Shown here: in pieces, positions 1 through 64,000 of the stretch | Layout of the letters: each line of letters starts with the position of its first letter | Numbering within the stretch: position 1 is the stretch's first letter | IMG/VR virus record: IMGVR_UViG_3300044998_001320 | From: an uncultured virus (IMG/VR IMGVR_UViG_3300044998_001320) | Taxonomy: Duplodnaviria; Heunggongvirae; Uroviricota; Caudoviricetes | DNA length: 64,000 nt | Direction: 5' to 3' (one strand) | The notes under the pieces: model-generated | Databases searched by the model: none | What the model saw: the letters and a program-made list of their open reading frames with translations, nothing else | Told to the model about the DNA's origin: nothing | Program-made: the position numbers and the translations under genes

Positions 1-3000
1 TGTCGGGTGGCTTTACTCAGGCGGGCGTGCTGCTGTCAAATTTTGCCCCGGGGCTGGCAGCTCCCTTGTTCGTGATTAACGACGTGCTCGACACGATCGG
101 GATGGCCAGTGAGAACCTGCCGGCCTTGAGGGATGCATTTGCTGGTATCAAAGGTCAAGTGGGTAATGTTTCAGTGCTGTTCGGGGGGATGGCAGGCAGG
201 CTGTCTATTGCCAAGTCAGCGATCGTTGACCTAGCTAAGTCAGGACTGAGCAGTCTTGGAGGGCTGATTTCTGTTGTTCCCAATCTCAGCGGGGCGATGT
301 CCTTTTTTGGATTGACCTCAACAGCAGCAAACATAGCCCAGGCGACCACGGCAGGCATGGCGGCGGCGGCTACGGCAACCCAAGCGGCGATCACAACCAG
401 TAGCACCTCAGCTATGGCGATCGGCTTCGGGGGACTGGGAACGGCGGCAGGGGCCGCTTGGACGGCAATCACAGGGCCGTTGCTTCCCTTTATCGGCGGG
501 GCGGCGGCAGTCGTGGCAGCAGTGGTGCTCATCAAAAAAGCTTTCGATAGCAACTTCCTGGGAATCCGTGATCGGGTGACAGGGGTATTCAAGGCGATTA
601 GCGAGGTGGGTGCTTGGCTGTTGACCCCGTTTCAGGCGATCGGCACGGCAATCCAGGGCGCGATCACATCGATTACTCATGGATGGCAGGCAGTTCAGGA
701 CACAGTGTCCGGTGTGCTGGGATTCCTGCCAAGGTTGGCGTTTAGTGCGGGCGAGGGGCTGGTGAACGCCCTGAACCACAACCCCACGGTGCGCATCCCC
801 ATTGCTTGGGATGGAGCTGAGGCGCGGGTGACGGAATCGATTCAAGCGATCGTCCCCGTGGCGGAAACGACGGGGGCCCAGTTGACGGAAGCCCTATCGA
901 ACCAGCCGGTAATTCAGCCGGTCGTGGCTGGGGTGACAGGGATGGCAGCGCAACCGACACAGCAACCCGCACCAATCCCATCAATGACCTCACTTGCGCC
1001 GATTACTGTGGGGGTCGCGGGGGTTGTGACGCAGCTTGACCACCTGAAATCGGCGGCTATCGAGACGATTGGGGCGATCAATGTAGAGCCGGTCACGAAG
1101 GCGATCACTGCAACCCGCGAAGGCATTGGTGGGCTGATCCATGGATTCATGCAGTTGACTTTAGCCGCGCTGCCATCCCTGTTGCCGGTGGGCTTGGTGT
1201 TGGGAGGCGTCGCCTTAACGGCAGTGGCCGTGGCAACCAACTTCCTGGGGTTGGGGACGATCGCCAGAGCGGTATTCGATGGATTGCTTGGAGTGATCGC
1301 GGGGGTACGTCGAGCTTTCAGCGGCGTGATCCAAATTGTGCAGGGAGTGATCAATGTGTTTCAAGGCATGGGCGCAGCCTTGTCCGGCGATTGGTCGTTG
1401 CTGCAAATCGGATTAACCCAAATTCGGAGCGGGTTCCAGTTCGTGTTTGGCGGGCTAGGGGCGATCGTCCGCTCGGGATTGGAAGCGGCCAGGGGGGTTC
1501 TAAATGGCTTTGCCCAGGGAGTACAGCAAATTTGGGCAGTTGTCAAGCAATTCCTGGGGCCCGCTGGCGACCTGATTGATAGCATCTTTGGACGGATTGG
1601 CACGACGATTAGGCAGATTACAGGGCAAGTCGAGTACCTAGTCAGCAAACTGTCCGGGGTTGGACAGGCGATCTCCAATTCTCCCCTTGGTAAGCTGTTT
1701 GGTGGCAACAAGGGGACTAAAGTCGCAGCCCCAGAGCCAACTCAGCAGCCAGGGCTGCCAGGAGTCGTGCCCAACCCTACCAACAAGAGGACAGAAGTCA
1801 AGGACTCAATCAAAACCGCCGCGATCACCACGAATCAAATCACCACTGCCCAGACAGCGCTGGGTAGCCTCGGATCAATCGCTGGGGTTGTTGCACCGCA
1901 ATTGTCTGAGCCGATCGCAGCAGTGTCGTCGCTTTTTGATGGGTTCGCAGGATTGGCAGGGCTGCTCCCTCTGATTTCGTCAGCGATGGCGTTCTTTGGA
2001 GGCGCAACTTCGATTGCAAGCGCTGGAATGGCTGCGATATCAGCCGGGTTCGCGGGGTTGGCCACGGTGGCAGGCGCCGCCTGGGCAGCGGTCACGGGCC
2101 CCTTGCTGCCGGTCATCGCAGCGATTGGATTGGTTGGCGGAGCTATCTGGGCAATCTCACAAAACGTTGGAGGGCTAGGCGATGCATTCCGAGCCGTTTG
2201 GGAGGCAACGATTCAGCCCTTCTGGACGGCAATCTCGGAATCCAGCATGGCAATCCGCAAATCCCTTGATTTGATCGGGCGGGCAATTTCCGAAACATTT
2301 GGAGTGCAAGCAACCGGGCCTTTGAACTTATTTGGCAAGCTGGCGACGGGGGTGTTTACCCTGCTTCTGCTGCCAATTCGGGTTCTCTTGACCACGATCG
2401 GGGGAGTTATCAGGCTGGTTGGGGGGCTGGTGGCGGCGGTGCTATCCGGAGTGGCATCGATTGTACGGGTGGTGTTGTTTCCGGTGTCACTGGTCATACG
2501 AGGATTGGAAGCCCTAAGAGCGGCGGTCTGGTGGGTCGTGGATAGTGTGACTAGGGCGATGCTTAATCCACTGGAGGCAATCGGTTCGGTGGTTGGCTTT
2601 GTAGCCCAGATGATTGGTTCGGTGATGCCCCTGGTAGAGGCGATCGGGCAGGGGGTCTGGACAGGAGTTCAAGCGATCGGAGGGGTGCTGTCTGGTGGGA
2701 CAGCATTGATCACGACTCCCTTGTCTTGGCTAGTGACAACGATTGGAGTGATTGGACGATCAGTCGCGGGGTTATTGTCCCTGGTGTTCGGGGGGTTGGG
2801 CGATCTGGCTAGGACAATCGCTTCCGGACTTGGCAGTATCTTTCAGACGATCGTCAGTCCATTTCAACTGGCAATCGGCCTGATCGGACGGCTAATAAGC
2901 GCGGTGTCTGGAGTTGCAGGGGTGATCGGAGGCGCCTTTGGGGCGGTCAATCGGCTAATCAGCGGGGCGATTACTGGGCTTTGGTCGCTCTTGCCGCTGC

Positions 3001-3518
3001 CGATTCGTTGGGTGATTGAGCAGGCCAGTCAAGGGGTGGCTTGGGTTGCCAGTACAATAACCGGCGCTGGCACTGGTCAAGTTCAGGGCGCAGTGGAACC
3101 TCAACGCTTTGCGGTGGGCGGGCTGGTTCAAGGGGTTGGCGGGCCGACGGATGATCGGGTTCCGGCGTTGTTGTCAGCCGGAGAGTTTGTAGTTAATGCG
3201 GCGGCGACGGCGGCAAATCTCCCCTTGCTGGCAAGCCTGAATGCAGGTGGGGCGATTGCGTCTTTACCCGCGCCAATGCCACTACCAATGCCGCTACCCA
3301 TCCCGCTGCCCGTCCCGGCAACAGCACCAATCGCAGCAGGTGGATCCACGATGGCATCCCCAGAAATTCATGTTCATGTGAACGTGACAATCAATGGGAT
3401 GCCTGAAGAGGTGGCTAAGACCCTGGGCGATCGGGTTTTAGATGAACTGGCCTACAGCGAGCAATTCCAACGCGGGATTCGTGATCAGTTGCGTGACCTG
3501 GTGGAATTCAGTAAGTAG
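1..3518 (+). CDS. Tail tape measure protein (5'-truncated by the window edge)
   Basis: >1160 aa Ala/Gly-rich amphipathic repeats (GAAWxAxTGPLLP twice); C-terminal FAVGGLVQGVGGPTDDRVPALLSAGEFVVNA motif typical of tape measures. Confidence 0.9.
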   Translation, partial: SGGFTQAGVLLSNFAPGLAAPLFVINDVLDTIGMASENLPALRDAFAGIKGQVGNVSVLFGGMAGRLSIAKSAIVDLAKSGLSSLGGLISVVPNLSGAMSFFGLTSTAANIAQATTAGMAAAATATQAAITTSSTSAMAIGFGGLGTAAGAAWTAITGPLLPFIGGAAAVVAAVVLIKKAFDSNFLGIRDRVTGVFKAISEVGAWLLTPFQAIGTAIQGAITSITHGWQAVQDTVSGVLGFLPRLAFSAGEGLVNALNHNPTVRIPIAWDGAEARVTESIQAIVPVAETTGAQLTEALSNQPVIQPVVAGVTGMAAQPTQQPAPIPSMTSLAPITVGVAGVVTQLDHLKSAAIETIGAINVEPVTKAITATREGIGGLIHGFMQLTLAALPSLLPVGLVLGGVALTAVAVATNFLGLGTIARAVFDGLLGVIAGVRRAFSGVIQIVQGVINVFQGMGAALSGDWSLLQIGLTQIRSGFQFVFGGLGAIVRSGLEAARGVLNGFAQGVQQIWAVVKQFLGPAGDLIDSIFGRIGTTIRQITGQVEYLVSKLSGVGQAISNSPLGKLFGGNKGTKVAAPEPTQQPGLPGVVPNPTNKRTEVKDSIKTAAITTNQITTAQTALGSLGSIAGVVAPQLSEPIAAVSSLFDGFAGLAGLLPLISSAMAFFGGATSIASAGMAAISAGFAGLATVAGAAWAAVTGPLLPVIAAIGLVGGAIWAISQNVGGLGDAFRAVWEATIQPFWTAISESSMAIRKSLDLIGRAISETFGVQATGPLNLFGKLATGVFTLLLLPIRVLLTTIGGVIRLVGGLVAAVLSGVASIVRVVLFPVSLVIRGLEALRAAVWWVVDSVTRAMLNPLEAIGSVVGFVAQMIGSVMPLVEAIGQGVWTGVQAIGGVLSGGTALITTPLSWLVTTIGVIGRSVAGLLSLVFGGLGDLARTIASGLGSIFQTIVSPFQLAIGLIGRLISAVSGVAGVIGGAFGAVNRLISGAITGLWSLLPLPIRWVIEQASQGVAWVASTITGAGTGQVQGAVEPQRFAVGGLVQGVGGPTDDRVPALLSAGEFVVNAAATAANLPLLASLNAGGAIASLPAPMPLPMPLPIPLPVPATAPIAAGGSTMASPEIHVHVNVTINGMPEEVAKTLGDRVLDELAYSEQFQRGIRDQLRDLVEFSK

Positions 3519-3595
3519 CGATCAAGATTGACCGTATCGCTATTCCGTTTTGTTCAGATTTGCATTAAAATCAGTGCAAATCCAAACGAATAATC

Positions 3596-3763
3596 ATGTT
3601 CGATATCGTCATCGCCGCTATCGTCATCGCTACGCCACCGAGTACAACGCAATGTCCTCCTAGGCGTGGAGACGAGCGACGACAACATTGCACAAACACG
3701 CAAACACGCAAGGAAAGCAAAAATGGCAACCCCTGGAAAGCTGGCAAGGCTTGTATTAGATGA
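3596..3763 (+). CDS. Small unannotated ORF, 55 aa, hydrophobic N-terminus plus PRRGDERR motif (PatX-like layout)
   Basis: Translated by hand: MFDIVIAAIVIATPPSTTQCPPRRGDERRQHCT...; preceded by a palindrome; below the ORF-track length cutoff. Confidence 0.4.
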   Translation: MFDIVIAAIVIATPPSTTQCPPRRGDERRQHCTNTQTRKESKNGNPWKAGKACIR

Positions 3764-4295
3764 GAATGATCTTTTAGTGGCGCTGACCGATTGGCTTGAG
3801 TCACTAGACACAGATGACTCTGCCGATCAGACCGCCGCTATAGAATCGACTCTTGAAGCCTTGCGCACTGATCAAGCCAGGACAGTTGACGCGCTCGTAG
3901 ACCTGGAGATGAGGCTTGATTGCGACGAGGCGGCAGCCCGAGCCGGAAAAGCTCGAATGGTAGAACATTGGGATCGTCGCATTAAATCAATCGCCGGTCA
4001 GCGCAAGGCTTTGGCTGACGCGATCTTGCGTCTAACCCAGCAGGGGTTACTCCCTGATCAGATCCACGGACAACTGCACAAGATCTCAATCACAACAGCC
4101 CGCGAAGTTGAGGTTGTTGACCTCAATGCTTTACCAGAAGATTGCCTGCGAGTCAACCCAGAGCCAAATAAACTAGAAATCAGGAAGCGTCTGTCCGCAG
4201 GGGAAGAAGTTCCCGGAGCTCGTTGGGGGGAACGAAAGGTGGTCAAGTTTGGACACATCACTCAGCGAGATCGGAGAAATCAATCTCTCTCCTAG
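3723..4295 (+). CDS. Siphovirus Gp157-like protein
   Basis: Coiled coil followed by VEVVDLNALPEDCLRVNPEPNKLEIRKRLSAGEEVPGA; ATG 3723 has an upstream AAGGA. Confidence 0.8.
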   Translation: MATPGKLARLVLDENDLLVALTDWLESLDTDDSADQTAAIESTLEALRTDQARTVDALVDLEMRLDCDEAAARAGKARMVEHWDRRIKSIAGQRKALADAILRLTQQGLLPDQIHGQLHKISITTAREVEVVDLNALPEDCLRVNPEPNKLEIRKRLSAGEEVPGARWGERKVVKFGHITQRDRRNQSLS

Positions 4296-4315
4296 GCGTC
4301 CAAATTTTCTGGATC

Positions 4316-4346
4316 CACAAGCCCGCCTTTACAGGGCGGGCTTGTG
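4316..4346. terminator. Hairpin between convergent genes
   Basis: CACAAGCCCGCC-N7-GGCGGGCTTGTG, perfect 12-bp stem. Confidence 0.65.
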
Positions 4347-4381
4347 CTTGGAGCGATCAAATTCAAATCAGAAAGGCTCAG

Positions 4382-5908
4382 TTACTGAGATTCTTCTTTC
4401 TGCTGAGATATGTAGGCTTCAAGATTTTTCCATGCGTCAACAGCGGGGATTGACATCTTGTCCTTTGTGAGGCGGTCAAGAAAATCCTTTTGGGTAGTGT
4501 AGGGCGCACCGCTTCGCAAGCGCCGCACATCGGTATCATTCTTAAACCCAAGAATTTCCTTTAGCTCACGGTCAGTCTTGCTGTTGATCAACCTGTTCAG
4601 GGTGTTCAAGGCTTGCTGCTCAGAGGAGACACCTCCACTTCCTAAGCCCGCAAGTACTGATTCTTTGGCCGCTTCGCCACCCTTGGATCTCAATCGCAAT
4701 CCACAAGATCCAAAGTTTTGGAGTCGGCGGGTTAGCTCAGGGTTTACAAATAAGGGAGACTTATTGCTCCAATCGCCAGTGGTAATGGCCTTTAAAGTCT
4801 CTTCGTAAGCTGACCGGGCAGATCCATAGACGGCGACTAGGCGATCAGGTAATCCAGTGGGATTACCACTGGCGATTGCCTCAGCAAACCGACGGGCTTC
4901 GGCGGTCGACTTACCGACACCATCTTCGTTTTGAGCAATGATGAGGGCAAGGTCTTCCTTGAGTTTAGCGTTGAACGCCGGATTTTGCAATGTACTGCCA
5001 GGAATTTTGCCGGCGATCGCGAGCTGTACACGGGCGTTAGGCGACAGTCCCGACAACCCTTCGCTATTCAACTTGTTTCCTAAAATCAGCTCTTCTACCT
5101 TGGCGGCCTCTTCCTTGAGGCAAGGGTGAAGCAGGCGCTCAGCAACGGAGGCTTCACCTTTTCGATCACGGTCGGACTGGGATTCGTCTTGACGAAGATC
5201 CTGGAGGATCGACGGGCCTAAAGGACGAGCCAGACTATGCTGGCTAACAACGCCGCCTAATAGCTTAAAGCTTAGCTCAACTACGGCGTGACGATACCCC
5301 GCAATTCCACCAGGTAGCGGTGTGTCATATGTGGGCTGGATCTCCGTACAAACACAGGGGTCAGCTTCGATTTTGCCCTGCCGAACCAAGAGGGTCGGCG
5401 GGGTATTGGTGTCAGGTTGAATCTCCTGAAGTAAGGACAGGTTTTCAACTAATTGAGACACATCCTCGTGCTCTGACCAGAACTCTAGGGAGAACCGGAA
5501 CGTACGAGCTGAAACGCCATCGAACTGACTGCCCACGCGGATTCCTTTCTCGGAGCGATCAGGCCAGTTAGCCTGCTGACTTTGACTGACCTCTGAAACC
5601 CCAATCCCTAGAAGTGATCGCCCGGTGGGATTCAGATCAAGGGTCTCTCCCTTGAGCGTGCCGGTCAGGAAGGTGATCTCGATCGGGGCATAGAACGCTG
5701 GGCGGGTTGCGGCGCGGGTCTGCCGATCAATCACTGATCGGGGGTTGTTTTTCTGGGGGGCATTGCGAGTATTGGGGGGCGGCGCTGGGTTGGCTGTGTT
5801 GCTCGCGACCCTAGGCTGTCCCGCTACCGGACTTGGGGTGTTGGCGGGAGGCGCACCGGGTCTAGGGGTTGGGGCGATCGGCTGGGTTGGCTTGGGGTTG
5901 GTCGGCAT
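4382..5908 (-). CDS. Tail tube initiator / gpU-like baseplate protein with Pro-rich N-terminus and helical C-terminal extension
   Basis: SQFDGVSARTFRFSLEF...PPTLLVRQG...CVCTEIQPTY...HAVVELSFK pattern of gpU/CIS-tube-like domains; ATG 5908 preferred over the ORF-track start, which lies inside the repeat. Confidence 0.6.
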   Translation of the reverse strand: MPTNPKPTQPIAPTPRPGAPPANTPSPVAGQPRVASNTANPAPPPNTRNAPQKNNPRSVIDRQTRAATRPAFYAPIEITFLTGTLKGETLDLNPTGRSLLGIGVSEVSQSQQANWPDRSEKGIRVGSQFDGVSARTFRFSLEFWSEHEDVSQLVENLSLLQEIQPDTNTPPTLLVRQGKIEADPCVCTEIQPTYDTPLPGGIAGYRHAVVELSFKLLGGVVSQHSLARPLGPSILQDLRQDESQSDRDRKGEASVAERLLHPCLKEEAAKVEELILGNKLNSEGLSGLSPNARVQLAIAGKIPGSTLQNPAFNAKLKEDLALIIAQNEDGVGKSTAEARRFAEAIASGNPTGLPDRLVAVYGSARSAYEETLKAITTGDWSNKSPLFVNPELTRRLQNFGSCGLRLRSKGGEAAKESVLAGLGSGGVSSEQQALNTLNRLINSKTDRELKEILGFKNDTDVRRLRSGAPYTTQKDFLDRLTKDKMSIPAVDAWKNLEAYISQQKEESQ

Positions 5909-5947
5909 CGGCGGGTCTACTAGAGTCCACTCCAATCCTACCGCGGT

Positions 5948-6529
5948 CGAACATTTACTCGACAATCGGTGAAACCCTTACGGCGCGGGCGGTTGCTGCA
6001 CCAGAGCGAGACTAAATGTTCGCAATCTCGCATTTACTTCACGAGCGCAACGGCGACCGCTTGAAACCCGGGCTGGAGGTGGAACCGAGCAAATGGCAGA
6101 AGTAAATGTTCATCTCGCATTTACTTTATAGGTAACGCCTGAAACTCTTGCGGAACAAGGGTTTCACGACTAAATGTTCATCTCGCATTTAGTCCGAGTA
6201 AATGTCATTTTCAACATTTAGTCGGCGTCTTTTTGGCGGCTTGTCCTTGTTTGTATTTATTTATTACGGGCCAAAAACGCGCGCGTGTGCGTGCATGCGC
6301 GCGAATATCACAACCAGAGCATGCTGTCAAGTGGTTGACGAGAAAAACTGCCGATCAAATCTCAACAACGGATCGACATGAGATGGGGTTTGGTAGTTAA
6401 TGGTGCTCGCGCGTTTTGCGGCTGATTCCAGGGGCGTGAAGGCGGCTTGCTGGCAAGTCAGGTATGTTGGGATGTTTAGCCCTAAAACAGGCGGCAAATT
6501 GGGGTGGTTTTTTGGGGGTGGCGATTAAG
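5948..6529. repeat. 582-bp non-coding direct repeat, copy 1
   Basis: Identical to 56686-57267 except T6404/C57142 and T6465/G57203 (compared by eye). Confidence 0.95.
6300..6330 (-). promoter_or_regulatory. Possible sigma70-type promoter inside the repeat, facing the palindrome array (also in copy 2 at 57038-57068)
   Basis: Perfect TTGACA at 6330-6325; only a weak -10 (TGTGATATTC). Confidence 0.35.
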
Positions 6530-6605
6530 TTGGCGATCAAGGTGGGTCGACGTAGCGGGCAAAATGATCGCCATGTGCTTTTTATGACAATGGGCGGTGC
6601 GCCAC

Positions 6606-7076
6606 TCAGGCTAATCCAAAAAAAGGCTGTCCGTTCAAGGTTAGGTCGCTCACGAACGCCAACATGCCATTGTTGTATCGCGCTCCAGCGTATTCGTAGT
6701 ACCCAAAAGTGAGCAAATCTTCTGTGGCATAGCGAGTGGGGACAAACCGGATGTATGCCCGCAGTTGTCCTGTGCCGTGATCCACTTTGGTTTCTACGTA
6801 GATTGACTCAATACCTCTTACCCAGCGTTTAATTTCCTGTCGCGCAGCATAGGCCCAGTATTGAGGGGCCACGTTATTGAGGTTCTCGAACAGATCAGGA
6901 GCTAGCCCCTTGTCGGGGTGGATATAGTCCTCCCCTTTGCGGGTTAGTAGCACAGTCAAAATCCCAGAGGAGATTTGGCGTGTGCCGCTGACGATTTGAA
7001 GCTGCCCTGTGCGATCGTCGTGGGCAGGCCATAGCGTCCAGCTAGAGCCAAGGTGAGCATAGGGGTCAGTGAACAT
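6606..7076 (-). CDS. Baseplate gp25/gpW-like protein
   Basis: ILTVLLTRKGEDYIHPDKG...IKRWVRGI matches the gp25 pattern LxTxxGERxxxPxFG; next to the tube gene. Confidence 0.8.
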   Translation of the reverse strand: MFTDPYAHLGSSWTLWPAHDDRTGQLQIVSGTRQISSGILTVLLTRKGEDYIHPDKGLAPDLFENLNNVAPQYWAYAARQEIKRWVRGIESIYVETKVDHGTGQLRAYIRFVPTRYATEDLLTFGYYEYAGARYNNGMLAFVSDLTLNGQPFFGLA

Positions 7077-7178
7077 GGTGCGGATTTGATAGCAGAAAGC
7101 GGCCAATCTTGTTAGACCGGCCGCCAATGTGAGGATGAAGATTAGCGGGTTGCCGTAATTCTCATGAGCTAATCCTCT

Positions 7179-7694
7179 TTACAATCCATCAATTCCCTTG
7201 TACATCGGCTTGATGTTGTCGTAAGAGATCGTCATTTTCATGAGCTGATCCTCTTCAGAATCCATCTCACCACCCGGCAAATCGAAGGATGTTGGCCACA
7301 TACCATAGACAGTGAACTCTTCGTTCTTCCTAGCACTGCCTGCGGCGGTTTGACCTCCACCCATAAATAGACGGTGGTAAATGATTCGCCCGTTGCGTTT
7401 GTATTCTGGTTTAACCCCGTCCCTTGACAAATCAAAGGCTTGATAAGCCCAGACAATCAAGGTATCCAAAGAGGACTGATGTGCAAGTTGAAACTCGACA
7501 TCGAATGTTCCTGGCTTTGAGACACCGGTGGGAACCTGAGTTCCATCCTTCAGCGTGATGATGCCGTTTTCCTGTGTGATATCGCCGATCGAGGTGGTGA
7601 TAATCGCTGAGGTACCAAAACCATCAATGATTAGCTCAACCTGAGACTTTCGGAAGACGTTACCTTCAAGAACGCCTTTAACTTGGATTGACAT
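7179..7694 (-). CDS. Tail tube protein
   Basis: 171 aa directly after sheath; YKRNGRI...FTVYGMWPTSFDLPGGEMDSEEDQLMKMTISYD, T4 gp19-like. Confidence 0.85.
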   Translation of the reverse strand: MSIQVKGVLEGNVFRKSQVELIIDGFGTSAIITTSIGDITQENGIITLKDGTQVPTGVSKPGTFDVEFQLAHQSSLDTLIVWAYQAFDLSRDGVKPEYKRNGRIIYHRLFMGGGQTAAGSARKNEEFTVYGMWPTSFDLPGGEMDSEEDQLMKMTISYDNIKPMYKGIDGL

Positions 7695-7709
7695 GATTTG
7701 AATCTCCTA

Positions 7710-10700
7710 CTAGTTGCGTCCCATAACTGAGCCAAAATCTGCAGACAGCACATCAGGCCCCAGGTTGATTGACAGTTGCTCCAGCACGCCTGCAGGAACC
7801 CACCGGACATCGATATCGAGCTTGCCTTGGATAATCCGCACGATCGCCTGCACCGCAGCCTGGTCGTTGACCACGTTCTGGGTGGGAGCCGACGAGTCCA
7901 TGAAAACGGCTTGCTGGAATGTGAGGTTATTGTTAATTGCCCCCTTGCGGTATTCATTTGCAAAGAATGCGTCCAGTTTCATCAGGATGACTTGCTGGAG
8001 CCTGGGGCTATTAGTCCGGAACAGCACCTCAAACAGCGATCGCGCCTCCAGGAAGATCCGAATGTAGTTCGATTGCGTGCGACGGATATGCAGGAAATCC
8101 CACAGTTGATTGATCGACGGCGCTCGAACACCCCAAATGACCGCGTTACCCTGGAGCATCTTGATCGTCTGAAGCCCTGCAACGTTGATCACCGCTTCGT
8201 CCTCGGGGTAAGCCTTGAAGGGCAGCGACAAAACTCCCGGCAAGATCTCGTTGACACCGGCAGCCGGGTCGTGGTAGCCCTGCACGACACTGGCTTTATA
8301 GGACTCCTTGCCCATCACCAGCCCCGAGAGCGTCACCAGTCGCTTGCCCGCCCCAAACGGGTTGGCAACGTAGCAGTAACTGGGGAATGCCGCTGACACG
8401 AAGTCTGATCGCCCCAGCTCTTCGTTGATGAAATTCTCGGCCATGGGAGCGCTGTTGTATGACAGCGGCACTTCCACTCGATACTCGAAAGCCCGCGCCG
8501 CTGCATAGTCCGCGCCGGCCTTCTGTACCGAGACGTCCGAAATTCCAGGGCAGGCGATCCGCACTAGTCCCAGGTTTTGTCCCCAGACAGCTCGTTCAAT
8601 GAAGTTGCCGCCAACCTCATTCCCGTCCGCCTCTAAAAACTGGATCCAGTGGTACGGAATCGTGTTAGCCAAGTCGCCGTCGTAGCCTCGGCGAAGCTGT
8701 TCGGTGTACGAGGCGATGAAATGATTCCCCACCTGGCTGTACAGCGACAGATCTGCACCAGGGTTTAGGATGATCAGCCCTGCGCGCGCTCCTTTGGTTA
8801 GGGCTGGCAGGTTCACAGCAAACGCCTTCTCTAGGTAGAGAAGCGTGTCTGACTGGATGAGCCGCACCTTGCGGGCCGTCTGGGATCTGGGGTCGTACAG
8901 ATAATCACCCTTGGTCAGCTCGGACGTAAACAGTGTGCCCACGCCATTGACCGTCGTGCCACTGCTGCTGATTGTGCCAGTCAGGTCAGCTTGGGCAACG
9001 GTGTCAAACGCGCTAAAGTGTTGACGCGGCAGGGAATAGGGATTCGGGTAGAATCGACCTCCACGGCCAGTTCCTCGCTTGAGTGCGTTGTAGTCAAGCT
9101 GTCCATAGACCCAAGCCTTATTGGCTTCGATCGCAACAATCCGTCCAGAGCCATTGGCAGGGCGCACGTCCATGCCAGGGCTGGTAGTGTAATCCGATTC
9201 CCACAGAGATCGTGCACGGATCCACTGAGGATAGTTCCCGCCATCGGTGCGATAACCGATGTTTTGCGCCTCCACAATCTCATCCACAAAGACCGGGCTG
9301 GTGGGGTCGAGGCTGGCATCGTCTATCTGCAAAACCTTGGAGCCATTAAAGAACACCTCCAAGCTAAAGTTCTCGGCGGGGTTCCGGAGTCCTTGCCCCA
9401 CTTTGACCTCTAGTCCTGTCTTGTTTTCAGAAGCTAAAGTGACAGAAGCAAATTGGTTTTGCTTCGTGATTGAGGCATTGGTGAAGCTGTCAGCAAAGGG
9501 GCGTTCAACCTTCAGGCTGGTGGCTGATGTGATCGATACGATCTTGACACTGCCGCTGCGCCGATTGGGGTCAACGATCCACTGCCCAACCTGGCACTCC
9601 GTCAGAAAGTTGGTACCTGTGCCGGACACCGTCGTGCTATCCGTCGTCAATTGGGATCCAGCCGTCAGCTCGGTGCTGAACCCGGACACCAGGGTTAGCT
9701 TGGTATTGCTGGTGATTGCCGCGATTTTGCGGCCTTGGCGATCGCCCGTAGGAGAAGAATAGTAAACCGTATCACCTACAGACAGATCGGTGGTAAAGTT
9801 CGTGCCTGTACCGGTGACCTCCAGGTTGTCGGTGCTGACCGTTGTACCTGAAGGAGCGTCCTGGGAAAAGGCTTCGGCGATCGTGGCAGTCGTGTTACTG
9901 GTAATTGACTCAATCCGTCGGGCCTCGCCATTCCAGTAGAGATTCTGACCGACCACCAGATCGTTCACGAAATTCGTGCCAGCGCCCGCCACGACGTTGC
10001 CGACAATCGTCACCGTTCCCGTTAGAGTCCGCTGGAGCGGGAAAGCAACCGTGCCGGTGATTGTGGTGTAGCGGTTGTAGCTGGCCGTACCAGTCAGAAT
10101 CGTTGGGCCCGAAATCCCATCGGTCAGCAGATTGTATTGGGCGGCCACCGTGAAAATCACCTCCCCAGTGGTGGGGTTGGCTGCGGTGTTGCCGACGATT
10201 CGATAGAGCCTGCCGGGTGCGCTTGTGAACTGAGCGTCGGCGCCATCAAACTCGTTAGACTCCACTCCGGGCGCAAATAGGGTAAATGTCCGAGTGGTGG
10301 CGACGATTACGGGGGTGCGGGGGATTTCATTGCCAGCGCCACCCCAGCGCCCACCATTCGCCGCCGTGATTTCCAAGGCATCACCACCCAGCCGGTTTTT
10401 GAGGATCAGCTTGGCAGGGCGACTCTTGCGCTCTAGGGGTAACCGGGCGACCCACAAGGTACCCCGCCCAGCGGAGGCACGGAAATAGCCGTCGATCGCA
10501 TCGGGCATTTGATGAGCGCCGTCATCAAACAAATGCCATCGTTCGTCATTAGGGTCGCCAAACAGGTTGTTGTACTCCCGCTTGCTGGAGACGGGGACTG
10601 CCACACCTTCAGGCCCCCGCTTTAAGACACCTAGGAAAAAGGCCGCGCCATAGTTTGCGTCAGCAAGGGGGCTGACGCCAGGGACTTCGCGTACCTTAAT

Positions 10701-10757
10701 CCCAGGCGCTCCTGGGGGTGGGCCATATTCGCGAATTGCGCCGTTGATTGAAGTCAT
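7710..10757 (-). CDS. Contractile tail sheath protein with repeated inserted domains
   Basis: PGIKVRE, AAFFLGVLKRGP N-terminal motifs; VIWGVRA, FLHIRR, VRWVPAGVLEQL C-terminal motifs; four GxGTNF-type repeats. Confidence 0.92.
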   Translation of the reverse strand: MTSINGAIREYGPPPGAPGIKVREVPGVSPLADANYGAAFFLGVLKRGPEGVAVPVSSKREYNNLFGDPNDERWHLFDDGAHQMPDAIDGYFRASAGRGTLWVARLPLERKSRPAKLILKNRLGGDALEITAANGGRWGGAGNEIPRTPVIVATTRTFTLFAPGVESNEFDGADAQFTSAPGRLYRIVGNTAANPTTGEVIFTVAAQYNLLTDGISGPTILTGTASYNRYTTITGTVAFPLQRTLTGTVTIVGNVVAGAGTNFVNDLVVGQNLYWNGEARRIESITSNTTATIAEAFSQDAPSGTTVSTDNLEVTGTGTNFTTDLSVGDTVYYSSPTGDRQGRKIAAITSNTKLTLVSGFSTELTAGSQLTTDSTTVSGTGTNFLTECQVGQWIVDPNRRSGSVKIVSITSATSLKVERPFADSFTNASITKQNQFASVTLASENKTGLEVKVGQGLRNPAENFSLEVFFNGSKVLQIDDASLDPTSPVFVDEIVEAQNIGYRTDGGNYPQWIRARSLWESDYTTSPGMDVRPANGSGRIVAIEANKAWVYGQLDYNALKRGTGRGGRFYPNPYSLPRQHFSAFDTVAQADLTGTISSSGTTVNGVGTLFTSELTKGDYLYDPRSQTARKVRLIQSDTLLYLEKAFAVNLPALTKGARAGLIILNPGADLSLYSQVGNHFIASYTEQLRRGYDGDLANTIPYHWIQFLEADGNEVGGNFIERAVWGQNLGLVRIACPGISDVSVQKAGADYAAARAFEYRVEVPLSYNSAPMAENFINEELGRSDFVSAAFPSYCYVANPFGAGKRLVTLSGLVMGKESYKASVVQGYHDPAAGVNEILPGVLSLPFKAYPEDEAVINVAGLQTIKMLQGNAVIWGVRAPSINQLWDFLHIRRTQSNYIRIFLEARSLFEVLFRTNSPRLQQVILMKLDAFFANEYRKGAINNNLTFQQAVFMDSSAPTQNVVNDQAAVQAIVRIIQGKLDIDVRWVPAGVLEQLSINLGPDVLSADFGSVMGRN

Positions 10758-10842
10758 ATCTTAGGAATGGGTAAAAATAAAAAGGAGCCAGGTGGCCCCT
10801 TTCGGATGGTTTTGGGTTGTTTTGAGTGAGACTGACTAAGCG

Positions 10843-11262
10843 TTAGCTAGCGGCGGCTAGCGCAGGACGAACTTCATGCCCGCCATTGGTGTAACCCTGC
10901 TCACGGATCAGGCACACCCGCTCGTGGATAGCGCGCTGCCCTCCCGACATTGCGAACCGAGTGTTAGGCAATCCCAGTGTAAGCTCCAGTTCGTCAAGCT
11001 CGTCATGGGTAAAGTTGTCGAGGGGTTCCGACTCGTCGGATAGCACAGCCCCCGTCATGTTGAGCTTTTGCTCGTAGGGGAGGGTCTTCAGAAAGGCTTG
11101 AATCGCTGCTAGTTCGCGCTCGTCCACCCATCGGGGGCGGGTTGTGATATGCAGCTCGTCAGCCCTTCCTTCGATCGGGATTTGGAGGGGTTCATGGCGT
11201 CCCCCCAGGTAAACTTGAAATTTCACGGCTCTGTTACCCAAAACGCAGAGAGGGGCGATCAC
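10843..11262 (-). CDS. Hypothetical protein
   Basis: Non-overlapping ORF on the coding strand; start uncertain. Confidence 0.5.
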   Translation of the reverse strand: MIAPLCVLGNRAVKFQVYLGGRHEPLQIPIEGRADELHITTRPRWVDERELAAIQAFLKTLPYEQKLNMTGAVLSDESEPLDNFTHDELDELELTLGLPNTRFAMSGGQRAIHERVCLIREQGYTNGGHEVRPALAAAS

Positions 11263-11311
11263 ATGACGCGATCACCCCTCTCGGGAAGTTGTCTTTAAAT
11301 TATGCCCTGAC

Positions 11312-11349
11312 TCACCATGATTTGCAAATCAGTTTACAAATCATGGTGA
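11312..11349. promoter_or_regulatory. 13-bp-arm inverted repeat at the end of thyX (terminator or operator)
   Basis: TCACCATGATTTG-N12-CAAATCATGGTGA. Confidence 0.5.
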
Positions 11350-12075
11350 CAGTCGCGCCTTACCCCACCGATTGGCTTCGTACCAATCTGCCAAGGACGG
11401 CATCCAGTCGGCAAAGCAATCGAAGGCCCGCTGACAAAGATCCTGAATCTCTAGTTGCGCGTCGGCCTTAGCCCGCAAATCGAGGATGTGCATCAGCGAT
11501 CGGGCATTGCAACTGAGCACAAAATGTTGACGCACATCGAAGGGAATCACCCCCCGCGCCTGCTCTTCCGACACCCCCTCACGAAGGCGCTGAGCATAGC
11601 GCTCTGCCCCCGCTTTGCAGTGAGCCAAGTCCTCCAATCGCTGCCCTGGAGAGTAGTCATATTTTTTGCCCTGGCGATCGCGGTATTGACCCGGCGGGCG
11701 CAAATAGAAAACCTCCTCAGGTTCTCGCTCCCCCTCGGCCACCTGGAGGATCCGTTGCCCCGTGTAGCGCCCGGACTGAACTGCGAACGAGACCCCTACC
11801 CGATGAGTGCGCAATTGTTGCATTGTCGAATGGGGGTAGCCGATGATATTTAGGGAGATTTGTGGGTGTTCAAGAATTCCGTAATGCCCGCGATTTCCTA
11901 ACAGCAAATGCTTGACAATTAGCCATCCCGCATTCTGTTCATTAGGCGTTTTTCTTAAATCGTCAACGACGGCATTCTCTGCATAGCACTGGTGCATTGC
12001 AAGCCAGCAAAGCTGTTGAGGGTTTGGCGTTCGGCGTAGCACCTCGACCCGAAAATATGGGTCACAAATCTTCAT
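11341..12075 (-). CDS. thyX: FAD-dependent thymidylate synthase
   Basis: GHYGILEH, QQLRTHRVGVSFAVQSGRY, EEQARG, NARSLMHILDLR, AQLEI. Confidence 0.95.
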   Translation of the reverse strand: MKICDPYFRVEVLRRTPNPQQLCWLAMHQCYAENAVVDDLRKTPNEQNAGWLIVKHLLLGNRGHYGILEHPQISLNIIGYPHSTMQQLRTHRVGVSFAVQSGRYTGQRILQVAEGEREPEEVFYLRPPGQYRDRQGKKYDYSPGQRLEDLAHCKAGAERYAQRLREGVSEEQARGVIPFDVRQHFVLSCNARSLMHILDLRAKADAQLEIQDLCQRAFDCFADWMPSLADWYEANRWGKARLSP

Positions 12076-12379
12076 CTTGCTCACCGATTCCATACTTCCT
12101 GAAAAATCCTCGTTGATAAGCAGCGCTGTCTGCGATTTCCTCTAGGAGGTACTCAATCCAGTCGATTGAAGTTTCAACGGTAAGCGGTTGTCCATAGACT
12201 GCCAACCCCTTGGCTTGCTGGCGGCGGATAATAGAGATCGCCTTCCAGCGGGCCAACTCAGCCCCGTAAATGTGGTAGCAGAACATTAGCAACACATCCA
12301 GCAAATCGGGCAGTGCGCTATCAGGAATTGGGCGCTCCGCCGCGTCTTTGATTAGTTCATCGTGAAAAGATTCACTCAC
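12062..12379 (-). CDS. Small phage protein, possible MazG-like all-alpha pyrophosphatase
   Basis: KGLAVYGQPL...WIEYLLEEIADSAAY (EExxD); lies in the nucleotide-metabolism cluster. Confidence 0.45.
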   Translation of the reverse strand: MSESFHDELIKDAAERPIPDSALPDLLDVLLMFCYHIYGAELARWKAISIIRRQQAKGLAVYGQPLTVETSIDWIEYLLEEIADSAAYQRGFFRKYGIGEQDEDL

Positions 12380-12836
12380 TTGAGCTGCCCTCCATAAGGA
12401 GCCGGGCTAAGGGGTGTGCCCGTAATTGGAACCCCTGTGCTCTATAGATTTCGGCTCGATTGTTTAGATCGCGTTTCATCGACTCGAGCGACTCGACGGT
12501 GATCGAGTAAAGCCGTTTTCGATCGCCCGTGCCTAGCCGTTTCGATTGGGTCTTGTAGCCTCTAGCTGCAAGGATTTGTCCGAAAATGGCTTGTCTTGCC
12601 ATCGATCGGTGGGGAGTAAATCCGAATACGATGCGGGCTTTCTGTGGGTTTTGCCGCACGCGATCGACAAACGTTTTTATGGGCGAGTCCTTATCTGCAT
12701 CCCAGCCCGGGTTCTCGATCGCCCATGCGAGCGCGTCCCAAAAGCCAAGGGATTCAGCCCCCTTTAGCCTTAGCTGTCTGGCAGCGAGATCTTGCTTGGA
12801 ACCGACCTGAGCGTAACCGACTAATTTCATATTCAA
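12372..12836 (-). CDS. Hypothetical protein, possibly DNA-binding
   Basis: In-operon ORF; basic C-terminal GYKTQSKRLGTGDRKRLYSI. Confidence 0.55.
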   Translation of the reverse strand: MNMKLVGYAQVGSKQDLAARQLRLKGAESLGFWDALAWAIENPGWDADKDSPIKTFVDRVRQNPQKARIVFGFTPHRSMARQAIFGQILAARGYKTQSKRLGTGDRKRLYSITVESLESMKRDLNNRAEIYRAQGFQLRAHPLARLLMEGSSSE

Positions 12837-12878
12837 ATCCTTGCACCTTGCACTCTGTTGACTCGATGAGGATCGTAG

Positions 12879-13406
12879 CTACCCCTTGCTAGCAGCCGCG
12901 CCCCGATCCTGATTGTACCGCCCTGTCGTTCGATAGCAAGACAAGGGACGATCAACCGCGTGAAAAACGATTTGCCCAATCTTCAGTCCGGGATAGAGGG
13001 GGAGTGCGTGGTATTGACTGAAGTTCTTTAGCTCCACCGTCAACGCGGATCCATTCCACCCTGGATCGCACCACCCCGCCAAGGCGTTTTCGTATCCTTC
13101 CCTGGCACGGCTCGACTTAAGTAAAAACTGCCCTGTAATTGAAGGGGGAAAATGGAAGATCTCGATCGTGTGGCCTAACACCAAAGCCCCCGGTGGTAGC
13201 CACCAGGGGTTGTCTTTAGAGAAATCTTCAAGGCTGATAAGATTCCAGCGATCAGAGGAATTGTACGAGCTACCGTCAGGATTTTCCACCAAAAGATCGA
13301 CCCCCAATCGAACGTCTAGTGACGCGGGATTGACCAGCTCTGGCAGTCCATTTTCCACGACTCCATCTAACAGTAACCCGCGAATCTGATAGTCAACTAA
13401 TGGCAT
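12879..13406 (-). CDS. dcd: dCTP deaminase
   Basis: VNPASLDVRLG, KSSRAREG, AGWCDPGWNG, LTVEL, KIGQIVF. Confidence 0.92.
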   Translation of the reverse strand: MPLVDYQIRGLLLDGVVENGLPELVNPASLDVRLGVDLLVENPDGSSYNSSDRWNLISLEDFSKDNPWWLPPGALVLGHTIEIFHFPPSITGQFLLKSSRAREGYENALAGWCDPGWNGSALTVELKNFSQYHALPLYPGLKIGQIVFHAVDRPLSCYRTTGRYNQDRGAAASKG

Positions 13407-13408
13407 AC

Positions 13409-13567
13409 TTAATCCTCAAAATCGAAGCCACTAACAGCAGCGGCGGTAGCTTCTAAATCTATCAACAATTGGCGCAAGGTTTCAGCGGCGGCGCTAGCTT
13501 CGTCAAAATCTATGGCAACTATTCCTAAACAAAGAATCGCCAGTTGCAACGCATCATTGATTGGCAT
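13409..13567 (-). CDS. Small hypothetical protein (52 aa)
   Basis: Hand-translated MPINDALQLAILCLG...GFDFED; stop lies 2 bp before the dcd start. Confidence 0.45.
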   Translation of the reverse strand: MPINDALQLAILCLGIVAIDFDEASAAAETLRQLLIDLEATAAAVSGFDFED

Positions 13568-13628
13568 CGTTTATGTCCATGTAGCATTGGTTACTCCCGG
13601 ATTTCTGTCCTTGCGATAGGGTTTCAAA

Positions 13629-14219
13629 CTACTTGCATCGCCCAGTCAAAGGGGTCTTGCACAAATCTAGATAGACAAAGACGGCCTTGCCGCCTTGCGC
13701 TGCTAAACTCAGGGCTTGGCGACGCTGACCTGACTCCAGCCAACCAAAATATTTAGGCGATCGCAAAAAACGGATTAACGCCCGCCCGTCAGGAGGGCAA
13801 TGTTCACCTTCGCGAGGCTTCAATTGGCGCGCTCTCCAGCGAGTAGCCGCAACCCGGCACATCAGCGCCTCTGGTGGGTGAGTAAACCGTGGGTCGCTAA
13901 TTTCCCTAGCTGTGTCTATAGCGACAGATAGGGTACAAGCTCGGTCTCCCCATTCCTGAAGAAGCCTCTTGGTTTGCCATTCTGTCCAGCGGGGGCGTTT
14001 TCGTAAGGCCCCACTTTTTGCCAGTGTTTCGTAGCGACTGTCGATTTGTCTCTTTGTGCGATTCCTCAAGAATCCGCAGTCGTGAGCCAAGGTAGCTAAT
14101 TCACAACCTGCGTTTTTGGCCTCCCAAGATAGGTAGTAAATAATCCGGTCTTCTGTTGGTTTCCACTTTACATCCATACTTGGATCCTCTCGGTCAAGTT
14201 GATAATAACTATTAAACAA
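13629..14219 (-). CDS. Putative DNA-binding protein with Myb-like repeats
   Basis: WKPTEDRII...RTKRQIDSR and WTEWQTKRL. Confidence 0.5.
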   Translation of the reverse strand: MFNSYYQLDREDPSMDVKWKPTEDRIIYYLSWEAKNAGCELATLAHDCGFLRNRTKRQIDSRYETLAKSGALRKRPRWTEWQTKRLLQEWGDRACTLSVAIDTAREISDPRFTHPPEALMCRVAATRWRARQLKPREGEHCPPDGRALIRFLRSPKYFGWLESGQRRQALSLAAQGGKAVFVYLDLCKTPLTGRCK

Positions 14220-14439
14220 AGTCGTTATCGTCTAACAACTTACCCCGATCAATCCCCCACTGATGAGCGATCAGCTTTCGCCACGTTGCTTCACTGGTCT
14301 TGAAGTGACGAAAGATCATCTTTGAAAACTCGCGCAACTGGTCGAGTGTCATTCGATCAATCAAGTAATTTGTTTTAGAGATTTCCAATTCTGCTTCTAA
14401 GGACAGGGGATTGTCGGTTAATTCCTCTTCCATCACCAT
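14212..14439 (-). CDS. nblA: Phycobilisome degradation protein NblA
   Basis: LSLEAEL...RMTLDQLREF...EATWRKLIAHQWGI aligns without gaps to the NblA pattern LSLEQQF...MSxDQAKDF...EATYQELLKHQWG; GGAGAG RBS. Confidence 0.82.
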   Translation of the reverse strand: MVMEEELTDNPLSLEAELEISKTNYLIDRMTLDQLREFSKMIFRHFKTSEATWRKLIAHQWGIDRGKLLDDNDFV

Positions 14440-14462
14440 ATCTCTCCAAGAGAAAAGATTGT

Positions 14463-14702
14463 TTAAGTTTCCAGGTCAGTATGACGTATTATTTGCACAA
14501 GTTCATGAACTAATCGAATCCCTTTGTTGTTGGAGGGGTTGCATGTTTCCGCATCAATTTTAGCAAGAACACGCTCAATTTCGCGCAAATTTCTTAGAGC
14601 TATTGACAGGTTGAATCGTAGACGGGCGATTTCTTGGTCGCGATCACGTAGTGCGCTTTGCACTTCAGGGTCTAGAAACACTGGGTTAACTTGATAGGGC
14701 AT
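14463..14702 (-). CDS. Hypothetical coiled-coil protein
   Basis: In-operon ORF overlapping the dnaG stop. Confidence 0.5.
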   Translation of the reverse strand: MPYQVNPVFLDPEVQSALRDRDQEIARLRFNLSIALRNLREIERVLAKIDAETCNPSNNKGIRLVHELVQIIRHTDLET

Positions 14703-16677
14703 CTCCTTGATAAACCTCCCTGATCTTTGCCCAAAATAAAATTTGTTCTTTGTTCAAATAGGACAACACAAGCTCGTTTTGTTCTTTGGATTTAAAGAGT
14801 TCATCCCAGGTTTTCAACAAAGGAAATAGGTCGGACACCTGAAAATCAGGGTGCTTACTGACATGATCCATTCCTTGTCTTAAATATGAAATAAACTCCT
14901 CAAGATTCTCATCCTCGGGCATTTTTGTCGCTGATTGCTCATGTTTTTCTGCCAGATCAATCGCTTCTATTTGTTTCTGAAGATCGCGACGCTCTTGGAT
15001 TTTTCTTAGCACTTCCCATGCCTGAAAAATCGTGGTAGCAGGGTCACTTAGGGACATCTGATCAAACGCCGATGGGAATGCCAGCGAATCAATGATCGCC
15101 GCCGGCAACCCCTCGATTTCTCCAATATCTGCTAGCCCCACGCCATCCCAAATCGCGTTCCACAGCATTGGCCAGTAGCAGTCCCAGCCGTTAATAGCCA
15201 GTTCTGCTTTCACCCGTAGATCCCAATCAATGGACGATGATTGATGCAGTAATATCCGAGCGATCGCCAGCTCTGCCGATTCCCCAGGGCGGAATACCAT
15301 CACCTCAGTAGAGCTGGGCGCACTTTTCTTGGGGCGGGGCGATGATCTTCGCTGGCTCCGCGCTTCATCAATGATCGCGCGACGGGCCTCGTCGTCGCCT
15401 GGTGCAAAGTAGCTGGCCATCTGACGCAGCCGTTCTAACCGCATTGCCGGGGCGGTGATCTGCGAGAGGAGAGTTGTTAAATCTTCACGAATCTGGGCGC
15501 GTGCCTCGATCGGTGTTGCGTTGTGTCGAGAGGCATCCAAGGCAATCAGCCAGGTCAGGTAATCCGGCGCTTCCACAAGTCCTTGGGTGATCACTGCTGG
15601 CCCGTGAGATCGGATTGCCTCGTCAGGATCCTTGCAATCCTCAGGTAACTCTAGCACGCGCAACGGTAGTCGCCCTGACAAAATCAACGATCGCATGGGA
15701 GGATCCTCGGATAAGCGGCGCGCTGCCCGCGTCCCTGCTTTGTCACGATCTAAGATCAGCACCAGAGGAGCCAGCCGTGCCAGCCGTGTCGCCAAGTCTG
15801 CCGACAGGTTCACGCCCATCACCGCCCCCGCTGGAATGCCCGCCTCGTTCAGGGCGATCGCATCGAAGTATCCCTCAACTATCGACAGAGATCGCCCTTG
15901 CTTCAGCAGCGGTCGAGCGTGATGCAACCCATAGAGCGTCAGGGTTTTGCGCCAGATACTGGTCTCGCGAGTGTTTAGGTACTTAGGCTCCCGATCATCC
16001 AGTACCCGCCCCGCCAGGGCGATCGCCCGCCCCCGATCGTCAAAGATCGGAATCACCAGCCGTTGCCACAGAAAATCTACGAATTCCCCCTGCTTGTTCG
16101 TTGCCAAGCCCGCCGCCTGGATCTCATCGGGGCCATACCCCGCCTTCAGGAGGTGTGAAACCAGTCCACCCCCCGCCCAGCCTAGTTGATACTTGTCAGC
16201 GATTTCCCGTTGTCTTATCCCTCGCCGCTTCAAATGCTCCCGTGCAGGTTGTCCGTCCGGCGTATAGAGCATTTGGCGGTAAAAGTCCACCGCCATAGCC
16301 ATCAGTGACCGTAGTCGATCCTGGGACTCTCGCTTAGCTTTTTGCGCCGCCCAGTCGGATCCACCCTTGGAGGTTCGCTCGATTACAACGCTGTACCGCT
16401 CCGCCAACTCCTCGACTACTTCACCGAAAGACCGCCCGCTCAACTCCATCAAAAAATTGATCGCATCCCCATGCGCCCCACAAGCAAAACAGTGATAAAA
16501 TCCTTTGTCTGGGCTAACTGTTAAACTTGGCCTTGTGTCTTGGTGGAATGGGCACAATCCCTGAAGATCCTTTCCGACCTTTTTGAGATGGATCTCGCGA
16601 CCAATAACTTCACCAATGTCAATCCGCCTCTTAAGCTCATCGATGGTGGATCGTGATATTCCTTGACTAATACTCAT
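14686..16677 (-). CDS. dnaG: DNA primase
   Basis: CPFH...HCFACG zinc finger, PKYLNT, TOPRIM IVEGYFD and DRDKAG, KDPDE. Confidence 0.95.
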   Translation of the reverse strand: MSISQGISRSTIDELKRRIDIGEVIGREIHLKKVGKDLQGLCPFHQDTRPSLTVSPDKGFYHCFACGAHGDAINFLMELSGRSFGEVVEELAERYSVVIERTSKGGSDWAAQKAKRESQDRLRSLMAMAVDFYRQMLYTPDGQPAREHLKRRGIRQREIADKYQLGWAGGGLVSHLLKAGYGPDEIQAAGLATNKQGEFVDFLWQRLVIPIFDDRGRAIALAGRVLDDREPKYLNTRETSIWRKTLTLYGLHHARPLLKQGRSLSIVEGYFDAIALNEAGIPAGAVMGVNLSADLATRLARLAPLVLILDRDKAGTRAARRLSEDPPMRSLILSGRLPLRVLELPEDCKDPDEAIRSHGPAVITQGLVEAPDYLTWLIALDASRHNATPIEARAQIREDLTTLLSQITAPAMRLERLRQMASYFAPGDDEARRAIIDEARSQRRSSPRPKKSAPSSTEVMVFRPGESAELAIARILLHQSSSIDWDLRVKAELAINGWDCYWPMLWNAIWDGVGLADIGEIEGLPAAIIDSLAFPSAFDQMSLSDPATTIFQAWEVLRKIQERRDLQKQIEAIDLAEKHEQSATKMPEDENLEEFISYLRQGMDHVSKHPDFQVSDLFPLLKTWDELFKSKEQNELVLSYLNKEQILFWAKIREVYQGDALSS

Positions 16678-18145
16678 CGTACCCCCCTTGCTCTTGTCCA
16701 TAGGCGCGGTTGTGGAAAGTTGAGGTTTCGTATTGGTAGAGAACTGGGAAGATTCCTGTACCGGTGCGTCGTCCCTTGAGCAGCAATATTTCAGCTTCCG
16801 CCAGCCGGTTTGATCGTTTCAATTCCGCCTCAAGGCTGATATCGAAATAGGCGGGGCGATGCAAGGCAAGCAAGTAACCAGCCGTCTCAGCAATTGCACT
16901 GGAATCCTTGATGTCGTTTTTAGTTGGACGCTTGTCATTTCTGTTCTCGATCGCTTTCCCTGTGACCTGAGAGAGGCAAAAGAAATTCACCCGCAATTCA
17001 AGGGCCAGGTTTGACAGGCGGATCATAGCTCCGCTGATTTCGTTGGCTGTGTTCACAGACCCACCATAGGAGGCCATCCGTTGCACGTAGTCGACATAGA
17101 ACGCCCCACCTTTTTGAGCGTGATTCAGAGACCAACGCCGTAGGATCGCCTCTAAGTGCGACGCTGACAGTCCATGGGCGTCCTGGATGTAGATCGGCAG
17201 GTTCGCCAGTTGAGACCGCGCCTCAATTAAAGCCTGTTGTTGTTGTTGGGACAGGGCCGCGCGCCCTGCATTTGACAGAAATGCCTTGACCGGCAGGTTT
17301 GCCAGCTTGGAGACCAATTGCTCTTCTAGTTGGTCTTTGGTCTGTTCGTAGGTAAAAAGGGCGACCGGGATTCCCTTCTCGGCTTGACTTAGCACCATGT
17401 CTAGAGCAAAGGACGTTTTCCCCATCGAGGTCATCCCTGCGATCACGGTGGTAAAGCCCAGCTCAAAGCCCCCGCCTAGATGCCGGTCAAGATCGGTAAA
17501 GCCCGATGGGATAAGGATCTTGCCGTCACCCTCGTTAAGGTAAGACTCGTAATCCGCCTCAGCCCTTACCCCAAGCTCGGCGACGTGCACTAGATCCTCC
17601 CCTCTTTGTGAGTAAGTGAGGGAAAACAAGGACTGGGAAACGCGAGTGTTCCGCTCTTCAGCGGTTAGAGACCGATCGCGACACAATCGCCTGAGATCTT
17701 CAAGGGTTTTGTCAATATGTCGGGCGATCGCAAATTCCAAAATCTGGTCAGCGATTCCGGATAAATTCGTAGCCGCGTAGCCGGAGTTGTAAATTCCCAG
17801 GATCCAGTCCTTGCCGCCGTAGCGCTTGTACCGATCGGGGTCAATGCCTGCGAGGTAAGAGGCTAATAGCTTAGCGTCAAGGGACTGACCTGATCGGTGT
17901 AGGAAGGACATCCCCTCAAAGAGCCACTGACAAGACGGCTCTACAAAACACCTCTCGGGGGGGTCTGTAAACGACTCAGGGCGGCTGCCTGACTCCAGAA
18001 CACCCAATACTTCGGCGAACTGATCAGGATAAGCCAGTAGCGCCCCGAGCAAGGATCGTTCCAGGTCAGGATCTCCGATTATTGAGGAGGGGATCTCAGT
18101 GATGGACAGGGGTGGAGATGGGGAGGAAGCGCGGGCAAAGGTCAT
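16667..18145 (-). CDS. dnaB: Replicative DNA helicase
   Basis: ERSLLGALL, SGFTDLD, Walker A AGMTSMGKT, VDYVQ, LSQ, KRP...KDSSAI, KGRRTGTG. Confidence 0.92.
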   Translation of the reverse strand: MTFARASSPSPPLSITEIPSSIIGDPDLERSLLGALLAYPDQFAEVLGVLESGSRPESFTDPPERCFVEPSCQWLFEGMSFLHRSGQSLDAKLLASYLAGIDPDRYKRYGGKDWILGIYNSGYAATNLSGIADQILEFAIARHIDKTLEDLRRLCRDRSLTAEERNTRVSQSLFSLTYSQRGEDLVHVAELGVRAEADYESYLNEGDGKILIPSGFTDLDRHLGGGFELGFTTVIAGMTSMGKTSFALDMVLSQAEKGIPVALFTYEQTKDQLEEQLVSKLANLPVKAFLSNAGRAALSQQQQQALIEARSQLANLPIYIQDAHGLSASHLEAILRRWSLNHAQKGGAFYVDYVQRMASYGGSVNTANEISGAMIRLSNLALELRVNFFCLSQVTGKAIENRNDKRPTKNDIKDSSAIAETAGYLLALHRPAYFDISLEAELKRSNRLAEAEILLLKGRRTGTGIFPVLYQYETSTFHNRAYGQEQGGYDEY

Positions 18146-18166
18146 CTTATTGACTCACTAAAAAGG

Positions 18167-19429
18167 CTAGAGGTATGGGGTCGGATCAAATCCCGGTTTG
18201 TGTCGAATCCCCTTATCAAGGGGTTCACCCGGTTTACGAATCAGAGTGTCTGGCACTGGAAGGCCTGAGCGCCTCGCTTGATCTTGTCGCCGCAGCCTCG
18301 ATTGTGCCCAGTCTTGCCAGGGGTGATCTGGGGGGATGTCGCGCCACCGAGATCGAATTTCCTCGTCGGACAGCGCCCTTGCCTCTTCGCTGGTGAGGGA
18401 GGGCTTGGGGTAAGGTGATGGCGGAGGTTGCCTGTCCCCTGGATGTACCTCCCCCCCGGAGGATCTTGCTCTCTGCAGTGAGATGGCTTCGCGAATCGCG
18501 GTCAAACGATTCAGCCCGTTCTCAAAATCGGCTTCGTTGAAAGACTTGAGAAACATGCAGGCGCGGCGCAGCCAGTTTCTTGCATCCCCCGGTTGAGCGT
18601 TGCTCCCCTGGGAAGTTGACCGCAGGTGCTTCAGCGCTTCATTGACCGCTTCGTCTGTGAATTCACCTGGATCGCAACTCTTGGGGGCAAATAATTCGCC
18701 AAACCCGAGGGCATAGGCCTCTCGCCAGTAATAGCTCGGGTGATTCCAGCGTACGTAGTCCACGATCTTGGCTCGCTCGATCGCCCCTGCGTCTCGCCAC
18801 TGGGCTGGACTGACCGGCAGGGTGATCGAGGGTTGGGTGACGGTGGGTCGCTCCATGACCGCTACCGCTGGACTGGGATGACAAAGCTGCGGTGCGGTAA
18901 CTGTGTCCACAGGTACAGAGGCAGGAGTCGAGGATTTGACCACAGCAGCGGCGCGGATTGGGCGACAGCTCCGCTGCTCACCCTTGAGTGGACGCTGCGA
19001 TCGCTTTCTGCGCCAAACCCGCCACCCCGCGACTGTCATAGTTCTCTCTAGGGTTTCGCCCGTCGCCTTGAATCGCCCTACGGCTTCATCTAACAGCTCC
19101 AAATCAAGTTCATACCAGGTAGTCTTGAACCCGTTGTAGAAACTTGAGCCGTGGCACTTCAGAATCCCGAGTGGCTCCAAAAGGGCGCGCGCCGCGTCAA
19201 TGTGTGATCGCTTAAGGTCGTAGTCTTCCCAGGAGGGAGTTCCATGGCGTTGCGTAGTCAAAGGCATGTGGAACCTGGTTTCTCCGCGCTCTTTTGCGCG
19301 GTTTTGCCAATACCAGCACTCCGCCAGAAACAAGGCGATCGCATGAGACCCGGTCATCTTGACGAAAATGCGCTGGATCGAGAGGACGTTGCGTTGTCCC
19401 GTCAGATCAGTCGGCGACAAGTGCTTCAT
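18167..19429 (-). CDS. Phage replication initiator-like protein
   Basis: N-terminal winged-helix-like segment (VKMTGSHAIALFLAECWYW...TWYELDLELL); directly upstream of dnaB-dnaG. Confidence 0.65.
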   Translation of the reverse strand: MKHLSPTDLTGQRNVLSIQRIFVKMTGSHAIALFLAECWYWQNRAKERGETRFHMPLTTQRHGTPSWEDYDLKRSHIDAARALLEPLGILKCHGSSFYNGFKTTWYELDLELLDEAVGRFKATGETLERTMTVAGWRVWRRKRSQRPLKGEQRSCRPIRAAAVVKSSTPASVPVDTVTAPQLCHPSPAVAVMERPTVTQPSITLPVSPAQWRDAGAIERAKIVDYVRWNHPSYYWREAYALGFGELFAPKSCDPGEFTDEAVNEALKHLRSTSQGSNAQPGDARNWLRRACMFLKSFNEADFENGLNRLTAIREAISLQRARSSGGEVHPGDRQPPPSPYPKPSLTSEEARALSDEEIRSRWRDIPPDHPWQDWAQSRLRRQDQARRSGLPVPDTLIRKPGEPLDKGIRHKPGFDPTPYL

Positions 19430-19449
19430 AGCTCATCTCACTCGTCAAA

Positions 19450-19899
19450 TTAAAAAAACAAATTCAAACGCCCTGTAATTTTAGTTTTGCTTATCAACGG
19501 CAGTAAAAAACAAGCCACGCCACCGGGAACCAGTAGCGAGGCAGAGGTTTTGACAAATTCAATCTTTGTCGAGAAAAAGAGGCTGGTGGCGATTGTATCG
19601 AAGCGTCCGATCTGTTCCTGTACCAACGGGTCTAGCACGCTAGCACAAACTCGCTTATAGCGCGGTGCGTGCGATTGCCCGACAACAACCCATGCATGGT
19701 TGACCTCAATACAGGCATTGCCGGGTGGCAAGGGTTGTGCAATCTGCCCTACGCCGGCTGCCATTTCGAGGGTGTGTTGATAAGTGAGATTCGCTAGTGC
19801 CTTGGCGGTCTGCTCCGGAGTTTCTCGGTTGTCGGGGCCTGCCCAGATGAGTGGAATGGCGTGACCAGATAGAAGTCGCCGTGTGGGTTGTGTTATCAT
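19450..19899 (-). CDS. Hypothetical protein
   Basis: First ORF of the leftward replication operon; ATG 19899. Confidence 0.45.
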   Translation of the reverse strand: MITQPTRRLLSGHAIPLIWAGPDNRETPEQTAKALANLTYQHTLEMAAGVGQIAQPLPPGNACIEVNHAWVVVGQSHAPRYKRVCASVLDPLVQEQIGRFDTIATSLFFSTKIEFVKTSASLLVPGGVACFLLPLISKTKITGRLNLFF

Positions 19900-20097
19900 G
19901 TTTCCATGCTTTTTTCTTGATATTGAGCCGCTAGGGGTGATGGCCTTGGCGGCTCTTTTGTAACTATACCCGACTTGGTGCAAGCTTGCACCAAAAAAAT
20001 ATCGAGGGCTGATGCTAAAATAGCGACAAACCACCAAACCGCCAAATCACCAGAACCTCGCGAAACCGTGCATTTGCGGGGTTCTATTTTTGTGCAT

Positions 20098-21453
20098 ATG
20101 CCCCCCTTGTCCCTAGCCCAGACTATTGCTGCCGCGATGATTGCCATCGAATCAAGCGCGTTGCTATATCTGTGTCGTCGGCTGTCGTTTGAAGGCGGTC
20201 TGTCGCGCCGGGTGCTAAGTTCCCTTTCGCTGATTTTGACGGCGGTGGCAATCGGGCGGGTGAGCGAGTTGCACTTCTGGAGAATTGACATCCACTGGGT
20301 AGCGGCGATTGCCGACCTGACAGTGGGCATTGTGATCCTATGGCAGATGGCGTCCCTATGGACTGATCGCCGTCGTCTTGCTCAGTCGGTGAAAATGTTG
20401 CAAGGTCGTAACCCTGCCGCCATCGCAGATGCAGTTAGTCGCTATCAGTCCCTGTTTGATAGTGCAGGTCTCGGCATCGCTCTTCGCGACACTTCGAGCG
20501 GAGCCGTGATCGAATGCAATCCTCGCTACCTTGAAATCGTTGGGCGACGACAGCAATCCCTTTTAGGTGGCGAGCTGTGGACAAAACCCGAGTTCGCACA
20601 GACCGAGGCTCAGTACCGCCGCCGCCTGATCGACGGAGAAATCAAGAACTACGAATTGACAAAGCAAATCATCTTACCCGATGGATCCTTGCGCTGGGTG
20701 CGTGTTTGGTCGGCATTGGCTAACGCAGGCAGTAAAACGATGGACGTCTTGGCAGATGTGGATCGGGAAATCCGGGCAGGGCTTGAACGAGATCAGTCAT
20801 TGGCACAACTAGAAGCGCTCAATCGAGAGCTTGAAGGATTTGCCTACGCCTGTGCACACGATCTCAAGTCGCCCCTGCGTCGAATGCGTCAGCGCCTACA
20901 GATAGCTCTGGGATTGGAGGGTGACGCCCTTCTCGCCAAAATTCGGGAGACGATCAGCATCGCTGATCACTTGACAGATTTCATTGAGCAACTCTTGGAA
21001 TATAGTCGCCTGAACCGTGACGAGGATTTGACCTTGATGCCTGGGTCGATAACGGAAATCGCCCAAGCAGTTGCGTATCAATTTGAAGATGAGGCTCGCT
21101 TCGAGATCGACTCCGATCTTCCCCGTATTCGGTGCAGCCCCCCACAAATTGAGCGATTATTTGCCAATTTATATGGCAACGCAGTTAAACACGCGGGCGT
21201 TGGGGTGCTGATCACCGTCACGGGGCGTGTCAAGGGTGCATTTGCTGAGATTGACGTAATCGACAATGGGCCCGGAGTTAGCAAAGGGTTGTCTCACAAT
21301 CTCTTCCAACCATTTGTTCGAGGGGAGGAATCGACCGGGGTCGGGATGGGTCTCGCCATTTGCCAGAAAATTGTGGCAGCCCATGGCGGCATGATCACCC
21401 TGGTTCCTTCCAAAGGCGGGGCCCATTTCCGCATGCACCTTCCCCTTGTTTAG
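20098..21453 (+). CDS. Membrane-bound PAS sensor histidine kinase
   Basis: About 3 hydrophobic helices; PAS/PAC (YQSLFDSA...CNPRY...DGSLRWVRV); H-box FAYACAHDLKSPL; N-box NLYGNAVKH; DNGPG; LFQPF; GVGMGLAIC. Confidence 0.93.
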   Translation: MPPLSLAQTIAAAMIAIESSALLYLCRRLSFEGGLSRRVLSSLSLILTAVAIGRVSELHFWRIDIHWVAAIADLTVGIVILWQMASLWTDRRRLAQSVKMLQGRNPAAIADAVSRYQSLFDSAGLGIALRDTSSGAVIECNPRYLEIVGRRQQSLLGGELWTKPEFAQTEAQYRRRLIDGEIKNYELTKQIILPDGSLRWVRVWSALANAGSKTMDVLADVDREIRAGLERDQSLAQLEALNRELEGFAYACAHDLKSPLRRMRQRLQIALGLEGDALLAKIRETISIADHLTDFIEQLLEYSRLNRDEDLTLMPGSITEIAQAVAYQFEDEARFEIDSDLPRIRCSPPQIERLFANLYGNAVKHAGVGVLITVTGRVKGAFAEIDVIDNGPGVSKGLSHNLFQPFVRGEESTGVGMGLAICQKIVAAHGGMITLVPSKGGAHFRMHLPLV

Positions 21454-21456
21454 TCA

Positions 21457-21870
21457 ATGCTGACAACTGTCAAACCCGTAGTCCTGCTTGTCGAAGATGA
21501 CCCCGACGATGCTGCTCTCTCCAGTGACTTCCTGAGAGCGGCCGGCTGTCGGGTAGTCCTTTGCAATTCCGGCGAGGCAGCTTTGCGAGAGATTGATCGC
21601 AAAACCCCTTGCGACGCGATCATTGCTGATTTGCGAATGCCCGGGATGGGTGGACACGAACTACTGAAAGCCCTCAAAGCTCGCAAGTTGCAATTTCTCA
21701 CTGTCATTCTCAGTTCTAGCAGCTACCACAGGGATATTGATCGCGCTTATCAGTCTGGGGCAAATCTTTATATCGAAAAGCCGCGAGACCTGGATGACTG
21801 GCGCAAGACTCTAGCTACCCTCGCTAATCTGTACTTCTTACCGTGGATCAAGAAACCGACAGCCTACTAA
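21457..21870 (+). CDS. Single-domain response regulator (Rcp1-like)
   Basis: LLVEDD, IIADLRMP, ILSSS...DIDRAYQSGANLYIEKP. Confidence 0.93.
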   Translation: MLTTVKPVVLLVEDDPDDAALSSDFLRAAGCRVVLCNSGEAALREIDRKTPCDAIIADLRMPGMGGHELLKALKARKLQFLTVILSSSSYHRDIDRAYQSGANLYIEKPRDLDDWRKTLATLANLYFLPWIKKPTAY

Positions 21871-22625
21871 TTCTCTGCGTTGAGGACAATGATGATGACT
21901 GGGTGGAGCTGCAAACCCAGCTCGCCTCAGCGAAGATCTATGCTGAGTTCGGCATCGCCTGGAAGCGTTGCAAGTCGATTCATCAGGCCAAGAGCGAAAT
22001 CGAGTCGCAGCGTCCCGATATCATCTTGCTGGACTTGAAGCTGGTTGATTCGGCAAACCCCTTGGACACGACACGCACGGTGTCCGAAATTGCAACCCCA
22101 CTTGGGATCCCAATCGTGATTTTGAGTGGACTGCGAGATGATCCAACGATCGCTCGCGAATGTTCGCTAGCCGGGGCCTTTCAGCATCTCCAAAAAGGGC
22201 GTTTTGACGAGATCAACCTCCTTAACGCGATCCGTCTTAGCTACCAACGCAATCGAGAACTGCAACGCCAGCGTGATCTGTACTTGAACGCCCAACTCTT
22301 GGCGGCTGAAAACTTAGCTCTAGCCGAACAAGCCGCCGGGGTGTTGACGAAATTACGAGCAGACTTACGGAGATTTGCTCGTAATGAGCGTAACCGGCGC
22401 GTAGTCTACACGGCGCTTTTGGCGTCCCTGCTCTTTGTAGCATTCCCTTCGATCGAGGCGAACACTCTGAAACTAAAGGTTTCCAGCGAAGTGATCGGGC
22501 TGTTCACGATCCTTTGTAGCTTTATTTGGGGTCAAGGGACTTTTCATGAACGGCTGAGGCAAGCTGAGTCCTCCCACGAAGTGATCATGCAACTCAAGAA
22601 GCGTCACCAGGATTCAGAGGACTAG
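21843..22625 (+). CDS. Receiver domain fused to a coiled coil and two predicted transmembrane helices
   Basis: ILCVEDN, ILLDLKL, ILSG, LQKG; hydrophobic VVYTALLASLLFVAF and VIGLFTILCSFIWG. Confidence 0.85.
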   Translation: MDQETDSLLILCVEDNDDDWVELQTQLASAKIYAEFGIAWKRCKSIHQAKSEIESQRPDIILLDLKLVDSANPLDTTRTVSEIATPLGIPIVILSGLRDDPTIARECSLAGAFQHLQKGRFDEINLLNAIRLSYQRNRELQRQRDLYLNAQLLAAENLALAEQAAGVLTKLRADLRRFARNERNRRVVYTALLASLLFVAFPSIEANTLKLKVSSEVIGLFTILCSFIWGQGTFHERLRQAESSHEVIMQLKKRHQDSED

Positions 22626-22914
22626 GTGGGTCAAGATGGTCGGCTATATTCCGTAGTTCAGCGGCTATGCCCGATCGATCGCCGCCAAGCAGGTCAACCT
22701 CCAAGTGAGATTCGATTGTCAAGACCTTCGATAGCGGCATGGTATCAACCGTCCCATTGACTAGCTGAGTGATTCGGGGGGGTGAAACACCGATCACTCG
22801 CGCAAGCGAAGACCTTGCTCCGTGAGTGGACAAGGCTTGTTGAAGCCGATCACGTAGTCCTTCAGAGGCAAATCGTAGTCGTAGGGTTAGATACATTTGG
22901 GGAAATGCTTGCAT
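22594..22914 (-). CDS. XRE/Cro-like HTH regulator
   Basis: SSLARVIGVSPPRITQLVNG. Confidence 0.75.
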   Translation of the reverse strand: MQAFPQMYLTLRLRFASEGLRDRLQQALSTHGARSSLARVIGVSPPRITQLVNGTVDTMPLSKVLTIESHLEVDLLGGDRSGIAAELRNIADHLDPPSPLNPGDAS

Positions 22915-23016
22915 TATTTTTAATCTTACGGTTAAAATTAAAAATAATCAAAAGCGACTGCCAAAGCCTACACAATAAACGGCGATCACCAACCCCACAA
23001 CGAGGAATCAAGGCAT

Positions 23017-23367
23017 ATGTCGATGCTGAAAATCCCGGCTGTAATCAAACCCTCAGAATGGGTTGAAGAGCTGCGCACAGCTATTCAACGCGAGCGACAC
23101 CAGTGGCTGGCTGCTGGGTATTACGACGAAAACATTCCCATCGAAGAAATTGAATCTGATCAAATTGAAGCTTTTCTTGAGCGGCTTCGCGACTTTGGCT
23201 CAGCGAACACCCCAGGCGAACAATCTCGTTTTTTTGCGGTCTGGATGAAGCAAATGAACCTCTCCCTGAATGCCCTGAAGGAATCTAATTTTGAAGACTT
23301 TCTCTGCGTTGATTCAGCTGAAAAAATCAGGGACGGGATTGCCAAAGAAATCGAAGGGTATCAATAA
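23017..23367 (+). CDS. Hypothetical acidic protein
   Basis: ATG with upstream GAGGA; divergent from the HTH gene. Confidence 0.6.
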   Translation: MSMLKIPAVIKPSEWVEELRTAIQRERHQWLAAGYYDENIPIEEIESDQIEAFLERLRDFGSANTPGEQSRFFAVWMKQMNLSLNALKESNFEDFLCVDSAEKIRDGIAKEIEGYQ

Positions 23368-23395
23368 GTAAGTGCTGCTCAAAATTCAAGCCAAG

Positions 23396-23821
23396 TCAGG
23401 ACTGAAACAAGGCTTGCTCAGCAGCTCTACGACGGATCAATCCTGCCAAAACTTTGCCGCCGCCTTTGTTCCAGCGTGGAAATTCAGCGGCGGCTCCTTC
23501 GTAGTCCCCCTTGTTTAGTTTTGAAAGCAGCGTGGACTTAGACAAGGCTCCTAGTCCCACGTTGTATGCAAAACTGACCAAAGCATCAAACTGAGATTGT
23601 GTCAAGGGAACGTTGACCAGTCGATTAACTCCCGCCTCAAACTCTGCAAGCTCTGCCCGCAGCATTGCCTCTGCTTGTTCTCTGGTGATCTGCTGTCCAG
23701 GGCGAACCCCTCTTGTGCAGCCCCACCCGATTGTCCAGACTCCTGCTGGACATTTATAAGCCGTTAGATACAGTCCCTCAAATTGCTTGATAAGATTCAG
23801 TCCTTTGTCGCTGATTCGCAT
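23396..23821 (-). CDS. GH24 lysozyme (endolysin)
   Basis: [43 protein letters not shown]. Confidence 0.95.
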
Positions 23822-23827
23822 ACTTGA

Positions 23828-25597
23828 TTATTGGGCTAAAGTCAATAGCTCCAGATAAAATGGTTGATATCCTGTACTGCTTGGCTCAGTAAATTCCCAG
23901 GGCTTGGCCTGCCAGTTGAGATAAGGGATTTCGGCGTAGCGCTTTTGAATTGGCTGGTCAAGGATCGCGGTTTGATCTCCGGAATAGTACTGGCTTACCC
24001 CACCAACCAGGAAGCCCGGCGGTGGATCCTGGGTTGCTGCTGCCCCGCGCCCCCACTGGTAATGGTAGAATATCTCTACTGCGTTGGAGCACCCCAAAGA
24101 CCTCGCGCCGCTGAGATACACCTTGCCAAAGGGATTGACTCCGTGAAGGTAGTTGAGGCAGGCAATCCCCCGTGCTCGGACGCTGGCTTGGCGATTGGCA
24201 GGGACTTTCCCGTCGGCGATCGCCCGCAGGTTTTGAGATCCGTAAGCGGCCACCTTGAAGTTGCTACCCCAATGGTAGTCCCACTCCTTAAGTGAGGTTC
24301 GGTAGGGGTCGTCGGTTTGCATCCCAAAGCCATCGGAGTTTGCGACGATCGAGTTATACCGCTCTTGAATCGCATCAACAATCGCTGGTGATCGCAAGCT
24401 TGCAGGCAGCCGGGTGCAATAATGGGTAGCAGCATGGGCTTCGTAAGCGCGCTCTGTTCCCCAGTTATAGTCGACGCTGATCGGATGGATCTTCGTGTAG
24501 GTCGCAGCGATCGCCGTTTGGTACTGAGAGTTGCCGGTCAGATGCAGTAAGTAGACAGCCGCCACAAACTCAGCCGCCAACTGCCAATCCTCGGTTTGAT
24601 CGGCTCGCCCCGCTTGCACCCGGGGAGACACGGTATCTGGATCGTCGGCAGCCGTGTCTTTCGTGGAGCGTGCCTTGTACCAACTCCATGCACTGATTGC
24701 TCGCGCCTGAAGGTCGGCGGCATAGCCTCCATACCCCAGGCGATCGCGCATCACCAGGGCAAAATGAGCGAACAACCCAGCAGCGGCAATCGTACTGCTG
24801 GTCGTCGGCGCAGCATAGAACCGGGGGCGTGTATCGCTGGATACTGGCCATGCCTCGATGCCGGGCGTAGATACCCCAACCTTTAGAGCAACCGAGCCAT
24901 CGGGGAACTGAGCCTTTACCCAGCTATCGATTTCCCACTTGATCTCTGCCAGCACATCGGGCAGGGAGGCTCTGGACTCGGGAATCCCTAGAGATAGGCG
25001 ATCATATAGGGAGCTGTGGCACTCATACAGAGCGATCAGGGTGTGGTAGTTTGCCGCGAAGGTGCAATAGCGGTTCGTGTCCCCAGCATCAAAGTGTCCC
25101 CCACGCAAGTCTCGCTCAGTGGCGGGGGTGTTGTTGGTGATCAACCGGGCGACTTGGTCTTGATTGTACGCAGCGGCGCGAGGCCAGTGCCCAGCATAGC
25201 GACGAAGGACGGTATGACTAGACCGCTGGTGGTAATAAGTCCGCCAGGCGGCAATCAGCGCTTCACGGTAAACCTGTGGATGGATCCTGAATGAATAGGA
25301 CGTCTCACCGCCGGGTTTGGTGTCCACGATCTCGTAGACCCCTGGGCGGGTAACAGCGGAAAAATCGAAGTGATGAACCTTGTCGCCACTGAGGGTATGA
25401 GTCGCGCCGGCATTCCAGGCGACCGGAGTCCCACTAAAGACGACCTCCCCAGTGCCCCGGCGGCGTACTTGCAGGGTGGTTCCGACGATGTAAGGCTCAT
25501 CACTGCCGTAGCCAGACTGAGGATTTTGGATCACTGCCACCTTGGTGTCATCGGGTCGGTAGCCGATCTGGTCAACGTGGATGTGTTTGATGGGCAT
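23828..25597 (-). CDS. Glycoside hydrolase family 9 with N-terminal CelD-like Ig domain
   Basis: IHVDQIGY, FDFSAVTRPGVY, YYHQRS, DLRGGHFDAGD, EIKWEID, WGSN, HGVNP, WEFTEP; start MPIKH at 25597. Confidence 0.88.
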   Translation of the reverse strand: MPIKHIHVDQIGYRPDDTKVAVIQNPQSGYGSDEPYIVGTTLQVRRRGTGEVVFSGTPVAWNAGATHTLSGDKVHHFDFSAVTRPGVYEIVDTKPGGETSYSFRIHPQVYREALIAAWRTYYHQRSSHTVLRRYAGHWPRAAAYNQDQVARLITNNTPATERDLRGGHFDAGDTNRYCTFAANYHTLIALYECHSSLYDRLSLGIPESRASLPDVLAEIKWEIDSWVKAQFPDGSVALKVGVSTPGIEAWPVSSDTRPRFYAAPTTSSTIAAAGLFAHFALVMRDRLGYGGYAADLQARAISAWSWYKARSTKDTAADDPDTVSPRVQAGRADQTEDWQLAAEFVAAVYLLHLTGNSQYQTAIAATYTKIHPISVDYNWGTERAYEAHAATHYCTRLPASLRSPAIVDAIQERYNSIVANSDGFGMQTDDPYRTSLKEWDYHWGSNFKVAAYGSQNLRAIADGKVPANRQASVRARGIACLNYLHGVNPFGKVYLSGARSLGCSNAVEIFYHYQWGRGAAATQDPPPGFLVGGVSQYYSGDQTAILDQPIQKRYAEIPYLNWQAKPWEFTEPSSTGYQPFYLELLTLAQ

Positions 25598-25604
25598 GGC
25601 TTGA

Positions 25605-26444
25605 CTAGTAGGCGATCGCGTAGACTTTAGCCGTGCCACCAGAAATCGACTGGAGGGAGATTCGCACCGATGGGCCATCCACGGGAAGTTCCCACGCCAC
25701 AGATGCGAATTCCCCAGTGGTAGCAGTTGCAATCTCAGTCGCCAGGTCGCACACATAGAACGTGCGATCGCCCGGGGCCGTCGACCCAGCGACCCGGCGG
25801 AACTCGACAGCCAATCGGAGCAGGCTGTCCATCTCGGTTCCATAGGCGGACACCTTGATTCGACTGGCCCCAGCGGGCACGGTAACAAAGTTGGCAGCGC
25901 TAAACGGGACGGCGCTTGTGGACTCAAAAAACGGGTTGCCGGAGTTTAAAGTCACAGGAGTGAAGGGTGTAGGGGTGGGTGTAGGGGTGGGAGCAGAGCC
26001 AGGCGTAGATGACAGGTTGTTGATACCATCACGGATCTGTTCGAGGGTCACAGAAATCGCGCCCAAGATCTGATGGGTGGAATCGCGCCCGTTTGCCTCC
26101 TGATCACGGAAAGCGGAGACCCGATCATTCGTAGTTGACAACAGCGCGCTTTGTCCACTTAGTTGGTTGAGGATGGCAACCAAGCGGCTTTCCAAGGTTA
26201 CTCCGGGTGCGCCAGGTAACCCGAGCTGCGCTGATAGCTGATTGATTGAGTTGACGATCGGTGGGGCGGGGCTATCCGCGCTAGCAGACTCGATCGCCGC
26301 TAACTGATCAAGCAGGGCGTCCCACTGGCTTGTCACCTGACGAGTCGTGAGTCCGCCGTCCGTTGGGGCAACCACGACTACCGGCGCTTGCAGCCCATCC
26401 GGTAATTCAATCCAACGCTCTTGACTTGGATCAGGGCGGGGCAT
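25605..26444 (-). CDS. Putative fibre-like structural protein (coiled coil, PT linker, beta C-terminal domain)
   Basis: Located in the fibre cluster; paralogous to 27229-28002. Confidence 0.55.
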   Translation of the reverse strand: MPRPDPSQERWIELPDGLQAPVVVVAPTDGGLTTRQVTSQWDALLDQLAAIESASADSPAPPIVNSINQLSAQLGLPGAPGVTLESRLVAILNQLSGQSALLSTTNDRVSAFRDQEANGRDSTHQILGAISVTLEQIRDGINNLSSTPGSAPTPTPTPTPFTPVTLNSGNPFFESTSAVPFSAANFVTVPAGASRIKVSAYGTEMDSLLRLAVEFRRVAGSTAPGDRTFYVCDLATEIATATTGEFASVAWELPVDGPSVRISLQSISGGTAKVYAIAY

Positions 26445-26713
26445 TATTCAGCGGCTCCTTCGCTAGGGGTCGATTCGGCGCGCTGGATTTCGATCGGGTC
26501 GTCAGCCCGCTGGTCAATCCAAGACTCCATTCCGTTGTCTGCGTAGACCAAGTGCACCACCTCAATTGGATGGTCATCAATTCGGACAAAGCGCTGCTCA
26601 ACGCGCTCGACTCGAACCCACTTGTCAGTGGCGCTTTGGCGCACTTGATCACCAATCTGAACCTCGCGGGCGAGGCTGGTGAATTCACGGACTCTCTTGC
26701 GGGGTGCAGCCAT
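26444..26713 (-). CDS. Hypothetical small beta protein
   Basis: Tightly packed in the operon. Confidence 0.6.
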   Translation of the reverse strand: MAAPRKRVREFTSLAREVQIGDQVRQSATDKWVRVERVEQRFVRIDDHPIEVVHLVYADNGMESWIDQRADDPIEIQRAESTPSEGAAE

Positions 26714-26717
26714 TTTC

Positions 26718-27239
26718 TTACGCCTCCATCGCTAAGATGATATCTGCTCCAGTGACCAAGCGACCCAAGTGGTATTGGGCCCAACTAACAGTTTCCAGGG
26801 TGGTACGCGCGTCGGGGTCTCCGGCGGCGACATCGATCGCCCGGACTGCCACCGGATCGAACCGCCCAAGGATCGCCGCCGCTTGATCGCCGTTGATGAT
26901 CAGGGCTACCCGCGCCGCTTGAATCAGGTCTGTAACCTGCTTGCTAACACTGGTTGCGCCATGGGGATGGGCATGCAATAGTTGCCTTAAGAACTCAATG
27001 GTCAGACTGTTGGACATCAGCCCAGCGATCTGGTCGTCGCGCAGCAACCCCTCGCTAACCAAGGTGGGCAGATCGACGGGCTTCAGGACGGGCTGGACGG
27101 CCGGCCCTTGGGTTGGATCATTCAACAGGGTGCACGCATTGGGAATACGCGCGTCGATCGGCCAAGCCTCCATATCAATCTCATCAAGACGATCGCGCAA
27201 CAACGCCAACTGGTCTGCGGTCAGGTCACTAGACATCAC
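26718..27239 (-). CDS. Hypothetical protein, possible fibre chaperone
   Basis: Tightly packed in the operon. Confidence 0.6.
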   Translation of the reverse strand: MMSSDLTADQLALLRDRLDEIDMEAWPIDARIPNACTLLNDPTQGPAVQPVLKPVDLPTLVSEGLLRDDQIAGLMSNSLTIEFLRQLLHAHPHGATSVSKQVTDLIQAARVALIINGDQAAAILGRFDPVAVRAIDVAAGDPDARTTLETVSWAQYHLGRLVTGADIILAMEA

Positions 27240-28002
27240 TCACCTCGCTGGCAAAAATCGTCAGGTTACCAGTGCTAACCGACCGCACGTGAATCACCGC
27301 CTCCTTGGCTCCTTGCGCGGGTATTTCCACCGCATCGGCCGCGAACTGCCCTGCCAAGTTGACAGAGGTGGCAGCCAGATTACTTGAACGCAGCCAGCGG
27401 CGTGACAGCAACGGCGTACCCACAGCAGACCGCAGCTCTACAGATATCGAAGCCGTAGCGTTGTTAACTGAGAAGTAGGGCTGGAGCAACAGAGACTTGG
27501 TACGCCCAGTCAAGGCGATTGGATCGCTGTTGGCTGCACCGGTAACAGCATTGATTGCGGCGATTCCACCATTGAGAGACGCATTGGATTCGATGACGGG
27601 TTGATTTAATCGCGCCAGGATCTGACTTAGCAGCACCTCGCTATCGGCAAGGTCTGTGCGAATCAAAGCCAATCGTTGCCCCACAGAAACGAGGTCATCT
27701 CCTAACAGTAACCCCTTGATTGCTTGCAGGGTCAAACGTGTTTCTGCGACCAAGCTATTAGACTGGGATATAGTCAATCCCATTGCTTCGACCAAGTCAA
27801 AAATCGAATCGCCGCCCTCGTTTTTGAATAGCAGCAACAGATTGCCAAGGCGGCTGTTGATTTGCCCGATTGCTGCGATCTGAGCATCGGTCAAGGCGAC
27901 AGGCAATCCCTCAATCGTGGGCACAACAGCAACGGCCTGCACAAACCCCCCATCTGGATGGGGATGCCAAAGTTGCTGAGAATCGGGTGGACGTGGAGCC
28001 AT
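27229..28002 (-). CDS. Putative fibre-like structural protein
   Basis: N-terminus similar to 25605-26444; coiled coil then beta domain. Confidence 0.55.
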   Translation of the reverse strand: MAPRPPDSQQLWHPHPDGGFVQAVAVVPTIEGLPVALTDAQIAAIGQINSRLGNLLLLFKNEGGDSIFDLVEAMGLTISQSNSLVAETRLTLQAIKGLLLGDDLVSVGQRLALIRTDLADSEVLLSQILARLNQPVIESNASLNGGIAAINAVTGAANSDPIALTGRTKSLLLQPYFSVNNATASISVELRSAVGTPLLSRRWLRSSNLAATSVNLAGQFAADAVEIPAQGAKEAVIHVRSVSTGNLTIFASEVSDV

Positions 28003-28014
28003 GGTTGTTATTTT

Positions 28015-29445
28015 TTATCCAAAATAGTCTCCAAACAGCGCAATTTCTTGAAAACAGAAATAGTTAGCACCAGAGCTATTGGCCCCTGTTTGCAGTAAGG
28101 CTAGCTGATTGCCCTCTATTGGATTGGTGACCGGGAAAAAGAAATACTGATTTGTTCCAGTAATCTGGGTTTGGTTTGTCCAGGATTGAACCGTAGTCCA
28201 GTTAACTACATTCGTGGAGTCCGTCAAAGACGTGCCAGAGTTGACCTTGAGGGCAAAGTTTCGAGGGTAATGGTTATCAGAAGATCTTGTCTGAATCCAA
28301 AACCCGGTACATCGAAAGGGACTCTGAAATTGCCAGCCACGCCAACTATTGGCGGTACTGGGGGTATGCACGTCTTGCCCGCCCGCGACCCGATCGGTCA
28401 GATTTAGCACCGTGCCGCTTCCGTTTCCGCTGGTAGCCGCGGTTAGGATCGCCGTATTGGAAGGGTTTACCCAAGTGCCGTTGCCTTGGACTAGCCCCAG
28501 ATAGTGGAACAGATCGGCGGCGTTCAGGGGGTTGGCGGGGTTATTGGCTAGGGGTGTGCCGTTGTAGGTGAAAGACAAAAAGCCTGGCTCACAATCCAGA
28601 CACTCCCAGCTAGTCCCCTGAGTGATGAATCGTCCCTGAAATCCGGGGCGGATATATACGAAAGTACTTGCGTTAATTGGGCTGTTGGTATTGCATCCAA
28701 ACCCCGAAAGGGTGGCAGAGCCGGCGGCGTTGACGCGAATCGATGTGGGACGGGAGTTCGCCAAGATAATCACGCCGCTAGGTGTGGAGGGCAATGTGAA
28801 GACACCTCCACCCTTGACCAGGTAGCGACGGTTTGGCTCCAAGGTGGCATTATTTGTGAGCACTGTCCATTGCTCTGAGTCCCAGACGGGTGCACCGCCT
28901 TGGATCTGCAACGTCTGTCCAGTGGACGCGCCTTGTCCCGATATCAAACTGTACTGGGCAGCCGACATCAGCCCGTCCGTCGTTGAGGTGGCCAGTCCTG
29001 GCGAAGGGATTGTGACCACACCGGTTTGTCCGTTGACGCTGATGACAGTCCCGGGAGGGGACTGGGAGAGCCAATTGGATAGATTTGAGGCGGGCAACGC
29101 AGCAAGGATGAACGACTGCCCGCCCAAGTCTGATCGCACGGCCACCGCACCCACCTCAGCAGCCAGGGAGAGCATTGCAGCTTGGCTGGACACAGGGAAG
29201 ACCCCCCGCGTGGTGCTGATGTCTGGCAGGTTGGCGACAGGAACCTTGCCGGTCGCATCCAAGGGTGCTACACCGTTGGGTTGCCCTAGCTGTGCAGCGC
29301 TTAGCCGGGATTGCAGAGCGACTGGTAGCCCATCCACGTCGGATTGCTCGTGTCGATGCCCTGCTGGCACGGTTTTACCGCCGACGATCGCGGCGGCTTC
29401 TGTAGACCATTGGGACACCAGAGAGAGGGCGCGATCACTCGTCAT
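28015..29445 (-). CDS. Tail fibre protein with C-terminal discoidin (F5/8)-like domain
   Basis: HRHEQSDVDGL, GVAPLDATGKVP, VISVNGQTGVV, DGLMSA fibre motifs; YPRNF...NWT...EIALFG. Confidence 0.8.
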   Translation of the reverse strand: MTSDRALSLVSQWSTEAAAIVGGKTVPAGHRHEQSDVDGLPVALQSRLSAAQLGQPNGVAPLDATGKVPVANLPDISTTRGVFPVSSQAAMLSLAAEVGAVAVRSDLGGQSFILAALPASNLSNWLSQSPPGTVISVNGQTGVVTIPSPGLATSTTDGLMSAAQYSLISGQGASTGQTLQIQGGAPVWDSEQWTVLTNNATLEPNRRYLVKGGGVFTLPSTPSGVIILANSRPTSIRVNAAGSATLSGFGCNTNSPINASTFVYIRPGFQGRFITQGTSWECLDCEPGFLSFTYNGTPLANNPANPLNAADLFHYLGLVQGNGTWVNPSNTAILTAATSGNGSGTVLNLTDRVAGGQDVHTPSTANSWRGWQFQSPFRCTGFWIQTRSSDNHYPRNFALKVNSGTSLTDSTNVVNWTTVQSWTNQTQITGTNQYFFFPVTNPIEGNQLALLQTGANSSGANYFCFQEIALFGDYFG

Positions 29446-31565
29446 CAGCTCACCACTGTCACATAGGGAGTAATTTCCACGTCAAAGGGATTGCTGTTCG
29501 TCAGCACAACCCCGTTCGAGGCTTTCTGTTCAACCCGCACGCCATTCACCTCTTGCAGATAGCTAGCAACGTACATACTAGGAGGAATCAGCGTCTCGCT
29601 GTAAACTTGGAAGGCAACGTGTCCCACCTCGATTCCGTCCACGCTAGACAGGAACAGGAAATTATTGACAGTATCTCGCGACGTCACCAGAGCTTCCACC
29701 ACATCCTGGTACTTGTTGGTTTGAATCAGGATCCGCATGTCCGGCGTGAAGCTGAGGGCACTGGCAACCGAGATGCGCTTCAACCCGCTGTTGATGGACA
29801 GCACGGGTTGGGGTGCAAAGGAGGGCACGACTGGGAATCGCTGGAAGACCCGCCGAACCCGGCTTGTCGCAGCCTTGACCAAGCGATCGCCCGGCTGGAT
29901 CCCTGCAACGGTGTCGAGGACAATCGAAGTACCCGTCGGGGCGCTGGTGATCTGGGCATAGACAATCACCGTGCGATCGGGGCCACGAACCACCGAAACC
30001 GCATCGCCATTTGCAAAGCCAGTGATCGATCCAACGGTTAGGGTGCGAGTACCCGTGTTGATTGCGCTGATCGCCGTGTTCGCCGTGTCGCTGGGGGCGG
30101 CAGGGATTGTGACAGTGGGCAACAGCAATCTTGGCAAATGTCCCGCGATCATGCTAGCGGGAACCGGGCTAGCAGCAAACACCTCAGCAACCTCCCTTGC
30201 ACCCGCCGCCCCAATTGCGGGTGTGCCATCAGACAGAGCGCGCCCAAATACAACGATTTCTTGGTATCGCCGTACCCCGTCAGTGCCAATCTTGAATGGC
30301 TTCAGGGTAGGAGTGAAGCCACTGAGGGACTGCTTAGCCCTGAGAATGCCGTTCACAAACAGGGACAGGCTGGCAGTCTCCGGGTTGCTGACAACAAGGC
30401 AGCGCGCCGCTTTGGGCAAATCCGCCGTATCAGATACGATCGTTGCACCAGCCTTGACCGACAACCTGTTATTCTCTAAGTAAATATCAAGGTCACCAAA
30501 GTCAAGCAAGCTGCCGTTGCCGCGCCAGTCGAGAAGATCAAAGTAGACCGCAAAGGACGATCGCCCAGCAAGTACGTTGTCCTTGGGCTGCCACTCTAGC
30601 AAGGTCGAAGACCGAGCAATCAAAGACTCACGCTGATAAATCGCAGAGGTGCGATAATCTGATCGCTCCAAAAACAGCCCACCAAAATTCACCGAAAACA
30701 GTGACTCGCAATAGAACTCCAGCCAACACTGGACATCGGGAGGCGGCGCAAAGCTGGCAACACTACTGGTGGTCACGCCATTGGCAACCAAAGCAGACCC
30801 CTCGACGGTCACGACCACATTGCCACTCCCGTCGGTAGCAGTGTGGCTCACGACTCGGTAGCTGGTATTGTTACCAAAAGAAACAAAAGAACCAGCCAGT
30901 TGGTCAGCCGCCAGTCCTGACAATGCGATTGTGAAAGTGCTGGGCGTTACCGCCACCAACCCGTTGGGTGTTCGCAACTGCGGAACATCGATTGCCTCGC
31001 CGGGGGACACGAATGTGGTATGGAATAATCGATACCTGCCAAGATAATTGTTTAGCTCAGCAAGGGACTTTGTGTGATATGTAGTCGTCCCATCGAAGCT
31101 GGTTAAACGAAGTACGTCCCGTGTACCTGCCGCGCCAGAAATTGGTTGCAGCAACCCCCAGAATTGGTAGGTTTTGCCTGGACTGAGAGCGACCAAGCGA
31201 CGCAGCAATTGCGGGGATCCACCAAGATTACTGGGCAACCATGTTACCCGATCGGCCAAAAACGACGCATCGGGAGCCGGAGCCGCGTCGGGAGTAACGT
31301 TCACATTCGATCCTTTTTCCCAGACTGGCTGAGAAAGGTCGATGTTGAAGGTCAACAAATTTGAGCCAGACGGCTCCACGTAGAACGAGCCATCGACATC
31401 GGAAACGGCAAAAACATTGCCTGGAACAGGAGAAAGTGTAAACGATCCGTTGACTTCAGATTCCAGATAGATCGGGCTTGATCTCTGGAAATTAGGAATT
31501 GATCGATTACGGAGATCAACCACTGAACTGTTCAGAGCAAAAACGATCTCATCAGAGACTGGCAT
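29445..31565 (-). CDS. Tail fibre/baseplate protein with LamG-like domain
   Basis: LSLFVNG...FKIG...EIVVFGRALS; repeated small beta domains; located in the fibre cluster. Confidence 0.65.
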   Translation of the reverse strand: MPVSDEIVFALNSSVVDLRNRSIPNFQRSSPIYLESEVNGSFTLSPVPGNVFAVSDVDGSFYVEPSGSNLLTFNIDLSQPVWEKGSNVNVTPDAAPAPDASFLADRVTWLPSNLGGSPQLLRRLVALSPGKTYQFWGLLQPISGAAGTRDVLRLTSFDGTTTYHTKSLAELNNYLGRYRLFHTTFVSPGEAIDVPQLRTPNGLVAVTPSTFTIALSGLAADQLAGSFVSFGNNTSYRVVSHTATDGSGNVVVTVEGSALVANGVTTSSVASFAPPPDVQCWLEFYCESLFSVNFGGLFLERSDYRTSAIYQRESLIARSSTLLEWQPKDNVLAGRSSFAVYFDLLDWRGNGSLLDFGDLDIYLENNRLSVKAGATIVSDTADLPKAARCLVVSNPETASLSLFVNGILRAKQSLSGFTPTLKPFKIGTDGVRRYQEIVVFGRALSDGTPAIGAAGAREVAEVFAASPVPASMIAGHLPRLLLPTVTIPAAPSDTANTAISAINTGTRTLTVGSITGFANGDAVSVVRGPDRTVIVYAQITSAPTGTSIVLDTVAGIQPGDRLVKAATSRVRRVFQRFPVVPSFAPQPVLSINSGLKRISVASALSFTPDMRILIQTNKYQDVVEALVTSRDTVNNFLFLSSVDGIEVGHVAFQVYSETLIPPSMYVASYLQEVNGVRVEQKASNGVVLTNSNPFDVEITPYVTVVS

Positions 31566-32191
31566 TAGGATTCTCCTGGCTTTAGAGCAGCGAGGGCTTG
31601 GGCCTCAGCGATTGCTGCATGGCGCTGCTCATTGCTCATTGAGGACAGTAGAGCAGCCGCATAGCTAGAATCAGAAACTCCAGAGGCGAGGGCCAATTGC
31701 TGGGATACGCTGTGACTCAGAGATACAGAGCCAGCAACGATCGCCTGGAGATCCTCGGGCGCGGCGGTGACTAGCAACTGCGCAGCCGCTTCGCTGATTC
31801 CAAATTGCCGCATCAGGGTTGCTGTAGCGACGCAGGTGGACTTGCGGGCGTTCAAGGCTTCGGTACCATAGCGAGATTGCAGCTCCTCATAGCTAAAGCT
31901 TTGAGCCTCAGGATGTTCGTCTAAGATTCGTTTGTACTCGGCTTGATACAGACTGAGTTGGTATTCGGCATCTCGCCGGTGGGGTGATTTTTGCCCCGTA
32001 AAAAACTGCCGAATGCGATCAAGAATTGGCCAGTTTTTTAGGGTGCGCTGTAATGCCAAAATTTCCAGTTCCGCCTGTCGTAAACCACTAAACCAGTGCT
32101 CCCGTTCAGCGCTGCGAATTACATCCAAACAACGGGCGCGATCATTTCCAGAGACAGGTGTAATGGGTGTAATGGGTGTTAACAAGCTCAT
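31565..32191 (-). CDS. Hypothetical helical protein, possible fibre assembly factor
   Basis: Coupled between fibre genes. Confidence 0.55.
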   Translation of the reverse strand: MSLLTPITPITPVSGNDRARCLDVIRSAEREHWFSGLRQAELEILALQRTLKNWPILDRIRQFFTGQKSPHRRDAEYQLSLYQAEYKRILDEHPEAQSFSYEELQSRYGTEALNARKSTCVATATLMRQFGISEAAAQLLVTAAPEDLQAIVAGSVSLSHSVSQQLALASGVSDSSYAAALLSSMSNEQRHAAIAEAQALAALKPGES

Positions 32192-32200
32192 ACTTTCAAC

Positions 32201-33403
32201 CTAAACAAAAGCACCGGAAAAATTAGAAATTCCAACAGGGTGAGAACGTGTCAAAGAAAGCGGGTTAGGTGCCGCAGTAAGAGCCTCTGTCGCGAAGGTG
32301 AATTTATGCACCGACGACATTCCCGATGTTGTAAACCAACTATTCCAGACGTGATAACTCCCAAGAGTTCCCCCACAGAGATAACCAACAGACGACGACC
32401 CAACACAAGCGGCATTGCAGCTTGCTGCTGGCATATCAGCCGCAATCCTTGAGTAGTTTTTTGAGGTGATGTTGTATCGATAATTCCACGTCGGATTTGA
32501 CCTTCTCCCCGAAAACACCCAGGCATTTATTCCATTCCCCAGCGCTTGCCTTGCAGCCCCAGAACTGTCCTGAGAAAACCCATCAAAAGAGATAGATTCT
32601 GTTGAAAACTGCAAACTATAAACACCACCACTCCCGGCAAAAGGAGTACCAAAATAAACAGCGAGAGACGGAACAGATACGCCTGCGCCATGATGGGTAG
32701 CAGGAGAGAAATTTGCAGGGATCAAAGACACAGATTTTGAGTCAAATCCTATCCTTGCCACTCGATTAAACTGGGCAGTCCACGACTCAACAAAAAAAGC
32801 ATGGGACAGGCTAGAAAAACCTACAGGGGCTCTTCTGCCCGCAAAACCTCCCATAGATGGACGATTAAAAAACGGGAGGATAGACGGAAGCGATGTTGCG
32901 GATTCAGTTGCAAACAAAAACTCTTCAATCTCTCCTTGTCCAGACTGTCCATCCGCAGCAGAGGAACCCCCCGCCAAAAATCCACTAATCAACCGACTTG
33001 CGCCGCCACGCTGCTTGCGACCAAAGTTGGTCTTAGATGCCATCCCGGTAATTACATCAGTCGCAAATGTAACCTTGTCTGCACTGAGATCCGTCATACT
33101 CCCGCCGCCCATACCAAAAACATATCCTACGGTTCCTACTGCTGGTGCAGTCTGTGTGGCTGGTTGAGCACGGATGACAGGATCCAAGACAACTGGCATC
33201 AACGAGCCGATGATGATCGCCCCTCGGTTTTGCTCAGCAGCTTGCAAAACCCCGGCTGACCGACGGCTGAGGGCTTGGCGGATTGACTGAGCCCGCGAGT
33301 CGCCTTGCAGGTTACGGACAGCGACATCCAGAGCGGAAGTACTGCTGCTGGACTGGGCTAACGCAGGGAGTTCTTGGGGATACCAACGGGGATTGGAAGG
33401 CAT
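32201..33403 (-). CDS. Putative receptor-binding protein with Kelch-like propeller repeats
   Basis: GYVFG...DKVTFATD, GFLAGG...EEFLFATE, GYLCGG...HKFTFATE. Confidence 0.6.
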   Translation of the reverse strand: MPSNPRWYPQELPALAQSSSSTSALDVAVRNLQGDSRAQSIRQALSRRSAGVLQAAEQNRGAIIIGSLMPVVLDPVIRAQPATQTAPAVGTVGYVFGMGGGSMTDLSADKVTFATDVITGMASKTNFGRKQRGGASRLISGFLAGGSSAADGQSGQGEIEEFLFATESATSLPSILPFFNRPSMGGFAGRRAPVGFSSLSHAFFVESWTAQFNRVARIGFDSKSVSLIPANFSPATHHGAGVSVPSLAVYFGTPFAGSGGVYSLQFSTESISFDGFSQDSSGAARQALGNGINAWVFSGRRSNPTWNYRYNITSKNYSRIAADMPAASCNAACVGSSSVGYLCGGTLGSYHVWNSWFTTSGMSSVHKFTFATEALTAAPNPLSLTRSHPVGISNFSGAFV

Positions 33404-33415
33404 GAGGGATTGGGA

Positions 33416-35635
33416 TTAGAGGTCAAAGAGTCCGAGTCCGCAACCCGTGTCGGAGTCAAGGGAAAGGGTGACTCCGCCGGATCCACACTGGGTGGCGACG
33501 ACTAGGCGGCGCACCCCAGCCTTTTCAACCACAAAGGCGACGACCGCTTGAAAGGGCTTGTTACCATCGAGACGTGGCAAGCGGAACCCGAGTAGCCGAT
33601 CGCCCACGAGCAACCGTCCGCGAATTGACCGGGGGTGATTGATGGTGGCAGCTTCTGCTCTGAGTACCTGCCCAGGGCTGGGCAGGGCGCGATCGGGGGC
33701 GGGTAAGAATGTTACCTCTCGATAGGTGACATAGCCCTGCCCAGCCTCGCCTTCAAGCTGAGCTAGGGCGTTGAGGGTGTAGTAGGGAGTAGGGCTGTTA
33801 GTGATCGGCAAGTGCATGGCGATCGGACTGAATTGCAGCTCGCCCCCCGATCGGAAGATTGAGCCGCCGCCCCCTTGGGTATGGACGATCGTTGTGAGAT
33901 GTCCCACCACTCGTGCGCCGTCCAACCAAGCCAGGGCCGCCAGTGGCTCAATCCCCGCATAGGGCGTAAATCGCAATTGAAATTGCCACGCCTCGGACTG
34001 GCGCGGCGGATAGTAGACCAGGGCTTGGTAGGTGGTGTTAGCGGACAGCCCAGCAACGACCGGCTTGTCAATCCGCCCGCTCACGCCAGACAGGAAGGCA
34101 AAACAACCCAGCTCACTCTCGGGAATCGTTGCCACCCCAAATCCGTTGGTCGTCACCTGTACCCGCTTGTAGATGGCATGAATCGCCGCCCGCTCAGCGC
34201 CATAAACGACGATGAAATCATCGCCATCGGCGGGTGCAGCGTAGGCAGCGAGGTCGTCCCTGGATCCATCGCGGATGTTGGCGGCTTTTAGGGGCGCACC
34301 GGTTGCGCCGTTCCAGACCATTTCGATCGCCTCAAAGGGCACGGACAACCCCGAACCGGCGGGCAGATTAACGGCGGGGCAAAAGTAAGCGGTTTGTCCG
34401 GGCAGTAGCTTTTGATTGGCATCGGCGATCCAAGTCAACGCCCCCACGCCCCCCAGATTCTGGAAGCGCCCAAAGCTGCTAATCTCTTCGCCAGACAAAG
34501 CATAAATCTTGTGATTGGCGGCGATTTCACTGAAGCGAGATCCGGCGGGACAAGACTCCAAGGGGACGGTCAGCAAGGCGTTGCCGTTGCCGTCATTCCC
34601 CGCAGTCAACTTGGCCACCGCCAAGGTCTCCATGTAGGCTTCGTTGGTGTAGCTGACTCGATTGGGACTGGGCAAGCAAACCGAGTTATTGGGGCTGCTA
34701 GCCGCCTCGCCAACCCGCCCAACATTACCAATCACGGCCCCGGCACTGAAATTTTGAACAGAGCGGGCATAGGTGGATCCACTACCCGGGCGCCCTGCCA
34801 GCAGATTGACGAGACGCTGTTGAGCCACGTTGGCTAGATCCGAATCCACGAGGCGACCTGTAAAGGTCAGGGCAAATCGGGGATCCAGGGGTTCCTCGCC
34901 ACCGTTACCCCAGGTGTACCCTCGATCAGCAAAGTTCTGGAGGCGGCGGATGCTGATCGTGTTCAGAACGTCGATCTGGGGCAGGATCTTGTAGGTCTTG
35001 GTGGCAACCCAGTTGGGGTCAAGGGCATAGATCCGATGGTCACCAAGCACGAAGCCGGTGGCGGTTTTATTGGCGATTGTCAGGATGCGATCGCCGGAGC
35101 TGTTCAGATTGAGTGCTTGGTAGAAACCGTCAGGGGTGAGGATGTCCGGTGACAAGACCCAGAGCCAAAAGAAGCGGTAGCGCCGGGTGTTTTCCTTTGG
35201 AGAACTCTGGACAATCGCCCCAGTGCTGGATCGTGCCGCAAAGACGATCGACCCAAGGGCGGTGTCTTGCTCGCCCCCCACTTCAGCAGCCAATCCAACC
35301 AGGGATAGGCGATCAAGGCGATTGACAACCGAACTGACGGAGGGTAAAGCGGGAACTTGGATGGTTCCGCTAGGCACATCCACGTCATAGCTAGGGGCAA
35401 TCGGGATACGCGCCCGTCCACCCCCAAGGGTTAAACCACGGGGTGGTGCGATCGTGACAGTGGGCGGCGTAACCCAGCCGACAGATTGGCGAGATTGACG
35501 GGCAAGGCGCATAGCCACCTCACCCACCCCGGTTACGTCGGGGGCCGTGGGCACTCGCACATCGTCGGGGCCTGTCGGGGCAATGAAGACGACAGCGAGG
35601 TCGGTTGGGGTAATCGGGACAGATTGATCGGCCAT
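33416..35635 (-). CDS. Large baseplate or fibre-attachment structural protein
   Basis: About 740 aa, beta-rich, between the gpI-like gene and the fibres. Confidence 0.55.
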   Translation of the reverse strand: MADQSVPITPTDLAVVFIAPTGPDDVRVPTAPDVTGVGEVAMRLARQSRQSVGWVTPPTVTIAPPRGLTLGGGRARIPIAPSYDVDVPSGTIQVPALPSVSSVVNRLDRLSLVGLAAEVGGEQDTALGSIVFAARSSTGAIVQSSPKENTRRYRFFWLWVLSPDILTPDGFYQALNLNSSGDRILTIANKTATGFVLGDHRIYALDPNWVATKTYKILPQIDVLNTISIRRLQNFADRGYTWGNGGEEPLDPRFALTFTGRLVDSDLANVAQQRLVNLLAGRPGSGSTYARSVQNFSAGAVIGNVGRVGEAASSPNNSVCLPSPNRVSYTNEAYMETLAVAKLTAGNDGNGNALLTVPLESCPAGSRFSEIAANHKIYALSGEEISSFGRFQNLGGVGALTWIADANQKLLPGQTAYFCPAVNLPAGSGLSVPFEAIEMVWNGATGAPLKAANIRDGSRDDLAAYAAPADGDDFIVVYGAERAAIHAIYKRVQVTTNGFGVATIPESELGCFAFLSGVSGRIDKPVVAGLSANTTYQALVYYPPRQSEAWQFQLRFTPYAGIEPLAALAWLDGARVVGHLTTIVHTQGGGGSIFRSGGELQFSPIAMHLPITNSPTPYYTLNALAQLEGEAGQGYVTYREVTFLPAPDRALPSPGQVLRAEAATINHPRSIRGRLLVGDRLLGFRLPRLDGNKPFQAVVAFVVEKAGVRRLVVATQCGSGGVTLSLDSDTGCGLGLFDL

Positions 35636-35650
35636 GAGGAAGTTCAATCA

Positions 35651-35688
35651 GAAAGGGCGGAAGCCATAGTCGACTCCCCGCCCTTTCG
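35651..35688. terminator. Intergenic hairpin
   Basis: GAAAGGGCGG...CCGCCCTTTC. Confidence 0.45.
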
Positions 35689-35818
35689 GTGGTTTTTGGG
35701 GAATAGGAATTAAAAATATTCGCTTGTCTAACCCAAGCCTTTGTTTGTGTGTCTAGATTAGTTTACCACCACGGAAGACGCAATCAAAAGTAGCGATTCT
35801 TGAGAAAGAGATTATTGA

Positions 35819-38284
35819 TCAACTCCGCTGAATTGGTTGTCGATAGCGGAACCCCGCCATACCTTCGGAACGCAAGTCGACGTCCGGTAGATTGTGATAA
35901 TCCAAAACCCGCCCGCCGCTGCTCACGGACACCGCATGGGCCTTGAGAACCTCCGGTGGGCGCAAGGTGAACTCAACGACAATCTGGGTGAAACCTCGCT
36001 CAGGATCGTAGTCAACGGCACGATCGCCCGTAGCGTTTTCCCAGACGGCAGCCGTAGCGGGCACCTCGATCGAGCCTTGGTCGGTGAACAACGACAAATG
36101 CCAAGCGGCCCGGTCTCGAAGCGAGACCAGCTCTGGATATTGCTCGTTGAGTGGTGGGCGCTCAGCAGGCGGCTTGGGTTGGTAGTGCCAATCAGTGATT
36201 GTGAGCGTTGTCCAGTCGTCGGGCACGTTGCACAGGTGGATCAACTCTCTGACGGGCACGACTTCCGAGCGATCACCCGTGGCAGGCCGCCCAGGGTAGT
36301 AGAAAGGGGAGCCATCACCCCAACGGGATTGATGATGCCAGATCATCACCGGTGACTCCCATGCCCAGGACTCAGGAATTACCTGAGTTACATCCTGAGC
36401 ATCCCGCCCAGGATAGCCAAAGCGATCGCCCGGGTCAATCGCCCAGTCCCGCAAATCCCACCAGTGACGAGCGGCTGGTAAGGAGATCGGGCGAAGGGAC
36501 GAGATGGGAGAAGACGCAGCCCCAACGGAGCTGGGTATGGAAGCGGTTGGTGACACAGACGCGACGGGTGGCACGGGGGCAGTGGGTGACACGGGAGCAA
36601 TGGATCCTGTACCCGTGAGGGCGGTGAGGGGCGACAAGGCAGGAATGGGAGTCAGGGGCAAGAACCGATCAACAGCCCAGGGTTCCCAGAAGTCAAAGGG
36701 CAGAGAGGGGGCGATCGCCGGCTCGATTCGGGTTTGAACCTCGGCAGGACGATGGATAACGAACTGGTTAGGTGGAATGCCGGGATTGCCGGGGGTAACA
36801 ACGACTTCAGTCCCGACGGTATCCCAGACCTGCAGCCCAGGTGTGCAGCCAACCGGCGGAACATCCACGATATGCCAGGTGGTCAGCCATCGGTCTTGCC
36901 ATGGTGCGTACCATTGGCGGGCGGGTTGGGCAGGTTGAATCAACGGCTCGTCCCGATCGTGCACCACCTGGCGATCAGCGGCGGGGTAGTACCAAGCGCG
37001 CGGATCACCAACCATTTGAGGCGGGACAGGGGCTGCTTCGATGGCAAGGAACGGGGGAGCGTAGAAAGGGACGATAAAGGAATCGTAGAAGTCACGGCAA
37101 TCGCCGATCGGAACCCCAGGACGGAGGTGTTGGGTGAGGATTTGGGGCGGCGTGATGACAACGAACCAAACCGTGAAGTAGTCAAAACACCAGGCGCTGT
37201 TGCCATCGATCACCACAATGATCGTCTCTTGGCGTCCACCTGGAATCTCTCGAGCGGGGCAACCAAAACTATCCTGGTAAGTAAAGAATTCTTCGATATT
37301 GCCCCATTGCTCCAATCGATCGTCTCTCACTTCAGCCTGCTCAGCGGGGCGCGGGGCAAAAGGAAACGAATCCCAATACTTGAACCCGTCTACCTGATAG
37401 CGGAAAATCAGCTCGCTTTCATCAGGATTGGATCCACCGCCGCCCCCGCCGACAGGAGCAAGCTGCCGGGGCAAGACCAATCGCTCTAGCCAAATCCAAG
37501 GGGTAGGCTGGTTAGGGGATACCAGGATTTCTGGATTCAGCTCGTAGATAGACGGCGCGATCAGGGGCCACTCATCGCGATCACGCAAGGTGAAAACTTC
37601 GTAGGGGCGATAGACTCCCATCATGGGCCCAGGCGATCGTTGGGGAGCTGCCGGCTGTTGCTGCACGTTCACAAACGCCCCGTCATGGCCTGGGAATGGC
37701 TGGGTGAAATCCCAGGGCCAGTCAACCAACCGCTCCCAATGCCAGCGCGGCTGAAACTCAACACTCCCCTCGTATCCCCCCAGAAACTTTTGCTCAAGGA
37801 TAAGCCGGGTGCTGTTGATGTTGAAGCTGCTGTAATAATCCCACCAGCGCGGGGGTTGATCGGTGGGACGATCGCCCAAGGGGAGGTAAATCTGAAACCG
37901 GCTGGGGTCGGAAGCGCCACGCCACAGCAACCAGTGCTCAATGGCCCAACGAATGCCTGATTCCGTGCCTTTCTTTTGCCAGTACTCCCAAGCTCCCAGG
38001 ATCAGGCGGCGCTTATCCTCAGAATCCCAGGCGGGATTTACTGCCAGCCCTAGCCAGCGACCACCTTGAGGCCCCAGCGACACCAATTGCTGAAGCCAAT
38101 CCAGCCAGTAGCCAGGCGCGACCTCTGGATCCAAAAAATAATCCCGCTGGTCAAGACGATTGAAGACCAAGTCCAAATGGGGTTGCAGCGCCTCACAAAA
38201 ATGTCGCAGCAAGCCAATTCCCAGGTCGTCAGCGAACTGAGCATACAGCGGCATGTTCTGCCAAATCTCACGCGGATAGGCCAC
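35819..38284 (-). CDS. Baseplate wedge protein (P2 gpI-like) with long Trp/Pro-rich extension
   Basis: LDPEVAPGYWLDWL...KRRLI...WQKKGTESGIRWAI. Confidence 0.8.
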   Translation of the reverse strand: MAYPREIWQNMPLYAQFADDLGIGLLRHFCEALQPHLDLVFNRLDQRDYFLDPEVAPGYWLDWLQQLVSLGPQGGRWLGLAVNPAWDSEDKRRLILGAWEYWQKKGTESGIRWAIEHWLLWRGASDPSRFQIYLPLGDRPTDQPPRWWDYYSSFNINSTRLILEQKFLGGYEGSVEFQPRWHWERLVDWPWDFTQPFPGHDGAFVNVQQQPAAPQRSPGPMMGVYRPYEVFTLRDRDEWPLIAPSIYELNPEILVSPNQPTPWIWLERLVLPRQLAPVGGGGGGSNPDESELIFRYQVDGFKYWDSFPFAPRPAEQAEVRDDRLEQWGNIEEFFTYQDSFGCPAREIPGGRQETIIVVIDGNSAWCFDYFTVWFVVITPPQILTQHLRPGVPIGDCRDFYDSFIVPFYAPPFLAIEAAPVPPQMVGDPRAWYYPAADRQVVHDRDEPLIQPAQPARQWYAPWQDRWLTTWHIVDVPPVGCTPGLQVWDTVGTEVVVTPGNPGIPPNQFVIHRPAEVQTRIEPAIAPSLPFDFWEPWAVDRFLPLTPIPALSPLTALTGTGSIAPVSPTAPVPPVASVSPTASIPSSVGAASSPISSLRPISLPAARHWWDLRDWAIDPGDRFGYPGRDAQDVTQVIPESWAWESPVMIWHHQSRWGDGSPFYYPGRPATGDRSEVVPVRELIHLCNVPDDWTTLTITDWHYQPKPPAERPPLNEQYPELVSLRDRAAWHLSLFTDQGSIEVPATAAVWENATGDRAVDYDPERGFTQIVVEFTLRPPEVLKAHAVSVSSGGRVLDYHNLPDVDLRSEGMAGFRYRQPIQRS

Positions 38285-38759
38285 GGGGAGGATCCTTCGA
38301 TTCAGAAGCGACGACTAGAACAGGAGGCAAGACCGCGACCCAGCAGTTGTTTTGGTAACCCCAAGTGGTAAATTCATCCAACCACATCTGAAATCCGTCT
38401 GCGCCGGAACCCATTGGTTCGCCGAGGTACTTGTAGGACTGACTCAACAGAGCTAAAACCTCGGGGGTAAAGGACTTGGTCGGTTCAGGTGGGGGTTCGG
38501 GATGGCCCCCACCCGGCATTATTATCTCGCGATTTACGGACAAGTCCATTAGCGTAATCGGCTCGTACTCCCCAGGATCCTGGGGAGACTCAGAGTCGGC
38601 AGTGGACAACAGAGACTCAAAGGTAGCTACTGAGCCAAGGATGATCGCCGTCGCAATGCCAGCGACCACTCCATGGGAGAGGCTGGGGCTGATCATTTCA
38701 AGAGCTGTCACAGCAAAAGCGACACCAATGGCAGAGGCGACGACGGAGGGAGTAAGCAT
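38268..38759 (-). CDS. Two-helix membrane protein, holin candidate
   Basis: Two N-terminal hydrophobic segments and an acidic, Pro-rich tail. Confidence 0.45.
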   Translation of the reverse strand: MLTPSVVASAIGVAFAVTALEMISPSLSHGVVAGIATAIILGSVATFESLLSTADSESPQDPGEYEPITLMDLSVNREIIMPGGGHPEPPPEPTKSFTPEVLALLSQSYKYLGEPMGSGADGFQMWLDEFTTWGYQNNCWVAVLPPVLVVASESKDPPRGLSA

Positions 38760-39043
38760 CAGGCGACAAAATCGGGATTCTTCGGGAAATCGGCAGCGGT
38801 GTTGGCTACGGTGACAAGGCGACCACGCCCCAAGTCCGCCTCATCAAAGGGCGATCCAATGCGGTTGGCCAATAGCCACGCTCGGTACTCATGAGGATGC
38901 CCACCATGCTCTAACAGGAAACGGGGGAGGGGCTGACCGTCGTAGGCTAGCACCGTTGCATCGCTGCGCCGGACGGCATACCCGTAGGCAGCAAAGGCGC
39001 TGGGACAATCAGATCGAGTGCGAGCGGCTAATTCGTTGAGCAT
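38759..39043 (-). CDS. gpX/LysM-like baseplate protein
   Basis: YRAWLLANRIGSPF...LGRGRLVTV. Confidence 0.5.
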   Translation of the reverse strand: MLNELAARTRSDCPSAFAAYGYAVRRSDATVLAYDGQPLPRFLLEHGGHPHEYRAWLLANRIGSPFDEADLGRGRLVTVANTAADFPKNPDFVA

Positions 39044-39077
39044 GACCTATTCTGGTTTCACCAAGCTTAGTACGATC

Positions 39078-39785
39078 ATGACAGAATCCAAGTTTTCTCA
39101 GCCCGTCCTGTCGGCAACAGATCAATTGCAGGCGATCGCGAAAACAGCCAACGACGAAATCACGATCCACTACATCTCACTAAGTGAGCTGTCAAAGAAA
39201 TTCGCTGATCGCAACCCCAAGGTTCATGACATTGAAGCAATCTGTGACTCGATTCAACGGCATGGATTCAAGGATGCCCTGGAATACGACAGCGCCTTGA
39301 ATGACGGCAATGGTGGAATTGTGGCAGGAAATGGCCGCCTCGAAGCGCTGCTCAAGCTCCGTGACTCAGGAGCTAGAGCGCCACGCGGTATCAAAGCGAC
39401 AGAGGAGGGAGACTGGCTGATTCCTGTGCAGTTTGGAGTGAGCAGTCAATCAGAATCCGAGGGACTCGCCTATCTGATTGCAAACAATAACTTATCTTTG
39501 ATGGGTGGCGATCTGACGGCGCTGGATGCATCGCGCCTGTACGACGCAGATAGCTATGTTTCTCTTTTGCAAGATTTAGCAAAGATAGGATCGTTGCCGA
39601 TTTCTGTGGATGGCGATGACCTAGATCTGCTGATTTCTCAACTGAACGAAGCACCGGAAGATCCAGGTTTCGACGATCCAGATCTGAGACCAGACCTGCC
39701 TGCTCTTGAGTGTCGCTGCCCCCAATGTGGATTCGAGTTTGACCCCAAAGCAGCTAGGGCAACCACGCAAAACGCGAGTCTGTAA
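39078..39785 (+). CDS. ParB/Srx-like domain protein with C-terminal CxCPxC
   Basis: NPKVH...SIQRHGF...IVAGNGRLEAL...YLIANN; CRCPQCG. Confidence 0.8.
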   Translation: MTESKFSQPVLSATDQLQAIAKTANDEITIHYISLSELSKKFADRNPKVHDIEAICDSIQRHGFKDALEYDSALNDGNGGIVAGNGRLEALLKLRDSGARAPRGIKATEEGDWLIPVQFGVSSQSESEGLAYLIANNNLSLMGGDLTALDASRLYDADSYVSLLQDLAKIGSLPISVDGDDLDLLISQLNEAPEDPGFDDPDLRPDLPALECRCPQCGFEFDPKAARATTQNASL

Positions 39786-39888
39786 ATCGTCGGTCAAGTA
39801 GACGTCCTAAATTTTTCGTGAAGCGAGGGCAGACTCCATCAAGCCTCGTGGAAAATAGGGAGCTTCCATCTGTGTTGATTTGAACTCT

Positions 39889-41232
39889 ATGACTGATTTG
39901 CTGGACTTGCAATATTACTCGATCGACGACGTGGAGTTGTTTGACCGAAACGCAAAGTTGCACAACCTAGAGTTGATTGCCGAAGCAATTCGGCGATACG
40001 GACTGAAGAAGCCTCTACGTTGGGAACCTGAGCTGAACCAGGGGAGGGGAGCGATCGCGGCAGGCAACGGGCGGCTGGAAGCGCTACGGATGATGAGATC
40101 GCAAGGGGAACCTCCTCCGAGGGGGGTCAAGGTCACCACCGACGGGATATGGGAAGTCCCGATCCTGGTAGGCGTTGAGGCACTCACAGAGGCGGAAGCC
40201 CAGAGTTACGCGATCGATGACAACAACCTGTCCCTAGCTAGCGCGGGGATGAGTGTCGAGCAAATACTGGAATTGTGGGATCAGCGGGATTACGCAGATC
40301 TGCTGCAAACGCTTGAGGCGGAAGGGGTCTCACCTGTATCGATCGGGGACGACGACTTAGCTCAATTGCTAGCAGCGATCGAGGAATCCTGTCCACCAAA
40401 CCAAGGTGACGCGGATCTTACAGGACAACTACTGAACAATTGCGACGACATTGAGTCGAGGGTCTCTCCAGGGGAGGTTTGGTCACTTGGCTGCCATCGA
40501 TTGGCTTGCGGCGACTCAACCGATAACGACCAAGTGAAAACCCTTTTGGGTAAGCACTGGGGTACGGTTGACATGATTTTTACCGACCCACCCTACAACA
40601 TCAACTACCACGGCAAGACCAATAGCAGTGATCGGACAACAACCAGGATGGAGATTGCCAACGACAATTTCACCAATCCAGAGGATTTCCGGGCATTCTT
40701 GCAAAGCTTCTTTGACGTGGCAATTGGAGCCTGCTCGGCGGGAGCGGCGATTTATGTGTGCTATTCAGATATGGAGGCGGAAAATTTTCAACGAGCGCTT
40801 AAGGATGCAGGTTGGCTACTCAAACAAAACCTGATCTGGGTCAAACAAAATGGTTTTGTGGTGGGGCGGCAAGACTACCATTGGCAGCACGAGTCGATCC
40901 TGTACGGCTGGAAGCCAGGCGCAGCCCATCGATGGTATAGCGATCGCACCCAGTCCACAGTGTTAAACTTTGACCGGCCCACGGTCTCGCGAGAGCATCC
41001 GACGATGAAGCCAATCGACCTGGTGCAATATATTCTGGGCAACAGCAGCGCCCCAGACAGCTTAATCTACGACGGCTTCTTGGGAAGCGGTACGACCCTA
41101 CTTGCAGCCCAGTCAATGACAGGCAAGCGGCGGGTGTTTGGGTTTGAGATAAGCCCACAGTATTGTGAGGTAATTTGTCGGCGCTACGAAAACCTGACGG
41201 GAGACCTCGCCAAGCGAGTTGGACGACTTTAG
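39889..41232 (+). CDS. ParB-like domain fused to an N6/N4 DNA methyltransferase
   Basis: AAGNGRLEAL; HRLACGDS, FTDPPY, HPTMKP, DGFLGSGTT. Confidence 0.92.
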   Translation: MTDLLDLQYYSIDDVELFDRNAKLHNLELIAEAIRRYGLKKPLRWEPELNQGRGAIAAGNGRLEALRMMRSQGEPPPRGVKVTTDGIWEVPILVGVEALTEAEAQSYAIDDNNLSLASAGMSVEQILELWDQRDYADLLQTLEAEGVSPVSIGDDDLAQLLAAIEESCPPNQGDADLTGQLLNNCDDIESRVSPGEVWSLGCHRLACGDSTDNDQVKTLLGKHWGTVDMIFTDPPYNINYHGKTNSSDRTTTRMEIANDNFTNPEDFRAFLQSFFDVAIGACSAGAAIYVCYSDMEAENFQRALKDAGWLLKQNLIWVKQNGFVVGRQDYHWQHESILYGWKPGAAHRWYSDRTQSTVLNFDRPTVSREHPTMKPIDLVQYILGNSSAPDSLIYDGFLGSGTTLLAAQSMTGKRRVFGFEISPQYCEVICRRYENLTGDLAKRVGRL

Positions 41233-42410
41233 CGCACCCAAGTCTCGGGATAGGCTTGCCCCGTGCGATCGCCCCGGTCACCCCCCTGCCACCACATCTC
41301 AACTCGATCAATGATTGACTCATCGACCACTTGCGTCGTCTGGGCAAGGTACAAGGCCCTGACCCGGAACGCGGCGCGGTCAAGATCGCCAATTGCCCGA
41401 GTCGATCCGGTAAACGTAGTCACCCCCTCGACCAACAACGGAACCGATGCGCCGTAGGGTGGGCAGTCAAGGATGCCCACATGAGTAATCAGAGAGCGCA
41501 AGGTGCTGGCGATTGAGCGGGCCTCATCGGAGCGGGCTGCGAGAATTTGCACCTCAAAGAGCGAGTCGGCTATTGATTCTACAATCTGTCGCCGTCCAGC
41601 AATGGGAGAGATCTGGACACTGTCGCCACCACACTGCAACGGGTAGCGCGGGCGATCACGACGCACCTCACGAAACAAGACCTGCGGCAAATCGTCGATC
41701 TGATCAAAGTCATCATCGGTTCCCCGCGCGGCAACTCGGTATTGTAAGATCAGCTTGCCCGGAGTTGTTGGGGCGGGCGACTGAAGCTGGAGGTGATCGC
41801 CGCCGATCGCTACTGGGTGGTACGATGTCTCGGGAACCAAGAAGACTGCACTAGCAATGCGCTCGGGGGTGAGTCCCTGGGGAATGGCAATCGATCCGTC
41901 GGCGCGAGGCTGTACGTCGCGCACCAGCTCGATTGACCGTGATCGCACTAAGGCGGGTAACGCAAAATCGCGCAAGTAACTGGGCAGGTCGTGATTGGGC
42001 AGGCTGTAGGCGATTTTGATCTCATCAACCAAGCTGTGGGGCCCAAACTCAATCCAGAACTGGATCGTGCCCAACCAAGTGCTAAGGCGATCTCGCAGAT
42101 CGTCTGGGGTATAGAACTCAGGATTTGTCCCTGGACGCCACGCCCCGCCATTCCACTCGTAGGGCACGCCGTCCCGTCCGACAGCCAGGCGTACCCCGGC
42201 GGCGATCGGCGCTGGGCTAACCCCAACAAATCCGTAGGCTAACTTAGCAACAAAGGGGCGGGTGACGGCTACCCCCGTGCCATGCCACCCCCGATCACCG
42301 CGCACCAAGGTGGCGGGCAACAAGGAAAAGGCGGAGTGATCACTTAGGCTGAGGGTAGTAACGAAATTCATAATGCTAACGGAGACAATCTCACAGGGAA
42401 GGGGGTTCAA
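41229..42410 (-). CDS. Putative tail terminator/neck protein
   Basis: Follows the morphogenesis gene; C-terminal LPQVLF...FEVQILA pattern; start may be 42371. Confidence 0.5.
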   Translation of the reverse strand: MNPLPCEIVSVSIMNFVTTLSLSDHSAFSLLPATLVRGDRGWHGTGVAVTRPFVAKLAYGFVGVSPAPIAAGVRLAVGRDGVPYEWNGGAWRPGTNPEFYTPDDLRDRLSTWLGTIQFWIEFGPHSLVDEIKIAYSLPNHDLPSYLRDFALPALVRSRSIELVRDVQPRADGSIAIPQGLTPERIASAVFLVPETSYHPVAIGGDHLQLQSPAPTTPGKLILQYRVAARGTDDDFDQIDDLPQVLFREVRRDRPRYPLQCGGDSVQISPIAGRRQIVESIADSLFEVQILAARSDEARSIASTLRSLITHVGILDCPPYGASVPLLVEGVTTFTGSTRAIGDLDRAAFRVRALYLAQTTQVVDESIIDRVEMWWQGGDRGDRTGQAYPETWVR

Positions 42411-42910
42411 CCCAACCCAACCGGAGGCAGGTCACTGGCCACATCATGAAATGCCTGCTCCCAAAAATGCCGACCCGGGATGTTGATGTGGGTAGTGGAG
42501 GACTTAAGAAAGATTCCGTGACGGGCTAACCAGCCGCGCATTTGGGGCGAAACAGGAATGGTCGCCCCCCGCTCCTGCACGCGAGCCACCAAACTGGGCT
42601 TTCCTTCAGGGACACCAACGATTGCCATGAACCGGGAGCCTTGACGTTCATAGCGGATTTCGATATGATTCCGAATTCCCGACCCATCAGGCGGCCCGTC
42701 CTGGGCATAGATTTTGTGAGTGGCCTCTGACAAGGGGGGCGGCAATCGTCCACGGCCTTGGGTTTCCAAGTTCAAAATAGCGCGATCATACATCTGGTGA
42801 GCTAGACCCTTTGCCCAACGCTCACCAGAGCTTGTCGTTTCACGCGCCAACCGCTCTAGGCGATCAGCGGCTGCAAAGAAATCACCTTGACCGATCGGAG
42901 TGAGTCGCAC
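42407..42910 (-). CDS. Virion morphogenesis / tail completion protein
   Basis: PPLSEAT...ARVQERGATI...INIPGRHF. Confidence 0.75.
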   Translation of the reverse strand: MRLTPIGQGDFFAAADRLERLARETTSSGERWAKGLAHQMYDRAILNLETQGRGRLPPPLSEATHKIYAQDGPPDGSGIRNHIEIRYERQGSRFMAIVGVPEGKPSLVARVQERGATIPVSPQMRGWLARHGIFLKSSTTHINIPGRHFWEQAFHDVASDLPPVGLG

Positions 42911-42925
42911 AGTAATACTCCTGGA

Positions 42926-45900
42926 CTAACCGTAACTCCAGGGGCCACGCGGTGGACCTAGGTCTATGTGGCAAAACCTGCCCCCGTTGCTAACCGCAAT
43001 GCCGCCCCTGTTCTTATTCCACCCGTCACTCAACAGCTTGGAATAGAGTTGCCGATGTACACTGTCGGTGATATCGACGGCGTGCCCCGACATGTGCTGA
43101 CTGGCAGACTTTCCGCCTGCTTGTCGGTTGCTCACAGGATCTCGGTACCAGCTTGAGAACGCCAACTTCCCACCACCCTTGAATTGCCTGCAGAGATCCT
43201 CCATGACCTGGGCCATCTTGGACATGTTCTGCATGATTGTTTTGCCGTCAAGCTTGGAGCCATTTGAACCGGGAACCCGCGAGCCGTTCTTCGTCGCATC
43301 GCCCCACGTATACTTGCCCCCAGGTATGATCGGTTGGTTCAGAATCGTGTTCCCCCAGCCAGGAACGTTGATGTTCCCCGTGGGATGAACCGGAGCTGGG
43401 CCCGGTGTGACCACCGTAGCAGAGACCACTTCTTTTTCTGTGGGGTTCCACCCTTTGACCGTTAAAGCCCCAAAGCCTGACTGCAACTGAATCCCGGTAC
43501 GCTGCCAGGCGCGTGCCTGTACAAAGGCGGGGCGGTTGCGTGTATAATCTAACACCACACCCGAGGGTTCACCCTTACCTGGTGCGGTTTCCTTGACGGT
43601 GTTGCCCGAGACGGTGGTAGTGTTACCTTGCAAGAGAGACTGGGCTTGGGCGACGCGCCCCGGCGATTGACCCAAGAAAGCCTGTCCTTGAGAAGAAACC
43701 AAGGGAGCGGCCCCGTTGCCCTTGTAGTGCAACCCGTTGGACGCGAGGTGCTGCAGTACCGTAGACTGCTGTTGGTGCTGGGCACGGATTTGATCAAGGA
43801 GGGCGGCGGCACTGCCGGACTGGGCGGCGGCGGCGGAAATCGCCCGTGAAAATAAATCCGCCGAAGATAGGGCGGATTTGACGGGTGTTGTCACCGATAC
43901 CTCCGTCTTTTGCATTGACTTCAACCCGTCGCCTATACCGCTGATTAGGGCTGCTGCCGACCCACCAATCGCCTCAGGCTTGGGTTTCAACACTTCAATG
44001 CGAACGGCGGATGGCGACACGATTGGCCCAACAGCGACGCTCCCTGCAGTGGCAGCGCTCCCGACTGGAGAGGCCTTGGACGATGGGCTGGGCAGTGCGG
44101 ATGCGGGCCTGCCTAATCCGATCGCCGCCGCTACGCTGCTTGATACTTCGATCTTGGCGTTGCCGGACTTGGGCCCTCGATCAGAAACAACCGCGATCGC
44201 CGACTTACTGGTGGACAGCGCGGTGATTCGCACCTCGGTTCCCAAGGGTAGAGTTTTGTGAGCGGCGATCGGTTTTGTCGGGTCGTAGGGGGATCCGTTG
44301 GCCATCTTTTGCCCCTTACGCAGATCCGCGATCACTGTCGCCTCGCCGGATTCTACGCTCAGTACCTCGCGGGTATCTGCCTGGGTTGGAATCGTCTGGT
44401 CAACAACCCCCGAGGCTGCACCGGAGAGCTTGCTGAAGGACATATCCACGGCGCGGATCTCTAGTCCGCCTGGCTGAATTCGCCCAACGTGGTAAATCTC
44501 ACCCACAAATTTGTTGATCGTGTCACCGTTCACGAACCCGATCGCCACCTCAACCTGACGGTGTTTGCTGACGACAAGCCGATGCACGTCATCGGGGTCG
44601 TTGATCACGCACCGAAACTGGTCATGGACATAGGTAGCCGATCGAATGCTGGGTGGAAATGGGCGGTACAGGAAATCGCCCTTCAGATTGCTGAACTCCA
44701 GGTCTCCAAACTTGACTCGCAATAGCACCCGATTGCGATCACCCTTGGGTGGTGCACCTACCAAGGGGGACGCCGCTGCCTGTTTAGCCTCTTCACTGCT
44801 GTTGGTCGCTACCGCCCCACCACCGGTTGGCGCGGTGATTTCAAAGAGCTTGGGGTCAATCCGAATGGCCGCCGCTGCCGCCTTGACTCGCTCTTCTGTT
44901 GTGGGGGCTTTGCCGGGTGGGGACATCGTTTGCCCAGGAACCGCTATCGCTCCGCTACCAGCCCGCGTGACGAGTGATCCAAAATTTACGACCGCTTCGT
45001 TGCCAGATCCTAAAAGGAGCACAGCATTGGATCCTGTCAGCAGATCGGCGGATGACCCGGCAGGCGCAGCACTGTCGGTGCTGTCAGTCGCACCCATGCC
45101 TCGTACTGCGAAGGTCTTGCCCGCCGACAGGTTCAGTACGTCGGGTTGGGCAGACACGTCGATTGTGAATCGGCACTCGTGCGATCGGGCGCGATCGCCC
45201 TCGTGCAGTCCCAGTGCGTACCCTAGTGCGTCAAGTTGCGACGCGGGGTTGACAATGCCAGCCACGGTGCGATCGCTGCCACTGCCGGGGTCGTAATCAT
45301 TAGACCCATAGGTTCCCCCAGGAGGGAAGTTGCCTGAGATTCCGGCGGTCAAGAACTGCTTGCATCGCTCAACCACCTTGTAGAACTTGGGCAACCCATT
45401 CGGTGTGCCTCTCCACCCATTGATTGCCTTACGAACATTGAGCCAGTTCCCCGCTTCGGCATGGGGTACGGCGGATCTTTTCGTGCCAGCCTGCCCGCCC
45501 CAGGTAAAAACCAGGGCCTTGGCTGTTGCCTCTGAGTGGGTTTCCAGAAGCTCTGGACGTGAGACGACATCGATGCCGGTCAGTTTGGAGATCATTTGGT
45601 ATCCCCCTCTGCCGGTGGTTTGGATGTAGCCTCGCCCCACATACCTTGCGCCATCGCCGGGCTGGGTGTTGCCCAAGTCCACAACGTTTCCCTCGTAGGC
45701 ACGCCCGTTGCTTTTTTCCTTGATTGGCGCAAAGGTTGTTGTTTCAACCGACATGGTTGCCAGTAGCCCAATCAGTTGATTCTTGGAAGTCCAGCCCTTG
45801 GCCGCAAACATGGGCATCACCAATGACAAGAATTGGGCGACATGTTTGGGATCTGCATCGGGGCAGCATTTCATTACCACGTCTACCGTGGGATACCCGG

Positions 45901-45994
45901 TGGCCCCGCCACTAGCCGCGGGAGTGGCGGCGCTACCAGCACTGGACGTGGCGCTACCAGCTTGATTTGTTGCGATGGGGTTGGTGGTAGCCAT
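42926..45994 (-). CDS. Baseplate hub (gpD-like) multi-enzyme protein: GH19-like, RlpA-like DPBB and M15 peptidase domains
   Basis: LGNTQPGDGARYVGRGYIQTTGR; MANG...AAHKTLPLGT...SDRGP; SSWYR...SQHMSGHAVD...HID; hub segments VEVAIGF...FVGEI and TVKGWNP. Confidence 0.82.
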   Translation of the reverse strand: MATTNPIATNQAGSATSSAGSAATPAASGGATGYPTVDVVMKCCPDADPKHVAQFLSLVMPMFAAKGWTSKNQLIGLLATMSVETTTFAPIKEKSNGRAYEGNVVDLGNTQPGDGARYVGRGYIQTTGRGGYQMISKLTGIDVVSRPELLETHSEATAKALVFTWGGQAGTKRSAVPHAEAGNWLNVRKAINGWRGTPNGLPKFYKVVERCKQFLTAGISGNFPPGGTYGSNDYDPGSGSDRTVAGIVNPASQLDALGYALGLHEGDRARSHECRFTIDVSAQPDVLNLSAGKTFAVRGMGATDSTDSAAPAGSSADLLTGSNAVLLLGSGNEAVVNFGSLVTRAGSGAIAVPGQTMSPPGKAPTTEERVKAAAAAIRIDPKLFEITAPTGGGAVATNSSEEAKQAAASPLVGAPPKGDRNRVLLRVKFGDLEFSNLKGDFLYRPFPPSIRSATYVHDQFRCVINDPDDVHRLVVSKHRQVEVAIGFVNGDTINKFVGEIYHVGRIQPGGLEIRAVDMSFSKLSGAASGVVDQTIPTQADTREVLSVESGEATVIADLRKGQKMANGSPYDPTKPIAAHKTLPLGTEVRITALSTSKSAIAVVSDRGPKSGNAKIEVSSSVAAAIGLGRPASALPSPSSKASPVGSAATAGSVAVGPIVSPSAVRIEVLKPKPEAIGGSAAALISGIGDGLKSMQKTEVSVTTPVKSALSSADLFSRAISAAAAQSGSAAALLDQIRAQHQQQSTVLQHLASNGLHYKGNGAAPLVSSQGQAFLGQSPGRVAQAQSLLQGNTTTVSGNTVKETAPGKGEPSGVVLDYTRNRPAFVQARAWQRTGIQLQSGFGALTVKGWNPTEKEVVSATVVTPGPAPVHPTGNINVPGWGNTILNQPIIPGGKYTWGDATKNGSRVPGSNGSKLDGKTIMQNMSKMAQVMEDLCRQFKGGGKLAFSSWYRDPVSNRQAGGKSASQHMSGHAVDITDSVHRQLYSKLLSDGWNKNRGGIAVSNGGRFCHIDLGPPRGPWSYG

Positions 45995-46118
45995 GGAGGG
46001 GTCAAGCGAAAAACCGCACAAGCTTGTCAGGGACAGTAATGGCGCGGGCGCGGTTGGCAGGTTCTCAATACTGCTATTCTAGGGTATTGGGGATTGCACT
46101 GGAATCCGCGCAACACGG

Positions 46119-46655
46119 TTGCCCAGCAAGATGGACAGAGCTTGCCCCGACACGGGCGTTGGAATCTATCAAATTCAATCTTTGCGGGAGCTGGACGCGA
46201 TCGCGGCGATTTCCTGTTGGGGCTGGGATGAACGCCTGCGGGATATGGCCCGATCACCCGATCCGACGATCCAAGCAACCCTTGACAGCCAAAGAAATTG
46301 GCAGGGCGACCGTGTGGCCTACTTGCCACGCCTAAGCAATCCGCAGACCGCTGAAGACCTTGAGTGTCTGTGGCAATTACAGGCGACTGCCCAGTTGGCC
46401 TTGGTTCCTATCCACAAGGGACTGGCTTGGACGGCGATCGCGCTTGAGTGGGTTCAGTCTCCCGACAGCCAGATTGGTCGTCAGCCGTTTCAGCTATGGA
46501 CTCAGCCTCACCCAGGTAGCACCTCAGTGGGGCGTACTCAACCAATTGCGATCTGCCTAGGGGCGATCGCCCGACACGGAAGACTTTTCGACCTGTACCA
46601 CGCCCCGACCGCCCGATTGCTATTACCCCCCGAGTTAGTCGCTGCCAACCAATGA
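46119..46655 (+). CDS. Hypothetical protein upstream of portal
   Basis: ATGA overlap with the portal gene. Confidence 0.55.
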   Translation: MPSKMDRACPDTGVGIYQIQSLRELDAIAAISCWGWDERLRDMARSPDPTIQATLDSQRNWQGDRVAYLPRLSNPQTAEDLECLWQLQATAQLALVPIHKGLAWTAIALEWVQSPDSQIGRQPFQLWTQPHPGSTSVGRTQPIAICLGAIARHGRLFDLYHAPTARLLLPPELVAANQ

Positions 46656-47851
46656 CCTCTCCACTCACCTTTGACAGATCCTTGAAATGGCAACGCCACT
46701 CCCTGCTGCGATCCAGGTACGCGGCGAACCTGGATCCTATGGGACTGCTCCGTCGCTCGATCAACGCTTATGACCAGCGGCGGCGATCATCCTGGGAACT
46801 AACGATACTAGCTGCGTTTCCCCCGGTAGCTCGGGCGATCGAGCGGGTAACAACTGGGGTCTTGAATATGCGCTGGTCGGTACTGCCTCCGATCAAGCAA
46901 GAGCATGACGAGCGCGCAGTGGAAACCGCACGCTGGCTAGGGGAATCCTTGCAAAATCCCAACACGCAAGGCGATGGAATCGACGGACTATTGGCGGCAA
47001 TCGTGAGAGATCTGCTAGTCCATTCGGTGGCTGGGATTGAGCGCCAGCCGGGCGACAGTGATCAGGCGTTCTGGTTGTGGGCGATTGACCCGACCAAGCT
47101 AGAGCTAATTGAATCATGGGAACCGGACTCAGATCTACCACGCTATCGCTACTCCAGTGGCATGAGCACAGTCGACTTGCAAAATGATCAGGCTTTCCTG
47201 ATTAAACGGCTAGGCAGCAGCGCCGACCCACTCCCCCGCAGCCCCGTCGAGATCGCCGCCCCGGTTGTCCTATCCTGGATCTCACTACTTGACTACCAAT
47301 CAATCCAGACAAGCAAAAGCAACCCATCCACGCTGATCCATTTAGGGGATGTGAGCAAAGAAGAGCTGGAGGAGTTTCGAGACTATTGGGAATACGAGGT
47401 TCTCCAGCAGAGCAAACAGCCAAGCATGGGCAGCAAAGGCACGCCTCAGATCTTGCGGCTCAATTCTCAGACGGACGAGGGGTTATACCTCAAATACGCT
47501 GAGTACCTGCTAAGGATGATCGCCATCTGCTTTAATTTGACCCCCCGCGATCTGGGATTGACGGATCACGACAACCGAGCAACGGCAGGGGAAGCCGCTT
47601 CGTCGACCCACGCGGATGCAGTGGCCCCGATCGCCCGACTGGTGTTCCGTAGACTACAACACGAGGTAATTGATTTCTACTTCCCTGGATACAGATTACA
47701 GTTGGTCGACACGGAGCCACGCACGGAAACTGAAGAAGCTGAACGGGCGGTCATGCTATGGGAGAAAGGGGTGATCACCCTGAATCAAACCTTGATTGCT
47801 GTAGGGATGGAGCCAATCGGGCCCGAGGGCGATCGGCGGATCAACGACTAA
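46652..47851 (+). CDS. Phage portal protein
   Basis: PVARAIERV, IVRDLLV, LWAIDP, SPVE, IAICFNLTPRDLG, GVITLNQ...GMEPI. Confidence 0.88.
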   Translation: MTSPLTFDRSLKWQRHSLLRSRYAANLDPMGLLRRSINAYDQRRRSSWELTILAAFPPVARAIERVTTGVLNMRWSVLPPIKQEHDERAVETARWLGESLQNPNTQGDGIDGLLAAIVRDLLVHSVAGIERQPGDSDQAFWLWAIDPTKLELIESWEPDSDLPRYRYSSGMSTVDLQNDQAFLIKRLGSSADPLPRSPVEIAAPVVLSWISLLDYQSIQTSKSNPSTLIHLGDVSKEELEEFRDYWEYEVLQQSKQPSMGSKGTPQILRLNSQTDEGLYLKYAEYLLRMIAICFNLTPRDLGLTDHDNRATAGEAASSTHADAVAPIARLVFRRLQHEVIDFYFPGYRLQLVDTEPRTETEEAERAVMLWEKGVITLNQTLIAVGMEPIGPEGDRRIND

Positions 47852-48228
47852 GCCAAATCAAACCAGACAAAGTTGGCATCGTCGCGTAGAGCCACGGCAC
47901 AAACTTGGCTAACACCGTAGTTGGTGTGGTTACTGGGAATTCGGTCAAAGGGGTTCTCAGGAATGGGGGGCGGGGGCGGGTCGTCAGGATCCAAAGGCTC
48001 GCGGGGGGTGGGGGGTGTCCACAGGTCTATCGCGCCAGCACCCGATGCAATCAAGGTACGATCACGCCACAGGCTCTCACCATAGATCGGCTCTGCGCTG
48101 TTAGCCACGTCAATCCGCCACGACACCAACGTCCAACGCTCAAACTGAGCATAGCCTCGAATGGTGTAGCGATCACCTTCGTTGAGAATCAGCCCTACTG
48201 GCAACTGAAAGAAGACGGGAGCCAGCAT
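47848..48228 (-). CDS. Hypothetical protein
   Basis: TGATG-coupled to the upstream gene. Confidence 0.5.
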   Translation of the reverse strand: MLAPVFFQLPVGLILNEGDRYTIRGYAQFERWTLVSWRIDVANSAEPIYGESLWRDRTLIASGAGAIDLWTPPTPREPLDPDDPPPPPIPENPFDRIPSNHTNYGVSQVCAVALRDDANFVWFDLA

Positions 48229-49028
48229 CACCTCAGCACCCGATAGACACGGCATGGATAGTTGCGATCATAGCGGGCGTCATACTCGCTATAGGACGCG
48301 ACCCATACAAATCGAGACCTGCTGCTGCTGTTACTAACCACCTTGTCTGGCCCCAAGACGATGCCGACGTGAGCGCGCTGGCCCTTGCCCATGATCACGA
48401 TGTCTCCGGGCTGCCCTGCCGTGCGAGGCTCGATCTTTTGTCCACGTCCACCTGCCAGCTCCTCCTCAAGGCTATCAACCAGGTTAGGGTTCGTCCCGAT
48501 CGGCTTTAGTCCGGCTCGAGCCATTACCTTGTTCACGGCCCAGGCGCAAGCAACCCTACCGCCACCAGGCCCGGCAGCGGTAGACATTTTCTCAGCATAG
48601 GCAGCGCTGGCGGCTTGAAAGATCTTAGTGTTGATCTCCCCAGCGGGACTAGCCGGGCCGCCGGCCCCGCTACCCGCTGCCAAGGTGATTCCCTCGAGAG
48701 GGCGATCAGCGTTCCCCAAAAACACCTGGGGTGGGGGGGCGTTTGGATCCGGCTTGTAGCCATAGATATGGGCAATGATGCGATCAGTAATCTCGAACTC
48801 AATTTCTTCGCACGTGTATTCGCCGTCTAGCTCACTAGTGAAAGGCTTCGCCCCTGAGCCAGCAATCACTGCCAGCTCACCCGAACTCCCCCCACTACCC
48901 CCAAGAGACAACGATCCAAGCGAGCCAACACTTGCAGCTCCCAAGACCCCGGCAGTGAAGGACAGAGATCCGGTTGTTACGATTGTCCCGTTTTGGCTGG
49001 CAGCTCGGGAGATCGAAGGAATTGCCAT
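48228..49028 (-). CDS. NlpC/P60- or CHAP-like hydrolase preceded by a hub C-terminal fragment
   Basis: ACAWAV...PGDIVI...HVGIV; LDGEYTCEEIEFEI. Confidence 0.72.
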   Translation of the reverse strand: MAIPSISRAASQNGTIVTTGSLSFTAGVLGAASVGSLGSLSLGGSGGSSGELAVIAGSGAKPFTSELDGEYTCEEIEFEITDRIIAHIYGYKPDPNAPPPQVFLGNADRPLEGITLAAGSGAGGPASPAGEINTKIFQAASAAYAEKMSTAAGPGGGRVACAWAVNKVMARAGLKPIGTNPNLVDSLEEELAGGRGQKIEPRTAGQPGDIVIMGKGQRAHVGIVLGPDKVVSNSSSRSRFVWVASYSEYDARYDRNYPCRVYRVLR

Positions 49029-49030
49029 AG

Positions 49031-49501
49031 CTATCGCATCCTACTCGAGGCTGATCGCATCCGGGAAATCTCACAAGACTTCAACCTCCCGCCCTCAAAC
49101 CCCAGAAGCATTCGCAAGGAACTCTTGGGGGTAAGATGAGACGCCAGGGGAAGCGTGTTCAACTCCTGACGCACGACGGATAGGGCATGATCCAGTCGAG
49201 ACTGCTCGTCGTCGATTGTCTGACTTGAACGCTGACGAGGGCAATCCCCGCGATTGATATCTTCGCCCCAGCGGTAGTGAAATCTTCTGGTCTCAGAACG
49301 CTGCTGGATGCGAAATTCCGTGAAGGTCAGAAAAACCTCGATCTCAACCTCCGCCCCTGGTACTTGCGATTCTCGCAGTGACCACAAAAGGCTATTTTTG
49401 AGGACACAAATAAGCTGAATCTCAGCCCCCTCCAAGGGATGAGGAGACGGCTCATCAGGCTTGGGAATGAGTCGATAAATACCAGAGGGGAGGTTGGACA
49501 C
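49031..49501 (-). CDS. Hypothetical protein
   Basis: In-operon ORF. Confidence 0.5.
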   Translation of the reverse strand: MSNLPSGIYRLIPKPDEPSPHPLEGAEIQLICVLKNSLLWSLRESQVPGAEVEIEVFLTFTEFRIQQRSETRRFHYRWGEDINRGDCPRQRSSQTIDDEQSRLDHALSVVRQELNTLPLASHLTPKSSLRMLLGFEGGRLKSCEISRMRSASSRMR

Positions 49502-49513
49502 AACAATTAAAGG

Positions 49514-49745
49514 CTACTTGCGGGACTGTTTCTTCTGTTCTCTTGCTTGTCGCTCATAAAGATCGTTTAGCTTTTTGGTCATGTAAAGCACCGTAGAAAT
49601 AGGCAAATTCATGACCTCTTCAACAGAACTGAACGGGGCTTGCTCGCCTACCGAAAGATAAAAAGCCAAATCGATCCAATATTGACGATCTCGTTCTAAT
49701 TCTTTAGAGTTCGTCGCTATCTCGGAAAGCAGGGTTGTACCAAAA
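49514..49745 (-). CDS. Tail assembly chaperone post-frameshift (gpT-like) segment
   Basis: YWIDLAFYL...SVEEVMNLPIS...EREQKK-like tail; overlaps the upstream chaperone and has no convincing start of its own. Confidence 0.6.
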
Positions 49746-50765
49746 GTTGCCAACATCAATCCAAGGAACTGTGGCAGTCCACGAAAACTCTTCCCGACAA
49801 GGACACACCATTGGGATTTCCACCTTGGGGCCAATTTTGTCTAGTTTCTTAACTGCCCTTTCAAGGTAATTAAGATTAGCCGGGCTCTCAGTAAGGGCAT
49901 GCCAAAAACGCAGATTCCAGTGGCGTCCATTGCCCATAGATGACGACTCAGGAACATCAGCGATGTAGCTCAGAATCGACATAGCTATAGGGGACATCCG
50001 GTGCTCCGGATCTTTCTTGGCAGTTGAAACCTGAAGATCTAGAACCTTTTTTACCCCCCGCAAAGTAGGAGTGGGATGAAAGTGAAGATGAGTGATCCGC
50101 TCCTCCTGAGGGGTTCCCGCATACAGAGAAAAAGGAGTCGGCAACGTCACCTCGATTCGATGGGAAGCGGGCAAGTTTCCAACAAACCCAACATCCATGC
50201 CCGAGAAATCTAAGACGACATCAAAGTTTTTGGTGCAGCGTTGAGCGTTGCATTGCACCTGCATCACAAAATCAAAGGGCTTCAACTCGGTGATTTCGTG
50301 CTGCAACTCTCGCATCTTTTTCAGACGAATAGCAAAACACAAAAACACCAAATCTTTAATATAAAAAGCGTCGAATAGCCGCGAGAAACTATTACTGAAA
50401 AACTGCCCCGAAATCAACGACAAGGGACGGTCACCTACAGCATCAACTGCTTTGCTAAGGCAGCCGGGCAAGGCCGACAAAGCTCCATAGTTGCTGTTGC
50501 GATCTTTTAAGGCATCGGCGATCAAAGCATCGATGGCGGTCTTAGTAGCAGCGCTGATTGTTCCTAGCCCAAAGGAGCGAGCTGTTTCGTCGGGCAACTT
50601 CACCCCAACCGGGAGCAGATTCCCCGCTTCACATAAGGGGACAGTCTCAATATTCAGATCGGCGATTTTGATTGCTTCCAAAGGGGGTTCACTGGGGACA
50701 GGAAGCACTTGGGCGGAAGCCGCTTCGGAGGTAGGCACGAAACCAACGCCAGCGGAGTAGGTCAT
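49704..50765 (-). CDS. Tail assembly chaperone (myophage gp26/gpE-like)
   Basis: LLPVG, KDLVFL, CNAQRC and CPC motifs, VTLP; overlapping downstream ORF. Confidence 0.62.
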   Translation of the reverse strand: MTYSAGVGFVPTSEAASAQVLPVPSEPPLEAIKIADLNIETVPLCEAGNLLPVGVKLPDETARSFGLGTISAATKTAIDALIADALKDRNSNYGALSALPGCLSKAVDAVGDRPLSLISGQFFSNSFSRLFDAFYIKDLVFLCFAIRLKKMRELQHEITELKPFDFVMQVQCNAQRCTKNFDVVLDFSGMDVGFVGNLPASHRIEVTLPTPFSLYAGTPQEERITHLHFHPTPTLRGVKKVLDLQVSTAKKDPEHRMSPIAMSILSYIADVPESSSMGNGRHWNLRFWHALTESPANLNYLERAVKKLDKIGPKVEIPMVCPCREEFSWTATVPWIDVGNFWYNPAFRDSDEL

Positions 50766-50857
50766 AAGGACAAATCAATTGTGGGCAATGATCACTATCT
50801 TAGGCGAAAAAAACACACAACCCAATGCATAGATTCGATAATTATGCAAGACCCATG

Positions 50858-51256
50858 CTAGTTTAGGCGATCAGGTTCAATTGCCGTACCGGTCGTCTTT
50901 GTCAGCCGCCACTGATGGATCCAACCAACACCAAAGGACAGTTCCAGGATGATCGCGATCAAGTTGCCATCCTCGGAAAGCACGCTATCGGTTGGCACTC
51001 CCGACCGCCGTGCCTCAGGGTATAGGTAGCCTCGGAGCAATCGACAAGAATAGCTGAGATCGGCGGGAATAGCTAGCAATGGATCAGCTTCGCGACGCAC
51101 AGGCAGACATAGGGAGATCGGCTCTTGACTTTCCCGCACCGCCGACAAGTAGGCGGCAAGCTCTTCCCCCCGCTGGGCAGGCCAGGTGCGGGTTAACTCA
51201 ATCCGCCAGTAGTAGCCACGAGTCAGCACTCGGTGAGCGGAAGTCAGCCTTTCCAT
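50858..51256 (-). CDS. Putative head closure protein
   Basis: About 130 aa after the connector; LLRGYL...DSVL...WRL. Confidence 0.5.
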   Translation of the reverse strand: MERLTSAHRVLTRGYYWRIELTRTWPAQRGEELAAYLSAVRESQEPISLCLPVRREADPLLAIPADLSYSCRLLRGYLYPEARRSGVPTDSVLSEDGNLIAIILELSFGVGWIHQWRLTKTTGTAIEPDRLN

Positions 51257-51257
51257 C

Positions 51258-52145
51258 CTAGCAAACCACTGAAGACACGCGCCAGTTGGTGAGTGGGTAG
51301 AGGAGTCGGTCAAGCAGAGTGGGTCGAGGCTTGGTGTTCAAGGCGACTCCAGTAGGTACAGCGAAGGACTTGCGAAGCCCACCCGGCAATTCAACGGACT
51401 GCACGGGATAGTCTGACATGGAGAACCGCGACCAGTCGACTGAAGACAAGGTCGGGTCTAGGGATATGGACTCGATTAACAGGTCAATCAGGCAGTCGAC
51501 AATCGCACCAGGCAAAGGGTCAATACCTGCCGTATAGGTCACTTCGACAGACGCCTGTGCAAATCCTACACCGACAATACGCCCGCCCTGCCAAAATCCA
51601 GAGATTGAAGAGACGGGCAAGGGACGGGAAATCGCCCCTGGACTCCGTATTGCAAGAGACTCAATTCCTAACACCGGGGAGATGGGGAGACGAATCCGCC
51701 CAAACCGATCAGATTGGATGACCTCTTGGTAGGTCGTTACTGCCAACCGCCGTCCTAGCCACTGGTGCACCAGATCGCAGGCACGGTCAAGCGTTGTTGC
51801 TATGATGGCGGTCGACGGCGCAGTCTCTTCGGAGTAGAGACCTAGGGCGATCAATCGGGTACGGGCGATCACCGGGTCAAGGTAAGGGTTGCGGGCAGGG
51901 AAATACCGCCCATGAAAATCCAACAACCTGGACTCCCATTGGATCAGGGTCGTTGGATTGATCGGCACGGGCGCGGCAACGATTGACTCCAGCAGCGATC
52001 GCAGATCAGCCAATAACAGGTAGCGATCGCCCTCCCCTTCTAACCAGCGCCGCGCCGTTGATTGCAACACTGCACTGGACAAGGCTGGATCGGAGATCAA
52101 TGCCCTGACCTGATCAAGGCACTCCGTCACCGCAGATGCTGTCAC
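51258..52145 (-). CDS. Head-tail connector/adaptor
   Basis: ACDLVHQWLGRRL...IRLPISPVLGIES...VEVTYTAG...LPGAI. Confidence 0.8.
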   Translation of the reverse strand: MTASAVTECLDQVRALISDPALSSAVLQSTARRWLEGEGDRYLLLADLRSLLESIVAAPVPINPTTLIQWESRLLDFHGRYFPARNPYLDPVIARTRLIALGLYSEETAPSTAIIATTLDRACDLVHQWLGRRLAVTTYQEVIQSDRFGRIRLPISPVLGIESLAIRSPGAISRPLPVSSISGFWQGGRIVGVGFAQASVEVTYTAGIDPLPGAIVDCLIDLLIESISLDPTLSSVDWSRFSMSDYPVQSVELPGGLRKSFAVPTGVALNTKPRPTLLDRLLYPLTNWRVSSVVC

Positions 52146-52510
52146 GAGTCACTCGCCTTGCGCCGCCGGGGGCGCGGTTGCCGATCTGAGTCGCTCTCTG
52201 ACTCTGAGCTAGTCCCTGGATCCGAGTCAAGGGGTGGCACAGGAATCGGCGCCACACCTGGCGCGATCAACAGCTCTGGATCCTTGTCCTCTTCGGACTG
52301 GGTCGGGGTCGAGTCCGAGGTGATCGAGACAGAGGGCGGCGAGATCGGTTCATAGTCCTGGGCATACCCCTCGGATACTAGCCGATCTCGTTCAGTCGGG
52401 GTGACCAACAAGTAGTCGCTACGACATAATGGGCGCATCCCGGGGAGTCGCAACACGGGTTCATCCCACAAATCCAGAGGGGAGACCCTAACCAAATCAA
52501 GACTCCCCAT
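52142..52510 (-). CDS. Small head-associated hypothetical protein
   Basis: Position after capsid; low-complexity tail. Confidence 0.55.
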   Translation of the reverse strand: MGSLDLVRVSPLDLWDEPVLRLPGMRPLCRSDYLLVTPTERDRLVSEGYAQDYEPISPPSVSITSDSTPTQSEEDKDPELLIAPGVAPIPVPPLDSDPGTSSESESDSDRQPRPRRRKASDS

Positions 52511-52895
52511 CGTTGACGCCCTCCACAAATAATCGCAGGGACTGTAGGTGGCGACTAGTGAGCAGACCGCCAAGCCCATCCGCCGTTAAGGGGCGGGACT
52601 TGACAATCTTGGACGCAAGGGATTCAGAAATGCCTTTAACCGCTGCAATCTCCGACTGGTCGGACTTATTCAGAAAATCCAGAATTAAGTCCAACTGCTC
52701 AGGGCTGGCTTCGGCGGGCGATGCCTTCGGCGGCGAATCACCGTAGGGCACAGCATAGCCCGCCGCGATTGCCCAGTGAGCAATCGGATCCGGCAGATCC
52801 GCCAGCAAACTAGCCGGCCGCCGGATCAATCCTAAGACAGGATCCGTTTGGATTGGGGGTTGGGTACGCCATTTGTCCGTTTGACAGATCAGCAC
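52497..52895 (-). CDS. Helix-hairpin-helix domain protein
   Basis: LNKSDQSEIAAVKGISESLASKIVKSRP. Confidence 0.7.
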   Translation of the reverse strand: MLICQTDKWRTQPPIQTDPVLGLIRRPASLLADLPDPIAHWAIAAGYAVPYGDSPPKASPAEASPEQLDLILDFLNKSDQSEIAAVKGISESLASKIVKSRPLTADGLGGLLTSRHLQSLRLFVEGVNDGES

Positions 52896-52905
52896 AGGCT
52901 ACCTC

Positions 52906-54030
52906 CTAGAGGGCACTGAAACTCGTACCCGAAGGCACGGTAACGTTGAGCCGGTAGATGCCGGCTCCACCATGTTTGGCGAACAGCGTGCCATAGATGA
53001 GAGCCATCCGCGATTCGATCAGGATTCGGTCGCCTTGATTGACAGTCGTATCAAACAATTGTACCTCCAACCCGATCGCCGGATCCTCTGATCCGCCCAT
53101 TGGCATCACGCCATACCACTCAATTAGATTCATGTCAACAATGTAGTAGCGAACAGTGTCCGTGCCTGACCCGCCGCCTACGTCACGGATATAAGGTGAC
53201 TGGACGATCGGCACCGACCCGTTCATGATCGCGGGGATACTAACACCCGGAACCACGGAGCTAACATTTTGGAAAATGATCTGATTTTGCCATTCAGTTT
53301 GCAACAGGTAAGCTCCCGTTGCGCTGGTCAGGATATGGGTGGGCTTGATGCGAATATTTTCGTTGGCATCCTGGATTTGCAAGACCGCCCGATTTAGAGC
53401 GTTGGAAATCGGCGTACCCGAACCCAGGGTGGTAACGGTGACGGCGGGCAGGGTGTTGCCACTCGGCATCTGGGCCAGCAACCCATTAAACTCCAAGGGG
53501 TTGGCAGTGGCATTACCGCTGATCAGCAGCTTCTCTAGCACTCGATAGGTGTTTGTCACGACATCAACCGTGTCCTGAGCAAACTGATCGCCAAAGGGAT
53601 ATCCCTGCTGGCGAGCCAGAGATTCCTGTAAGTGACTACTCCTGACCTGCCCTCCTAAGGCCTTGATCTCCTGTCCCGGATCGCTCAAGTTGAGAGCTGT
53701 GTTAGTAGGAGCCGACGTAGAGACTGTTGACAAGTCATGCCCGTTTATCGCGCCGGCCGCAGGGAATGAATCCCGACGAGCCTGCTTGACGATTGGACTA
53801 TTGGCGGGCTTCTTGGTCAAGAGAGGCCACAGCACGGTTTCCCGGCGGCGAATATCGCCAATCTCGTCCAAAAACAAGAGATTGACGGTGCGGCCAGCCT
53901 GCCAATTGTAGGCAGAGGCGCGCACGTTTTCGAGGTAACTTTCGCCGACACTCACGGGCAAGACACCACCCGAGCCGGATGCGGCAACAGGGGTAGTGCT
54001 GGATTCAGGGGTGGGTAAATAAATCGCCAT
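52906..54030 (-). CDS. Major capsid protein
   Basis: 374 aa after the protease; EKLLISGN...EFNGL, KPTHIL, VPIVQSPYI. Confidence 0.88.
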   Translation of the reverse strand: MAIYLPTPESSTTPVAASGSGGVLPVSVGESYLENVRASAYNWQAGRTVNLLFLDEIGDIRRRETVLWPLLTKKPANSPIVKQARRDSFPAAGAINGHDLSTVSTSAPTNTALNLSDPGQEIKALGGQVRSSHLQESLARQQGYPFGDQFAQDTVDVVTNTYRVLEKLLISGNATANPLEFNGLLAQMPSGNTLPAVTVTTLGSGTPISNALNRAVLQIQDANENIRIKPTHILTSATGAYLLQTEWQNQIIFQNVSSVVPGVSIPAIMNGSVPIVQSPYIRDVGGGSGTDTVRYYIVDMNLIEWYGVMPMGGSEDPAIGLEVQLFDTTVNQGDRILIESRMALIYGTLFAKHGGAGIYRLNVTVPSGTSFSAL

Positions 54031-54051
54031 GGGTCTTGATTGAAGTGGGGT

Positions 54052-55890
54052 TTACTGGTACTGGCCAATCGCGGCGGCTGTCTGAAGATCGGCAATTTGC
54101 TGCTTAAGAGAAAACCGAGCAGCGAGGTTGTGGGGCGGCGTGCGCTCAAGTTGGGCAGTCAACACCGCTATGCGATCATCACTACTAGCAGCGACGGGGG
54201 TGGGAGTACCAGGCACTAGAGGGGACGTTGTGAGACGGCGAGGAGTGGCAGCAACCGGGCGGCCTGCGTTCAGCACAGACCGGATACGTTCGTCAAGGGT
54301 GGGACTGATCGCCTCGATCACTTTGCCGGCCATCGCCTCGATCGCCTCAGCTTCAGCTTTGGCTGCTTCGGCGGCGAGGCGCTCCGCTTCGGACTGGGCT
54401 TCGGCCTCGCGTTGCTTGGCTTCGACGGCCACAAGGCGATCATTCAAAGACTCGATCGGGGGCAACAACTTAGCAGCGATCGCCTCAACAATCGTGGACA
54501 GATCCGAGGCTTCAATCGGAGAGGACATAGGATCAGGTTTAGAAATAGTAGGGATAGTAGGGGTGTCCGATGTTTCCGGGGTTGCAGAGGCGACCAAAGG
54601 CACGTCCTCCGCAGCGGCCGCCACCGGCAGCGCCCGCCCGTTTTGATCAACCGCCGACAGTAGCCGGACGCGGGTTTTCTGGTAGGTGGCAGCGGATGCT
54701 CGAAGGATTGTGCCGCCCTTGAGTTTGAGGCGATCAACCACGGCTACGTCCCGTCCGCCTACCTTACCCCGATGCCAGGATACAGAGCCAATCATTGACA
54801 TACCCAGGTCACCCGCACGGGCGGCGGCACGGATCTCCGCAACCTTTTGGGGTAAGTGGTGTCCGTGCAGGAACCCACGAATCACCGCATCTTTCCCAAC
54901 CACAGCACCAGCGGTAATCGCGCCGACGATAGTGCCGCCATGGGACTCCAAAGACTCGTCGGCATCCAAAGGACAGCCTAAGACTCGTTTCATCGCAGCA
55001 GCAGCCACGTCGGAGGTGATCAGCATGGGCAGGCGTGGCCCCACCATTGGTGCGCATTCGGAAGGTTCGTCAACTCGAAATAGCACGCCCTCGATCGGCA
55101 CAGCATCATCGTCGTCGTCGACAGCTTCGAGATCGGCGGTGGTAGCGGCGGCCAGGGTTAAAGCCCAGACCGCTTCGTACTCCCCCGAGGACGCCTCCAC
55201 GGCGATCGCCTCAGACTCCATAGGATCCACCTCAATCTCGCTCTCGATAGCCAGCCCAGAGTTGTTGGTAGTTGGATGAGCGTCAAGGGACGAAAGAACC
55301 TTGCCTAGCTCATCAATCAGAAGACTCATCGCTTCCGCTGGCTCCGTCAAGTCGTGCAGCCTACGGAAGAAAAGGTCTAGGAAAAAACGAATCGCCGTAA
55401 CCAACCGGAATGAACGGACTTCACGGTCTACGCCCTCAATTAGTCCATCACAGGGACAGCCATAATCCGAGGCACGGTAATAGATATCCAGCCCCGACCA
55501 GGCACGATCTCTAGCGGAAGGCGGCGGCAAGTCAGCGATCGCCTCGCGCAAAGCGTTGAGAGTCGAGGCGATCGTATCCGCCGCGCTGTCATTGGGGTCG
55601 TTGGTTGCCAGGCGCTGATAGCACAAAGCAAGGGCGGTGTCAACTCGCGCCACCCACAACCGCAACTGGGTTTCAGCGGACAAGGAAAGCGCCGCAGCCT
55701 CGACTGGAGCGGGGTGATCAAAGGACGAGTAGTGAGACGATGCAGTCAAGGGCAAGTACCCAGACTCCATCAACACCTGGCGCAAAATTTGCTCCCCAGA
55801 AACCAGGGATTGGTGGGCCGTCTTGAGGCGATCAGCGTTGGCCCCTGAAATTGATCGCCCGGCTGCTTGCACGTCGTCAGTTGTTGTCAT
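54052..55890 (-). CDS. Prohead protease/scaffold protein
   Basis: SHGGTIVGAI...LGMS...GGTILRASAATY then a coiled-coil scaffold; upstream of capsid. Confidence 0.75.
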   Translation of the reverse strand: MTTTDDVQAAGRSISGANADRLKTAHQSLVSGEQILRQVLMESGYLPLTASSHYSSFDHPAPVEAAALSLSAETQLRLWVARVDTALALCYQRLATNDPNDSAADTIASTLNALREAIADLPPPSARDRAWSGLDIYYRASDYGCPCDGLIEGVDREVRSFRLVTAIRFFLDLFFRRLHDLTEPAEAMSLLIDELGKVLSSLDAHPTTNNSGLAIESEIEVDPMESEAIAVEASSGEYEAVWALTLAAATTADLEAVDDDDDAVPIEGVLFRVDEPSECAPMVGPRLPMLITSDVAAAAMKRVLGCPLDADESLESHGGTIVGAITAGAVVGKDAVIRGFLHGHHLPQKVAEIRAAARAGDLGMSMIGSVSWHRGKVGGRDVAVVDRLKLKGGTILRASAATYQKTRVRLLSAVDQNGRALPVAAAAEDVPLVASATPETSDTPTIPTISKPDPMSSPIEASDLSTIVEAIAAKLLPPIESLNDRLVAVEAKQREAEAQSEAERLAAEAAKAEAEAIEAMAGKVIEAISPTLDERIRSVLNAGRPVAATPRRLTTSPLVPGTPTPVAASSDDRIAVLTAQLERTPPHNLAARFSLKQQIADLQTAAAIGQYQ

Positions 55891-55908
55891 CCAAAATACC
55901 TGCAAATG

Positions 55909-55945
55909 CAAAACGGGGACGCACTCATAGCGTGCCCCCGTTTTG
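55909..55945 (-). terminator. Hairpin with T-tract downstream of the HU gene
   Basis: CAAAACGGGG...CCCCGTTTTG. Confidence 0.55.
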
Positions 55946-56020
55946 GGCTTTAAAAATTTTTGTTGGACTAAGCCGAATGTCTATAGCATAACTGCTACAG
56001 AAAATCAACGCAAGCTTCGT

Positions 56021-56335
56021 TCACCAATCCTCGTTAAAAAGCGGAGTCCCTGGGGGGAGCCGCAGGTATTGCCGCAGTTGACTCCCTGGACGAAAACGAA
56101 CAGTCCTGCTCTCCGGGATTTGAATTTTATCACCTGTGCGAAAATTCCGTCCCACGCGCGACGGAGAATAATGCAAATAAAATCGCCCAAAGCCTTGGAT
56201 TGATACCGGAATACCCCGAACCAGGCTATGGATCAAATAACACTGGAGGCAGTCCAAGACACGGGCAATATCTGACTGGGGAATATCTGTGTCGTAGTAA
56301 ATTGCCCTGATCAACGCCTGGCGATTCATAGGCAA
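56021..56335 (-). CDS. HU/IHF-family DNA-binding protein
   Basis: MNRQALI, VSIQGFGRF, RVGRNFRTGDKIQIP, VRFRPGSQLR. Confidence 0.9.
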   Translation of the reverse strand: MPMNRQALIRAIYYDTDIPQSDIARVLDCLQCYLIHSLVRGIPVSIQGFGRFYLHYSPSRVGRNFRTGDKIQIPESRTVRFRPGSQLRQYLRLPPGTPLFNEDW

Positions 56336-56685
56336 TCAGCTTACCTTTTAGCAATAAAAAACTTATCACAATCTTAGCATGATTACACTAAAATCAACAA
56401 GTCTTGCAACACAAAAAACGAAGCGATTATTTGAAGCTAAATCCTGGAATCAGGTTGTAGCATTTGGCACTTGAATACGCAAGGAGGCTAACCAACGAGG
56501 GGTCGCCTTGGGTGACCAGATGAACAGACAGATGACACGCTTAATCGCCCCAGCAGATCCATCAGTCCTGCCCACCCCCAGTCCCAACACACCGATTGAA
56601 TTGCACCGATGTTTATCAGCTCGCATTTACTTTTGCGAGTGATCCACCCTGCTCAAAGCAAGCCACAAGCAAAACCTAACGATAA

Positions 56686-57267
56686 CGAACATTTACTCGA
56701 CAATCGGTGAAACCCTTACGGCGCGGGCGGTTGCTGCACCAGAGCGAGACTAAATGTTCGCAATCTCGCATTTACTTCACGAGCGCAACGGCGACCGCTT
56801 GAAACCCGGGCTGGAGGTGGAACCGAGCAAATGGCAGAAGTAAATGTTCATCTCGCATTTACTTTATAGGTAACGCCTGAAACTCTTGCGGAACAAGGGT
56901 TTCACGACTAAATGTTCATCTCGCATTTAGTCCGAGTAAATGTCATTTTCAACATTTAGTCGGCGTCTTTTTGGCGGCTTGTCCTTGTTTGTATTTATTT
57001 ATTACGGGCCAAAAACGCGCGCGTGTGCGTGCATGCGCGCGAATATCACAACCAGAGCATGCTGTCAAGTGGTTGACGAGAAAAACTGCCGATCAAATCT
57101 CAACAACGGATCGACATGAGATGGGGTTTGGTAGTTAATGGCGCTCGCGCGTTTTGCGGCTGATTCCAGGGGCGTGAAGGCGGCTTGCTGGCAAGTCAGG
57201 TAGGTTGGGATGTTTAGCCCTAAAACAGGCGGCAAATTGGGGTGGTTTTTTGGGGGTGGCGATTAAG
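56686..57267. repeat. 582-bp non-coding direct repeat, copy 2
   Basis: 580/582 identical to 5948-6529, same orientation. Confidence 0.95.
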
Positions 57268-57475
57268 GGGTGGGGGTCAAGCGGCTAAGCGGGATTGATA
57301 TCCTTACCCGTCGTAAACCATCCAGAATATCCGTAGTTACACGGACGCAATTACTGTGCATCAGGGGCAAAAATAACCCCAAGAAAGCTAAATTCTGGGG
57401 TCATAATCAATGGGTTATTAATGTTTTTGTGGCAAAAACAGGCTAGATAAATTTATGCTAATCCGACTTATTTTG

Positions 57476-60400
57476 TTAGGAATTTGTTGATGGCGGGGCT
57501 TGTGCTTGTAGTGCAGCGATAAAGGATTCCAGTGTAGTGATCCTTTCGGTCAAGCTGTTAACAAGCGCCATTAAGTCAACATCGCCGATGAAGATTCCTT
57601 TGTTGGCTGCTAAGCGAATCGCGCCGTCAGCTACTGTCACCTCGGCATCCCTAGTTTTGCCCTGAGCATCTGCGAAGCTGGATAGTGACGCCGCCCCTCG
57701 GGCTAGTTCAAGTCCAGCGCCGCCCAGTCCTGGTGCACGACCCTCAAGCGATCGCATGGACATTTTGCCCAGGGTATTGAGGACGCCCCCCGCCTCACCC
57801 AACCCTAGTTCACCAAAGGGGGTTTTGATTCCAGCCTTGCCCAGCCCTGCGAACACCCCTGCTCTTCCCAGAGGGCCAATCAGCGCTCCCGTCGTTTTTT
57901 TGATCAGGATCTTGGCCCCGCGTTCCCGCAAGTCGGTCAAGATTTCTGCCGCGTGCTTGCGAACTTCAACGACTGCCCCTTTGTGCTCAATCGGGAGTCC
58001 ATTCAGCAGACCGTTGAATTGCCCCAGCATCTTGTTCAGGTCACCGCTCACTAACCCACTGATTGCCCCCATCGCCTTGGGGAGGAACTCCTGGGCCATA
58101 GCGTTAGCTGAAGGCAACTGCCCCGCCCTTAGCCAATCTCCCAGGGGCTTGCCATCGATGACCTGATGAGCTAGGTTTCCCGCTCCTGAGAATTGTGTTA
58201 CCTGAGATAAAGCGGCGATCGCCTCAGAAGTTTGCCCTTTGCCGATCGCCCCTATTGCCTGAGTCAGAGGCGAAATCATTCCCAAGTTGCCTTGGATCCT
58301 AGACAAGGTGTCTACGGATTTACTTGACAGGGAGGACATGGCCAACCCCACCAGCCCCTGGAGCTGGTCGTTGATTGGTAGCTGTCCTGTCGCCGCTGCC
58401 AGTAGCTGCTCCGGCTTTAGGTTGTTCTGGATCAAGTCCGGCAATAACTGCTCTAATTGCTTAGCGATCGGGGGTGCGTCGGCGGGCAAGATGCTGGGGC
58501 GATTAGCAGTGATTGGCGATTTCGTCGTCGCCACCGTGCCCTGCCCTGGTTTAATCACCGCCCCCGCGGCCGGGTCGTCCAGTGCCCGATAGAATGGACT
58601 GTTTGGATCAACTGGCGGAGTCGGAATCGCTGATCCTAGCTTGGATCCACCCGCGCGGTAGATTTCCGGGTTGAACTCTGGAGGGGGTTCAAATTCCGCC
58701 AAAATCGCTGCATCTGAGATTGCAGATCCTAAAGACTGAGGCAGATCACTGATCAGGGGCTGTGGCGCACTTCCCGCCCCCTCCCCAGTTGCCCCAGCCA
58801 CTTGAAACAACTCAATATCTCCGATCGCGGATCCAACTACCGCGAAATCGTCGGGGGCAAACTCTGATCGCTGCTCCGGTGGGAGCCGGTCGTATAGGGC
58901 CCGCGCCAGTGGAATCTTGACCGTTGCCGGGTCATTCCAGTAAATCCCCTGCTCCCGAGGCCCGGCGTTGGCCGACTCGTAAGAGTCCAGTCGTTCCTCG
59001 CGTGTTGGTGGCGTGATCGGCCCATTGTTGCCGCCTCCCACCAACACCGCGCCGTCAGATCCCGCGCCCGCCAACCCAAGGGCATCACCAAGAGATGCAG
59101 CCGGAGTAACTGGCGTCGTCCTGATCACCCCAGCCGGATCCACCGCCGTCAGTCCGTTAGCGATCGATTGCTCAAGCCCCGCCATGAAATCCGTGGGGGC
59201 CTCAGCGGCGGGCAAGATCTCGCGGATCTTCCCTAGGGTCTCACCTAGCCCCAACCCAAACACGTTCTGCACCGCCTCAAATTGATCACCCAAAGCCAAG
59301 CTGATCAACGACTCGGTTTGACGATCAGGCTGGCGCTGCAGAGCAATCGCCTCCGCAAAAATCCGCTCAGTCACCTCAGGAGTGAGCTGAGATTTAAGCG
59401 ACGTCGGGAGCTGCGGCAAGATTTGAGCGACGGCAGTGACGGGGTCGTGGCTCTCAAAAGCTTGACGGGTAAGAGGAATCAGGGATTGCACCGGAGCAAT
59501 CGCATCTAGCTGCGGCCCCAGCAATTGCCCCACCTGAAGCGGGTTAGCACTAGACAACTTGCCGAACACCTCGATCGCCTCAGGCAGCCCGCCTAACTTG
59601 CCCGTCAAGTCCTGAAGTTGGTTGCGTAGCGCCTTGAATCCCTGCTCCACGAAATCACCGGATTCTGGCAACCCAATCCCCTTGGCAAGTTGATTGAATT
59701 TGTCCAAGGCTGGGGCAATCGAGCCGATCAACCCCTTGGCTTTTTGCAGAAGCTGGCTGATTTCATCAAGGGGGCCCTCGATCCGCCCCACTGCCTCATC
59801 AAGCTTCAGCGTGGACTTGGCAGCGCTGGTCAGGTCAATCCGCCCCTTGGGGTCAATTATCTGCTTAGCTCCAGCCTGGTTACCCTGAGCAACCTCTCCC
59901 TCAGGGCTATGGGTTGTGTAACCTTGGGGATTCTGGACGCTGGCCGTGCCATCCTCCCGCAGACTCAAGGTAGCGCTATTGGCAGTGGTCTGGGTAATAT
60001 TACCTGCGCCATCAACCAGTTGAGTCACGCCATGGGGATAGGCATCGACACGACTTTGGTTTGCGTCGTTCTTGGCGGTGATCACACCATTGCGCGTGGC
60101 ACTGCCATAAATTTCGTTCTCCCGATCAAACACCGGGTGAGGAGGCTCTTGGCGATTGACTACGCAGCCCAGCAAGAACAGATTGTTGATATCACCCAAC
60201 ATCGCCAGGCAGATTACCTGCGCCCCTTTTCTCAGTAATCGGTAGGATCCACCCGTGGTGTTACCCTCGGTAGTCAACTCGATCGGCCAGGCCCAACCGT
60301 CGTTGCTGTTTGGCAACACCTGGTTTTCGCTAAAAAGCTTACTGGTGACGCGGATCCGTCCAAGCTTTTCGGGGTCATCCAAATCAACAATCTCACAGGG

Positions 60401-60487
60401 AATTGCGCCAAAAACAAATCCCTCTTCTAGATGGGTGGCCCTGGCTTCGGGCAGGGTGGGACGGGTGATGCGATCAAAGGAGGACAT
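57476..60487 (-). CDS. Baseplate spike gpV/gp5-like protein with a large internal insertion
   Basis: OB-fold DDPEKLGRIRV...WAWP...GAQVI...GD...LLG followed by beta repeats. Confidence 0.8.
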   Translation of the reverse strand: MSSFDRITRPTLPEARATHLEEGFVFGAIPCEIVDLDDPEKLGRIRVTSKLFSENQVLPNSNDGWAWPIELTTEGNTTGGSYRLLRKGAQVICLAMLGDINNLFLLGCVVNRQEPPHPVFDRENEIYGSATRNGVITAKNDANQSRVDAYPHGVTQLVDGAGNITQTTANSATLSLREDGTASVQNPQGYTTHSPEGEVAQGNQAGAKQIIDPKGRIDLTSAAKSTLKLDEAVGRIEGPLDEISQLLQKAKGLIGSIAPALDKFNQLAKGIGLPESGDFVEQGFKALRNQLQDLTGKLGGLPEAIEVFGKLSSANPLQVGQLLGPQLDAIAPVQSLIPLTRQAFESHDPVTAVAQILPQLPTSLKSQLTPEVTERIFAEAIALQRQPDRQTESLISLALGDQFEAVQNVFGLGLGETLGKIREILPAAEAPTDFMAGLEQSIANGLTAVDPAGVIRTTPVTPAASLGDALGLAGAGSDGAVLVGGGNNGPITPPTREERLDSYESANAGPREQGIYWNDPATVKIPLARALYDRLPPEQRSEFAPDDFAVVGSAIGDIELFQVAGATGEGAGSAPQPLISDLPQSLGSAISDAAILAEFEPPPEFNPEIYRAGGSKLGSAIPTPPVDPNSPFYRALDDPAAGAVIKPGQGTVATTKSPITANRPSILPADAPPIAKQLEQLLPDLIQNNLKPEQLLAAATGQLPINDQLQGLVGLAMSSLSSKSVDTLSRIQGNLGMISPLTQAIGAIGKGQTSEAIAALSQVTQFSGAGNLAHQVIDGKPLGDWLRAGQLPSANAMAQEFLPKAMGAISGLVSGDLNKMLGQFNGLLNGLPIEHKGAVVEVRKHAAEILTDLRERGAKILIKKTTGALIGPLGRAGVFAGLGKAGIKTPFGELGLGEAGGVLNTLGKMSMRSLEGRAPGLGGAGLELARGAASLSSFADAQGKTRDAEVTVADGAIRLAANKGIFIGDVDLMALVNSLTERITTLESFIAALQAQAPPSTNS

Positions 60488-60555
60488 AAAAAACAAGCAC
60501 GACTAGCCAGTGCCTAGCCGCGCTAACGGGGTTGAAACGGTTGCTGTTCTTTTAA

Positions 60556-60822
60556 TCAGTCTACGTGTAATTCGGAGCAATCGTTTTCTGCAAGGACAAC
60601 CGTCGCCCGTTTCTTGCTTTCTGGGTCGCTCTCTCTCCACGCCTTTGCCCGCCGCATCCAAGCTCCAAAAGATGGGGAGGCGACCTGAGCTTCAACCAAT
60701 TGCCCAATCAGGCGTCCAGGCGTGACACCGATCAAGTTAGACAGGTCGCGGATCTGGCTGCCCGCAAATGGTGAAACCGACACTGCGAAACGCCCTGGTT
60801 TCAACTCTTTTTCTTCGTCCAT
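60556..60822 (-). CDS. Small RHH/CopG-like regulator
   Basis: RFAVSVS strand plus two helices; divergent orientation. Confidence 0.5.
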   Translation of the reverse strand: MDEEKELKPGRFAVSVSPFAGSQIRDLSNLIGVTPGRLIGQLVEAQVASPSFGAWMRRAKAWRESDPESKKRATVVLAENDCSELHVD

Positions 60823-61153
60823 AAAAAGTCCCTTGCTATTTATGTAAAAATCCTAGCATTTTGTGTACTATAGTGCTAGAATTTGCAACACAACGCACCG
60901 GGCATTGACTGCTTGATACGTTGTGCTCACGGGAAGCCCTTAAAGAAACCGTAAGCTTTTTCAGTCTATCCGACATCCGCTCAAAGCAGATTCCGACAAG
61001 CTAGCGGATCCACCTATCAGTGAAAACCAAAGCATACGAATCGCTCGCGGCGTGCTCGACCATCTGATTCCCTTGGTGGGTGATTTGATTTTCCGAGCTG
61101 GTCGCCACCTTGTCCTGCAATTTGCCTAGGTCTCTTGAGAAAGGCCGCCCGCC

Positions 61154-61471
61154 ATGAAAGATAAGCTAAGCCTATACAAAAGTCACCGTCGGCGATTCAG
61201 CGCCGCTCCCGCCCCTGATCCAGTTGGCGGTTTTTTCTCTTGGCTGCTGGGAGATCCCTGTTTTCTGGAGAACTACACAAAAGACCTAATCGAGCGTCAT
61301 CTTGGCAGCCTGTGCGATGTAAGTCCTCGCACGATTAGGCGCTGGGGGTCTCGGTTCGAGAAAATCCCCCCTCATTACGCACGGCTGCTTCATCTTCATC
61401 GACGCTGTCTGGAATTGGAGTTAAGGTGTGCTGCTTTGCAACGGCAATCCACCGCTCAACGAGCTAGTTGA
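61154..61471 (+). CDS. HTH-like protein
   Basis: LGSLCDVSPRTIRRW...IP. Confidence 0.6.
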   Translation: MKDKLSLYKSHRRRFSAAPAPDPVGGFFSWLLGDPCFLENYTKDLIERHLGSLCDVSPRTIRRWGSRFEKIPPHYARLLHLHRRCLELELRCAALQRQSTAQRAS

Positions 61472-62514
61472 CTATGAATGGCTCCGCTGACGTAATCGCC
61501 CAGGCTTTGAAGAGCGGGGTTACCCCCGAGGAGATTCGCCGCGCTGCCAATGGCAACCCTGAGTTGTTGACGGCCCTGCAGGTGCAGGTTGATCGACTCC
61601 GGCTAGAGTCGGTTGGGGAATGCAACCCGATCGCTCAGCTAGCCCGGTCTCCCGGGCACACCCTATTTGCCTCAAAAACCGGAGCAGGCAAGACCTCCTT
61701 TCTGCAAGCCTTGATTGCAGATGCTTGCCTTTATTTCCCAGAATGCGCTTGGTCGATTGTCACACCGAAGAACGACAATTTTTTTGGCTGGCCGACGATC
61801 CAAGGGCAGCGCGTCGTTACCTATCTCGACTTGCCGGAATCCCCCAGCGACACGACCTGGGTGGATGTATTGCACCGAGAAGTGAGCCGAGTTTACCGAG
61901 TCTTTGTCCGGCGTAATCGTTTTGACAAGTCGGCGATCCGGGCGGGAGGACAGCCCTCGGACTGGCCCCCTGTATTCCTGGTGATCGACGAATACTTTGC
62001 TCTCTATTCCTTGCTGAAACGACTGCCCAAAATTGAGCAAGAACAGGATGATGGCAAGGGAGGGTTAAAGCGAGTCAAAGTTCCCGATGAGCGCGGCGGA
62101 GAGATCACCCAGATGTTGCAATACATCGTGCTCATGGGGCGATCTCTCGGGGTTTATCTGATCCTTTCAGGGCAGTCCGCTAATTGTGAAGAAATTGGGT
62201 TCAGTAGTGACGGGCGCCGTAACTTCCGAATTGTGGCCTTGGGAAAACGGCAAACTCACACGGGGACTCCCGTTGGCTACGAATGCTTGTTTGGAGCCCT
62301 GAACAATTCTTTCTTGTTTGCAGATCGGGAGCAGGTTGCACAAATCAAGCGCCAAATCAAGTTTGTGATTGCCCAAGCTCAAGCGATGGGCGATCTCCCG
62401 GTAGCCCTGATCAATGGGGGGCAAACCCGGTTGTGGATCGTCCCTGATCTGCGAGAAATCGCTCGCGCCCCCATCCCGTTGCCGAAATCGGTGGAGATGG
62501 CTCGTGTTCAGTAA
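61468..62514 (+). CDS. FtsK/SpoIIIE-like P-loop ATPase
   Basis: SKTGAGKT, FLVIDE, GRSLGVYLILSGQ. Confidence 0.8.
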   Translation: MTMNGSADVIAQALKSGVTPEEIRRAANGNPELLTALQVQVDRLRLESVGECNPIAQLARSPGHTLFASKTGAGKTSFLQALIADACLYFPECAWSIVTPKNDNFFGWPTIQGQRVVTYLDLPESPSDTTWVDVLHREVSRVYRVFVRRNRFDKSAIRAGGQPSDWPPVFLVIDEYFALYSLLKRLPKIEQEQDDGKGGLKRVKVPDERGGEITQMLQYIVLMGRSLGVYLILSGQSANCEEIGFSSDGRRNFRIVALGKRQTHTGTPVGYECLFGALNNSFLFADREQVAQIKRQIKFVIAQAQAMGDLPVALINGGQTRLWIVPDLREIARAPIPLPKSVEMARVQ

Positions 62515-62535
62515 TTCCCTCACCCCAACGAAACC

Positions 62536-63105
62536 ATGTCTGTCTCACAAGACGGCGATCGCCATGACCGACTGATCTACCTGACCGCCCCAATTGCCCC
62601 TGCCATCTGCGGGGGCTTGGCTTGGTGGGGCAACGCCGAACCCCAAGCGATCGTTGCAATCGGAATCAGCGCGATCACAGCGCACCTGTTTGGCGGACTG
62701 TACTTGAGTCCTGATCTTGACTTAGCCGGGACGATCCGCTGCAAGTCCTGGTGGCGCTGGGAACATTCTGCCAAGCTGGGCTGGGTCTGGATGCACTATC
62801 CCCGCTTGGTGGGCTGTCATCGATCGCGCTGGTCTCACGCCCCCCTACTGGGCAGCGCCACCCGCCTGCTCTACCTGATGGCGATTCTCCCCTTTCTGCT
62901 CCCGGTCTTTGTTCGGCGTTGGCGCAGATTGATCGCTGTGATTGCCCTAGTCAGCGTTGCCCTTAGCTATACCCCGTGGTGGTCTTTGTTGGCAGCGTTG
63001 GTCGTCGGCATCGAGACCAGCGCGATCGCCCACTACACCCAAGATGGTACTGTACTTGGCGGATGGCATCGTCCCCGCCGCTCAAAACCTAGACGCAAGC
63101 CTTAA
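62536..63105 (+). CDS. DUF2227-like metal-binding membrane protein
   Basis: GDRHD, GGLYLSPDLD, W...LGWVW..Y, HRSRWSH..LLG...RLLYL. Confidence 0.8.
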   Translation: MSVSQDGDRHDRLIYLTAPIAPAICGGLAWWGNAEPQAIVAIGISAITAHLFGGLYLSPDLDLAGTIRCKSWWRWEHSAKLGWVWMHYPRLVGCHRSRWSHAPLLGSATRLLYLMAILPFLLPVFVRRWRRLIAVIALVSVALSYTPWWSLLAALVVGIETSAIAHYTQDGTVLGGWHRPRRSKPRRKP

Positions 63106-63123
63106 CTCCCACGCTATCAACCC

Positions 63124-63165
63124 AAAGCCCTGTCATTGATGTTTTCGATGACAGGGCTTTTGTTT
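63124..63165 (+). terminator. Intrinsic terminator
   Basis: AAAGCCCTGTCAT...ATGACAGGGCTTT plus T-rich tail. Confidence 0.75.
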
Positions 63166-63215
63166 CGGACAAATTGACCTAAAGATTTGCGCTTGAATCG
63201 ACAAAATGCGAACGT

Positions 63216-63282
63216 AGGAAACACCAAGGAAACACCAAAGAAACACCACCAGCTAAGCACAGGATGTTTCCTTGGTGTTTCC
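63216..63282. repeat. Three tandem 11-mers plus an 18-bp inverted copy (operator/iteron-like)
   Basis: AGGAAACACCA x2, AAGAAACACCA; TGTTTCCTTGGTGTTTCC at 63265-63282. Confidence 0.85.
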
Positions 63283-63342
63283 CCTTAGCACAAGAGGAGC
63301 GGCCAAATTGTCCAAACGACTTCACTGAACGTGGCGGGCGTC

Positions 63343-63696
63343 ATGCCCGTTGCATACCTCAACCCTGAACGTGTGCGTAACCGATACAAGAACCCCAAGA
63401 CCGGGCGAACCATAAGCCGCAAAACCTTTGCCCGTTGGCGGCACATCCTCTGCATCCCGGTCGCCAGTCAAGGTAGTAACCAATACAGCGACACCAGCGC
63501 CTGGGTTTCAACCGAAAACGTCTTCCTGTTGGACGCTTGGTACTACCTGGTTATTAGCCCCCACGGGCCTGGCATGAACCGAACCGAATTCGTTGATCGT
63601 TTCTGGGAGTGGGACGACACCGATCGCACCCCCCAAGAGCGAATCGCAGACTATCTGACCGAGCACAAACTCACAATTCCCGACCTATGCGCCTGA
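63343..63696 (+). CDS. Putative DNA-binding protein
   Basis: ISRKTFARW HTH-like motif. Confidence 0.5.
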   Translation: MPVAYLNPERVRNRYKNPKTGRTISRKTFARWRHILCIPVASQGSNQYSDTSAWVSTENVFLLDAWYYLVISPHGPGMNRTEFVDRFWEWDDTDRTPQERIADYLTEHKLTIPDLCA

Positions 63697-64000
63697 ACCA
63701 AGTTGCTAGCCAGTTAAAAATTGCGCCCGCCAAGATCCAAGAGGCGATTGCCGCCCTCCATCAACGCAGGCACCCAGCATTTCCCAGTTCCACCGTCGCC
63801 GACCTTAGTGAGGTGCAAGTCGAGGCGATCGCTCAGTATCTTCGCAACCCTCAACAAGAGCAAAGTACCGGTGCGCAACCCGGCTCAGCCCACGACGTTG
63901 GCGGGGCCTTTGGGGTGATCAGTCAGCAGTTCAATGAGGCCGCCGCTACCGCCGGTGTGCAAATCGCCCGTGAAGCCGTTCGGACTGCCCAAGCTACAGC
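63687..64000 (+). CDS. Hypothetical protein, 3'-truncated
   Basis: Hand-translated MRLNQVASQLKIAPAKIQEAI..., open to the window end. Confidence 0.55.
   Translation, partial: MRLNQVASQLKIAPAKIQEAIAALHQRRHPAFPSSTVADLSEVQVEAIAQYLRNPQQEQSTGAQPGSAHDVGGAFGVISQQFNEAAATAGVQIAREAVRTAQAT

Follow-up and report, generated by a model that had tools for sequence, protein, structure and literature searches.

Compact phage genomes seldom hold long internal repeats that are nearly identical, because crossover between the copies deletes the intervening DNA. The locus studied here raises the question of how a tailed phage came to hold two copies of a 582-bp non-coding sequence, in direct orientation and at a start-to-start distance of 50,738 bp, how both have been kept, and what role the sequence might play. 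Within the window, i.e. the whole stretch of 64,000 nucleotides that was analysed, the first copy (R1) lies at 5948-6529 and the second (R2) at 56686-57267.

A dispersed direct repeat in a single phage genome

A repeat search, a MAFFT alignment taking in 100-nt flanks, and direct comparison all give the same result, i.e. R1 and R2 differ at exactly two positions (6404 T vs 57142 C and 6465 T vs 57203 G; 99.7% identity); these comparisons and independent Logan contigs bear out the sequence-only reading that first described the pair. When more copies were sought, R1/R2 proved to be the sole repeat family of at least 40 nt within the window, inverted repeats of that length being absent from it, and the assembly graph gives the repeat node just two entry and two exit flanks. 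One Logan contig from run X1 covers exactly 5948-6529, and the flanks of R2 are the sole loose ends at 5948 and 6529 in the Logan contigs. The repeat is genuine: the 582-bp sequence occurs as two dispersed direct copies within a single genome of ~76.6 kb.

Identity between the copies begins abruptly at the left edge and fades at the right edge through an imperfect 12-nt tandem (GGTGGCGATCAA x2.4, 6517-6545), which spans the R1 boundary, such that microhomology and the tandem occur together at this junction; in run X10 the contig flanking copy 1 lacks one tandem unit (12 letters missing at 6519). The flanks of the two copies are mutually unrelated, with neither a target-site duplication nor a terminal inverted repeat, and no window gene matches a transposase. 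The earlier view that transposon hallmarks are lacking is thus upheld, and a transposable element or MITE was rejected on the same grounds, together with the lack of inverted repeats of at least 40 nt. The non-coding nature of both copies was likewise confirmed: R1 sits between leftward genes (stop 6606, start 5908), as does R2 (stop 57476, start 56335), and they have no open reading frame in common beyond short chance frames, an 82-aa frame at 6464 in R1 having its ATG destroyed in R2. A tRNA/tmRNA search of the window found none. An artefact of concatemer or whole-genome duplication was rejected, the duplication being confined to 582 bp, as was a CRISPR-like mini-array, given spacers of 65, 45 and 5 nt. 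The attL and attR sites of a Campbell-type cointegrate are direct repeats bracketing a segment that is released as a circle, and R1 and R2 similarly bracket a segment that crossover would release; unlike att sites, they are accompanied by no integrase, both the segment and the rest of the genome are of one phage lineage with neither complete, and 582 bp far exceeds the usual att cores. A prophage att pair was rejected in view of the absent integrase and of the phage genes on both sides.

The genome is that of an uncultured novel tailed phage with contractile-tail genes, from hot-spring microbial-mat metagenomes, an identical capsid protein being found on a contig of 76,585 nt, the longest recovered. 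Phage genes (tape measure, Gam-like, tube initiator) occupy the 5.9 kb to the left of R1, and at least 18.6 kb lie to the right of R2. The content of HIP1 motifs, which were found both between the copies and outside them, points to a probable cyanobacterial host. Closer relatives are known as proteins (primase 72%, capsid 65-81%, tube initiator 62-81% identity). The GenBank phages gave no match to the repeat (blastn), to 40000-60000 (megablast) or to the capsid protein (tblastn); in IMG/VR there were 0 matches to the exact iteron pattern described below and none to the spike, tube-initiator and capsid protein queries, and species-representative genomes held neither capsid relatives nor pattern matches (0 of each). 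The phage thus represents a lineage without a close relative in the GenBank phages or IMG/VR. Three JGI metagenome loci with the iteron pattern were rejected as chance matches, since they have no blastn or tblastx similarity to the window. None of the 12 runs listed was an RNA dataset with the phage.

Three distant relatives carry homologues of genes from the region between the copies (part A, inner, 50.2 kb) and from that outside them (part B, outer) on single contigs (3/3). In two of the three, the gene after that for the spike, on the same strand, is that for the tube initiator, and compared with G002 and G003 the repeat lies where synteny breaks. All three lack both a repeat of this kind and a non-coding region ahead of the tube-initiator gene, and comparison of the extended repeat regions with the three by tblastx and blastn gave no matches.

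Copy number and concerted evolution

The repeat was present in Logan contigs from all four runs examined, and formed a contig of its own in X1 (582 nt), X5 (526 nt) and X10 (559 nt). Its depth was 31.2 in X1, against 15.2-16.6 for the flanks, 557.1 in X10 (flanks 246.6-297.4) and 445.2 in X5 (flanks 221.7-256.4). Parts A and B had equal depth in the three informative runs, across a 16-fold range of abundance (X1, 15.2-15.8 vs 15.5-16.6; X10, 264-297 vs 247-292; X5, 250-256 vs 222-242). In X10, depth tracked position rather than part, the two sides of R1 being at ~247 and 264 and those of R2 at 297 and 292. With the repeat at about twice the flank depth and A and B at equal depth, we infer two copies per genome and an A:B ratio of 1:1, which argues against independent replicons. 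These copy-number statements, and those on concerted evolution that follow, rest on an indirect measure, since depth was averaged over each contig and minority variants can be masked in contigs. In T7- and N4-type linear genomes, exact direct terminal repeats of several hundred bp have twice the depth, and that ratio recurs here (31.2 vs ~15.7; 557 vs ~275; 445 vs ~236), although contig-mean depth is not by itself definitive of a terminal repeat; unlike terminal repeats, the two copies are internal, with four different flanks and phage genes outside both.

Populations differ in the sequence of the repeat. The single repeat contig of X5 has substitutions at 6051, 6091, 6092, 6284 and 6404, and that of X10 at 6091, 6092 and 6404, in each case at full double depth. 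Position 6404, where the window has T in R1 and C at the equivalent position of R2, is therefore a population polymorphism, and the two copies evolve in concert: as seen through contig-mean depth, an indirect measure, they are identical within each population and differ between populations. The repeat is no better conserved between strains than its coding flanks, with 5 of 526 nt differing between X5 and the window in the repeat contig and, for the contigs of the flanks, 15 of ~3,460 and 14 of 3,674 nt. The repeat is found, with both copies homogenised, in natural populations from several studies, and provides a natural case in which to ask how gene conversion may preserve dispersed repeats, with the copies sitting exactly where gene order departs from that of relatives.

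Contents of the repeat and its proposed role in transcription

R1 is followed, in the leftward direction, by the gene for a tail tube-initiator/baseplate protein (gpU-like, 508 aa, 4382-5908, minus strand), the start of which is 39 nt beyond the repeat. In all five relatives (63-82% identity) this protein begins at the Met aligned to ATG 5908, so the gene does not start inside the repeat, which corrects its label. It has a weak Pfam Phage_P2_GpU match (E = 0.085); a PDB sequence search gave 0 matches, and by fold it comes closest to baseplate-initiator chains from contractile systems (8kea_R, E = 3.4e-3; mean pLDDT of the model 58.6). Upstream of R1 is a weakly assigned gp25-like baseplate protein (173 aa, 6606-7127, minus strand; PHROG baseplate families, E ~1e-3; Pfam GPW_gp25, E = 0.24). 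R2 is followed, after a 350-nt spacer, by the gene for an HU/IHF-like DNA-binding protein (56021-56335, minus strand; Pfam Bac_DNA_binding, E = 1.1e-20; NCBIfam IHF/HU matches below cut-off), after which there is a hairpin (55909-55945), and is preceded by that for a spike with a gpV-type OB domain (1006 aa, 57476-60496, minus strand; Pfam Phage_base_V, E = 5.3e-5), homologues of which occur in G002 and G003. The earlier claim that both copies lie upstream of leftward structural genes thus holds for the leftward direction and for R1, but not for the gene that follows R2, which is non-structural.

About half of the cassette is a dense array of motifs of the type bound by proteins. The dyad-symmetric pattern TAAATG-N9-12-CATTTA occurs four times on the plus strand of R1 (6013-6036, 6103-6123, 6171-6191 and 6199-6220) and at the equivalent positions of R2 (56751-56774, 56841-56861, 56909-56929 and 56937-56958); a pattern scan placed 4/4 of its matches in the window inside the repeats, with 0.07 expected. 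Three of the four sites have in common a direct core, ATCTCGCATTTA(C/G), for which all seven matches in the window fall within the repeats or next to them (1.0 expected). The half-sites are separated by 9, 9, 10 and 12 nt, and the sites are irregularly arranged, at 28.5, 68 and 88.5 bp from centre to centre. By eye, a half-site, ACATTTAC, a member of an inverted-repeat pair, is apparent on the plus strand at the left edge of the repeat (5950-5957 in R1, 56688-56695 in R2). The degenerate motif reported to extend beyond copy 2 is real (core AGCTCGCATTTAC, 56608-56631, plus strand): it is placed beyond R2, 143 nt to the left of that copy's first full site, and has no counterpart beside R1. The suggestion that copy 2 is ancestral has this extra iteron as its sole support, which argues for it weakly.

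A second family, TGAAACYC, is represented in R1 at 5970, 6062 and 6140 (plus strand) and at 6159-6166 (minus strand), and equivalently in R2 at 56708, 56800, 56878 and 56897; eight of its 16 matches in the window, where 4.84 are expected, are inside the two copies. The last two TGAAACYC motifs of R1 form a hairpin-capable inverted pair (6138-6168; -13.9 kcal/mol, z = -3.56). Apart from trivial ones, no k-mers of the repeat recur in two or more other intergenic regions. The window has another iteron-like region, at 63216-63282.

The rest of the cassette has elements that resemble transcription signals of the minus strand. The AT-rich tract at 6236-6266 has two overlapping ATAAATA sequences on that strand, where ATAAATA occurs only once elsewhere in the window, i.e. 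15 nt upstream of the start codon of an 88-aa gene that heads the spike unit. Adjacent to it a GC-alternating hairpin (6278-6303), followed on the minus strand by TTTTT (6273-6277), is weakly terminator-like by eye; it was not called by a terminator scan and, although it has a predicted energy of -14.7 kcal/mol, it folds no better than shuffled sequence (z = 0.17). A weak promoter-like TTGACA - 15 nt - TGtGATATT, again identified by eye, is at 6304-6330 (minus strand); a sigma-70-type promoter scan of 5700-6800, with spacers limited to 16-18, found 0 sites. Folding of the whole repeat as RNA gave z = -1.5 for the minus strand and -3.3 for the plus strand; a structured RNA on the plus strand was rejected, the latter value being attributed to G-U pairing and palindromes. 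Nothing in the window reached an Rfam gathering score, and NmsRb, the sole sub-threshold match around R2 (E = 0.79), was also rejected.

We consider that the repeat is, with a probability of about one half, a terminator/promoter-operator cassette that has been duplicated and precedes two leftward units, its function being deduced from sequence features. Each copy comes after a leftward gene's stop, at an operon boundary, a position that supports such a role. Read along the minus strand, a trailer of ~225 nt from the upstream unit would come first, followed by the GC hairpin and T-run, which could end upstream transcription, the AT-rich ATAAATA tract, which could serve as a promoter, and a 280-bp leader with four to five dyad-symmetric sites of 21-24 bp and four TGAAACYC motifs. 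One or two proteins that recognise specific DNA sequences would attach to these sites and motifs, candidates being the HU/IHF-like protein encoded nearby, a 105-aa protein with a weak HTH match (61154-61471) and the 260-aa response regulator of the phage; the tube-initiator gene (from R1) would thereby come under the same control as the HU and head genes (from R2). R2 may not drive anything, since the 350-nt spacer between it and the HU gene appears to hold that gene's own promoter-like boxes. The second copy probably arose in a rearrangement that separated the tube-initiator and spike genes, which are neighbours in distant relatives, and homologous recombination between the copies would now act mainly as gene conversion, crossover giving two defective circles. 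The locus would then be a natural case of phage recombination reshuffling essential structural genes together with their control regions, with a dense array of putative binding sites, in an uncultured, probably cyanophage, hot-spring lineage.

One of the closest precedents for such a cassette is provided by the PeSL (promoter-early stem-loop) cassettes of T4-type phages, which, in the excerpts of the reports drawn on here, are intergenic repeated terminator/promoter composites, ~50 per genome, that combine a sigma-70 consensus promoter with a stem-loop, occur mainly in hyperplastic regions among non-essential genes, and by recombination reshuffle genes and can release circles (PMC2839356, PMC4122927). 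Judged against those excerpts, the 582-bp cassette is alike in being intergenic, from the stop of one gene to the start of the next on the same strand, but differs in being present in two copies only, of 582 bp and 99.7% identity, between essential structural genes, and in its array of dyad-symmetric sites. Compared with the same excerpts, 0 sigma-70 promoters were called in 5700-6800, and the place of the PeSL stem-loop would be taken by the GC hairpin with its U5 (-14.7 kcal/mol, z = 0.17, no scan call).

Alternative explanations

With their variable half-site spacing and a direct core in three of them, the dyad sites look as much like origin iterons as like operators, and R1 and R2 may instead be two identical replication origins, a serious rival reading, though a considerably less probable one, in which the dyad repeats would be initiator-binding iterons and the AT tract an unwinding element. 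The lambda ori has such a layout, with iterons and an adjacent AT-rich unwinding element. Four to six sites with a direct 13-nt core lie here beside an AT-rich element (6236-6262, 37% vs 55% GC for the window) and a GC palindrome, and among the phage's gene products are DnaB- and DnaG-type proteins, with a weak DnaD/O-like candidate (18167-19429). According to the portions of the SPP1 accounts available to us, oriL and oriR are similarly organised, with direct repeats as well as an AT-rich DUE, one in a stretch of non-coding DNA that holds moron genes and breaks up the late genes (PMC6316719) and the other inside the initiator gene, binding and replication activity having been experimentally shown (PMC6316719, PMC3485210). 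On that basis the present phage likewise has two dispersed repeat-built regions in different contexts, with an AT-rich tract, and R2 is beside a moron-like HU gene among late genes; the SPP1 origins, however, are alike in organisation, whereas R1 and R2 are near-identical over 582 bp and known from sequence alone. Against dual origins, the putative initiator sites are irregularly spaced, neither copy is in or adjoins replication genes, the nearer being ~12 kb away, and there is the separate iteron-like region at 63216-63282. It is somewhat less probable that the second copy is an idle, neutral scar of segmental duplication during rearrangement, which would persist because the sole homologous route to its loss deletes essential genes and gene conversion keeps resetting the copy. 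The synteny break relative to G002 and G003, the microhomology and tandem at the right junction, a conservation no better than that of the coding flanks and the absence of a comparable repeat in 3/3 relatives all fit a scar; at least one copy must nevertheless perform the role of the dense motif array, and both were kept in 4/4 runs. As it concerns only the second copy, a scar is compatible with a control cassette.

Recognition of both copies by the ParB-like protein, as a partition (centromere-like) site, or by a small terminase, as a packaging site, is improbable. Two motif families combined are typical of a site of nucleoprotein-complex assembly, an HU/IHF-like gene lies beside R2, a ParB-like protein and a ParB-methyltransferase fusion are encoded at 39018-41232, and TGAAAC is similar to one half of the chromosomal parS palindrome. 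The ParB-like protein, however, has no Pfam match at E <= 0.001, no ParA or terminase gene was found in the window, there is no sign of a plasmid-prophage life style, and two packaging sites 50.7 kb apart lack an obvious use. The sequence-only reading correctly described the crossover geometry, a 50.7-kb circle and a remainder, and offered a bipartite or segmented genome as one of three readings, next to twin origins and a duplicated regulatory cassette; against the first of these the uniform depth of inner and outer parts (3/3 informative runs) tells in part. A bipartite or cointegrate genome, or an assembly wrongly threaded from a 50.7-kb circle (the repeat plus 6530-56685) and a molecule of ~25.8 kb (tape measure through tube initiator, repeat and spike) that share the repeat, is very improbable, and a bipartite genome as such is unlikely. 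In its favour, 582 bp is too long to be bridged by contigs assembled from 31-letter words, which leaves the pairing of flanks unconstrained; the alternative junction restores the spike/tube-initiator neighbourhood of 2/3 relatives; and identical 582-bp repeats are good crossover substrates. The equal depth of the parts over the 16-fold range of abundance, a depth in X10 that follows position, the alike composition of the two parts (tetranucleotide correlation r = 0.965; controls 0.924-0.943), the existence of the 76,585-nt contig, and a division of genes that leaves neither part with a full set (tape measure and spike in the outer part; capsid, portal and replication genes in the inner) all stand against it, and we know of no multipartite tailed phage. 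For assembly practice the repeat is a documented case of two topologies that short reads cannot tell apart. Most improbable of all would be a functionally bipartite tailed phage, in which the 76.6-kb molecule, as a cointegrate, stands in equilibrium with circles of 50.7 and ~25.8 kb, fused and released at a 582-bp common region that serves as shared origin and control region. In such a cointegrate the 50.7-kb circle would carry the capsid, portal, baseplate, fibre, lysis and replication genes, and the ~25.8-kb circle those for the tape measure, spike and tube initiator.

The repeat pair and its copy number

Repeat search and alignment confirm the core of the sequence-only reading, namely that 5948-6529 (R1) recurs in direct orientation at 56686-57267 (R2), as a 582-bp repeat whose copies lie 50,738 bp apart; this pair is the one long repeat family in the window. 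Base-by-base comparison reveals two differences between the copies, at 6404/57142 (T/C) and 6465/57203 (T/G). The left edge of identity is sharp, and the right edge runs into an imperfect 12-nt tandem (6517-6545), with the next 20 nt past the edge being partly alike between the copies. In the X10 run (see below) the contig exiting R1 lacks 12 nt at 6519, i.e. one unit of this tandem, a loss that is slippage at the junction. ORFs within the repeat are short, and one that exits it (6464-6712) is without its ATG in R2. No inverted repeats of at least 40 nt, tRNAs or Rfam families were found in the window. The pair was tested against the class criteria for terminal repeats and transposons and rejected for both; an att pair was likewise rejected.

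Twelve public runs, labelled as metagenomes of hot springs or microbial mats, contain the stretch 3500-9500; 11 of the 12 have at least half of its words, and four may represent the source sample. Logan contigs of four runs (X1, X5, X10 and X12) were aligned to 2500-10500, and the phage was matched in all four. In X1, the repeat forms a contig of its own that spans exactly 5948-6529 (582 nt, depth 31.2), the ends of which are overlapped by 30 nt by four contigs, i.e. the left and right flanks of R1 (5,880 nt, depth 15.5, and 5,957 nt, depth 15.8), a contig ending as the left flank of R2 (43,997 nt, depth 15.2) and one starting as its right flank (18,611 nt, depth 16.6). The same pattern of repeat versus flanks is seen in X10 at ~16-fold higher depth (559-nt repeat contig, 557.1; flanks 246.6, 264.4, 297.4 and 291.7), as well as in X5 (526-nt repeat contig, 445.2; flanks 221.7-242.2 and 250.0-256.4); X12 has the phage in fragments only, at depths of 4 or less. 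At 5948 and 6529, no loose ends occur besides the two R2 flanks (both present in X1 and X10, one each in X5 and X12); with the depths, this puts the repeat in two contexts and no more, at two copies per genome equivalent. The 582-bp repeat is real, non-coding, internal and present in two copies. Comparison of coverage inside and outside the pair, as suggested by the sequence-only reading, gave equal depth: the inner part between the copies (A, 6530-56685) and the outer part (B) occur at a ratio of 1:1 in all three informative runs (X1, X5 and X10), based on contig-mean depths, from which minority variants may be dropped.

A variant strain in X5 and X10 has other letters at 0.4-0.7% of positions in the flanks of the repeat. 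Repeat positions at which X5 departs from the window are 6051, 6091, 6092, 6284 and 6404; X10 departs from it at 6091, 6092, 6404 and two further places, each set lying on one contig at full double depth (repeat/flank ratios of contig-mean depth 1.9 and 2.0, respectively). Because variants in one copy would split the node or cut the mean depth, both copies carry the alleles of their own population; R1 and R2 are thus homogenised by recombination, and the T/C at 6404 is a population polymorphism, not a fixed difference.

Cassette anatomy and flanking genes

Since the flanking genes run leftward, the repeated sequence, hereafter the cassette, was read on the minus strand; the statements on promoters, terminators and binding that follow are sequence-based. 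It opens with a trailer of ~225 nt, featureless except for a by-eye TTGACA-15 nt-TGtGATATT, and continues with a GC-alternating hairpin (6303-6278, -14.7 kcal/mol) with TTTTT after it, which folds no better than shuffles (z = 0.17) and was not called in the terminator scan. An AT-rich tract (6236-6262, 37% GC) carries two overlapping minus-strand ATAAATA motifs; the one other minus-strand ATAAATA in the window lies 15 nt 5' of the start codon of the 88-aa gene heading the spike unit.

The remaining ~280 bp hold a motif array built from two families. One, TAAATG-N9-12-CATTTA, has a half-site at 5950 and full sites at 6013, 6103, 6171 and 6199, and three of its sites have in common the direct core ATCTCGCATTTA(C/G). 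All four window matches to the palindrome lie inside the repeats (0.07 expected), and all seven matches to the core lie in or beside them (1.0 expected), the seventh being a degenerate site at 56618, outside R2, where an extra degenerate motif had already been noticed. The second family, TGAAACYC, has four members per copy and 16 in the window versus 4.84 expected, eight of them in R1/R2; two form a hairpin-capable pair (z = -3.56). The two families alternate, which suggests that a 70-90-nt unit was triplicated in tandem long ago. No cassette motifs were shared with other intergenic regions of the window, and the dense array of both families is unique to the repeat. A second iteron-like non-coding region, at 63216-63282, has three tandem AGGAAACACCA units overlapping a perfect 18-nt inverted repeat, and is an alternative candidate origin or operator.

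R1 comes after the stop codon of a gp25-like gene (173 aa; weak matches). On its downstream side, the longest ORF (4382-5965) has its TTG start at 5965, within the repeat; all five relatives of its product (63-82% identity) start at a Met aligned to residue 20, and the gene thus starts at ATG 5908, 39 nt outside R1. One recorded gene call is even shorter (450 aa), and the N-terminus keeps its proline-rich character among the relatives. The protein has a weak Pfam GpU match (E = 0.085), and its AlphaFold model has a mean pLDDT of only 58.6; the best Foldseek matches of that model are baseplate-initiator chains from contractile systems, among them cyanophage A-1(L) (E = 3.4e-3). We assign it, with moderate confidence, as a predicted tube-initiator/baseplate protein. 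At the other copy, 208 nt separate the spike gene from R2 and 350 nt separate R2 from the HU/IHF-like gene (56021-56335, minus strand), which has a hairpin of its own downstream; next come a 619-aa gene and the capsid gene. Both copies lie at operon boundaries.

Synteny in distant relatives and proposed origin of the pair

A capsid-family profile search of IMG/VR returned three distant relatives (G001, G002 and G003; records of 81-149 kb), a distant sister group with capsid identities of 35-39% and fibre identities of 47-49%. Comparison of the whole records reveals a conserved block that runs from spike through tube initiator, portal and 619-aa protein to capsid. On a single strand in G003, the spike gene is succeeded by a 77-aa ORF and then, directly and without a non-coding gap, by the tube-initiator homologue; in G002 four ORFs separate spike from tube initiator, and in G001 a spike match was not found. 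The portal, 619-aa homologue and capsid come after this region in G002 and G003. Long, near-identical dispersed repeats are absent from all three records; what comes nearest is a 150-nt overlap of the ends in G002, along with repeats at 67-91% identity. As spike and tube initiator are neighbours in two of the three relatives, R1 and R2 flank a break in that neighbourhood; the placement of the copies at its two sides is suggestive, the relatives being very distant, with many other rearrangements.

Our preferred reading is that of a duplicated composite control cassette, in which a stop signal, a promoter-like AT tract and an operator-laden leader would follow one another, such that the same regulator could act on two leftward units via R1 and R2. 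The duplication would date from the rearrangement in which the tube-initiator gene changed place, with gene conversion keeping both copies uniform. We give this whole package a probability of about 0.5, most of the doubt concerning function and less of it structure. Among described concepts, the PeSL cassettes of T4-type phages come closest: these are intergenic terminator/promoter repeats, recombination between which reshuffles genes and releases mini-circles (PMC2839356, PMC4122927). The cassette resembles PeSLs in its intergenic position and recombination consequences, but differs in that no sigma-70 promoter, their defining element, was called in it and in its low copy number of two; moreover, it is ten times as long as a promoter plus hairpin needs and adds an iteron-like array.

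Twin replication origins are a distinctly less probable explanation. Repeats, AT tract and palindrome make an origin-like layout, and SPP1 provides a precedent with two origins (PMC6316719, PMC3485210), one of them situated amid the late genes, in a moron-bearing non-coding island (PMC6316719); however, site spacing in the cassette is irregular and the replication genes are far away. That the second copy is a neutral scar, which would be compatible with the control-cassette reading, seems slightly less likely again, and a partition or packaging site is improbable. Least likely is that two molecules, or a wrongly threaded path, underlie the pair. Short-word contigs do leave the flank pairing undecided, but A and B have equal depth across a 16-fold range, depth in X10 tracks position rather than part (247/264 around R1; 297/292 around R2), the gene set of each part is incomplete, and the relatives carry genes of both parts on single contigs. 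A split genome, one of the sequence-only proposals, is therefore mostly disfavoured.

Gene content and probable host

PHROG and Pfam scans of 61 ORFs identified tape measure (27-3518, plus strand), Gam-like, fibre (7710-10757), baseplate-type, portal, head-tail adaptor, capsid, HU/IHF-like and spike proteins, together with a DnaG-type primase and a DnaB-type helicase; they found neither a large terminase nor a DNA polymerase in the window. An identical capsid protein is encoded on a 76,585-nt contig, in agreement with the summed Logan contigs (window position 98 to about 75,850), and the window is thus 64 kb of a ~76.6-kb genome. In X1, X5 and X10 alike, the Logan contigs stop at 80-98, within the tape-measure ORF (itself open at base 1 of the window). 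This could reflect a hypervariable stretch, a repeat, or an end of the genome lying close to where the source contig begins.

The HIP1 sequence GCGATCGC, a cyanobacterial signature, occurs 40 times in the window (e.g. at 5013, 36711 and 46197) versus 1.7 expected, and the host is thus probably a mat cyanobacterium. The sites divide into 34 in A and 6 in B, with none of the 40 in the repeat or its spacers. A and B have one compositional signature, the tetranucleotide profile of B correlating with that of A at r = 0.965, compared with 0.924-0.943 for equal-sized pieces of A against the rest of A. Searches gave no match among GenBank phages and no close relative in IMG/VR; judged by these comparisons, the phage lineage is new to the collections searched.

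The phage has a two-component set at 19975-22625 (plus strand), in which a 492-aa PAS histidine kinase precedes two proteins with receiver domains, of 137 and 260 aa; the C-terminal half of the 260-aa protein matched no family. A ParB-like protein precedes a ParB-N-terminal/DNA methyltransferase fusion (39018-41232, plus strand), an arrangement conserved in G003. At 23396-25927 (minus strand), the endolysin directly adjoins a 699-aa GH9 glycoside hydrolase with a CelD_N domain; the hydrolase may degrade sheath or exopolysaccharide. SPO1 combines hydroxymethyl-uracil DNA with the HU-like factor TF1, and the co-occurrence of a thymidylate-synthase homologue and a dCTP deaminase (11341-13406, minus strand) with the HU/IHF-like protein recalls that phage; by this analogy, base modification of the phage DNA is a speculation.

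Follow-up and report, generated by a model that had tools for sequence, protein, structure and literature searches.

A 582-bp palindrome-bearing cassette carried twice by a hot-spring cyanophage as a candidate docking site for a DNA-binding protein

The 64-kb stretch of DNA analyzed here (the window) comes from an uncultivated hot-spring cyanophage with a genome of ~76.6 kb, ~12.6 kb of which lies outside the window, and contains a short non-coding region in which palindromes are interleaved with TGAAAC motifs. The question raised by this locus is whether such an array is read as double-stranded DNA by a protein or acts as hairpins in a transcript, both of which had been put forward in a preliminary description of the sequence. 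Judged from its motifs, the array most likely serves to dock a DNA-binding protein, for instance a replication initiator. For uncultivated phages, replication origins, packaging sites and regulatory hubs have hardly ever been located, and the element described below offers a definite candidate open to testing, in a hot-spring cyanophage which is abundant in several mat metagenomes (100-300x depth).

Extent and copies of the cassette

The palindrome array forms the left third of a non-coding 582-bp repeat, hereafter the cassette, of which copy 1 lies at 5948-6529. The preliminary description had named the left edge of this repeat without its extent or the second copy 50.7 kb away, and it is this second copy which changes the picture. 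On alignment 580 of the 582 bases were identical, with exact identity over 5948-6403 (456 bp), and the edges were sharp in both copies with unrelated flanking sequences. Copy 1 is flanked on one side by the stop of gene 6606-7127(-) and on the other by the ATG (5908) of gene 4382-5908(-), 40 bp beyond its end, and copy 2 is located within a 1140-bp gap from a VgrG-like gene, 57476-60496(-), to the gene of an HU-family protein. The copies and the features next to them are as follows.

5948-6529, no strand assigned: cassette copy 1, 582 bp at 99.66% identity to copy 2 (BLAST)
56686-57267, no strand assigned: cassette copy 2, in direct orientation at an offset of 50,738 bp
4382-5908, minus strand: gene downstream of copy 1 encoding a 508-aa protein, its start reset to ATG 5908 from six homologues
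56021-56335, minus strand: gene for an HU-family DNA-binding protein, the first gene downstream of copy 2
57366-57401, minus strand: terminator-like hairpin with U-tract after the VgrG-like gene, upstream of copy 2 by transcription direction

The cassette starts with CGAACATTT at one side and finishes with GGCGATTAAG at the other, the flanks being GCGGT/TTGGC and GATAA/GGGGT, and a search of its ends for terminal inverted repeats and a target-site duplication found neither. A boundary motif GGCGATYAAG at the right edge was rejected since its count was inflated by a GCGATC-rich background, and comparison of the left flank of copy 2 with the right part of the cassette did not identify it as an inverted copy.

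The cassette was recovered in all three well-covered independent metagenome runs as one contig of 526-559 bp at about twice the depth of its flanks (224.6 vs 113.1 and 128.3; 445.2 vs 221.7 and 250; 557.1 vs 246.6 and 264.4); the runs containing it were labelled hot spring or microbial mat. Cassette depth divided by the sum of the two flanks was 0.93, 0.94 and 1.09, which leaves no room for further copies in host or community, and loose ends in these assemblies matched the flanks of copy 2. In every one of the three runs the changes 6091 and 6092 A>G had the full doubled depth, the copies being the same within a strain and differing between strains, which shows ongoing exchange between them. 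The cassette is therefore genuinely present twice, and its copies are homogenised in each strain. Between strains it carried 3-5 differences per 526-559 bp compared with 9-16 per ~1650 bp in the coding flanks, and none of its seven variant positions fell in a palindrome or TGAAACYC motif where ~1.7 would be expected, a difference which is not significant with so few changes.

The two loops of the assembly had equal depths (~138 and 136 in run X5, 281 and 279 in run X10; length-weighted contig means), which fits one molecule. In short reads the assembly graph of this genome is a figure of eight in which one molecule and two circles are indistinguishable, a warning for assemblers, and the near-equal loop depths are the only argument for one molecule over two circles. 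Contig depth, itself a weak measure, had its minimum immediately left of copy 1 and its maximum around copy 2. A direct terminal repeat of a linear genome was rejected as two distinct sequences adjoin each end of the repeat, in the window as well as in the independent runs.

Motifs of the cassette and searches for relatives

The pattern TAAATG-N(8-13)-CATTTA matched four times in copy 1, at 6013-6036 (N12), 6103-6123 (N9), 6171-6191 (N9) and 6199-6220 (N10), and the same four palindromes recur in copy 2 at 56751-56958, giving eight matches in the window against a mean of 0.00 in 100 shuffles. All four palindromes of the preliminary description were confirmed in this way. Features of copy 1 from left to right, and one unit beside copy 2, are listed below.

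5949-5961, minus strand: solo site at the left cassette edge, CGAGTAAATGTTC on the minus strand (8-mer 5952-5959)
5970-5977, plus strand: first TGAAACCC motif of the TGAAACYC family
6010-6039 (copy 2: 56748-56777), no strand assigned: palindrome A, GACTAAATG-N12-CATTTACTT, outer arms non-complementary
6062-6069, plus strand: second TGAAACCC motif of the TGAAACYC family
6100-6126 (copy 2: 56838-56864), no strand assigned: palindrome B, AAGTAAATG-TTCATCTCG-CATTTACTT, perfect 9-bp arms
6140-6166, no strand assigned: inverted TGAAACYC pair, TGAAACTCTTG-N5-CAAGGGTTTCA, second motif at 6159-6166 on the minus strand
6168-6194 (copy 2: 56906-56932), no strand assigned: palindrome C, GACTAAATG-TTCATCTCG-CATTTAGTC, perfect 9-bp arms
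6196-6223 (copy 2: 56934-56961), no strand assigned: palindrome D, GAGTAAATG-N10-CATTTAGTC, one outer mismatch
6225-6282, no strand assigned: inverted repeat GCGTCTTTTTGGC / GCCAAAAACGCGC, 13 nt, 85% complementary, bracketing the AT-rich tract
~6244-6268, no strand assigned: AT-rich tract TTGTTTGTATTTATTTATTA, ~25 bp
6277-6303, no strand assigned: alternating purine-pyrimidine tract of 27 nt, ACGCGCGCGTGTGCGTGCATGCGCGCG, Z-DNA-prone and partly palindromic
6325-6340, no strand assigned: back-to-back -35-like hexamers TGTCAA-GTGG-TTGACG (TTGACA on the minus strand, TTGACG on the plus strand), a small palindrome
56616-56635, no strand assigned: orphan degenerate unit by copy 2, CTCGCATTTACTTT (8-mer 56624-56631), left arm decayed, itself a CTCGCA-N8-TGCGAG palindrome

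Unit A corresponds to unit B/C plus a GCA insertion, B and C have exactly the same loop TTCATCTCG, as had been noticed, and the palindromes are irregularly spaced, with start-to-start distances of 90, 68 and 28 bp from A to D. The claim that the outer arms change together held for B (AAG/CTT) and C (GAC/GTC) but not for the other two of the four units, A setting GAC against AAG and D setting GAG against GAC. At arm position 3 the units read C/G, G/G, C/C and G/C, i.e. two of four are complementary, which equals the outcome for independent half-sites.

The half-site described at 5948-5957 is present, with CATTTA at 5952-5957. It belongs to a solo site which, like that at 56624-56631, retains the exact 8-mer in the absence of a complementary partner arm, indicating that sequence rather than pairing is conserved. 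The orphan unit lies ~55 bp outside copy 2 and adds one more solo site at that locus. The 8-mer ASTAAATG was matched 19 times in the window, compared with 2.11 expected, and all 19 matches were inside the two cassettes or in the orphan unit. Each cassette holds nine such sites within 271 bp, consisting of four inverted pairs (25-28 bp) and one solo site, and the array is the densest short-repeat cluster of the window, with scores of 47 and 43 against 10 for the next; no comparable array was found in or near the replication genes (17800-20300). The solo sites, the pairing of outer arms in only two of four units and the stems, weak at hot-spring temperatures, favour recognition of double-stranded DNA by a protein over a hairpin RNA, and an 8-mer so sharply defined is usable as bait for the binding protein.

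TGAAAC is present in each of the three long gaps, as had been reported, at 5970, 6062 and 6140 with a further minus-strand motif at 6159-6166, so that four TGAAACYC motifs per cassette are interleaved with the palindromes. The hairpin proposed at 6140-6166 folds as described, being perfect only as plus-strand RNA by means of one G-U pair. TGAAAC resembles the ends of cyanobacterial CRISPR repeats; a CRISPR array or CRISPR-like repeats were rejected, the motifs being 92 and 78 bp apart with differing preceding sequence, the spacing irregular and the array devoid of a tandem-repeat call. Lookalikes of the TGAAAC hairpin in 3 of 401 cyanobacterial genomes were flanked by T- and A-runs and were set aside as terminator-like rather than homologous.

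To the right of the array the AT-rich tract reaches 73% AT in 30 nt, ranking 14th among the 30-nt stretches of the window, and the alternating purine-pyrimidine tract and its copy at 57015-57041 are the only such runs of at least 14 nt in the 64 kb. In this near-identical two-copy element, palindromes prone to cruciform formation occur together with an AT-rich tract and a long tract prone to Z-DNA. Of the TTGACA promoter suggested at 6330 the hexamer itself was found, at 6330-6325(-), but a sigma-70 consensus scan of 5700-6800 returned no promoter and there was no consensus -10, the hexamer at 17-nt spacing being TATTCG, with TGTGATATT located 15 nt downstream. A terminator scan made no call in the array, and unit D is the only unit with a nearby T-run, giving UCUUUUU after it on the plus strand.

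Neither blastn with 5800-6700 nor tblastn with the 508-aa protein gave a match against 50,697 phage records. In IMG/VR there were no matches to the exact 21-mer, and the degenerate unit pattern gave 13 single matches, about the number estimated by chance, and one double match, rejected because it is a repeat within coding sequence of an AT-rich contig. Protein-guided searches of the same database produced no relatives, whether started from the 508-aa protein, from its alignment or from the 619-aa protein. The 508-aa protein, for which there is a weak P2 GpU lead, has closer homologues at 62-81% identity (P0002-P0006), and relatives found in genome and metagenome contig scans were at only 27-39% identity (L014-L027). 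No cassette was found upstream of the homologues in two of these distant relatives, L014 and L016; L014 has a single TAAATG-N12-CATTTA, inside an ORF. Against 401 cyanobacterial genomes the best match to the cassette covered 23 nt at E 3.4e-4 and was not significant, and ASTAAATG-N8-13-CATTTAST occurred in 19 of these genomes, never clustered, while the reversed control occurred in ~21, about as frequently, which gives no sign of a host-factor site. Rfam yielded nothing at E<=1 in 5500-7000 save one chance-level match (E 0.98) and nothing at gathering score in the whole window, no promoter motif common to 22 intergenic regions was found, the cassettes sharing no motif with the other 20, and GC skew showed no feature at either copy.

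Candidate functions

The phage encodes DnaB (16667-18145) and DnaG (14686-16701), and just upstream of their genes lies that of a 420-aa protein (18167-19429) with no match in Pfam, PHROGs or NCBIfam. Its ESM Atlas neighbours include replication-protein, DnaD-like, Phg_2220_C and HTH_36 clusters, a language-model lead only, from which the protein takes its label of putative initiator. Candidate regulators are a Cro/C1-type HTH protein (22594-22914) and a 260-aa response regulator (21843-22625); a histidine kinase is also encoded and the response regulators number two. The major head protein gene is part of the operon starting at copy 2, 350 bp of AT-rich upstream DNA of its own separates the HU gene from that copy, and the hairpin at 57366-57401(-) has a predicted energy of -15.2 kcal/mol (z -3.18), with no call from a consensus terminator scan. 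Domains of resolvases, integrases or transposases were not found in 60 ORFs of at least 79 aa in the window, and no terminase was recognised among the window ORFs.

Our leading, still tentative, reading is that the cassette is an origin-type initiator-binding element present in two copies, as are SPP1 oriL and oriR; we infer that a protein binds, which protein it is and that the element works as an origin. The working unit would be the double-stranded 8-mer A[C/G]TAAATG and the array the protein-recognition core of the cassette, whose two directly oriented copies the phage may keep identical through recombination between them. A phage DNA-binding protein, for which the uncharacterised 420-aa protein is the best candidate, would coat the array, possibly with a second factor at the TGAAACYC motifs and with the phage HU protein assisting by bending the DNA. 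The resulting nucleoprotein complex may then open the adjacent AT-rich tract between the inverted repeats, the tract next to this region being able to absorb supercoiling, and an iteron-type replication origin, present twice, would be the outcome. Consistent with this are the clustering of at least three repeated sites (nine ASTAAATG per cassette), with a predicted sharing of one initiator, the variable spacing of the inverted pairs (N9, N9, N10, N12), the presence of DnaB and DnaG and the HU gene adjoining copy 2. Against it, both copies lie among late structural genes, with 11.6 kb between copy 1 and the gene of the candidate initiator. The AT-rich tract is short, at ~25 bp, and ranks only 14th in AT content among the 30-nt stretches, GC skew is featureless at both copies, and a promoter cassette would be equally compatible with a copy 1 that ends 40 bp ahead of a gene start. 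The depth profile, low left of copy 1 and high around copy 2, is unlike that predicted for two equally active origins. Copy 1 is not in or next to an initiator gene, a location which SPP1 oriR shows not to be universal. Of the earlier proposal of initiator or recombinase sites, binding sites remain the best fit given the exclusive 8-mer, the solo sites, their density and the neighbouring AT-rich tract, but no recombinase gene was found in the window.

A somewhat less probable explanation is a transcription-control cassette, in which a leftward promoter would be served by palindromes acting as operator or activator sites for a phage regulator (the Cro/C1-type HTH protein, the 260-aa response regulator or HU) and two late operons, one with the 508-aa tail gene and one with the HU and head genes, would be co-controlled. 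Both copies are directly upstream, by transcription direction, of minus-strand genes, the terminator-like hairpin after the gene upstream of copy 2 implies that the downstream genes need a new promoter, TTGACA at 6330-6325(-) has TGTGATATT 15 nt downstream, and several candidate regulators are encoded, including the histidine kinase and two response regulators. However, the consensus scan gave no sigma-70-type promoter in 5700-6800, the other 20 intergenic regions have no motif in common with it, the divergent intergenic region of the Cro-like gene (22915-23016) is free of ASTAAATG, HU has its own 350 bp of AT-rich DNA before copy 2, and 582 identical bases far exceed the needs of a promoter with operators. 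Exchange itself, homologous or site-specific, could instead be the function, the direct copies bracketing a ~25-kb module (spike, ATPase, tape measure, Gam-like and 508-aa genes) and the variably spaced inverted pairs resembling resolvase res sub-sites with HU as the architectural protein; a terminase pac/cos-type site heading the head-gene operon would be a variant. We consider such a role unlikely. The sharp edges, unrelated flanks and direct orientation suit it, as do copies which are identical within strains that differ from each other (6091, 6092 A>G), units of 27-30 bp with variable spacers which recall res sub-sites of 25-34 bp, and, for the pac/cos variant, the place of copy 2 at the start of the operon with the major head protein. 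Modules of Campylobacter group II phages are likewise cut by related extragenic repeat regions in the available part of that account (PMC4546147). On the other side, the 60 window ORFs of at least 79 aa show no resolvase, integrase or transposase domain and no terminase is recognised in the window, resolution between direct copies would put essential genes on two circles, and the equal loop depths fit one molecule. That the cassettes are synapsis sites, with the ~76.6-kb genome existing as or switching into circles of 50.7 and 25.9 kb, is very improbable; the same cis-acting replicator, partition or packaging region would then be present once on either circle, and the phage, if this were true, would be a tailed one whose genome is bipartite in a regulated way or whose 25-kb tail-tip module can be excised.

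The hairpin ncRNA array of the preliminary description is now disfavoured, and we rate a structured RNA as improbable, be it a ~380-nt minus-strand leader of the downstream operons with a role in processing, stability or antitermination or a plus-strand multi-hairpin small RNA (B, the TGAAAC hairpin, C and D). The 301-nt array does fold better than shuffles (z -4.83 plus, z -3.36 minus), hairpin stability is slightly higher on the plus strand, where alone the TGAAAC hairpin is perfect and where UCUUUUU follows unit D, and in being paired the cassettes are reminiscent of lambdoid nut or put sites. Yet palindromes fold by construction, so that these z-scores are not independent evidence, and the right third of the cassette is devoid of excess structure (z ~0). 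There is no true covariation, the outer arms pairing in two of four units and the core being invariant and so uninformative, and the solo sites retain the motif without pairing. Stems are marginal at assumed temperatures of 55-65 C, unit A having about -0.6 to -2.1 kcal/mol at the lower of these while the majority of units lie above -4 kcal/mol at 65 C; Rfam gave no match beyond the chance-level one and the terminator scan was empty in the array. Equally improbable in our estimate is selfish or neutral DNA, i.e. a non-autonomous mobile element or recent accidental duplication functionless for the phage. Near-identical copies with sharp edges, the position of copy 1 amid a tail-gene cluster, the absence of the cassette at the homologous upstream position in both distant relatives examined (L014, L016) and a between-strain conservation no higher than that of the coding flanks would all be compatible with it. 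The ends are however free of terminal inverted repeats and target-site duplication, depth close to the sum of the flanks (0.93, 0.94, 1.09) leaves no extra copies in host or community, and no significant match was found in 401 cyanobacterial genomes, 50,697 phage records or IMG/VR, while the orphan unit outside copy 2 suggests that the sites belong to that locus and the extreme motif density is unexpected for neutral DNA.

Comparison with known systems

The res sites of Tn3-family elements and Sin consist of several 25-34-bp inverted-repeat sub-sites with unequal spacers in two direct copies of ~90-120 bp, and Sin resolvase needs an HU-type protein. The cassette resembles them in its several inverted-repeat sub-sites, different spacers and two directly repeated copies, but it is 582 bp long, the window yielded no gene for a serine recombinase and resolution would split the genome. 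Phage lambda has one ori, located within gene O, with four regularly spaced iterons of internal dyad symmetry, an AT-rich region and a flanking palindrome. Like this ori, the cassette has four dyad-symmetric sites followed by an AT-rich tract and then a GC-rich palindrome, whereas its spacing is irregular (90, 68, 28 bp) and the element is duplicated.

In Campylobacter group II phages CP21, CP220 and CPt10 the repeat regions RR1-RR4 are thought to drive rearrangement (PMC4546147). As far as the accessible portion of that paper describes them, these are closely related extragenic repeats with a short core motif in their units, dividing the genome into large modules, as would the cassette; they differ from it in their length (1-2.9 kb), in having up to 18 units of 72-86 bp per arm and four regions per genome, and in AT-rich genomes with transposases and homing endonucleases, and they have no sequence similarity to the cassette. 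If the cassette were a module boundary, it would show how 25-kb tail-gene blocks move between phages. The PeSL cassettes of T4-type phages are repeated intergenic promoter-stem-loops which flank modules and mediate their shuffling (PMC2839356, PMC4122927). On the partial descriptions at hand, the present cassette is likewise a repeated intergenic sequence with stem-loops beside gene modules, its regulatory role being only a candidate one. PeSLs are much shorter, occur many times per genome and flank small variable genes, unlike the cassette, which is 582 bp long, is present in two copies and flanks arcs of 25 kb and 50 kb.

The excerpted account of SPP1 describes two origins alike in organisation, oriL and oriR, each with repeats and an AT-rich unwinding element and bound by the initiator gp38, one of them in a segment interrupting the late virion genes, in a phage which encodes its own DnaB-type helicase (PMC6316719). 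Measured against that account, the cyanophage likewise has two separate regions, non-coding or in part coding across the two phages, with repeats for one DNA-binding protein (predicted here), an AT-rich tract and a phage DnaB. The SPP1 repeats are direct, unlike the palindromes of the cassette, oriL lies within the initiator gene, and the two origins are merely similar, as compared with cassettes 99.7% identical over 582 bp. The cassette also adds a second motif family and a Z-DNA-prone tract, and its origin role is a predicted one. In SPP1 a second origin copy can also serve as a fork barrier. Should the cassette prove to be an origin, the two-origin scheme of SPP1 would be extended to cyanophages.

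The palindrome array and its two-copy cassette

The palindromes of the preliminary description were recovered by pattern search, with TAAATG-N(8-13)-CATTTA found at 6013-6036, 6103-6123, 6171-6191 and 6199-6220 and the same four palindromes present again at 56751-56958. These 8 matches in the window compare with 0.00 expected from 100 shuffles, and the array is real and statistically robust. The bare hexamer TAAATG was not enriched (26 against 20.4 expected in the window), so the signal comes from how the sites are arranged and from a longer motif. The 8-mer ASTAAATG had 19 window matches against 2.11 expected, nine in each cassette copy and the remainder in an orphan unit, a degenerate palindrome 55 bp left of copy 2. 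The TGAAAC motifs were likewise present, as plus-strand TGAAACYC at 5970, 6062 and 6140 and a minus-strand match at 6159-6166, and the pair at 6140-6166 folds into the hairpin noted earlier; 8 of the 16 window matches (4.84 expected) fell inside the two cassette copies. On scanning 300-bp stretches for locally repeated 8-mers the two arrays ranked top (scores 47 and 43; runner-up 10). The runner-up consisted of three tandem AGGAAACACCA units at 63216-63248, within the intergenic gap 63106-63330.

The array is larger than first described, being part of a two-copy cassette. BLAST aligned 5948-6529 with 56686-57267 over 582 bp at 99.66% identity, and comparison of the window with itself at a 50,738-bp offset gave exact identity across 5948-6403, the mismatches being at 6404 and 6465. 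In the alignment the cassette edges were sharp and the flanks of the two copies unrelated; terminal inverted repeats and a target duplication were sought at the cassette and none was found.

Features of cassette copy 1
6010-6039: palindrome unit A with outer bases, spacer 12
6100-6126: unit B with outer bases, spacer 9
6168-6194: unit C with outer bases, spacer 9
6196-6223: unit D with outer bases, spacer 10
6225-6237 and 6270-6282: 13-nt inverted repeat around an AT-rich tract
6277-6303: alternating purine-pyrimidine tract, 27 nt, ACGCGCGCGTGTGCGTGCATGCGCGCG (copy at 57015-57041)
6325-6340: small palindrome TGTCAA-GTGG-TTGACG

The 27-nt tract and its copy were the sole strictly alternating purine-pyrimidine runs of at least 14 nt in 64 kb and are predicted to be prone to Z-DNA. 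The G-rich right third (6345-6532) was no more structured as RNA than expected by chance, whichever strand was folded (z -0.03 and 0.10). Copy 1 has a 12-bp tandem, TGGCGATTAAGT / TGGCGATCAAGG, at its right edge (6517-6545); contigs from two independent metagenome runs (X5 and X10) were one unit short, indicating strain indel polymorphism at this position.

On both sides of each copy the genes run on the minus strand. Those next to copy 1 encode 173 aa (weak gp25 lead) and 508 aa (weak P2 GpU lead); the start of the 508-aa gene was placed from six homologues at ATG 5908, 40 bp off the cassette edge. The gap that contains copy 2 is, at 1140 bp, the longest non-coding stretch in the window; a terminator-like hairpin after the spike gene lies upstream of this copy, and HU lies 350 bp downstream of it.

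Half-sites and recognition as duplex DNA

Every site was oriented to read A[C/G]TAAATG and its context listed. Units B and C have an identical 21-mer in common, and unit A is the B/C unit with a GCA insertion. The earlier claim that the outer arms change together held for units B (AAG/AAG) and C (GAC/GAC), which are perfect 9-bp palindromes, but failed for unit A, which joins GAC with AAG, and unit D, which joins GAG with GAC. Arm position 3 therefore pairs in two of four units, the same outcome that independent half-sites carrying C or G would give. Solo sites at 5952-5959 and 56624-56631 (the latter outside copy 2, in the orphan unit at 56616-56635) carry the exact 8-mer without a complementary arm. 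Two classes were seen among the bases 3' of ATG, 'tt(c/g)' (tca in the unit D left arm) and 'cgag', and since units A, B and C each contain one site per class in identical order, the array has polarity.

The region 5940-6240 folded better than shuffles on both strands (z -4.83 and -3.36), as any set of palindromes will by construction. Folded singly, the units gave weak hairpins, with computed DNA values of -1.6 to -8.3 kcal/mol at 37 C; as RNA, unit A gave -0.6 to -2.1 kcal/mol at 55 C and most units were above -4 kcal/mol at 65 C. Plus-strand hairpins were slightly more stable than minus-strand ones, which leaves some room for a less probable role as RNA. The Rfam search gave no match, no tRNA or tmRNA genes were found, and the terminator scan called none inside the array. 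Given the solo sites, the lack of covariation, the weak stems and the Rfam and terminator negatives, we somewhat favour protein recognition of duplex DNA over hairpins.

Independent metagenomes, relatives and host

Logan contigs from four runs were compared with 4300-8300; one (X12) had only 2-3x depth and 11 of 30 bins covered.

Cassette contigs in the three well-covered runs
X5: 535 bp, depth 224.6, flanks 113.1 and 128.3
X7: 526 bp, depth 445.2, flanks 221.7 and 250
X10: 559 bp, depth 557.1, flanks 246.6 and 264.4

The cassette was a separate contig in all three, and loose contig ends at 5948 and 6529 continued into the flanks of copy 2. Its double depth and these ends establish that the repeat is real elsewhere and strictly two-copy; nothing in the depths of these runs pointed to additional copies in the community. 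Each strain had 3-5 cassette positions that differed from the window and carried one cassette version at double depth (e.g. A>G at 6091 and 6092), so the copies are homogenised. None of the seven variant positions (6051, 6091, 6092, 6284, 6404, 6447, 6465) fell in a palindrome or TGAAACYC, against about 1.7 expected, which is not significant, and between strains the cassette was no more conserved than its coding flanks. Length-weighted arc depths (~138 vs 136 in X5, 281 vs 279 in X10) fit a single molecule. The source runs were labelled hot-spring or microbial-mat metagenomes.

Searches of 50,697 phage records, of IMG/VR and of 401 sampled cyanobacterial genomes returned no sequence resembling the cassette. 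The palindrome pattern was rejected as a clustered host motif (19 of 401 genomes, reversed control similar). Distant homologues of the 508-aa gene were found at 27-39% identity, and closer relatives of its product are recorded as proteins. The cassette was absent upstream of the homologue in both loci read (L014, L016), and for this reason copy 1 looks like a lineage-specific insertion into the tail-gene cluster; the orphan unit alongside copy 2 suggests that this may be the older locus. Hairpins of the form GAAACCCTTGC-N4-GCAAGGGTTTC with T-/A-run flanks occurred in three cyanobacterial genomes (G257, G272, G316; loci L031, L033, L034); they resemble the cassette TGAAAC hairpin (90-93% across 27-29 nt) and look like bidirectional terminators.

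The window belongs to a divergent tailed phage.

Recognised genes
27-3518: tape measure
57476-60496: VgrG-like spike
Further virion genes: portal, major head protein, head-tail adaptor, tail-fibre-like proteins
Replication and nucleotide metabolism: Gam-like protein, ThyX, dCTP-deaminase-like protein, DnaG, DnaB
56021-56335: HU, DNA binding
Lysis and other: lysozyme, GH9 cellulase, histidine kinase, two response regulators

GCGATCGC, which we take to be the HIP1 palindrome, a signature of cyanobacteria, occurred 40 times in the window against 1.70 expected and points to a cyanobacterial host. Pfam and PHROGs recognised no terminase, integrase or recombinase among 60 ORFs of the window. The window's own copy of the 508-aa protein is recorded on a 76,585-bp contig. 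Genes of these kinds may lie in the ~12.6 kb beyond the window or have diverged too far for recognition.

A complete two-component system is unusual for a phage. Here the genes of a histidine kinase with a PAS domain (19975-21453), a free-standing receiver protein (21457-21870) and a response regulator of 260 aa whose C-terminal half has no assigned domain (21843-22625) adjoin a Cro/C1-type HTH gene (22594-22914). The GH9 cellulase (23828-25927), which has a CelD_N domain, directly adjoins the lysozyme (23396-23821) and may target host sheath or exopolysaccharide. A 1031-aa protein (42926-46021), which combines parts resembling an endolysin, a DPBB (lytic transglycosylase) domain and an M15 peptidase, is probably a cell-wall lysin associated with the tail.

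The cassette as a putative origin

Our first, tentative choice is that the cassette is a putative origin-type element. No other iteron-like cluster exists in the window, the replication module included, and the array is followed by a tract that should melt easily and that inverted repeats enclose. The phage encodes its own helicase and primase, HU adjoins copy 2, and upstream of the helicase/primase genes lies the gene of a 420-aa candidate initiator (18167-19429); replication-protein, DnaD-like, Phg_2220_C and HTH_36 clusters are among its ESM Atlas neighbours (a lead only). Against this, late genes surround both copies, the AT-rich tract is of little length, GC skew gave no information and contig depths did not show a peak at each of the two copies.

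A promoter/operator cassette is possible but doubtful. That the cassette marks a recombination, module-boundary or packaging site is unlikely, with an architectural parallel in the repeat regions of Campylobacter group II phages (PMC4546147). An RNA leader or small RNA seems improbable, and selfish or neutral DNA equally so.

For the origin reading, PMC6316719 provides a precedent in SPP1, which has two similarly built origins, one of which interrupts late genes and has been proposed as a site of fork stalling. The cassette is a new sequence family, most likely working like known protein-binding-site arrays, and is unusual in its near-identical duplication and its mixture of structure-prone DNA elements.

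Follow-up and report, generated by a model that had tools for sequence, protein, structure and literature searches.

A sensor kinase and two receivers encoded by a tailed phage, a possible means of monitoring the host cell

Known examples of phage signalling include single receptors that listen in on host signals, and lone kinases. Some pelagiphages are described, in the sections of the literature available to us, as carrying kinases within a curli gene cluster. The Clostridioides difficile phage phiCDHM1 encodes AgrB, AgrD and AgrC and no response regulator; its histidine-kinase homologue, presumed to derive from a host, lacks a recognised sensor domain and has been proposed to act through the host AgrA (PMC3901668, in the sections available). 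In the non-subscription literature covered, we met with no account of a phage that encodes a complete kinase-receiver system.

Unlike phiCDHM1, the locus analysed here has two receivers and lacks genes for signal synthesis. A kinase and two receivers that form a self-contained set in a phage lineage would also be something other than single receptors and lone kinases. On the basis of its sequence, we propose that this phage may itself sense the host cell's state through its own kinase and receivers. The virus would then measure the cell state and respond post-translationally, by way of a membrane-anchored receiver.

The operon and its place in the phage genome

The window, which is the whole stretch of DNA analysed (64,000 nucleotides of IMG/VR record IMGVR_UViG_3300044998_001320), is part of a 76.6 kb contig, of which 12.6 kb lie beyond it. 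Judged by its portal, head, tail and lysis genes, it comes from the genome of a tailed phage (Caudoviricetes), which may be a prophage. Pfam, PHROGs and NCBIfam identify a tape measure, a portal (PF04860, 50.8 bits), a weakly matched major-head-like protein (5.6e-6), a head-tail adaptor, baseplate and tail proteins, endolysins, primase, DnaB and ThyX, while no terminase was identified in the window. The same libraries find no cellular housekeeping gene across the 64 kb, and no integrase or repressor family. The window has no tRNA genes and no Rfam matches, and PADLOC returned only two faint REC matches.

The kinase gene (20098-21453, + strand) is predicted in the ORF list to encode 451 aa. The gene for the first receiver, RR1 (21457-21870, + strand, 137 aa), begins 4 nt past the kinase stop, and that for the second, RR2 (21843-22625, + strand, 260 aa), has a GTG start and a 28-nt overlap with the RR1 gene. 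The family alignment shows that the GTG start is kept in the relatives. Judged by this spacing, the three genes are one tightly coupled operon. The first-pass annotation had described three contiguous genes for a kinase and two receivers at 20098-22625, and both the ORFs and Pfam agree with this.

The cassette is flanked by phage replication genes on one side and by the endolysin and tail genes on the other, and the operon occupies the regulatory gap that separates the replication module from the late module. The replication module (14686-19429) is on the - strand and contains a DnaG-type primase (14686-16701) and a DnaB-type helicase (16667-18145), both identified by Pfam and PHROGs, and a 420-aa ORF matched in no library. 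The last gene on this side, also on the - strand, is an ORF of about 149 aa reaching to about 19899, which is divergent from the kinase gene across an intergenic region at 19900-20097. On the other side, a 106-aa ORF resembling a helix-turn-helix (HTH) protein (22594-22914, - strand) is convergent with RR2, with a 3' end overlap of 32 nt, and a 116-aa ORF (23017-23367) is divergent from it. There follow a GH24 endolysin (23396-23821, - strand; Phage_lysozyme 5.5e-54) and a GH9 cellulase (about 23828-25594, - strand; Glyco_hydro_9 1.4e-33) that also carries a CelD_N domain (1.3e-14); the two genes together (23396-25594) form the end of the late operon.

The kinase and the two receivers

The kinase is predicted to consist of a membrane-spanning region, a cytoplasmic PAS domain (residues about 115-225), a DHp domain and a CA domain. 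In Pfam, HATPase_c (2.4e-20) and PAS_8 (2.5e-7) are both over the cut-off, and HisKA is sub-threshold (0.0031, 18 bits against a cut-off of 26.9). The H-box is nonetheless plain: H254 lies in the motif CAHDLKSPL and is invariant in the alignment of all five kinase family members, as are the N-box (N357/N361), the G1 box (D389-G393), the F-box (F403/F406) and the G2 box (G414/G416/G418). These boxes, noted earlier as intact, mark the protein out as a HisKA-class sensor histidine kinase. A profile of the kinase family matches the DHp and CA structures of KdpD (7e-25) and EnvZ (9e-24) in the PDB, with phytochrome kinases below them (4e-17). Pfam detects only PAS, HisKA and HATPase domains in the kinase, and no GAF/PHY bilin-binding input. 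HisKA kinases usually retain a Thr or Asn in the phosphatase motif, and this position is here Ser or Ala.

Hydropathy analysis places three hydrophobic helices before the PAS domain in all five kinases, at about residues 5-25, 39-57 and 65-85. The AlphaFold2 model of the kinase is of low confidence (pLDDT 55.3, too low for a fold search), and its helices at 6-29, 34-56 and 66-86 fit the hydropathy. The loops between the helices are only about 12 and 8 residues long, and the kinase has no extracytoplasmic domain. An extracellular cue, as suggested in the first-pass annotation, is therefore not supported; with almost no external loops, the signal would rather be membrane-intrinsic or cytoplasmic.

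RR1 is a single receiver domain (Response_reg 2.7e-21) with no output domain, and its sequence has a phosphorylation pocket formed by E13, D14, D58, S86 and K108. The NtrC receiver is its top match in the PDB (3.7e-12). Rcp1 (3.9e-7) and RcpB (1.2e-7) match over nearly the full length, but are outranked by many other receivers. RR1 is also 30% identical, end to end, to a 150-aa Rcp-like receiver from an operon of Coleofasciculus.

The receiver domain of RR2 is over the Pfam cut-off (Response_reg 9.5e-8, 32.6 bits against 30.2), and the pocket residues E14, D15, D64, S95 and K118 are invariant in all seven aligned sequences. The Asp/Ser/Lys motifs are intact in both receivers, as had been proposed. 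After the REC domain, RR2 is predicted to have an extended helix or coiled coil (about 123-185), and then two TM segments (188-205 and 215-231) and a charged C-terminal tail. In the AlphaFold2 model (pLDDT 74.8) the helix is unbroken from 123 to 206. In Foldseek, other structures matched this model over its REC part, or, for WspR, over REC and stalk together. Nothing past the stalk was matched, and the Atlas gave no usable match for residues 135-260. Among 1.84 billion representatives, full-length RR2 has only one cluster. No Pfam, PHROG or NCBIfam family besides REC was matched, and there was no homology to holin families. By these searches, the C-terminal half of RR2 is an orphan.

The RR2 gene, which encodes the two TM helices and charged tail at its 3' end, stops 770 bp from the endolysin gene, which is on the opposite strand. 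There is no small TM ORF beside the endolysin. Elsewhere in the window, a 163-aa ORF with two predicted TM segments (38268-38759) is another candidate for a holin or antiholin.

No DNA-binding or enzymatic domain is found in RR1 or RR2. Neither is there an Hpt domain in the window proteins scanned (53 with Pfam and 43 with NCBIfam, with ORFs below about 100 aa partly covered). The system would thus appear to be a branched two-component system, and not the phosphorelay that had first been proposed.

On the basis of these observations, we lean towards the view that the cassette is a working, branched two-component system that is maintained by the phage. The kinase would be anchored in the host inner membrane by a three-helix bundle and would use this bundle, together with the PAS domain, to read its signal, which would be energisation, redox or a metabolite rather than an external ligand. 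It would autophosphorylate at H254, with D58 of the soluble RR1 and D64 of RR2 as acceptors of the phosphoryl group. Since both receivers lack DNA-binding and enzymatic domains, the output would be post-translational. The last helix of the RR2 REC domain is modelled as continuous through the coiled coil into the first TM segment, and phosphorylation should therefore shift the packing of the membrane hairpin. RR1 could function as a phosphate sink or an adaptor. The most probable use would be in matching the timing of some membrane-level event of infection, such as lysis or the exclusion of other phages, to the condition of the host cell.

Relatives, host and alternative explanations

The kinase has four close relatives, with 72, 65, 60 and 59% identity, and the next match is at 30%. 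RR2 has relatives at 67, 67, 63, 63, 61 and 48%, beyond which there are generic REC matches. The kinase and RR2 clusters are paired by eleven identical contig sizes in four further lineages (59-72% identity): 9965 bp in one; 16976 bp in another; 14525, 14826 and 14068 bp in a third; and 93188, 29286, 12062, 4934, 4799 and 4421 bp in the fourth. By these shared sizes, at least four further lineages inherit the kinase and the membrane receiver together, and the motifs of both proteins are unchanged there. That the relatives are phages is suggested only by one 93-kb contig size and by their absence from binned genomes. Some members of the cassette family come from JGI samples.

Other collections gave no close relatives. 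In IMG/VR, queries with DnaB, the head protein, the kinase (as sequence and as alignment) and the RR2 alignment found no family member, and among the JGI metagenome contigs there were only three distant kinases. At least 120 relatives of the endolysin were listed (generic lysozymes, about 62-70%), none of them on the contig sizes of the cassette relatives. Among GenBank phages there was no relative of the window by DNA and none for the major head protein, and the primase reached at most about 35% identity. The sole 'phage' record covering more than 80% of the kinase, MW462191.1, was set aside, because its MFS transporter, aminopeptidase N and glutamine synthetase adenylyltransferase make it look like a bacterial contig.

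A near-identical operon in host chromosomes would have pointed away from a phage system. No close copy of the cassette was found in 185,579 species-representative genomes, the best matches being partial and at 27-37%. In a quick IQ-TREE analysis of 85 catalytic cores, the phage kinase clade is on a branch of 2.42, with its sister not resolved. The composition of the cassette is fully ameliorated: its 4-mer correlation with the rest of the window is 0.80, which ranks 29th lowest of 123 windows, and its GC3 is 0.55-0.60, compared with 0.57-0.63 for the replication genes.

These results bear on the best of the alternatives, namely that the cassette is lysogenic-conversion cargo (a moron), captured from a host and expressed by a prophage for the benefit of the lysogen, with no role in phage development. 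We consider this unlikely, although it retains some weight. The cassette runs against both of the operons that flank it, as morons typically do, but the window has no integrase or repressor family. Cellular operons of the same order exist, in 5 of the 79 loci examined, but the phage kinases form a clade on a very long branch apart from all 80 cellular kinases, and there is no close cellular copy. The high density of HIP1 described below would fit long residence in cyanobacterial cells, and the full amelioration of the kinase cassette counts against cargo. A Burkholderia phage has an ordinary OmpR/CusS-type pair, as might be expected of a moron, whereas an analogous cassette is found in a phage described as lytic, in the sections available (10.1101/2023.04.12.536658).

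The host bears on a second alternative. The window contains 40 copies of the cyanobacterial octamer HIP1 against 1.7 expected, a 23-fold excess, and 140 copies of CGATCG against 20 expected. The source runs are hot-spring and microbial-mat metagenomes, and the 13 runs listed include no RNA data set. In a comparison of positions 12001-32000 with 401 cyanobacterial genomes (two candidates scored per genome), there was no spacer-like or prophage match, and just conserved stretches of primase and lysozyme were found. The primase is 34-40% identical to cyanobacterial DnaG, which is not above its identity to other phages. The nearest named relatives of the endolysin are proteobacterial, and the Atlas look-alikes of the GH9 protein are from Myxococcota, Actinomycetota and Kiritimatiellota. 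The phage DNA thus bears a cyanobacterial signature, and the HIP1 excess lends support to the earlier label of cyanophage, but no host was identified among the 401 genomes compared.

The kinase might act on such a host directly, by phosphorylating host regulators, or RR1 and RR2 might drain phosphate from host kinases, in either case rewiring host signalling. We regard this as somewhat less probable than cargo. Cyanobacteria account for 28 of the best 80 cellular kinase loci, and RR1 is similar to the Rcp-like receivers found alongside such kinases, but the phage kinase is only about 30% identical to any cellular kinase, so that the specificity for a host partner is not inferable. Neither RR1 nor RR2 has an output domain of its own, and the regulator-less kinase of phiCDHM1 has been proposed to work through a host protein (PMC3901668, in the sections available). 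Here, the operon itself supplies two cognate-looking receivers, which speaks for a pathway that is self-contained, and the kinase is co-inherited with RR2.

A third alternative is a transcriptional route, in which a phosphorylated receiver acts through the HTH protein on a palindromic operator, and so switches between early and late expression or between lysis and lysogeny. The cassette does sit where phage regulatory regions lie. The divergent promoter region contains a perfect 20-bp palindrome (19975-19994), a candidate operator that is present in a single copy in the window, with none expected. The same gap has two long hairpins (inverted repeats I4 and I5, at 19925-19955 and 20052-20085), and the predicted fold of 19900-20110 has z = -4.2, with none of 200 shuffles equally stable. 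Promoter scanning of the window gave nothing above chance, and terminator-like matches were at chance level (6 found, 5.0 expected). An AT-rich inverted repeat of 16 nt (I1, 22913-22948, 94% complementary) is immediately upstream of the HTH-like ORF, in the gap between it and the 116-aa ORF, and the HTH-like ORF converges on RR2 and overlaps it. The first-pass annotation was right on both orientations, the cassette being divergent from the replication operon and convergent with this ORF, but the XRE identity that it gave is below the Pfam cut-offs. The ORF is probably a Cro/XRE-type HTH protein, on matches that are all sub-threshold: YdaS_toxin at 7.6e-6 (26.1 bits, cut-off 30), HTH_26 at 2.9e-4 (21.5 bits, cut-off 22), phrog_2339 at 0.004, and PDB entries at E of 0.13 or more, including prophage Cro at 0.86. 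With the HTH assignment sub-threshold, and with no precedent in these data, we find the transcriptional route doubtful, and more so than either of the preceding alternatives.

The cassette is not a chimera and not host contamination. An assembly chimera was an objection foreseen in the first-pass annotation, and contigs from two further runs answer it: one of 15,556 bp (run X9, 33 differences) and one of 14,127 bp (run X11, 116 differences) each carry the replication genes, cassette, endolysin and tail genes together, with flat depth across both junctions (about 259 and about 234). Six variant positions were listed within the cassette, of which four are synonymous and two conservative (V436I and A54V). 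That host signalling genes were joined artificially to phage DNA, or that the locus is a chromosomal island, is thus very improbable even though the window is metagenomic, its contig is partly unseen and the cassette relatives are absent from IMG/VR, given these spanning contigs, the phage genes that flank the cassette on both sides for tens of kb, the lack of any cellular housekeeping gene in 64 kb and the uniform composition.

Comparison with known systems

The first-pass annotation likened the cassette to the Cph1/Rcp1 operons of cyanobacteria, where a kinase is likewise followed by a single-domain receiver. The likeness is a loose one. It is favoured by the 30% identity of RR1 to an Rcp-like receiver and by cellular triads of the same order, and weakened by the higher ranking of NtrC, KdpD and EnvZ. 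The cassette has no GAF/PHY domains, and has a second, membrane-anchored receiver. The cellular triads, which include Coleofasciculus (L018 and L029) and Anaerolineae (L028), consist of a kinase, a single Rcp-like receiver and a REC fusion, whose gene ends in HisKA-HATPase in three of the five loci and in GGDEF in two. Their kinases share the H-box neighbourhood FAYxxSHDLxxPLR, but are longer, with more PAS domains, and are 27-37% identical to the phage kinase. The product of the third gene has a REC domain with 32-34% identity to residues 5-141 of RR2, and lacks the coiled coil and TM hairpin.

A structural parallel for RR2 is WspR (PDB 3bre and 3i5a), in which the last helix of REC similarly extends into a stalk that carries the signal. 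The Foldseek alignments cover 164 and 159 columns at 26% identity. At the C-terminus, WspR has a GGDEF cyclase, whereas RR2 has two TM helices and a charged tail, for which no relatives were detected.

The uniqueness implied in the first-pass annotation is not supported, since complete pairs are already present, unannotated, in deposited phage genomes. Burkholderia phage vB_E427 (PQ789820.1) has a complete pair annotated as hypothetical proteins. This is an ordinary OmpR/CusS-type pair, with a DNA-binding REC-Trans_reg_C protein and a CusS-HAMP-HisKA-HATPase kinase, and has only domains in common with the present cassette.

The more similar case is Microcoleus phage My-WqHQDG (OR578706.1, 88856-91946), a lytic jumbo myovirus from river mats with 46% GC and no HIP1 in the 8.7 kb read. 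Its cassette is analogous, and likewise divergent from the primase gene within the replication region. The order is a 545-aa kinase (N-terminal hydrophobic helices, PAS, HisKA and HATPase), a REC protein of 138 aa, a REC protein of 171 aa and a protein of 179 aa. The kinase is 27% identical to the one described here (E 3e-19), and its first receiver is 30% identical to RR1 (E 4e-7). Between the RR2 receiver and the 171-aa REC, BLASTP is not significant, and hhalign gives 76% probability over 88 columns. The 179-aa protein has no similarity to our cassette. It is a separate gene product with one C-terminal TM segment, whereas RR2 is a fusion with two. The available main text of the preprint, which describes the phage as lytic, does not mention the cassette (10.1101/2023.04.12.536658).

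We suggest, as a speculation that we rate only slightly above the transcriptional route, that RR2 could be a phosphorylation-gated membrane effector, in which the REC domain is joined by a rigid helix to a hairpin like that of a holin or antiholin. The kinase would then use the energetic state of the host to set the moment of lysis or to keep rival phages out, and the cassette of My-WqHQDG would be an unfused version. In mat cyanobacteria this state follows light and redox. If the reading is true, the likeness to My-WqHQDG would make the device a recurrent one. The presence of a similar cassette beside the primase of this unrelated phage hints, by analogy, at a recurrent cyanophage module.

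Composition and relatives of the cassette

The three genes are close-packed on the + strand as a single operon (20098-22625). The first-pass annotation had recognised a kinase and two receivers here, and this is correct: the open reading frames and the Pfam domains are present. The first gene (20098-21453, + strand) encodes a sensor kinase of 451 residues, with Pfam matches to HATPase_c (2.4e-20) and PAS_8 (2.5e-7). The HisKA match is sub-threshold in Pfam (18 bits against a cut-off of 26.9); a profile built from the family as a whole finds the DHp+CA structures of KdpD (7e-25) and EnvZ (9e-24). H254, the N-box (N357/N361), the G1 box (D389-G393), the F-box and the G2 box (G414/G416/G418) are invariant in all five members of the family. 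The kinase boxes and receiver residues are intact, as had been claimed. Many HisKA kinases have Thr or Asn four residues after the His, where it serves phosphatase activity; in the family alignment four members have Ser here and the fifth has Ala.

Three hydrophobic helices are found at the N-terminus of all five kinases (residues about 5-25, 39-57 and 65-85), and a low-confidence structure model is consistent with them. The loops between them are only around 12 and 8 residues long. An extracytoplasmic domain is absent from the kinase, and with loops of this size the extracellular cue proposed earlier finds no support.

The stand-alone receiver RR1 (21457-21870, + strand, 137 residues; Pfam Response_reg, 2.7e-21) starts 4 nt past the kinase stop, and its pocket residues are complete (E13 D14, D58, S86, K108). 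The membrane-anchored receiver RR2 (21843-22625, + strand, 260 residues; Response_reg, 9.5e-8, 32.6 bits against a cut-off of 30.2) starts at a GTG that overlaps RR1 by 28 nt and is kept in its relatives. Its residues E14 D15, D64, S95 and K118 are invariant in all seven aligned sequences. After the receiver domain come a long helix and then two hydrophobic ones (188-205 and 215-231), with a charged tail at the end. In a structure model of moderate confidence (pLDDT 74.8), residues 123-206 are predicted to form one unbroken helix, running from the last receiver helix into the first membrane helix. No Hpt domain was found in 53 window proteins using Pfam, nor in 43 using NCBIfam. The cassette is therefore better described as a branched two-component system than as the phosphorelay first suggested.

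The relatives of the kinase and RR2 all come from ENA, Logan or JGI assemblies, and neither IMG/VR nor the JGI contig collection yielded any. Their contigs include one of 22,602 bp besides the shared sizes given below. For the kinase, 8000 candidates were scored, giving 479 proteins at E <= 0.001, among which four full-length clusters stand at 72, 65, 60 and 59% identity; the next drop to 30%. RR2 has six relatives, at 67, 67, 63, 63, 61 and 48% identity, beyond which there are only generic receivers with E about 1e-5. When 1.84 billion representatives were searched exhaustively with a profile, one full-length RR2 cluster came up (1e-137), and the next match, at 90 bits, covers the receiver part only, so that the C-terminal half of RR2 is an orphan. 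The kinase and RR2 clusters share eleven exactly equal contig sizes in four lineages (9965 bp; 16976 bp; 14525, 14826 and 14068 bp; 93188, 29286, 12062, 4934, 4799 and 4421 bp). The simplest reading is that both genes lie on the same contigs, and hence that the pair has been co-inherited over 59-72% divergence with all motifs intact.

Genomic context and probable host

On the left, the cassette is flanked by − strand genes for DnaG primase, DnaB helicase, a 420-residue ORF and an ORF of around 149 residues, with ThyX and dCTP deaminase genes farther left. On the right, again on the − strand, a 106-residue HTH-like ORF shares 32 nt with the end of RR2; beyond it come genes for a GH24 endolysin and a GH9 cellulase, and then about 15 kb that encode tail and baseplate proteins. 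The described divergence from the replication genes and the convergent HTH-like gene are thus both seen. The identification of the latter as an XRE regulator is plausible rather than established, because all its scores are sub-threshold. Portal, head-tail adaptor, major-head-like and tape measure proteins are encoded elsewhere in the window, and scans of the 64 kb with Pfam, PHROG, NCBIfam and a tRNA search showed no cellular housekeeping gene, integrase or tRNA.

The phage context of the cassette is solid. Logan contigs from two further metagenome runs, one of 15,556 bp (run X9; window 12719-28279, 33 differences) and one of 14,127 bp (run X11; 14051-28153, 116 differences and 24 gap letters), each unite replication genes, cassette, endolysin and tail genes, at flat depth (~259 and ~234, respectively) and with no joints. 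The tetranucleotide profile of the cassette correlates with that of the whole window at 0.80 (29th lowest among 123 windows), and its GC3 of 0.55-0.60 is like that of the replication genes. This makes a chimera, or a recent capture still unameliorated, very improbable. In a sample of six variant positions within the cassette, four are synonymous and two conservative. The RR2 of the window is also recorded on a contig of 76,585 bp, which, whether phage or prophage, therefore extends about 12.6 kb beyond the window. A near-identical operon on host chromosomes would have told against the earlier interpretation; a pattern-based scan across 185,579 species-representative genomes gave no close copy of the kinase, the best matches being partial and at 27-37%, which fits an unbinned viral element.

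Elsewhere in the window, around 400 bp (12394-12795) within a − strand ORF (12372-12836) are several-fold deeper in four runs, up to ~1900 against ~259. The same stretch occurs on contigs of 4824, 10865, 2438 and 889 bp that diverge from the window on both sides, and is therefore common, at around 95% identity, to another and more abundant entity, either host or second phage. The 154-residue product of the ORF matched no family.

The divergent gap of ~200 bp upstream of the kinase contains a unique 20-bp perfect palindrome (19975-19994) and two hairpins of 12-13 bp, and the region 19900-20110 folds much better than shuffled sequences (z = -4.2). The palindrome and folded gap are candidates for an operator and a structured leader, and in run X11 a single extra A follows each of positions 19451 and 19992. 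Another inverted repeat is found immediately upstream of the HTH-like ORF. Taken with the palindrome and the folding gap, this places the cassette at a typical site of phage regulatory regions.

Further genes of the window deserve mention. An HU/IHF-like DNA-bending protein (56021-56335, − strand; IHF beta 5.8e-14, below the NCBIfam cut-off; phrog_379 2.1e-19) is encoded upstream of the head genes. Two adjoining ParB-like genes (39018-41232, + strand) include a second member fused to an N6/N4 DNA methyltransferase (phrog_498, 2.1e-100), and a DUF2227 'metal-binding' membrane protein with three hydrophobic helices is encoded at 62536-63105 (+ strand).

The stretch is found in 13 runs from 10 studies, four of these being possible sources; the runs are labelled as hot-spring or microbial-mat metagenomes. 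The phage had been called a cyanophage, and we consider that it probably is one. The window contains 40 copies of the cyanobacterial octamer HIP1 (GCGATCGC), where 1.70 would be expected and no shuffle gave more than 5, and 140 copies of its core CGATCG against 20 expected. The sites are scattered across structural and replication genes alike; they are absent between 19343 and 24215, a gap not clearly above chance. Cyanobacterial loci also make up 28 of the 80 best cellular kinase loci, a count biased by the pattern pre-filter and by the large kinase families of filamentous cyanobacteria. The other indications are neutral or point away from cyanobacteria. The nearest named endolysin relatives are proteobacterial, the look-alikes of the GH9 protein are from other phyla, the primase is as distant from cyanobacterial DnaG as from other phages, and no spacer-like match to 12001-32000 was found in 401 cyanobacterial genomes, with two candidates scored per genome. 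The GH9 cellulase (23828-25594, − strand), which carries a CelD_N Ig-like domain and matched no PHROG family, is directly upstream of the endolysin and next-to-last in the tail/late operon; it may act as a depolymerase on a sheath or matrix that contains cellulose.

Proposed function

The kinase and both receivers are intact, co-inherited and located within phage DNA. What they do can be proposed from their sequences. We give a little better than even odds to a self-contained system with post-translational output. The signal would be membrane-intrinsic or cytoplasmic and read via the helix bundle and PAS domain; the kinase would autophosphorylate at H254 and from there phosphorylate RR1 at D58 and RR2 at D64. 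Since neither receiver carries a DNA-binding or enzymatic domain, output would be through protein contacts. The continuous helix in the RR2 model suggests that the membrane hairpin packs differently once the receiver is phosphorylated, and RR1 could be a phosphate sink or adaptor. A bolder and much less probable reading is that the hairpin and charged tail are holin/antiholin-like, or an exclusion protein, under control of the kinase. For a holin-like role there is the lack of a small membrane ORF next to the endolysin. Two points speak against it: no holin family is matched by RR2, and another holin candidate exists in a 163-residue ORF with two transmembrane segments (38268-38759).

Of the other explanations, cargo that benefits the host is unlikely, and cross-talk with host regulators somewhat more so. 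Signalling on to transcription by way of the HTH protein and the palindrome is less likely still, and an artefact is scarcely credible.

Counterparts in cells and in other phages

From the pattern scan, 79 cellular kinase loci were inspected, considering only + strand ORFs of at least 90 residues that start -60 to +400 nt from the preceding stop. Five of them have a kinase, then a single receiver of ~150 residues, then a receiver-output fusion; three of these fusions, from two Coleofasciculus loci and an Anaerolineae locus (L018, L029, L028), end in HisKA-HATPase, and the other two, from a deltaproteobacterial and a planctomycete locus (L047, L049), in GGDEF. These loci make up a recurrent cellular module of PAS kinase, Rcp-like receiver and receiver-HisKA-HATPase or receiver-GGDEF. 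Two further loci have the two receiver genes in reverse order. Over its whole length, C-terminal extension included, RR1 is 30% identical to the single receiver of Coleofasciculus; the RR2 receiver shows 32-34% identity with the N-terminal part of the fused third gene. The gene order of the cassette is thus that of a known cellular module, whereas the phage third gene ends in a coiled coil and membrane hairpin rather than an enzyme. In WspR-type receivers a comparable stalk carries the signal, and the Foldseek alignment with RR2 extends over 164 columns. In a quick tree the phage kinases sit on a branch of 2.42 substitutions, apart from all 80 cellular kinases, none of which stands out as the donor. 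The kinase has no phytochrome input, and phytochrome kinases, Rcp1 and RcpB are not the top matches of kinase and receivers; the analogy drawn to Cph1/Rcp1 is therefore fair for layout and not for membership.

Full-text searches of openly accessible literature turned up no description of a complete kinase-receiver system encoded by a phage. The phage phiCDHM1 encodes AgrB, AgrD and AgrC with 'no associated response regulator' (PMC3901668), some pelagiphages have a histidine kinase within a curli gene cluster (PMC9599517), and a divergent receiver domain of a kind 'never found in two-component' systems occurs in jumbo phages (PMC7824862). The databases are richer in phage cases. The kinase has a match in phrog_857 (5.4e-33) and the receivers in phrog_731, both being PHROG families without an assigned function. 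'Phage' records with kinase matches are mostly bacterial contigs or fragments. One such record, the 103-kb 'Bacteriophage sp.' MW462191.1 (L109; record 13989-27299), was set aside as a bacterial-looking contig, its kinase having as neighbours an MFS transporter, aminopeptidase N, glutamine synthetase adenylyltransferase and ParS/CprR-like genes.

The cassette is not as singular as first implied. Burkholderia phage vB_E427 has a pair, an OmpR-type regulator adjoining a CusS-HAMP kinase, and the most telling precedent is an analogous cassette in Microcoleus phage My-WqHQDG (OR578706.1; L112), reported as a lytic jumbo myovirus linked to Microcoleus through CRISPR spacers (10.1101/2023.04.12.536658). 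Four proteins are encoded there in a row, divergent from the primase (record 88856-91946): a 545-residue kinase with N-terminal hydrophobic helices, PAS, HisKA and HATPase, labelled 'hypothetical protein' in GenBank; receivers of 138 and then 171 residues; and a 179-residue protein with a single C-terminal membrane segment, which has no similarity to the window proteins. The kinase matches that of the window at 27% (E 3e-19) and a receiver matches RR1 at 30% (E 4e-7); for the RR2 receiver BLASTP is not significant, and hhalign gives 76% probability over 88 columns. The parallel is one of architecture and position, and these alignments give no sign of homology in the membrane part. The cassette of the window is a two-component system with an orphan membrane-anchored receiver, maintained by a phage lineage, and a distant architectural counterpart of it is present in a published Microcoleus phage genome, unremarked in the main text of the preprint (10.1101/2023.04.12.536658).
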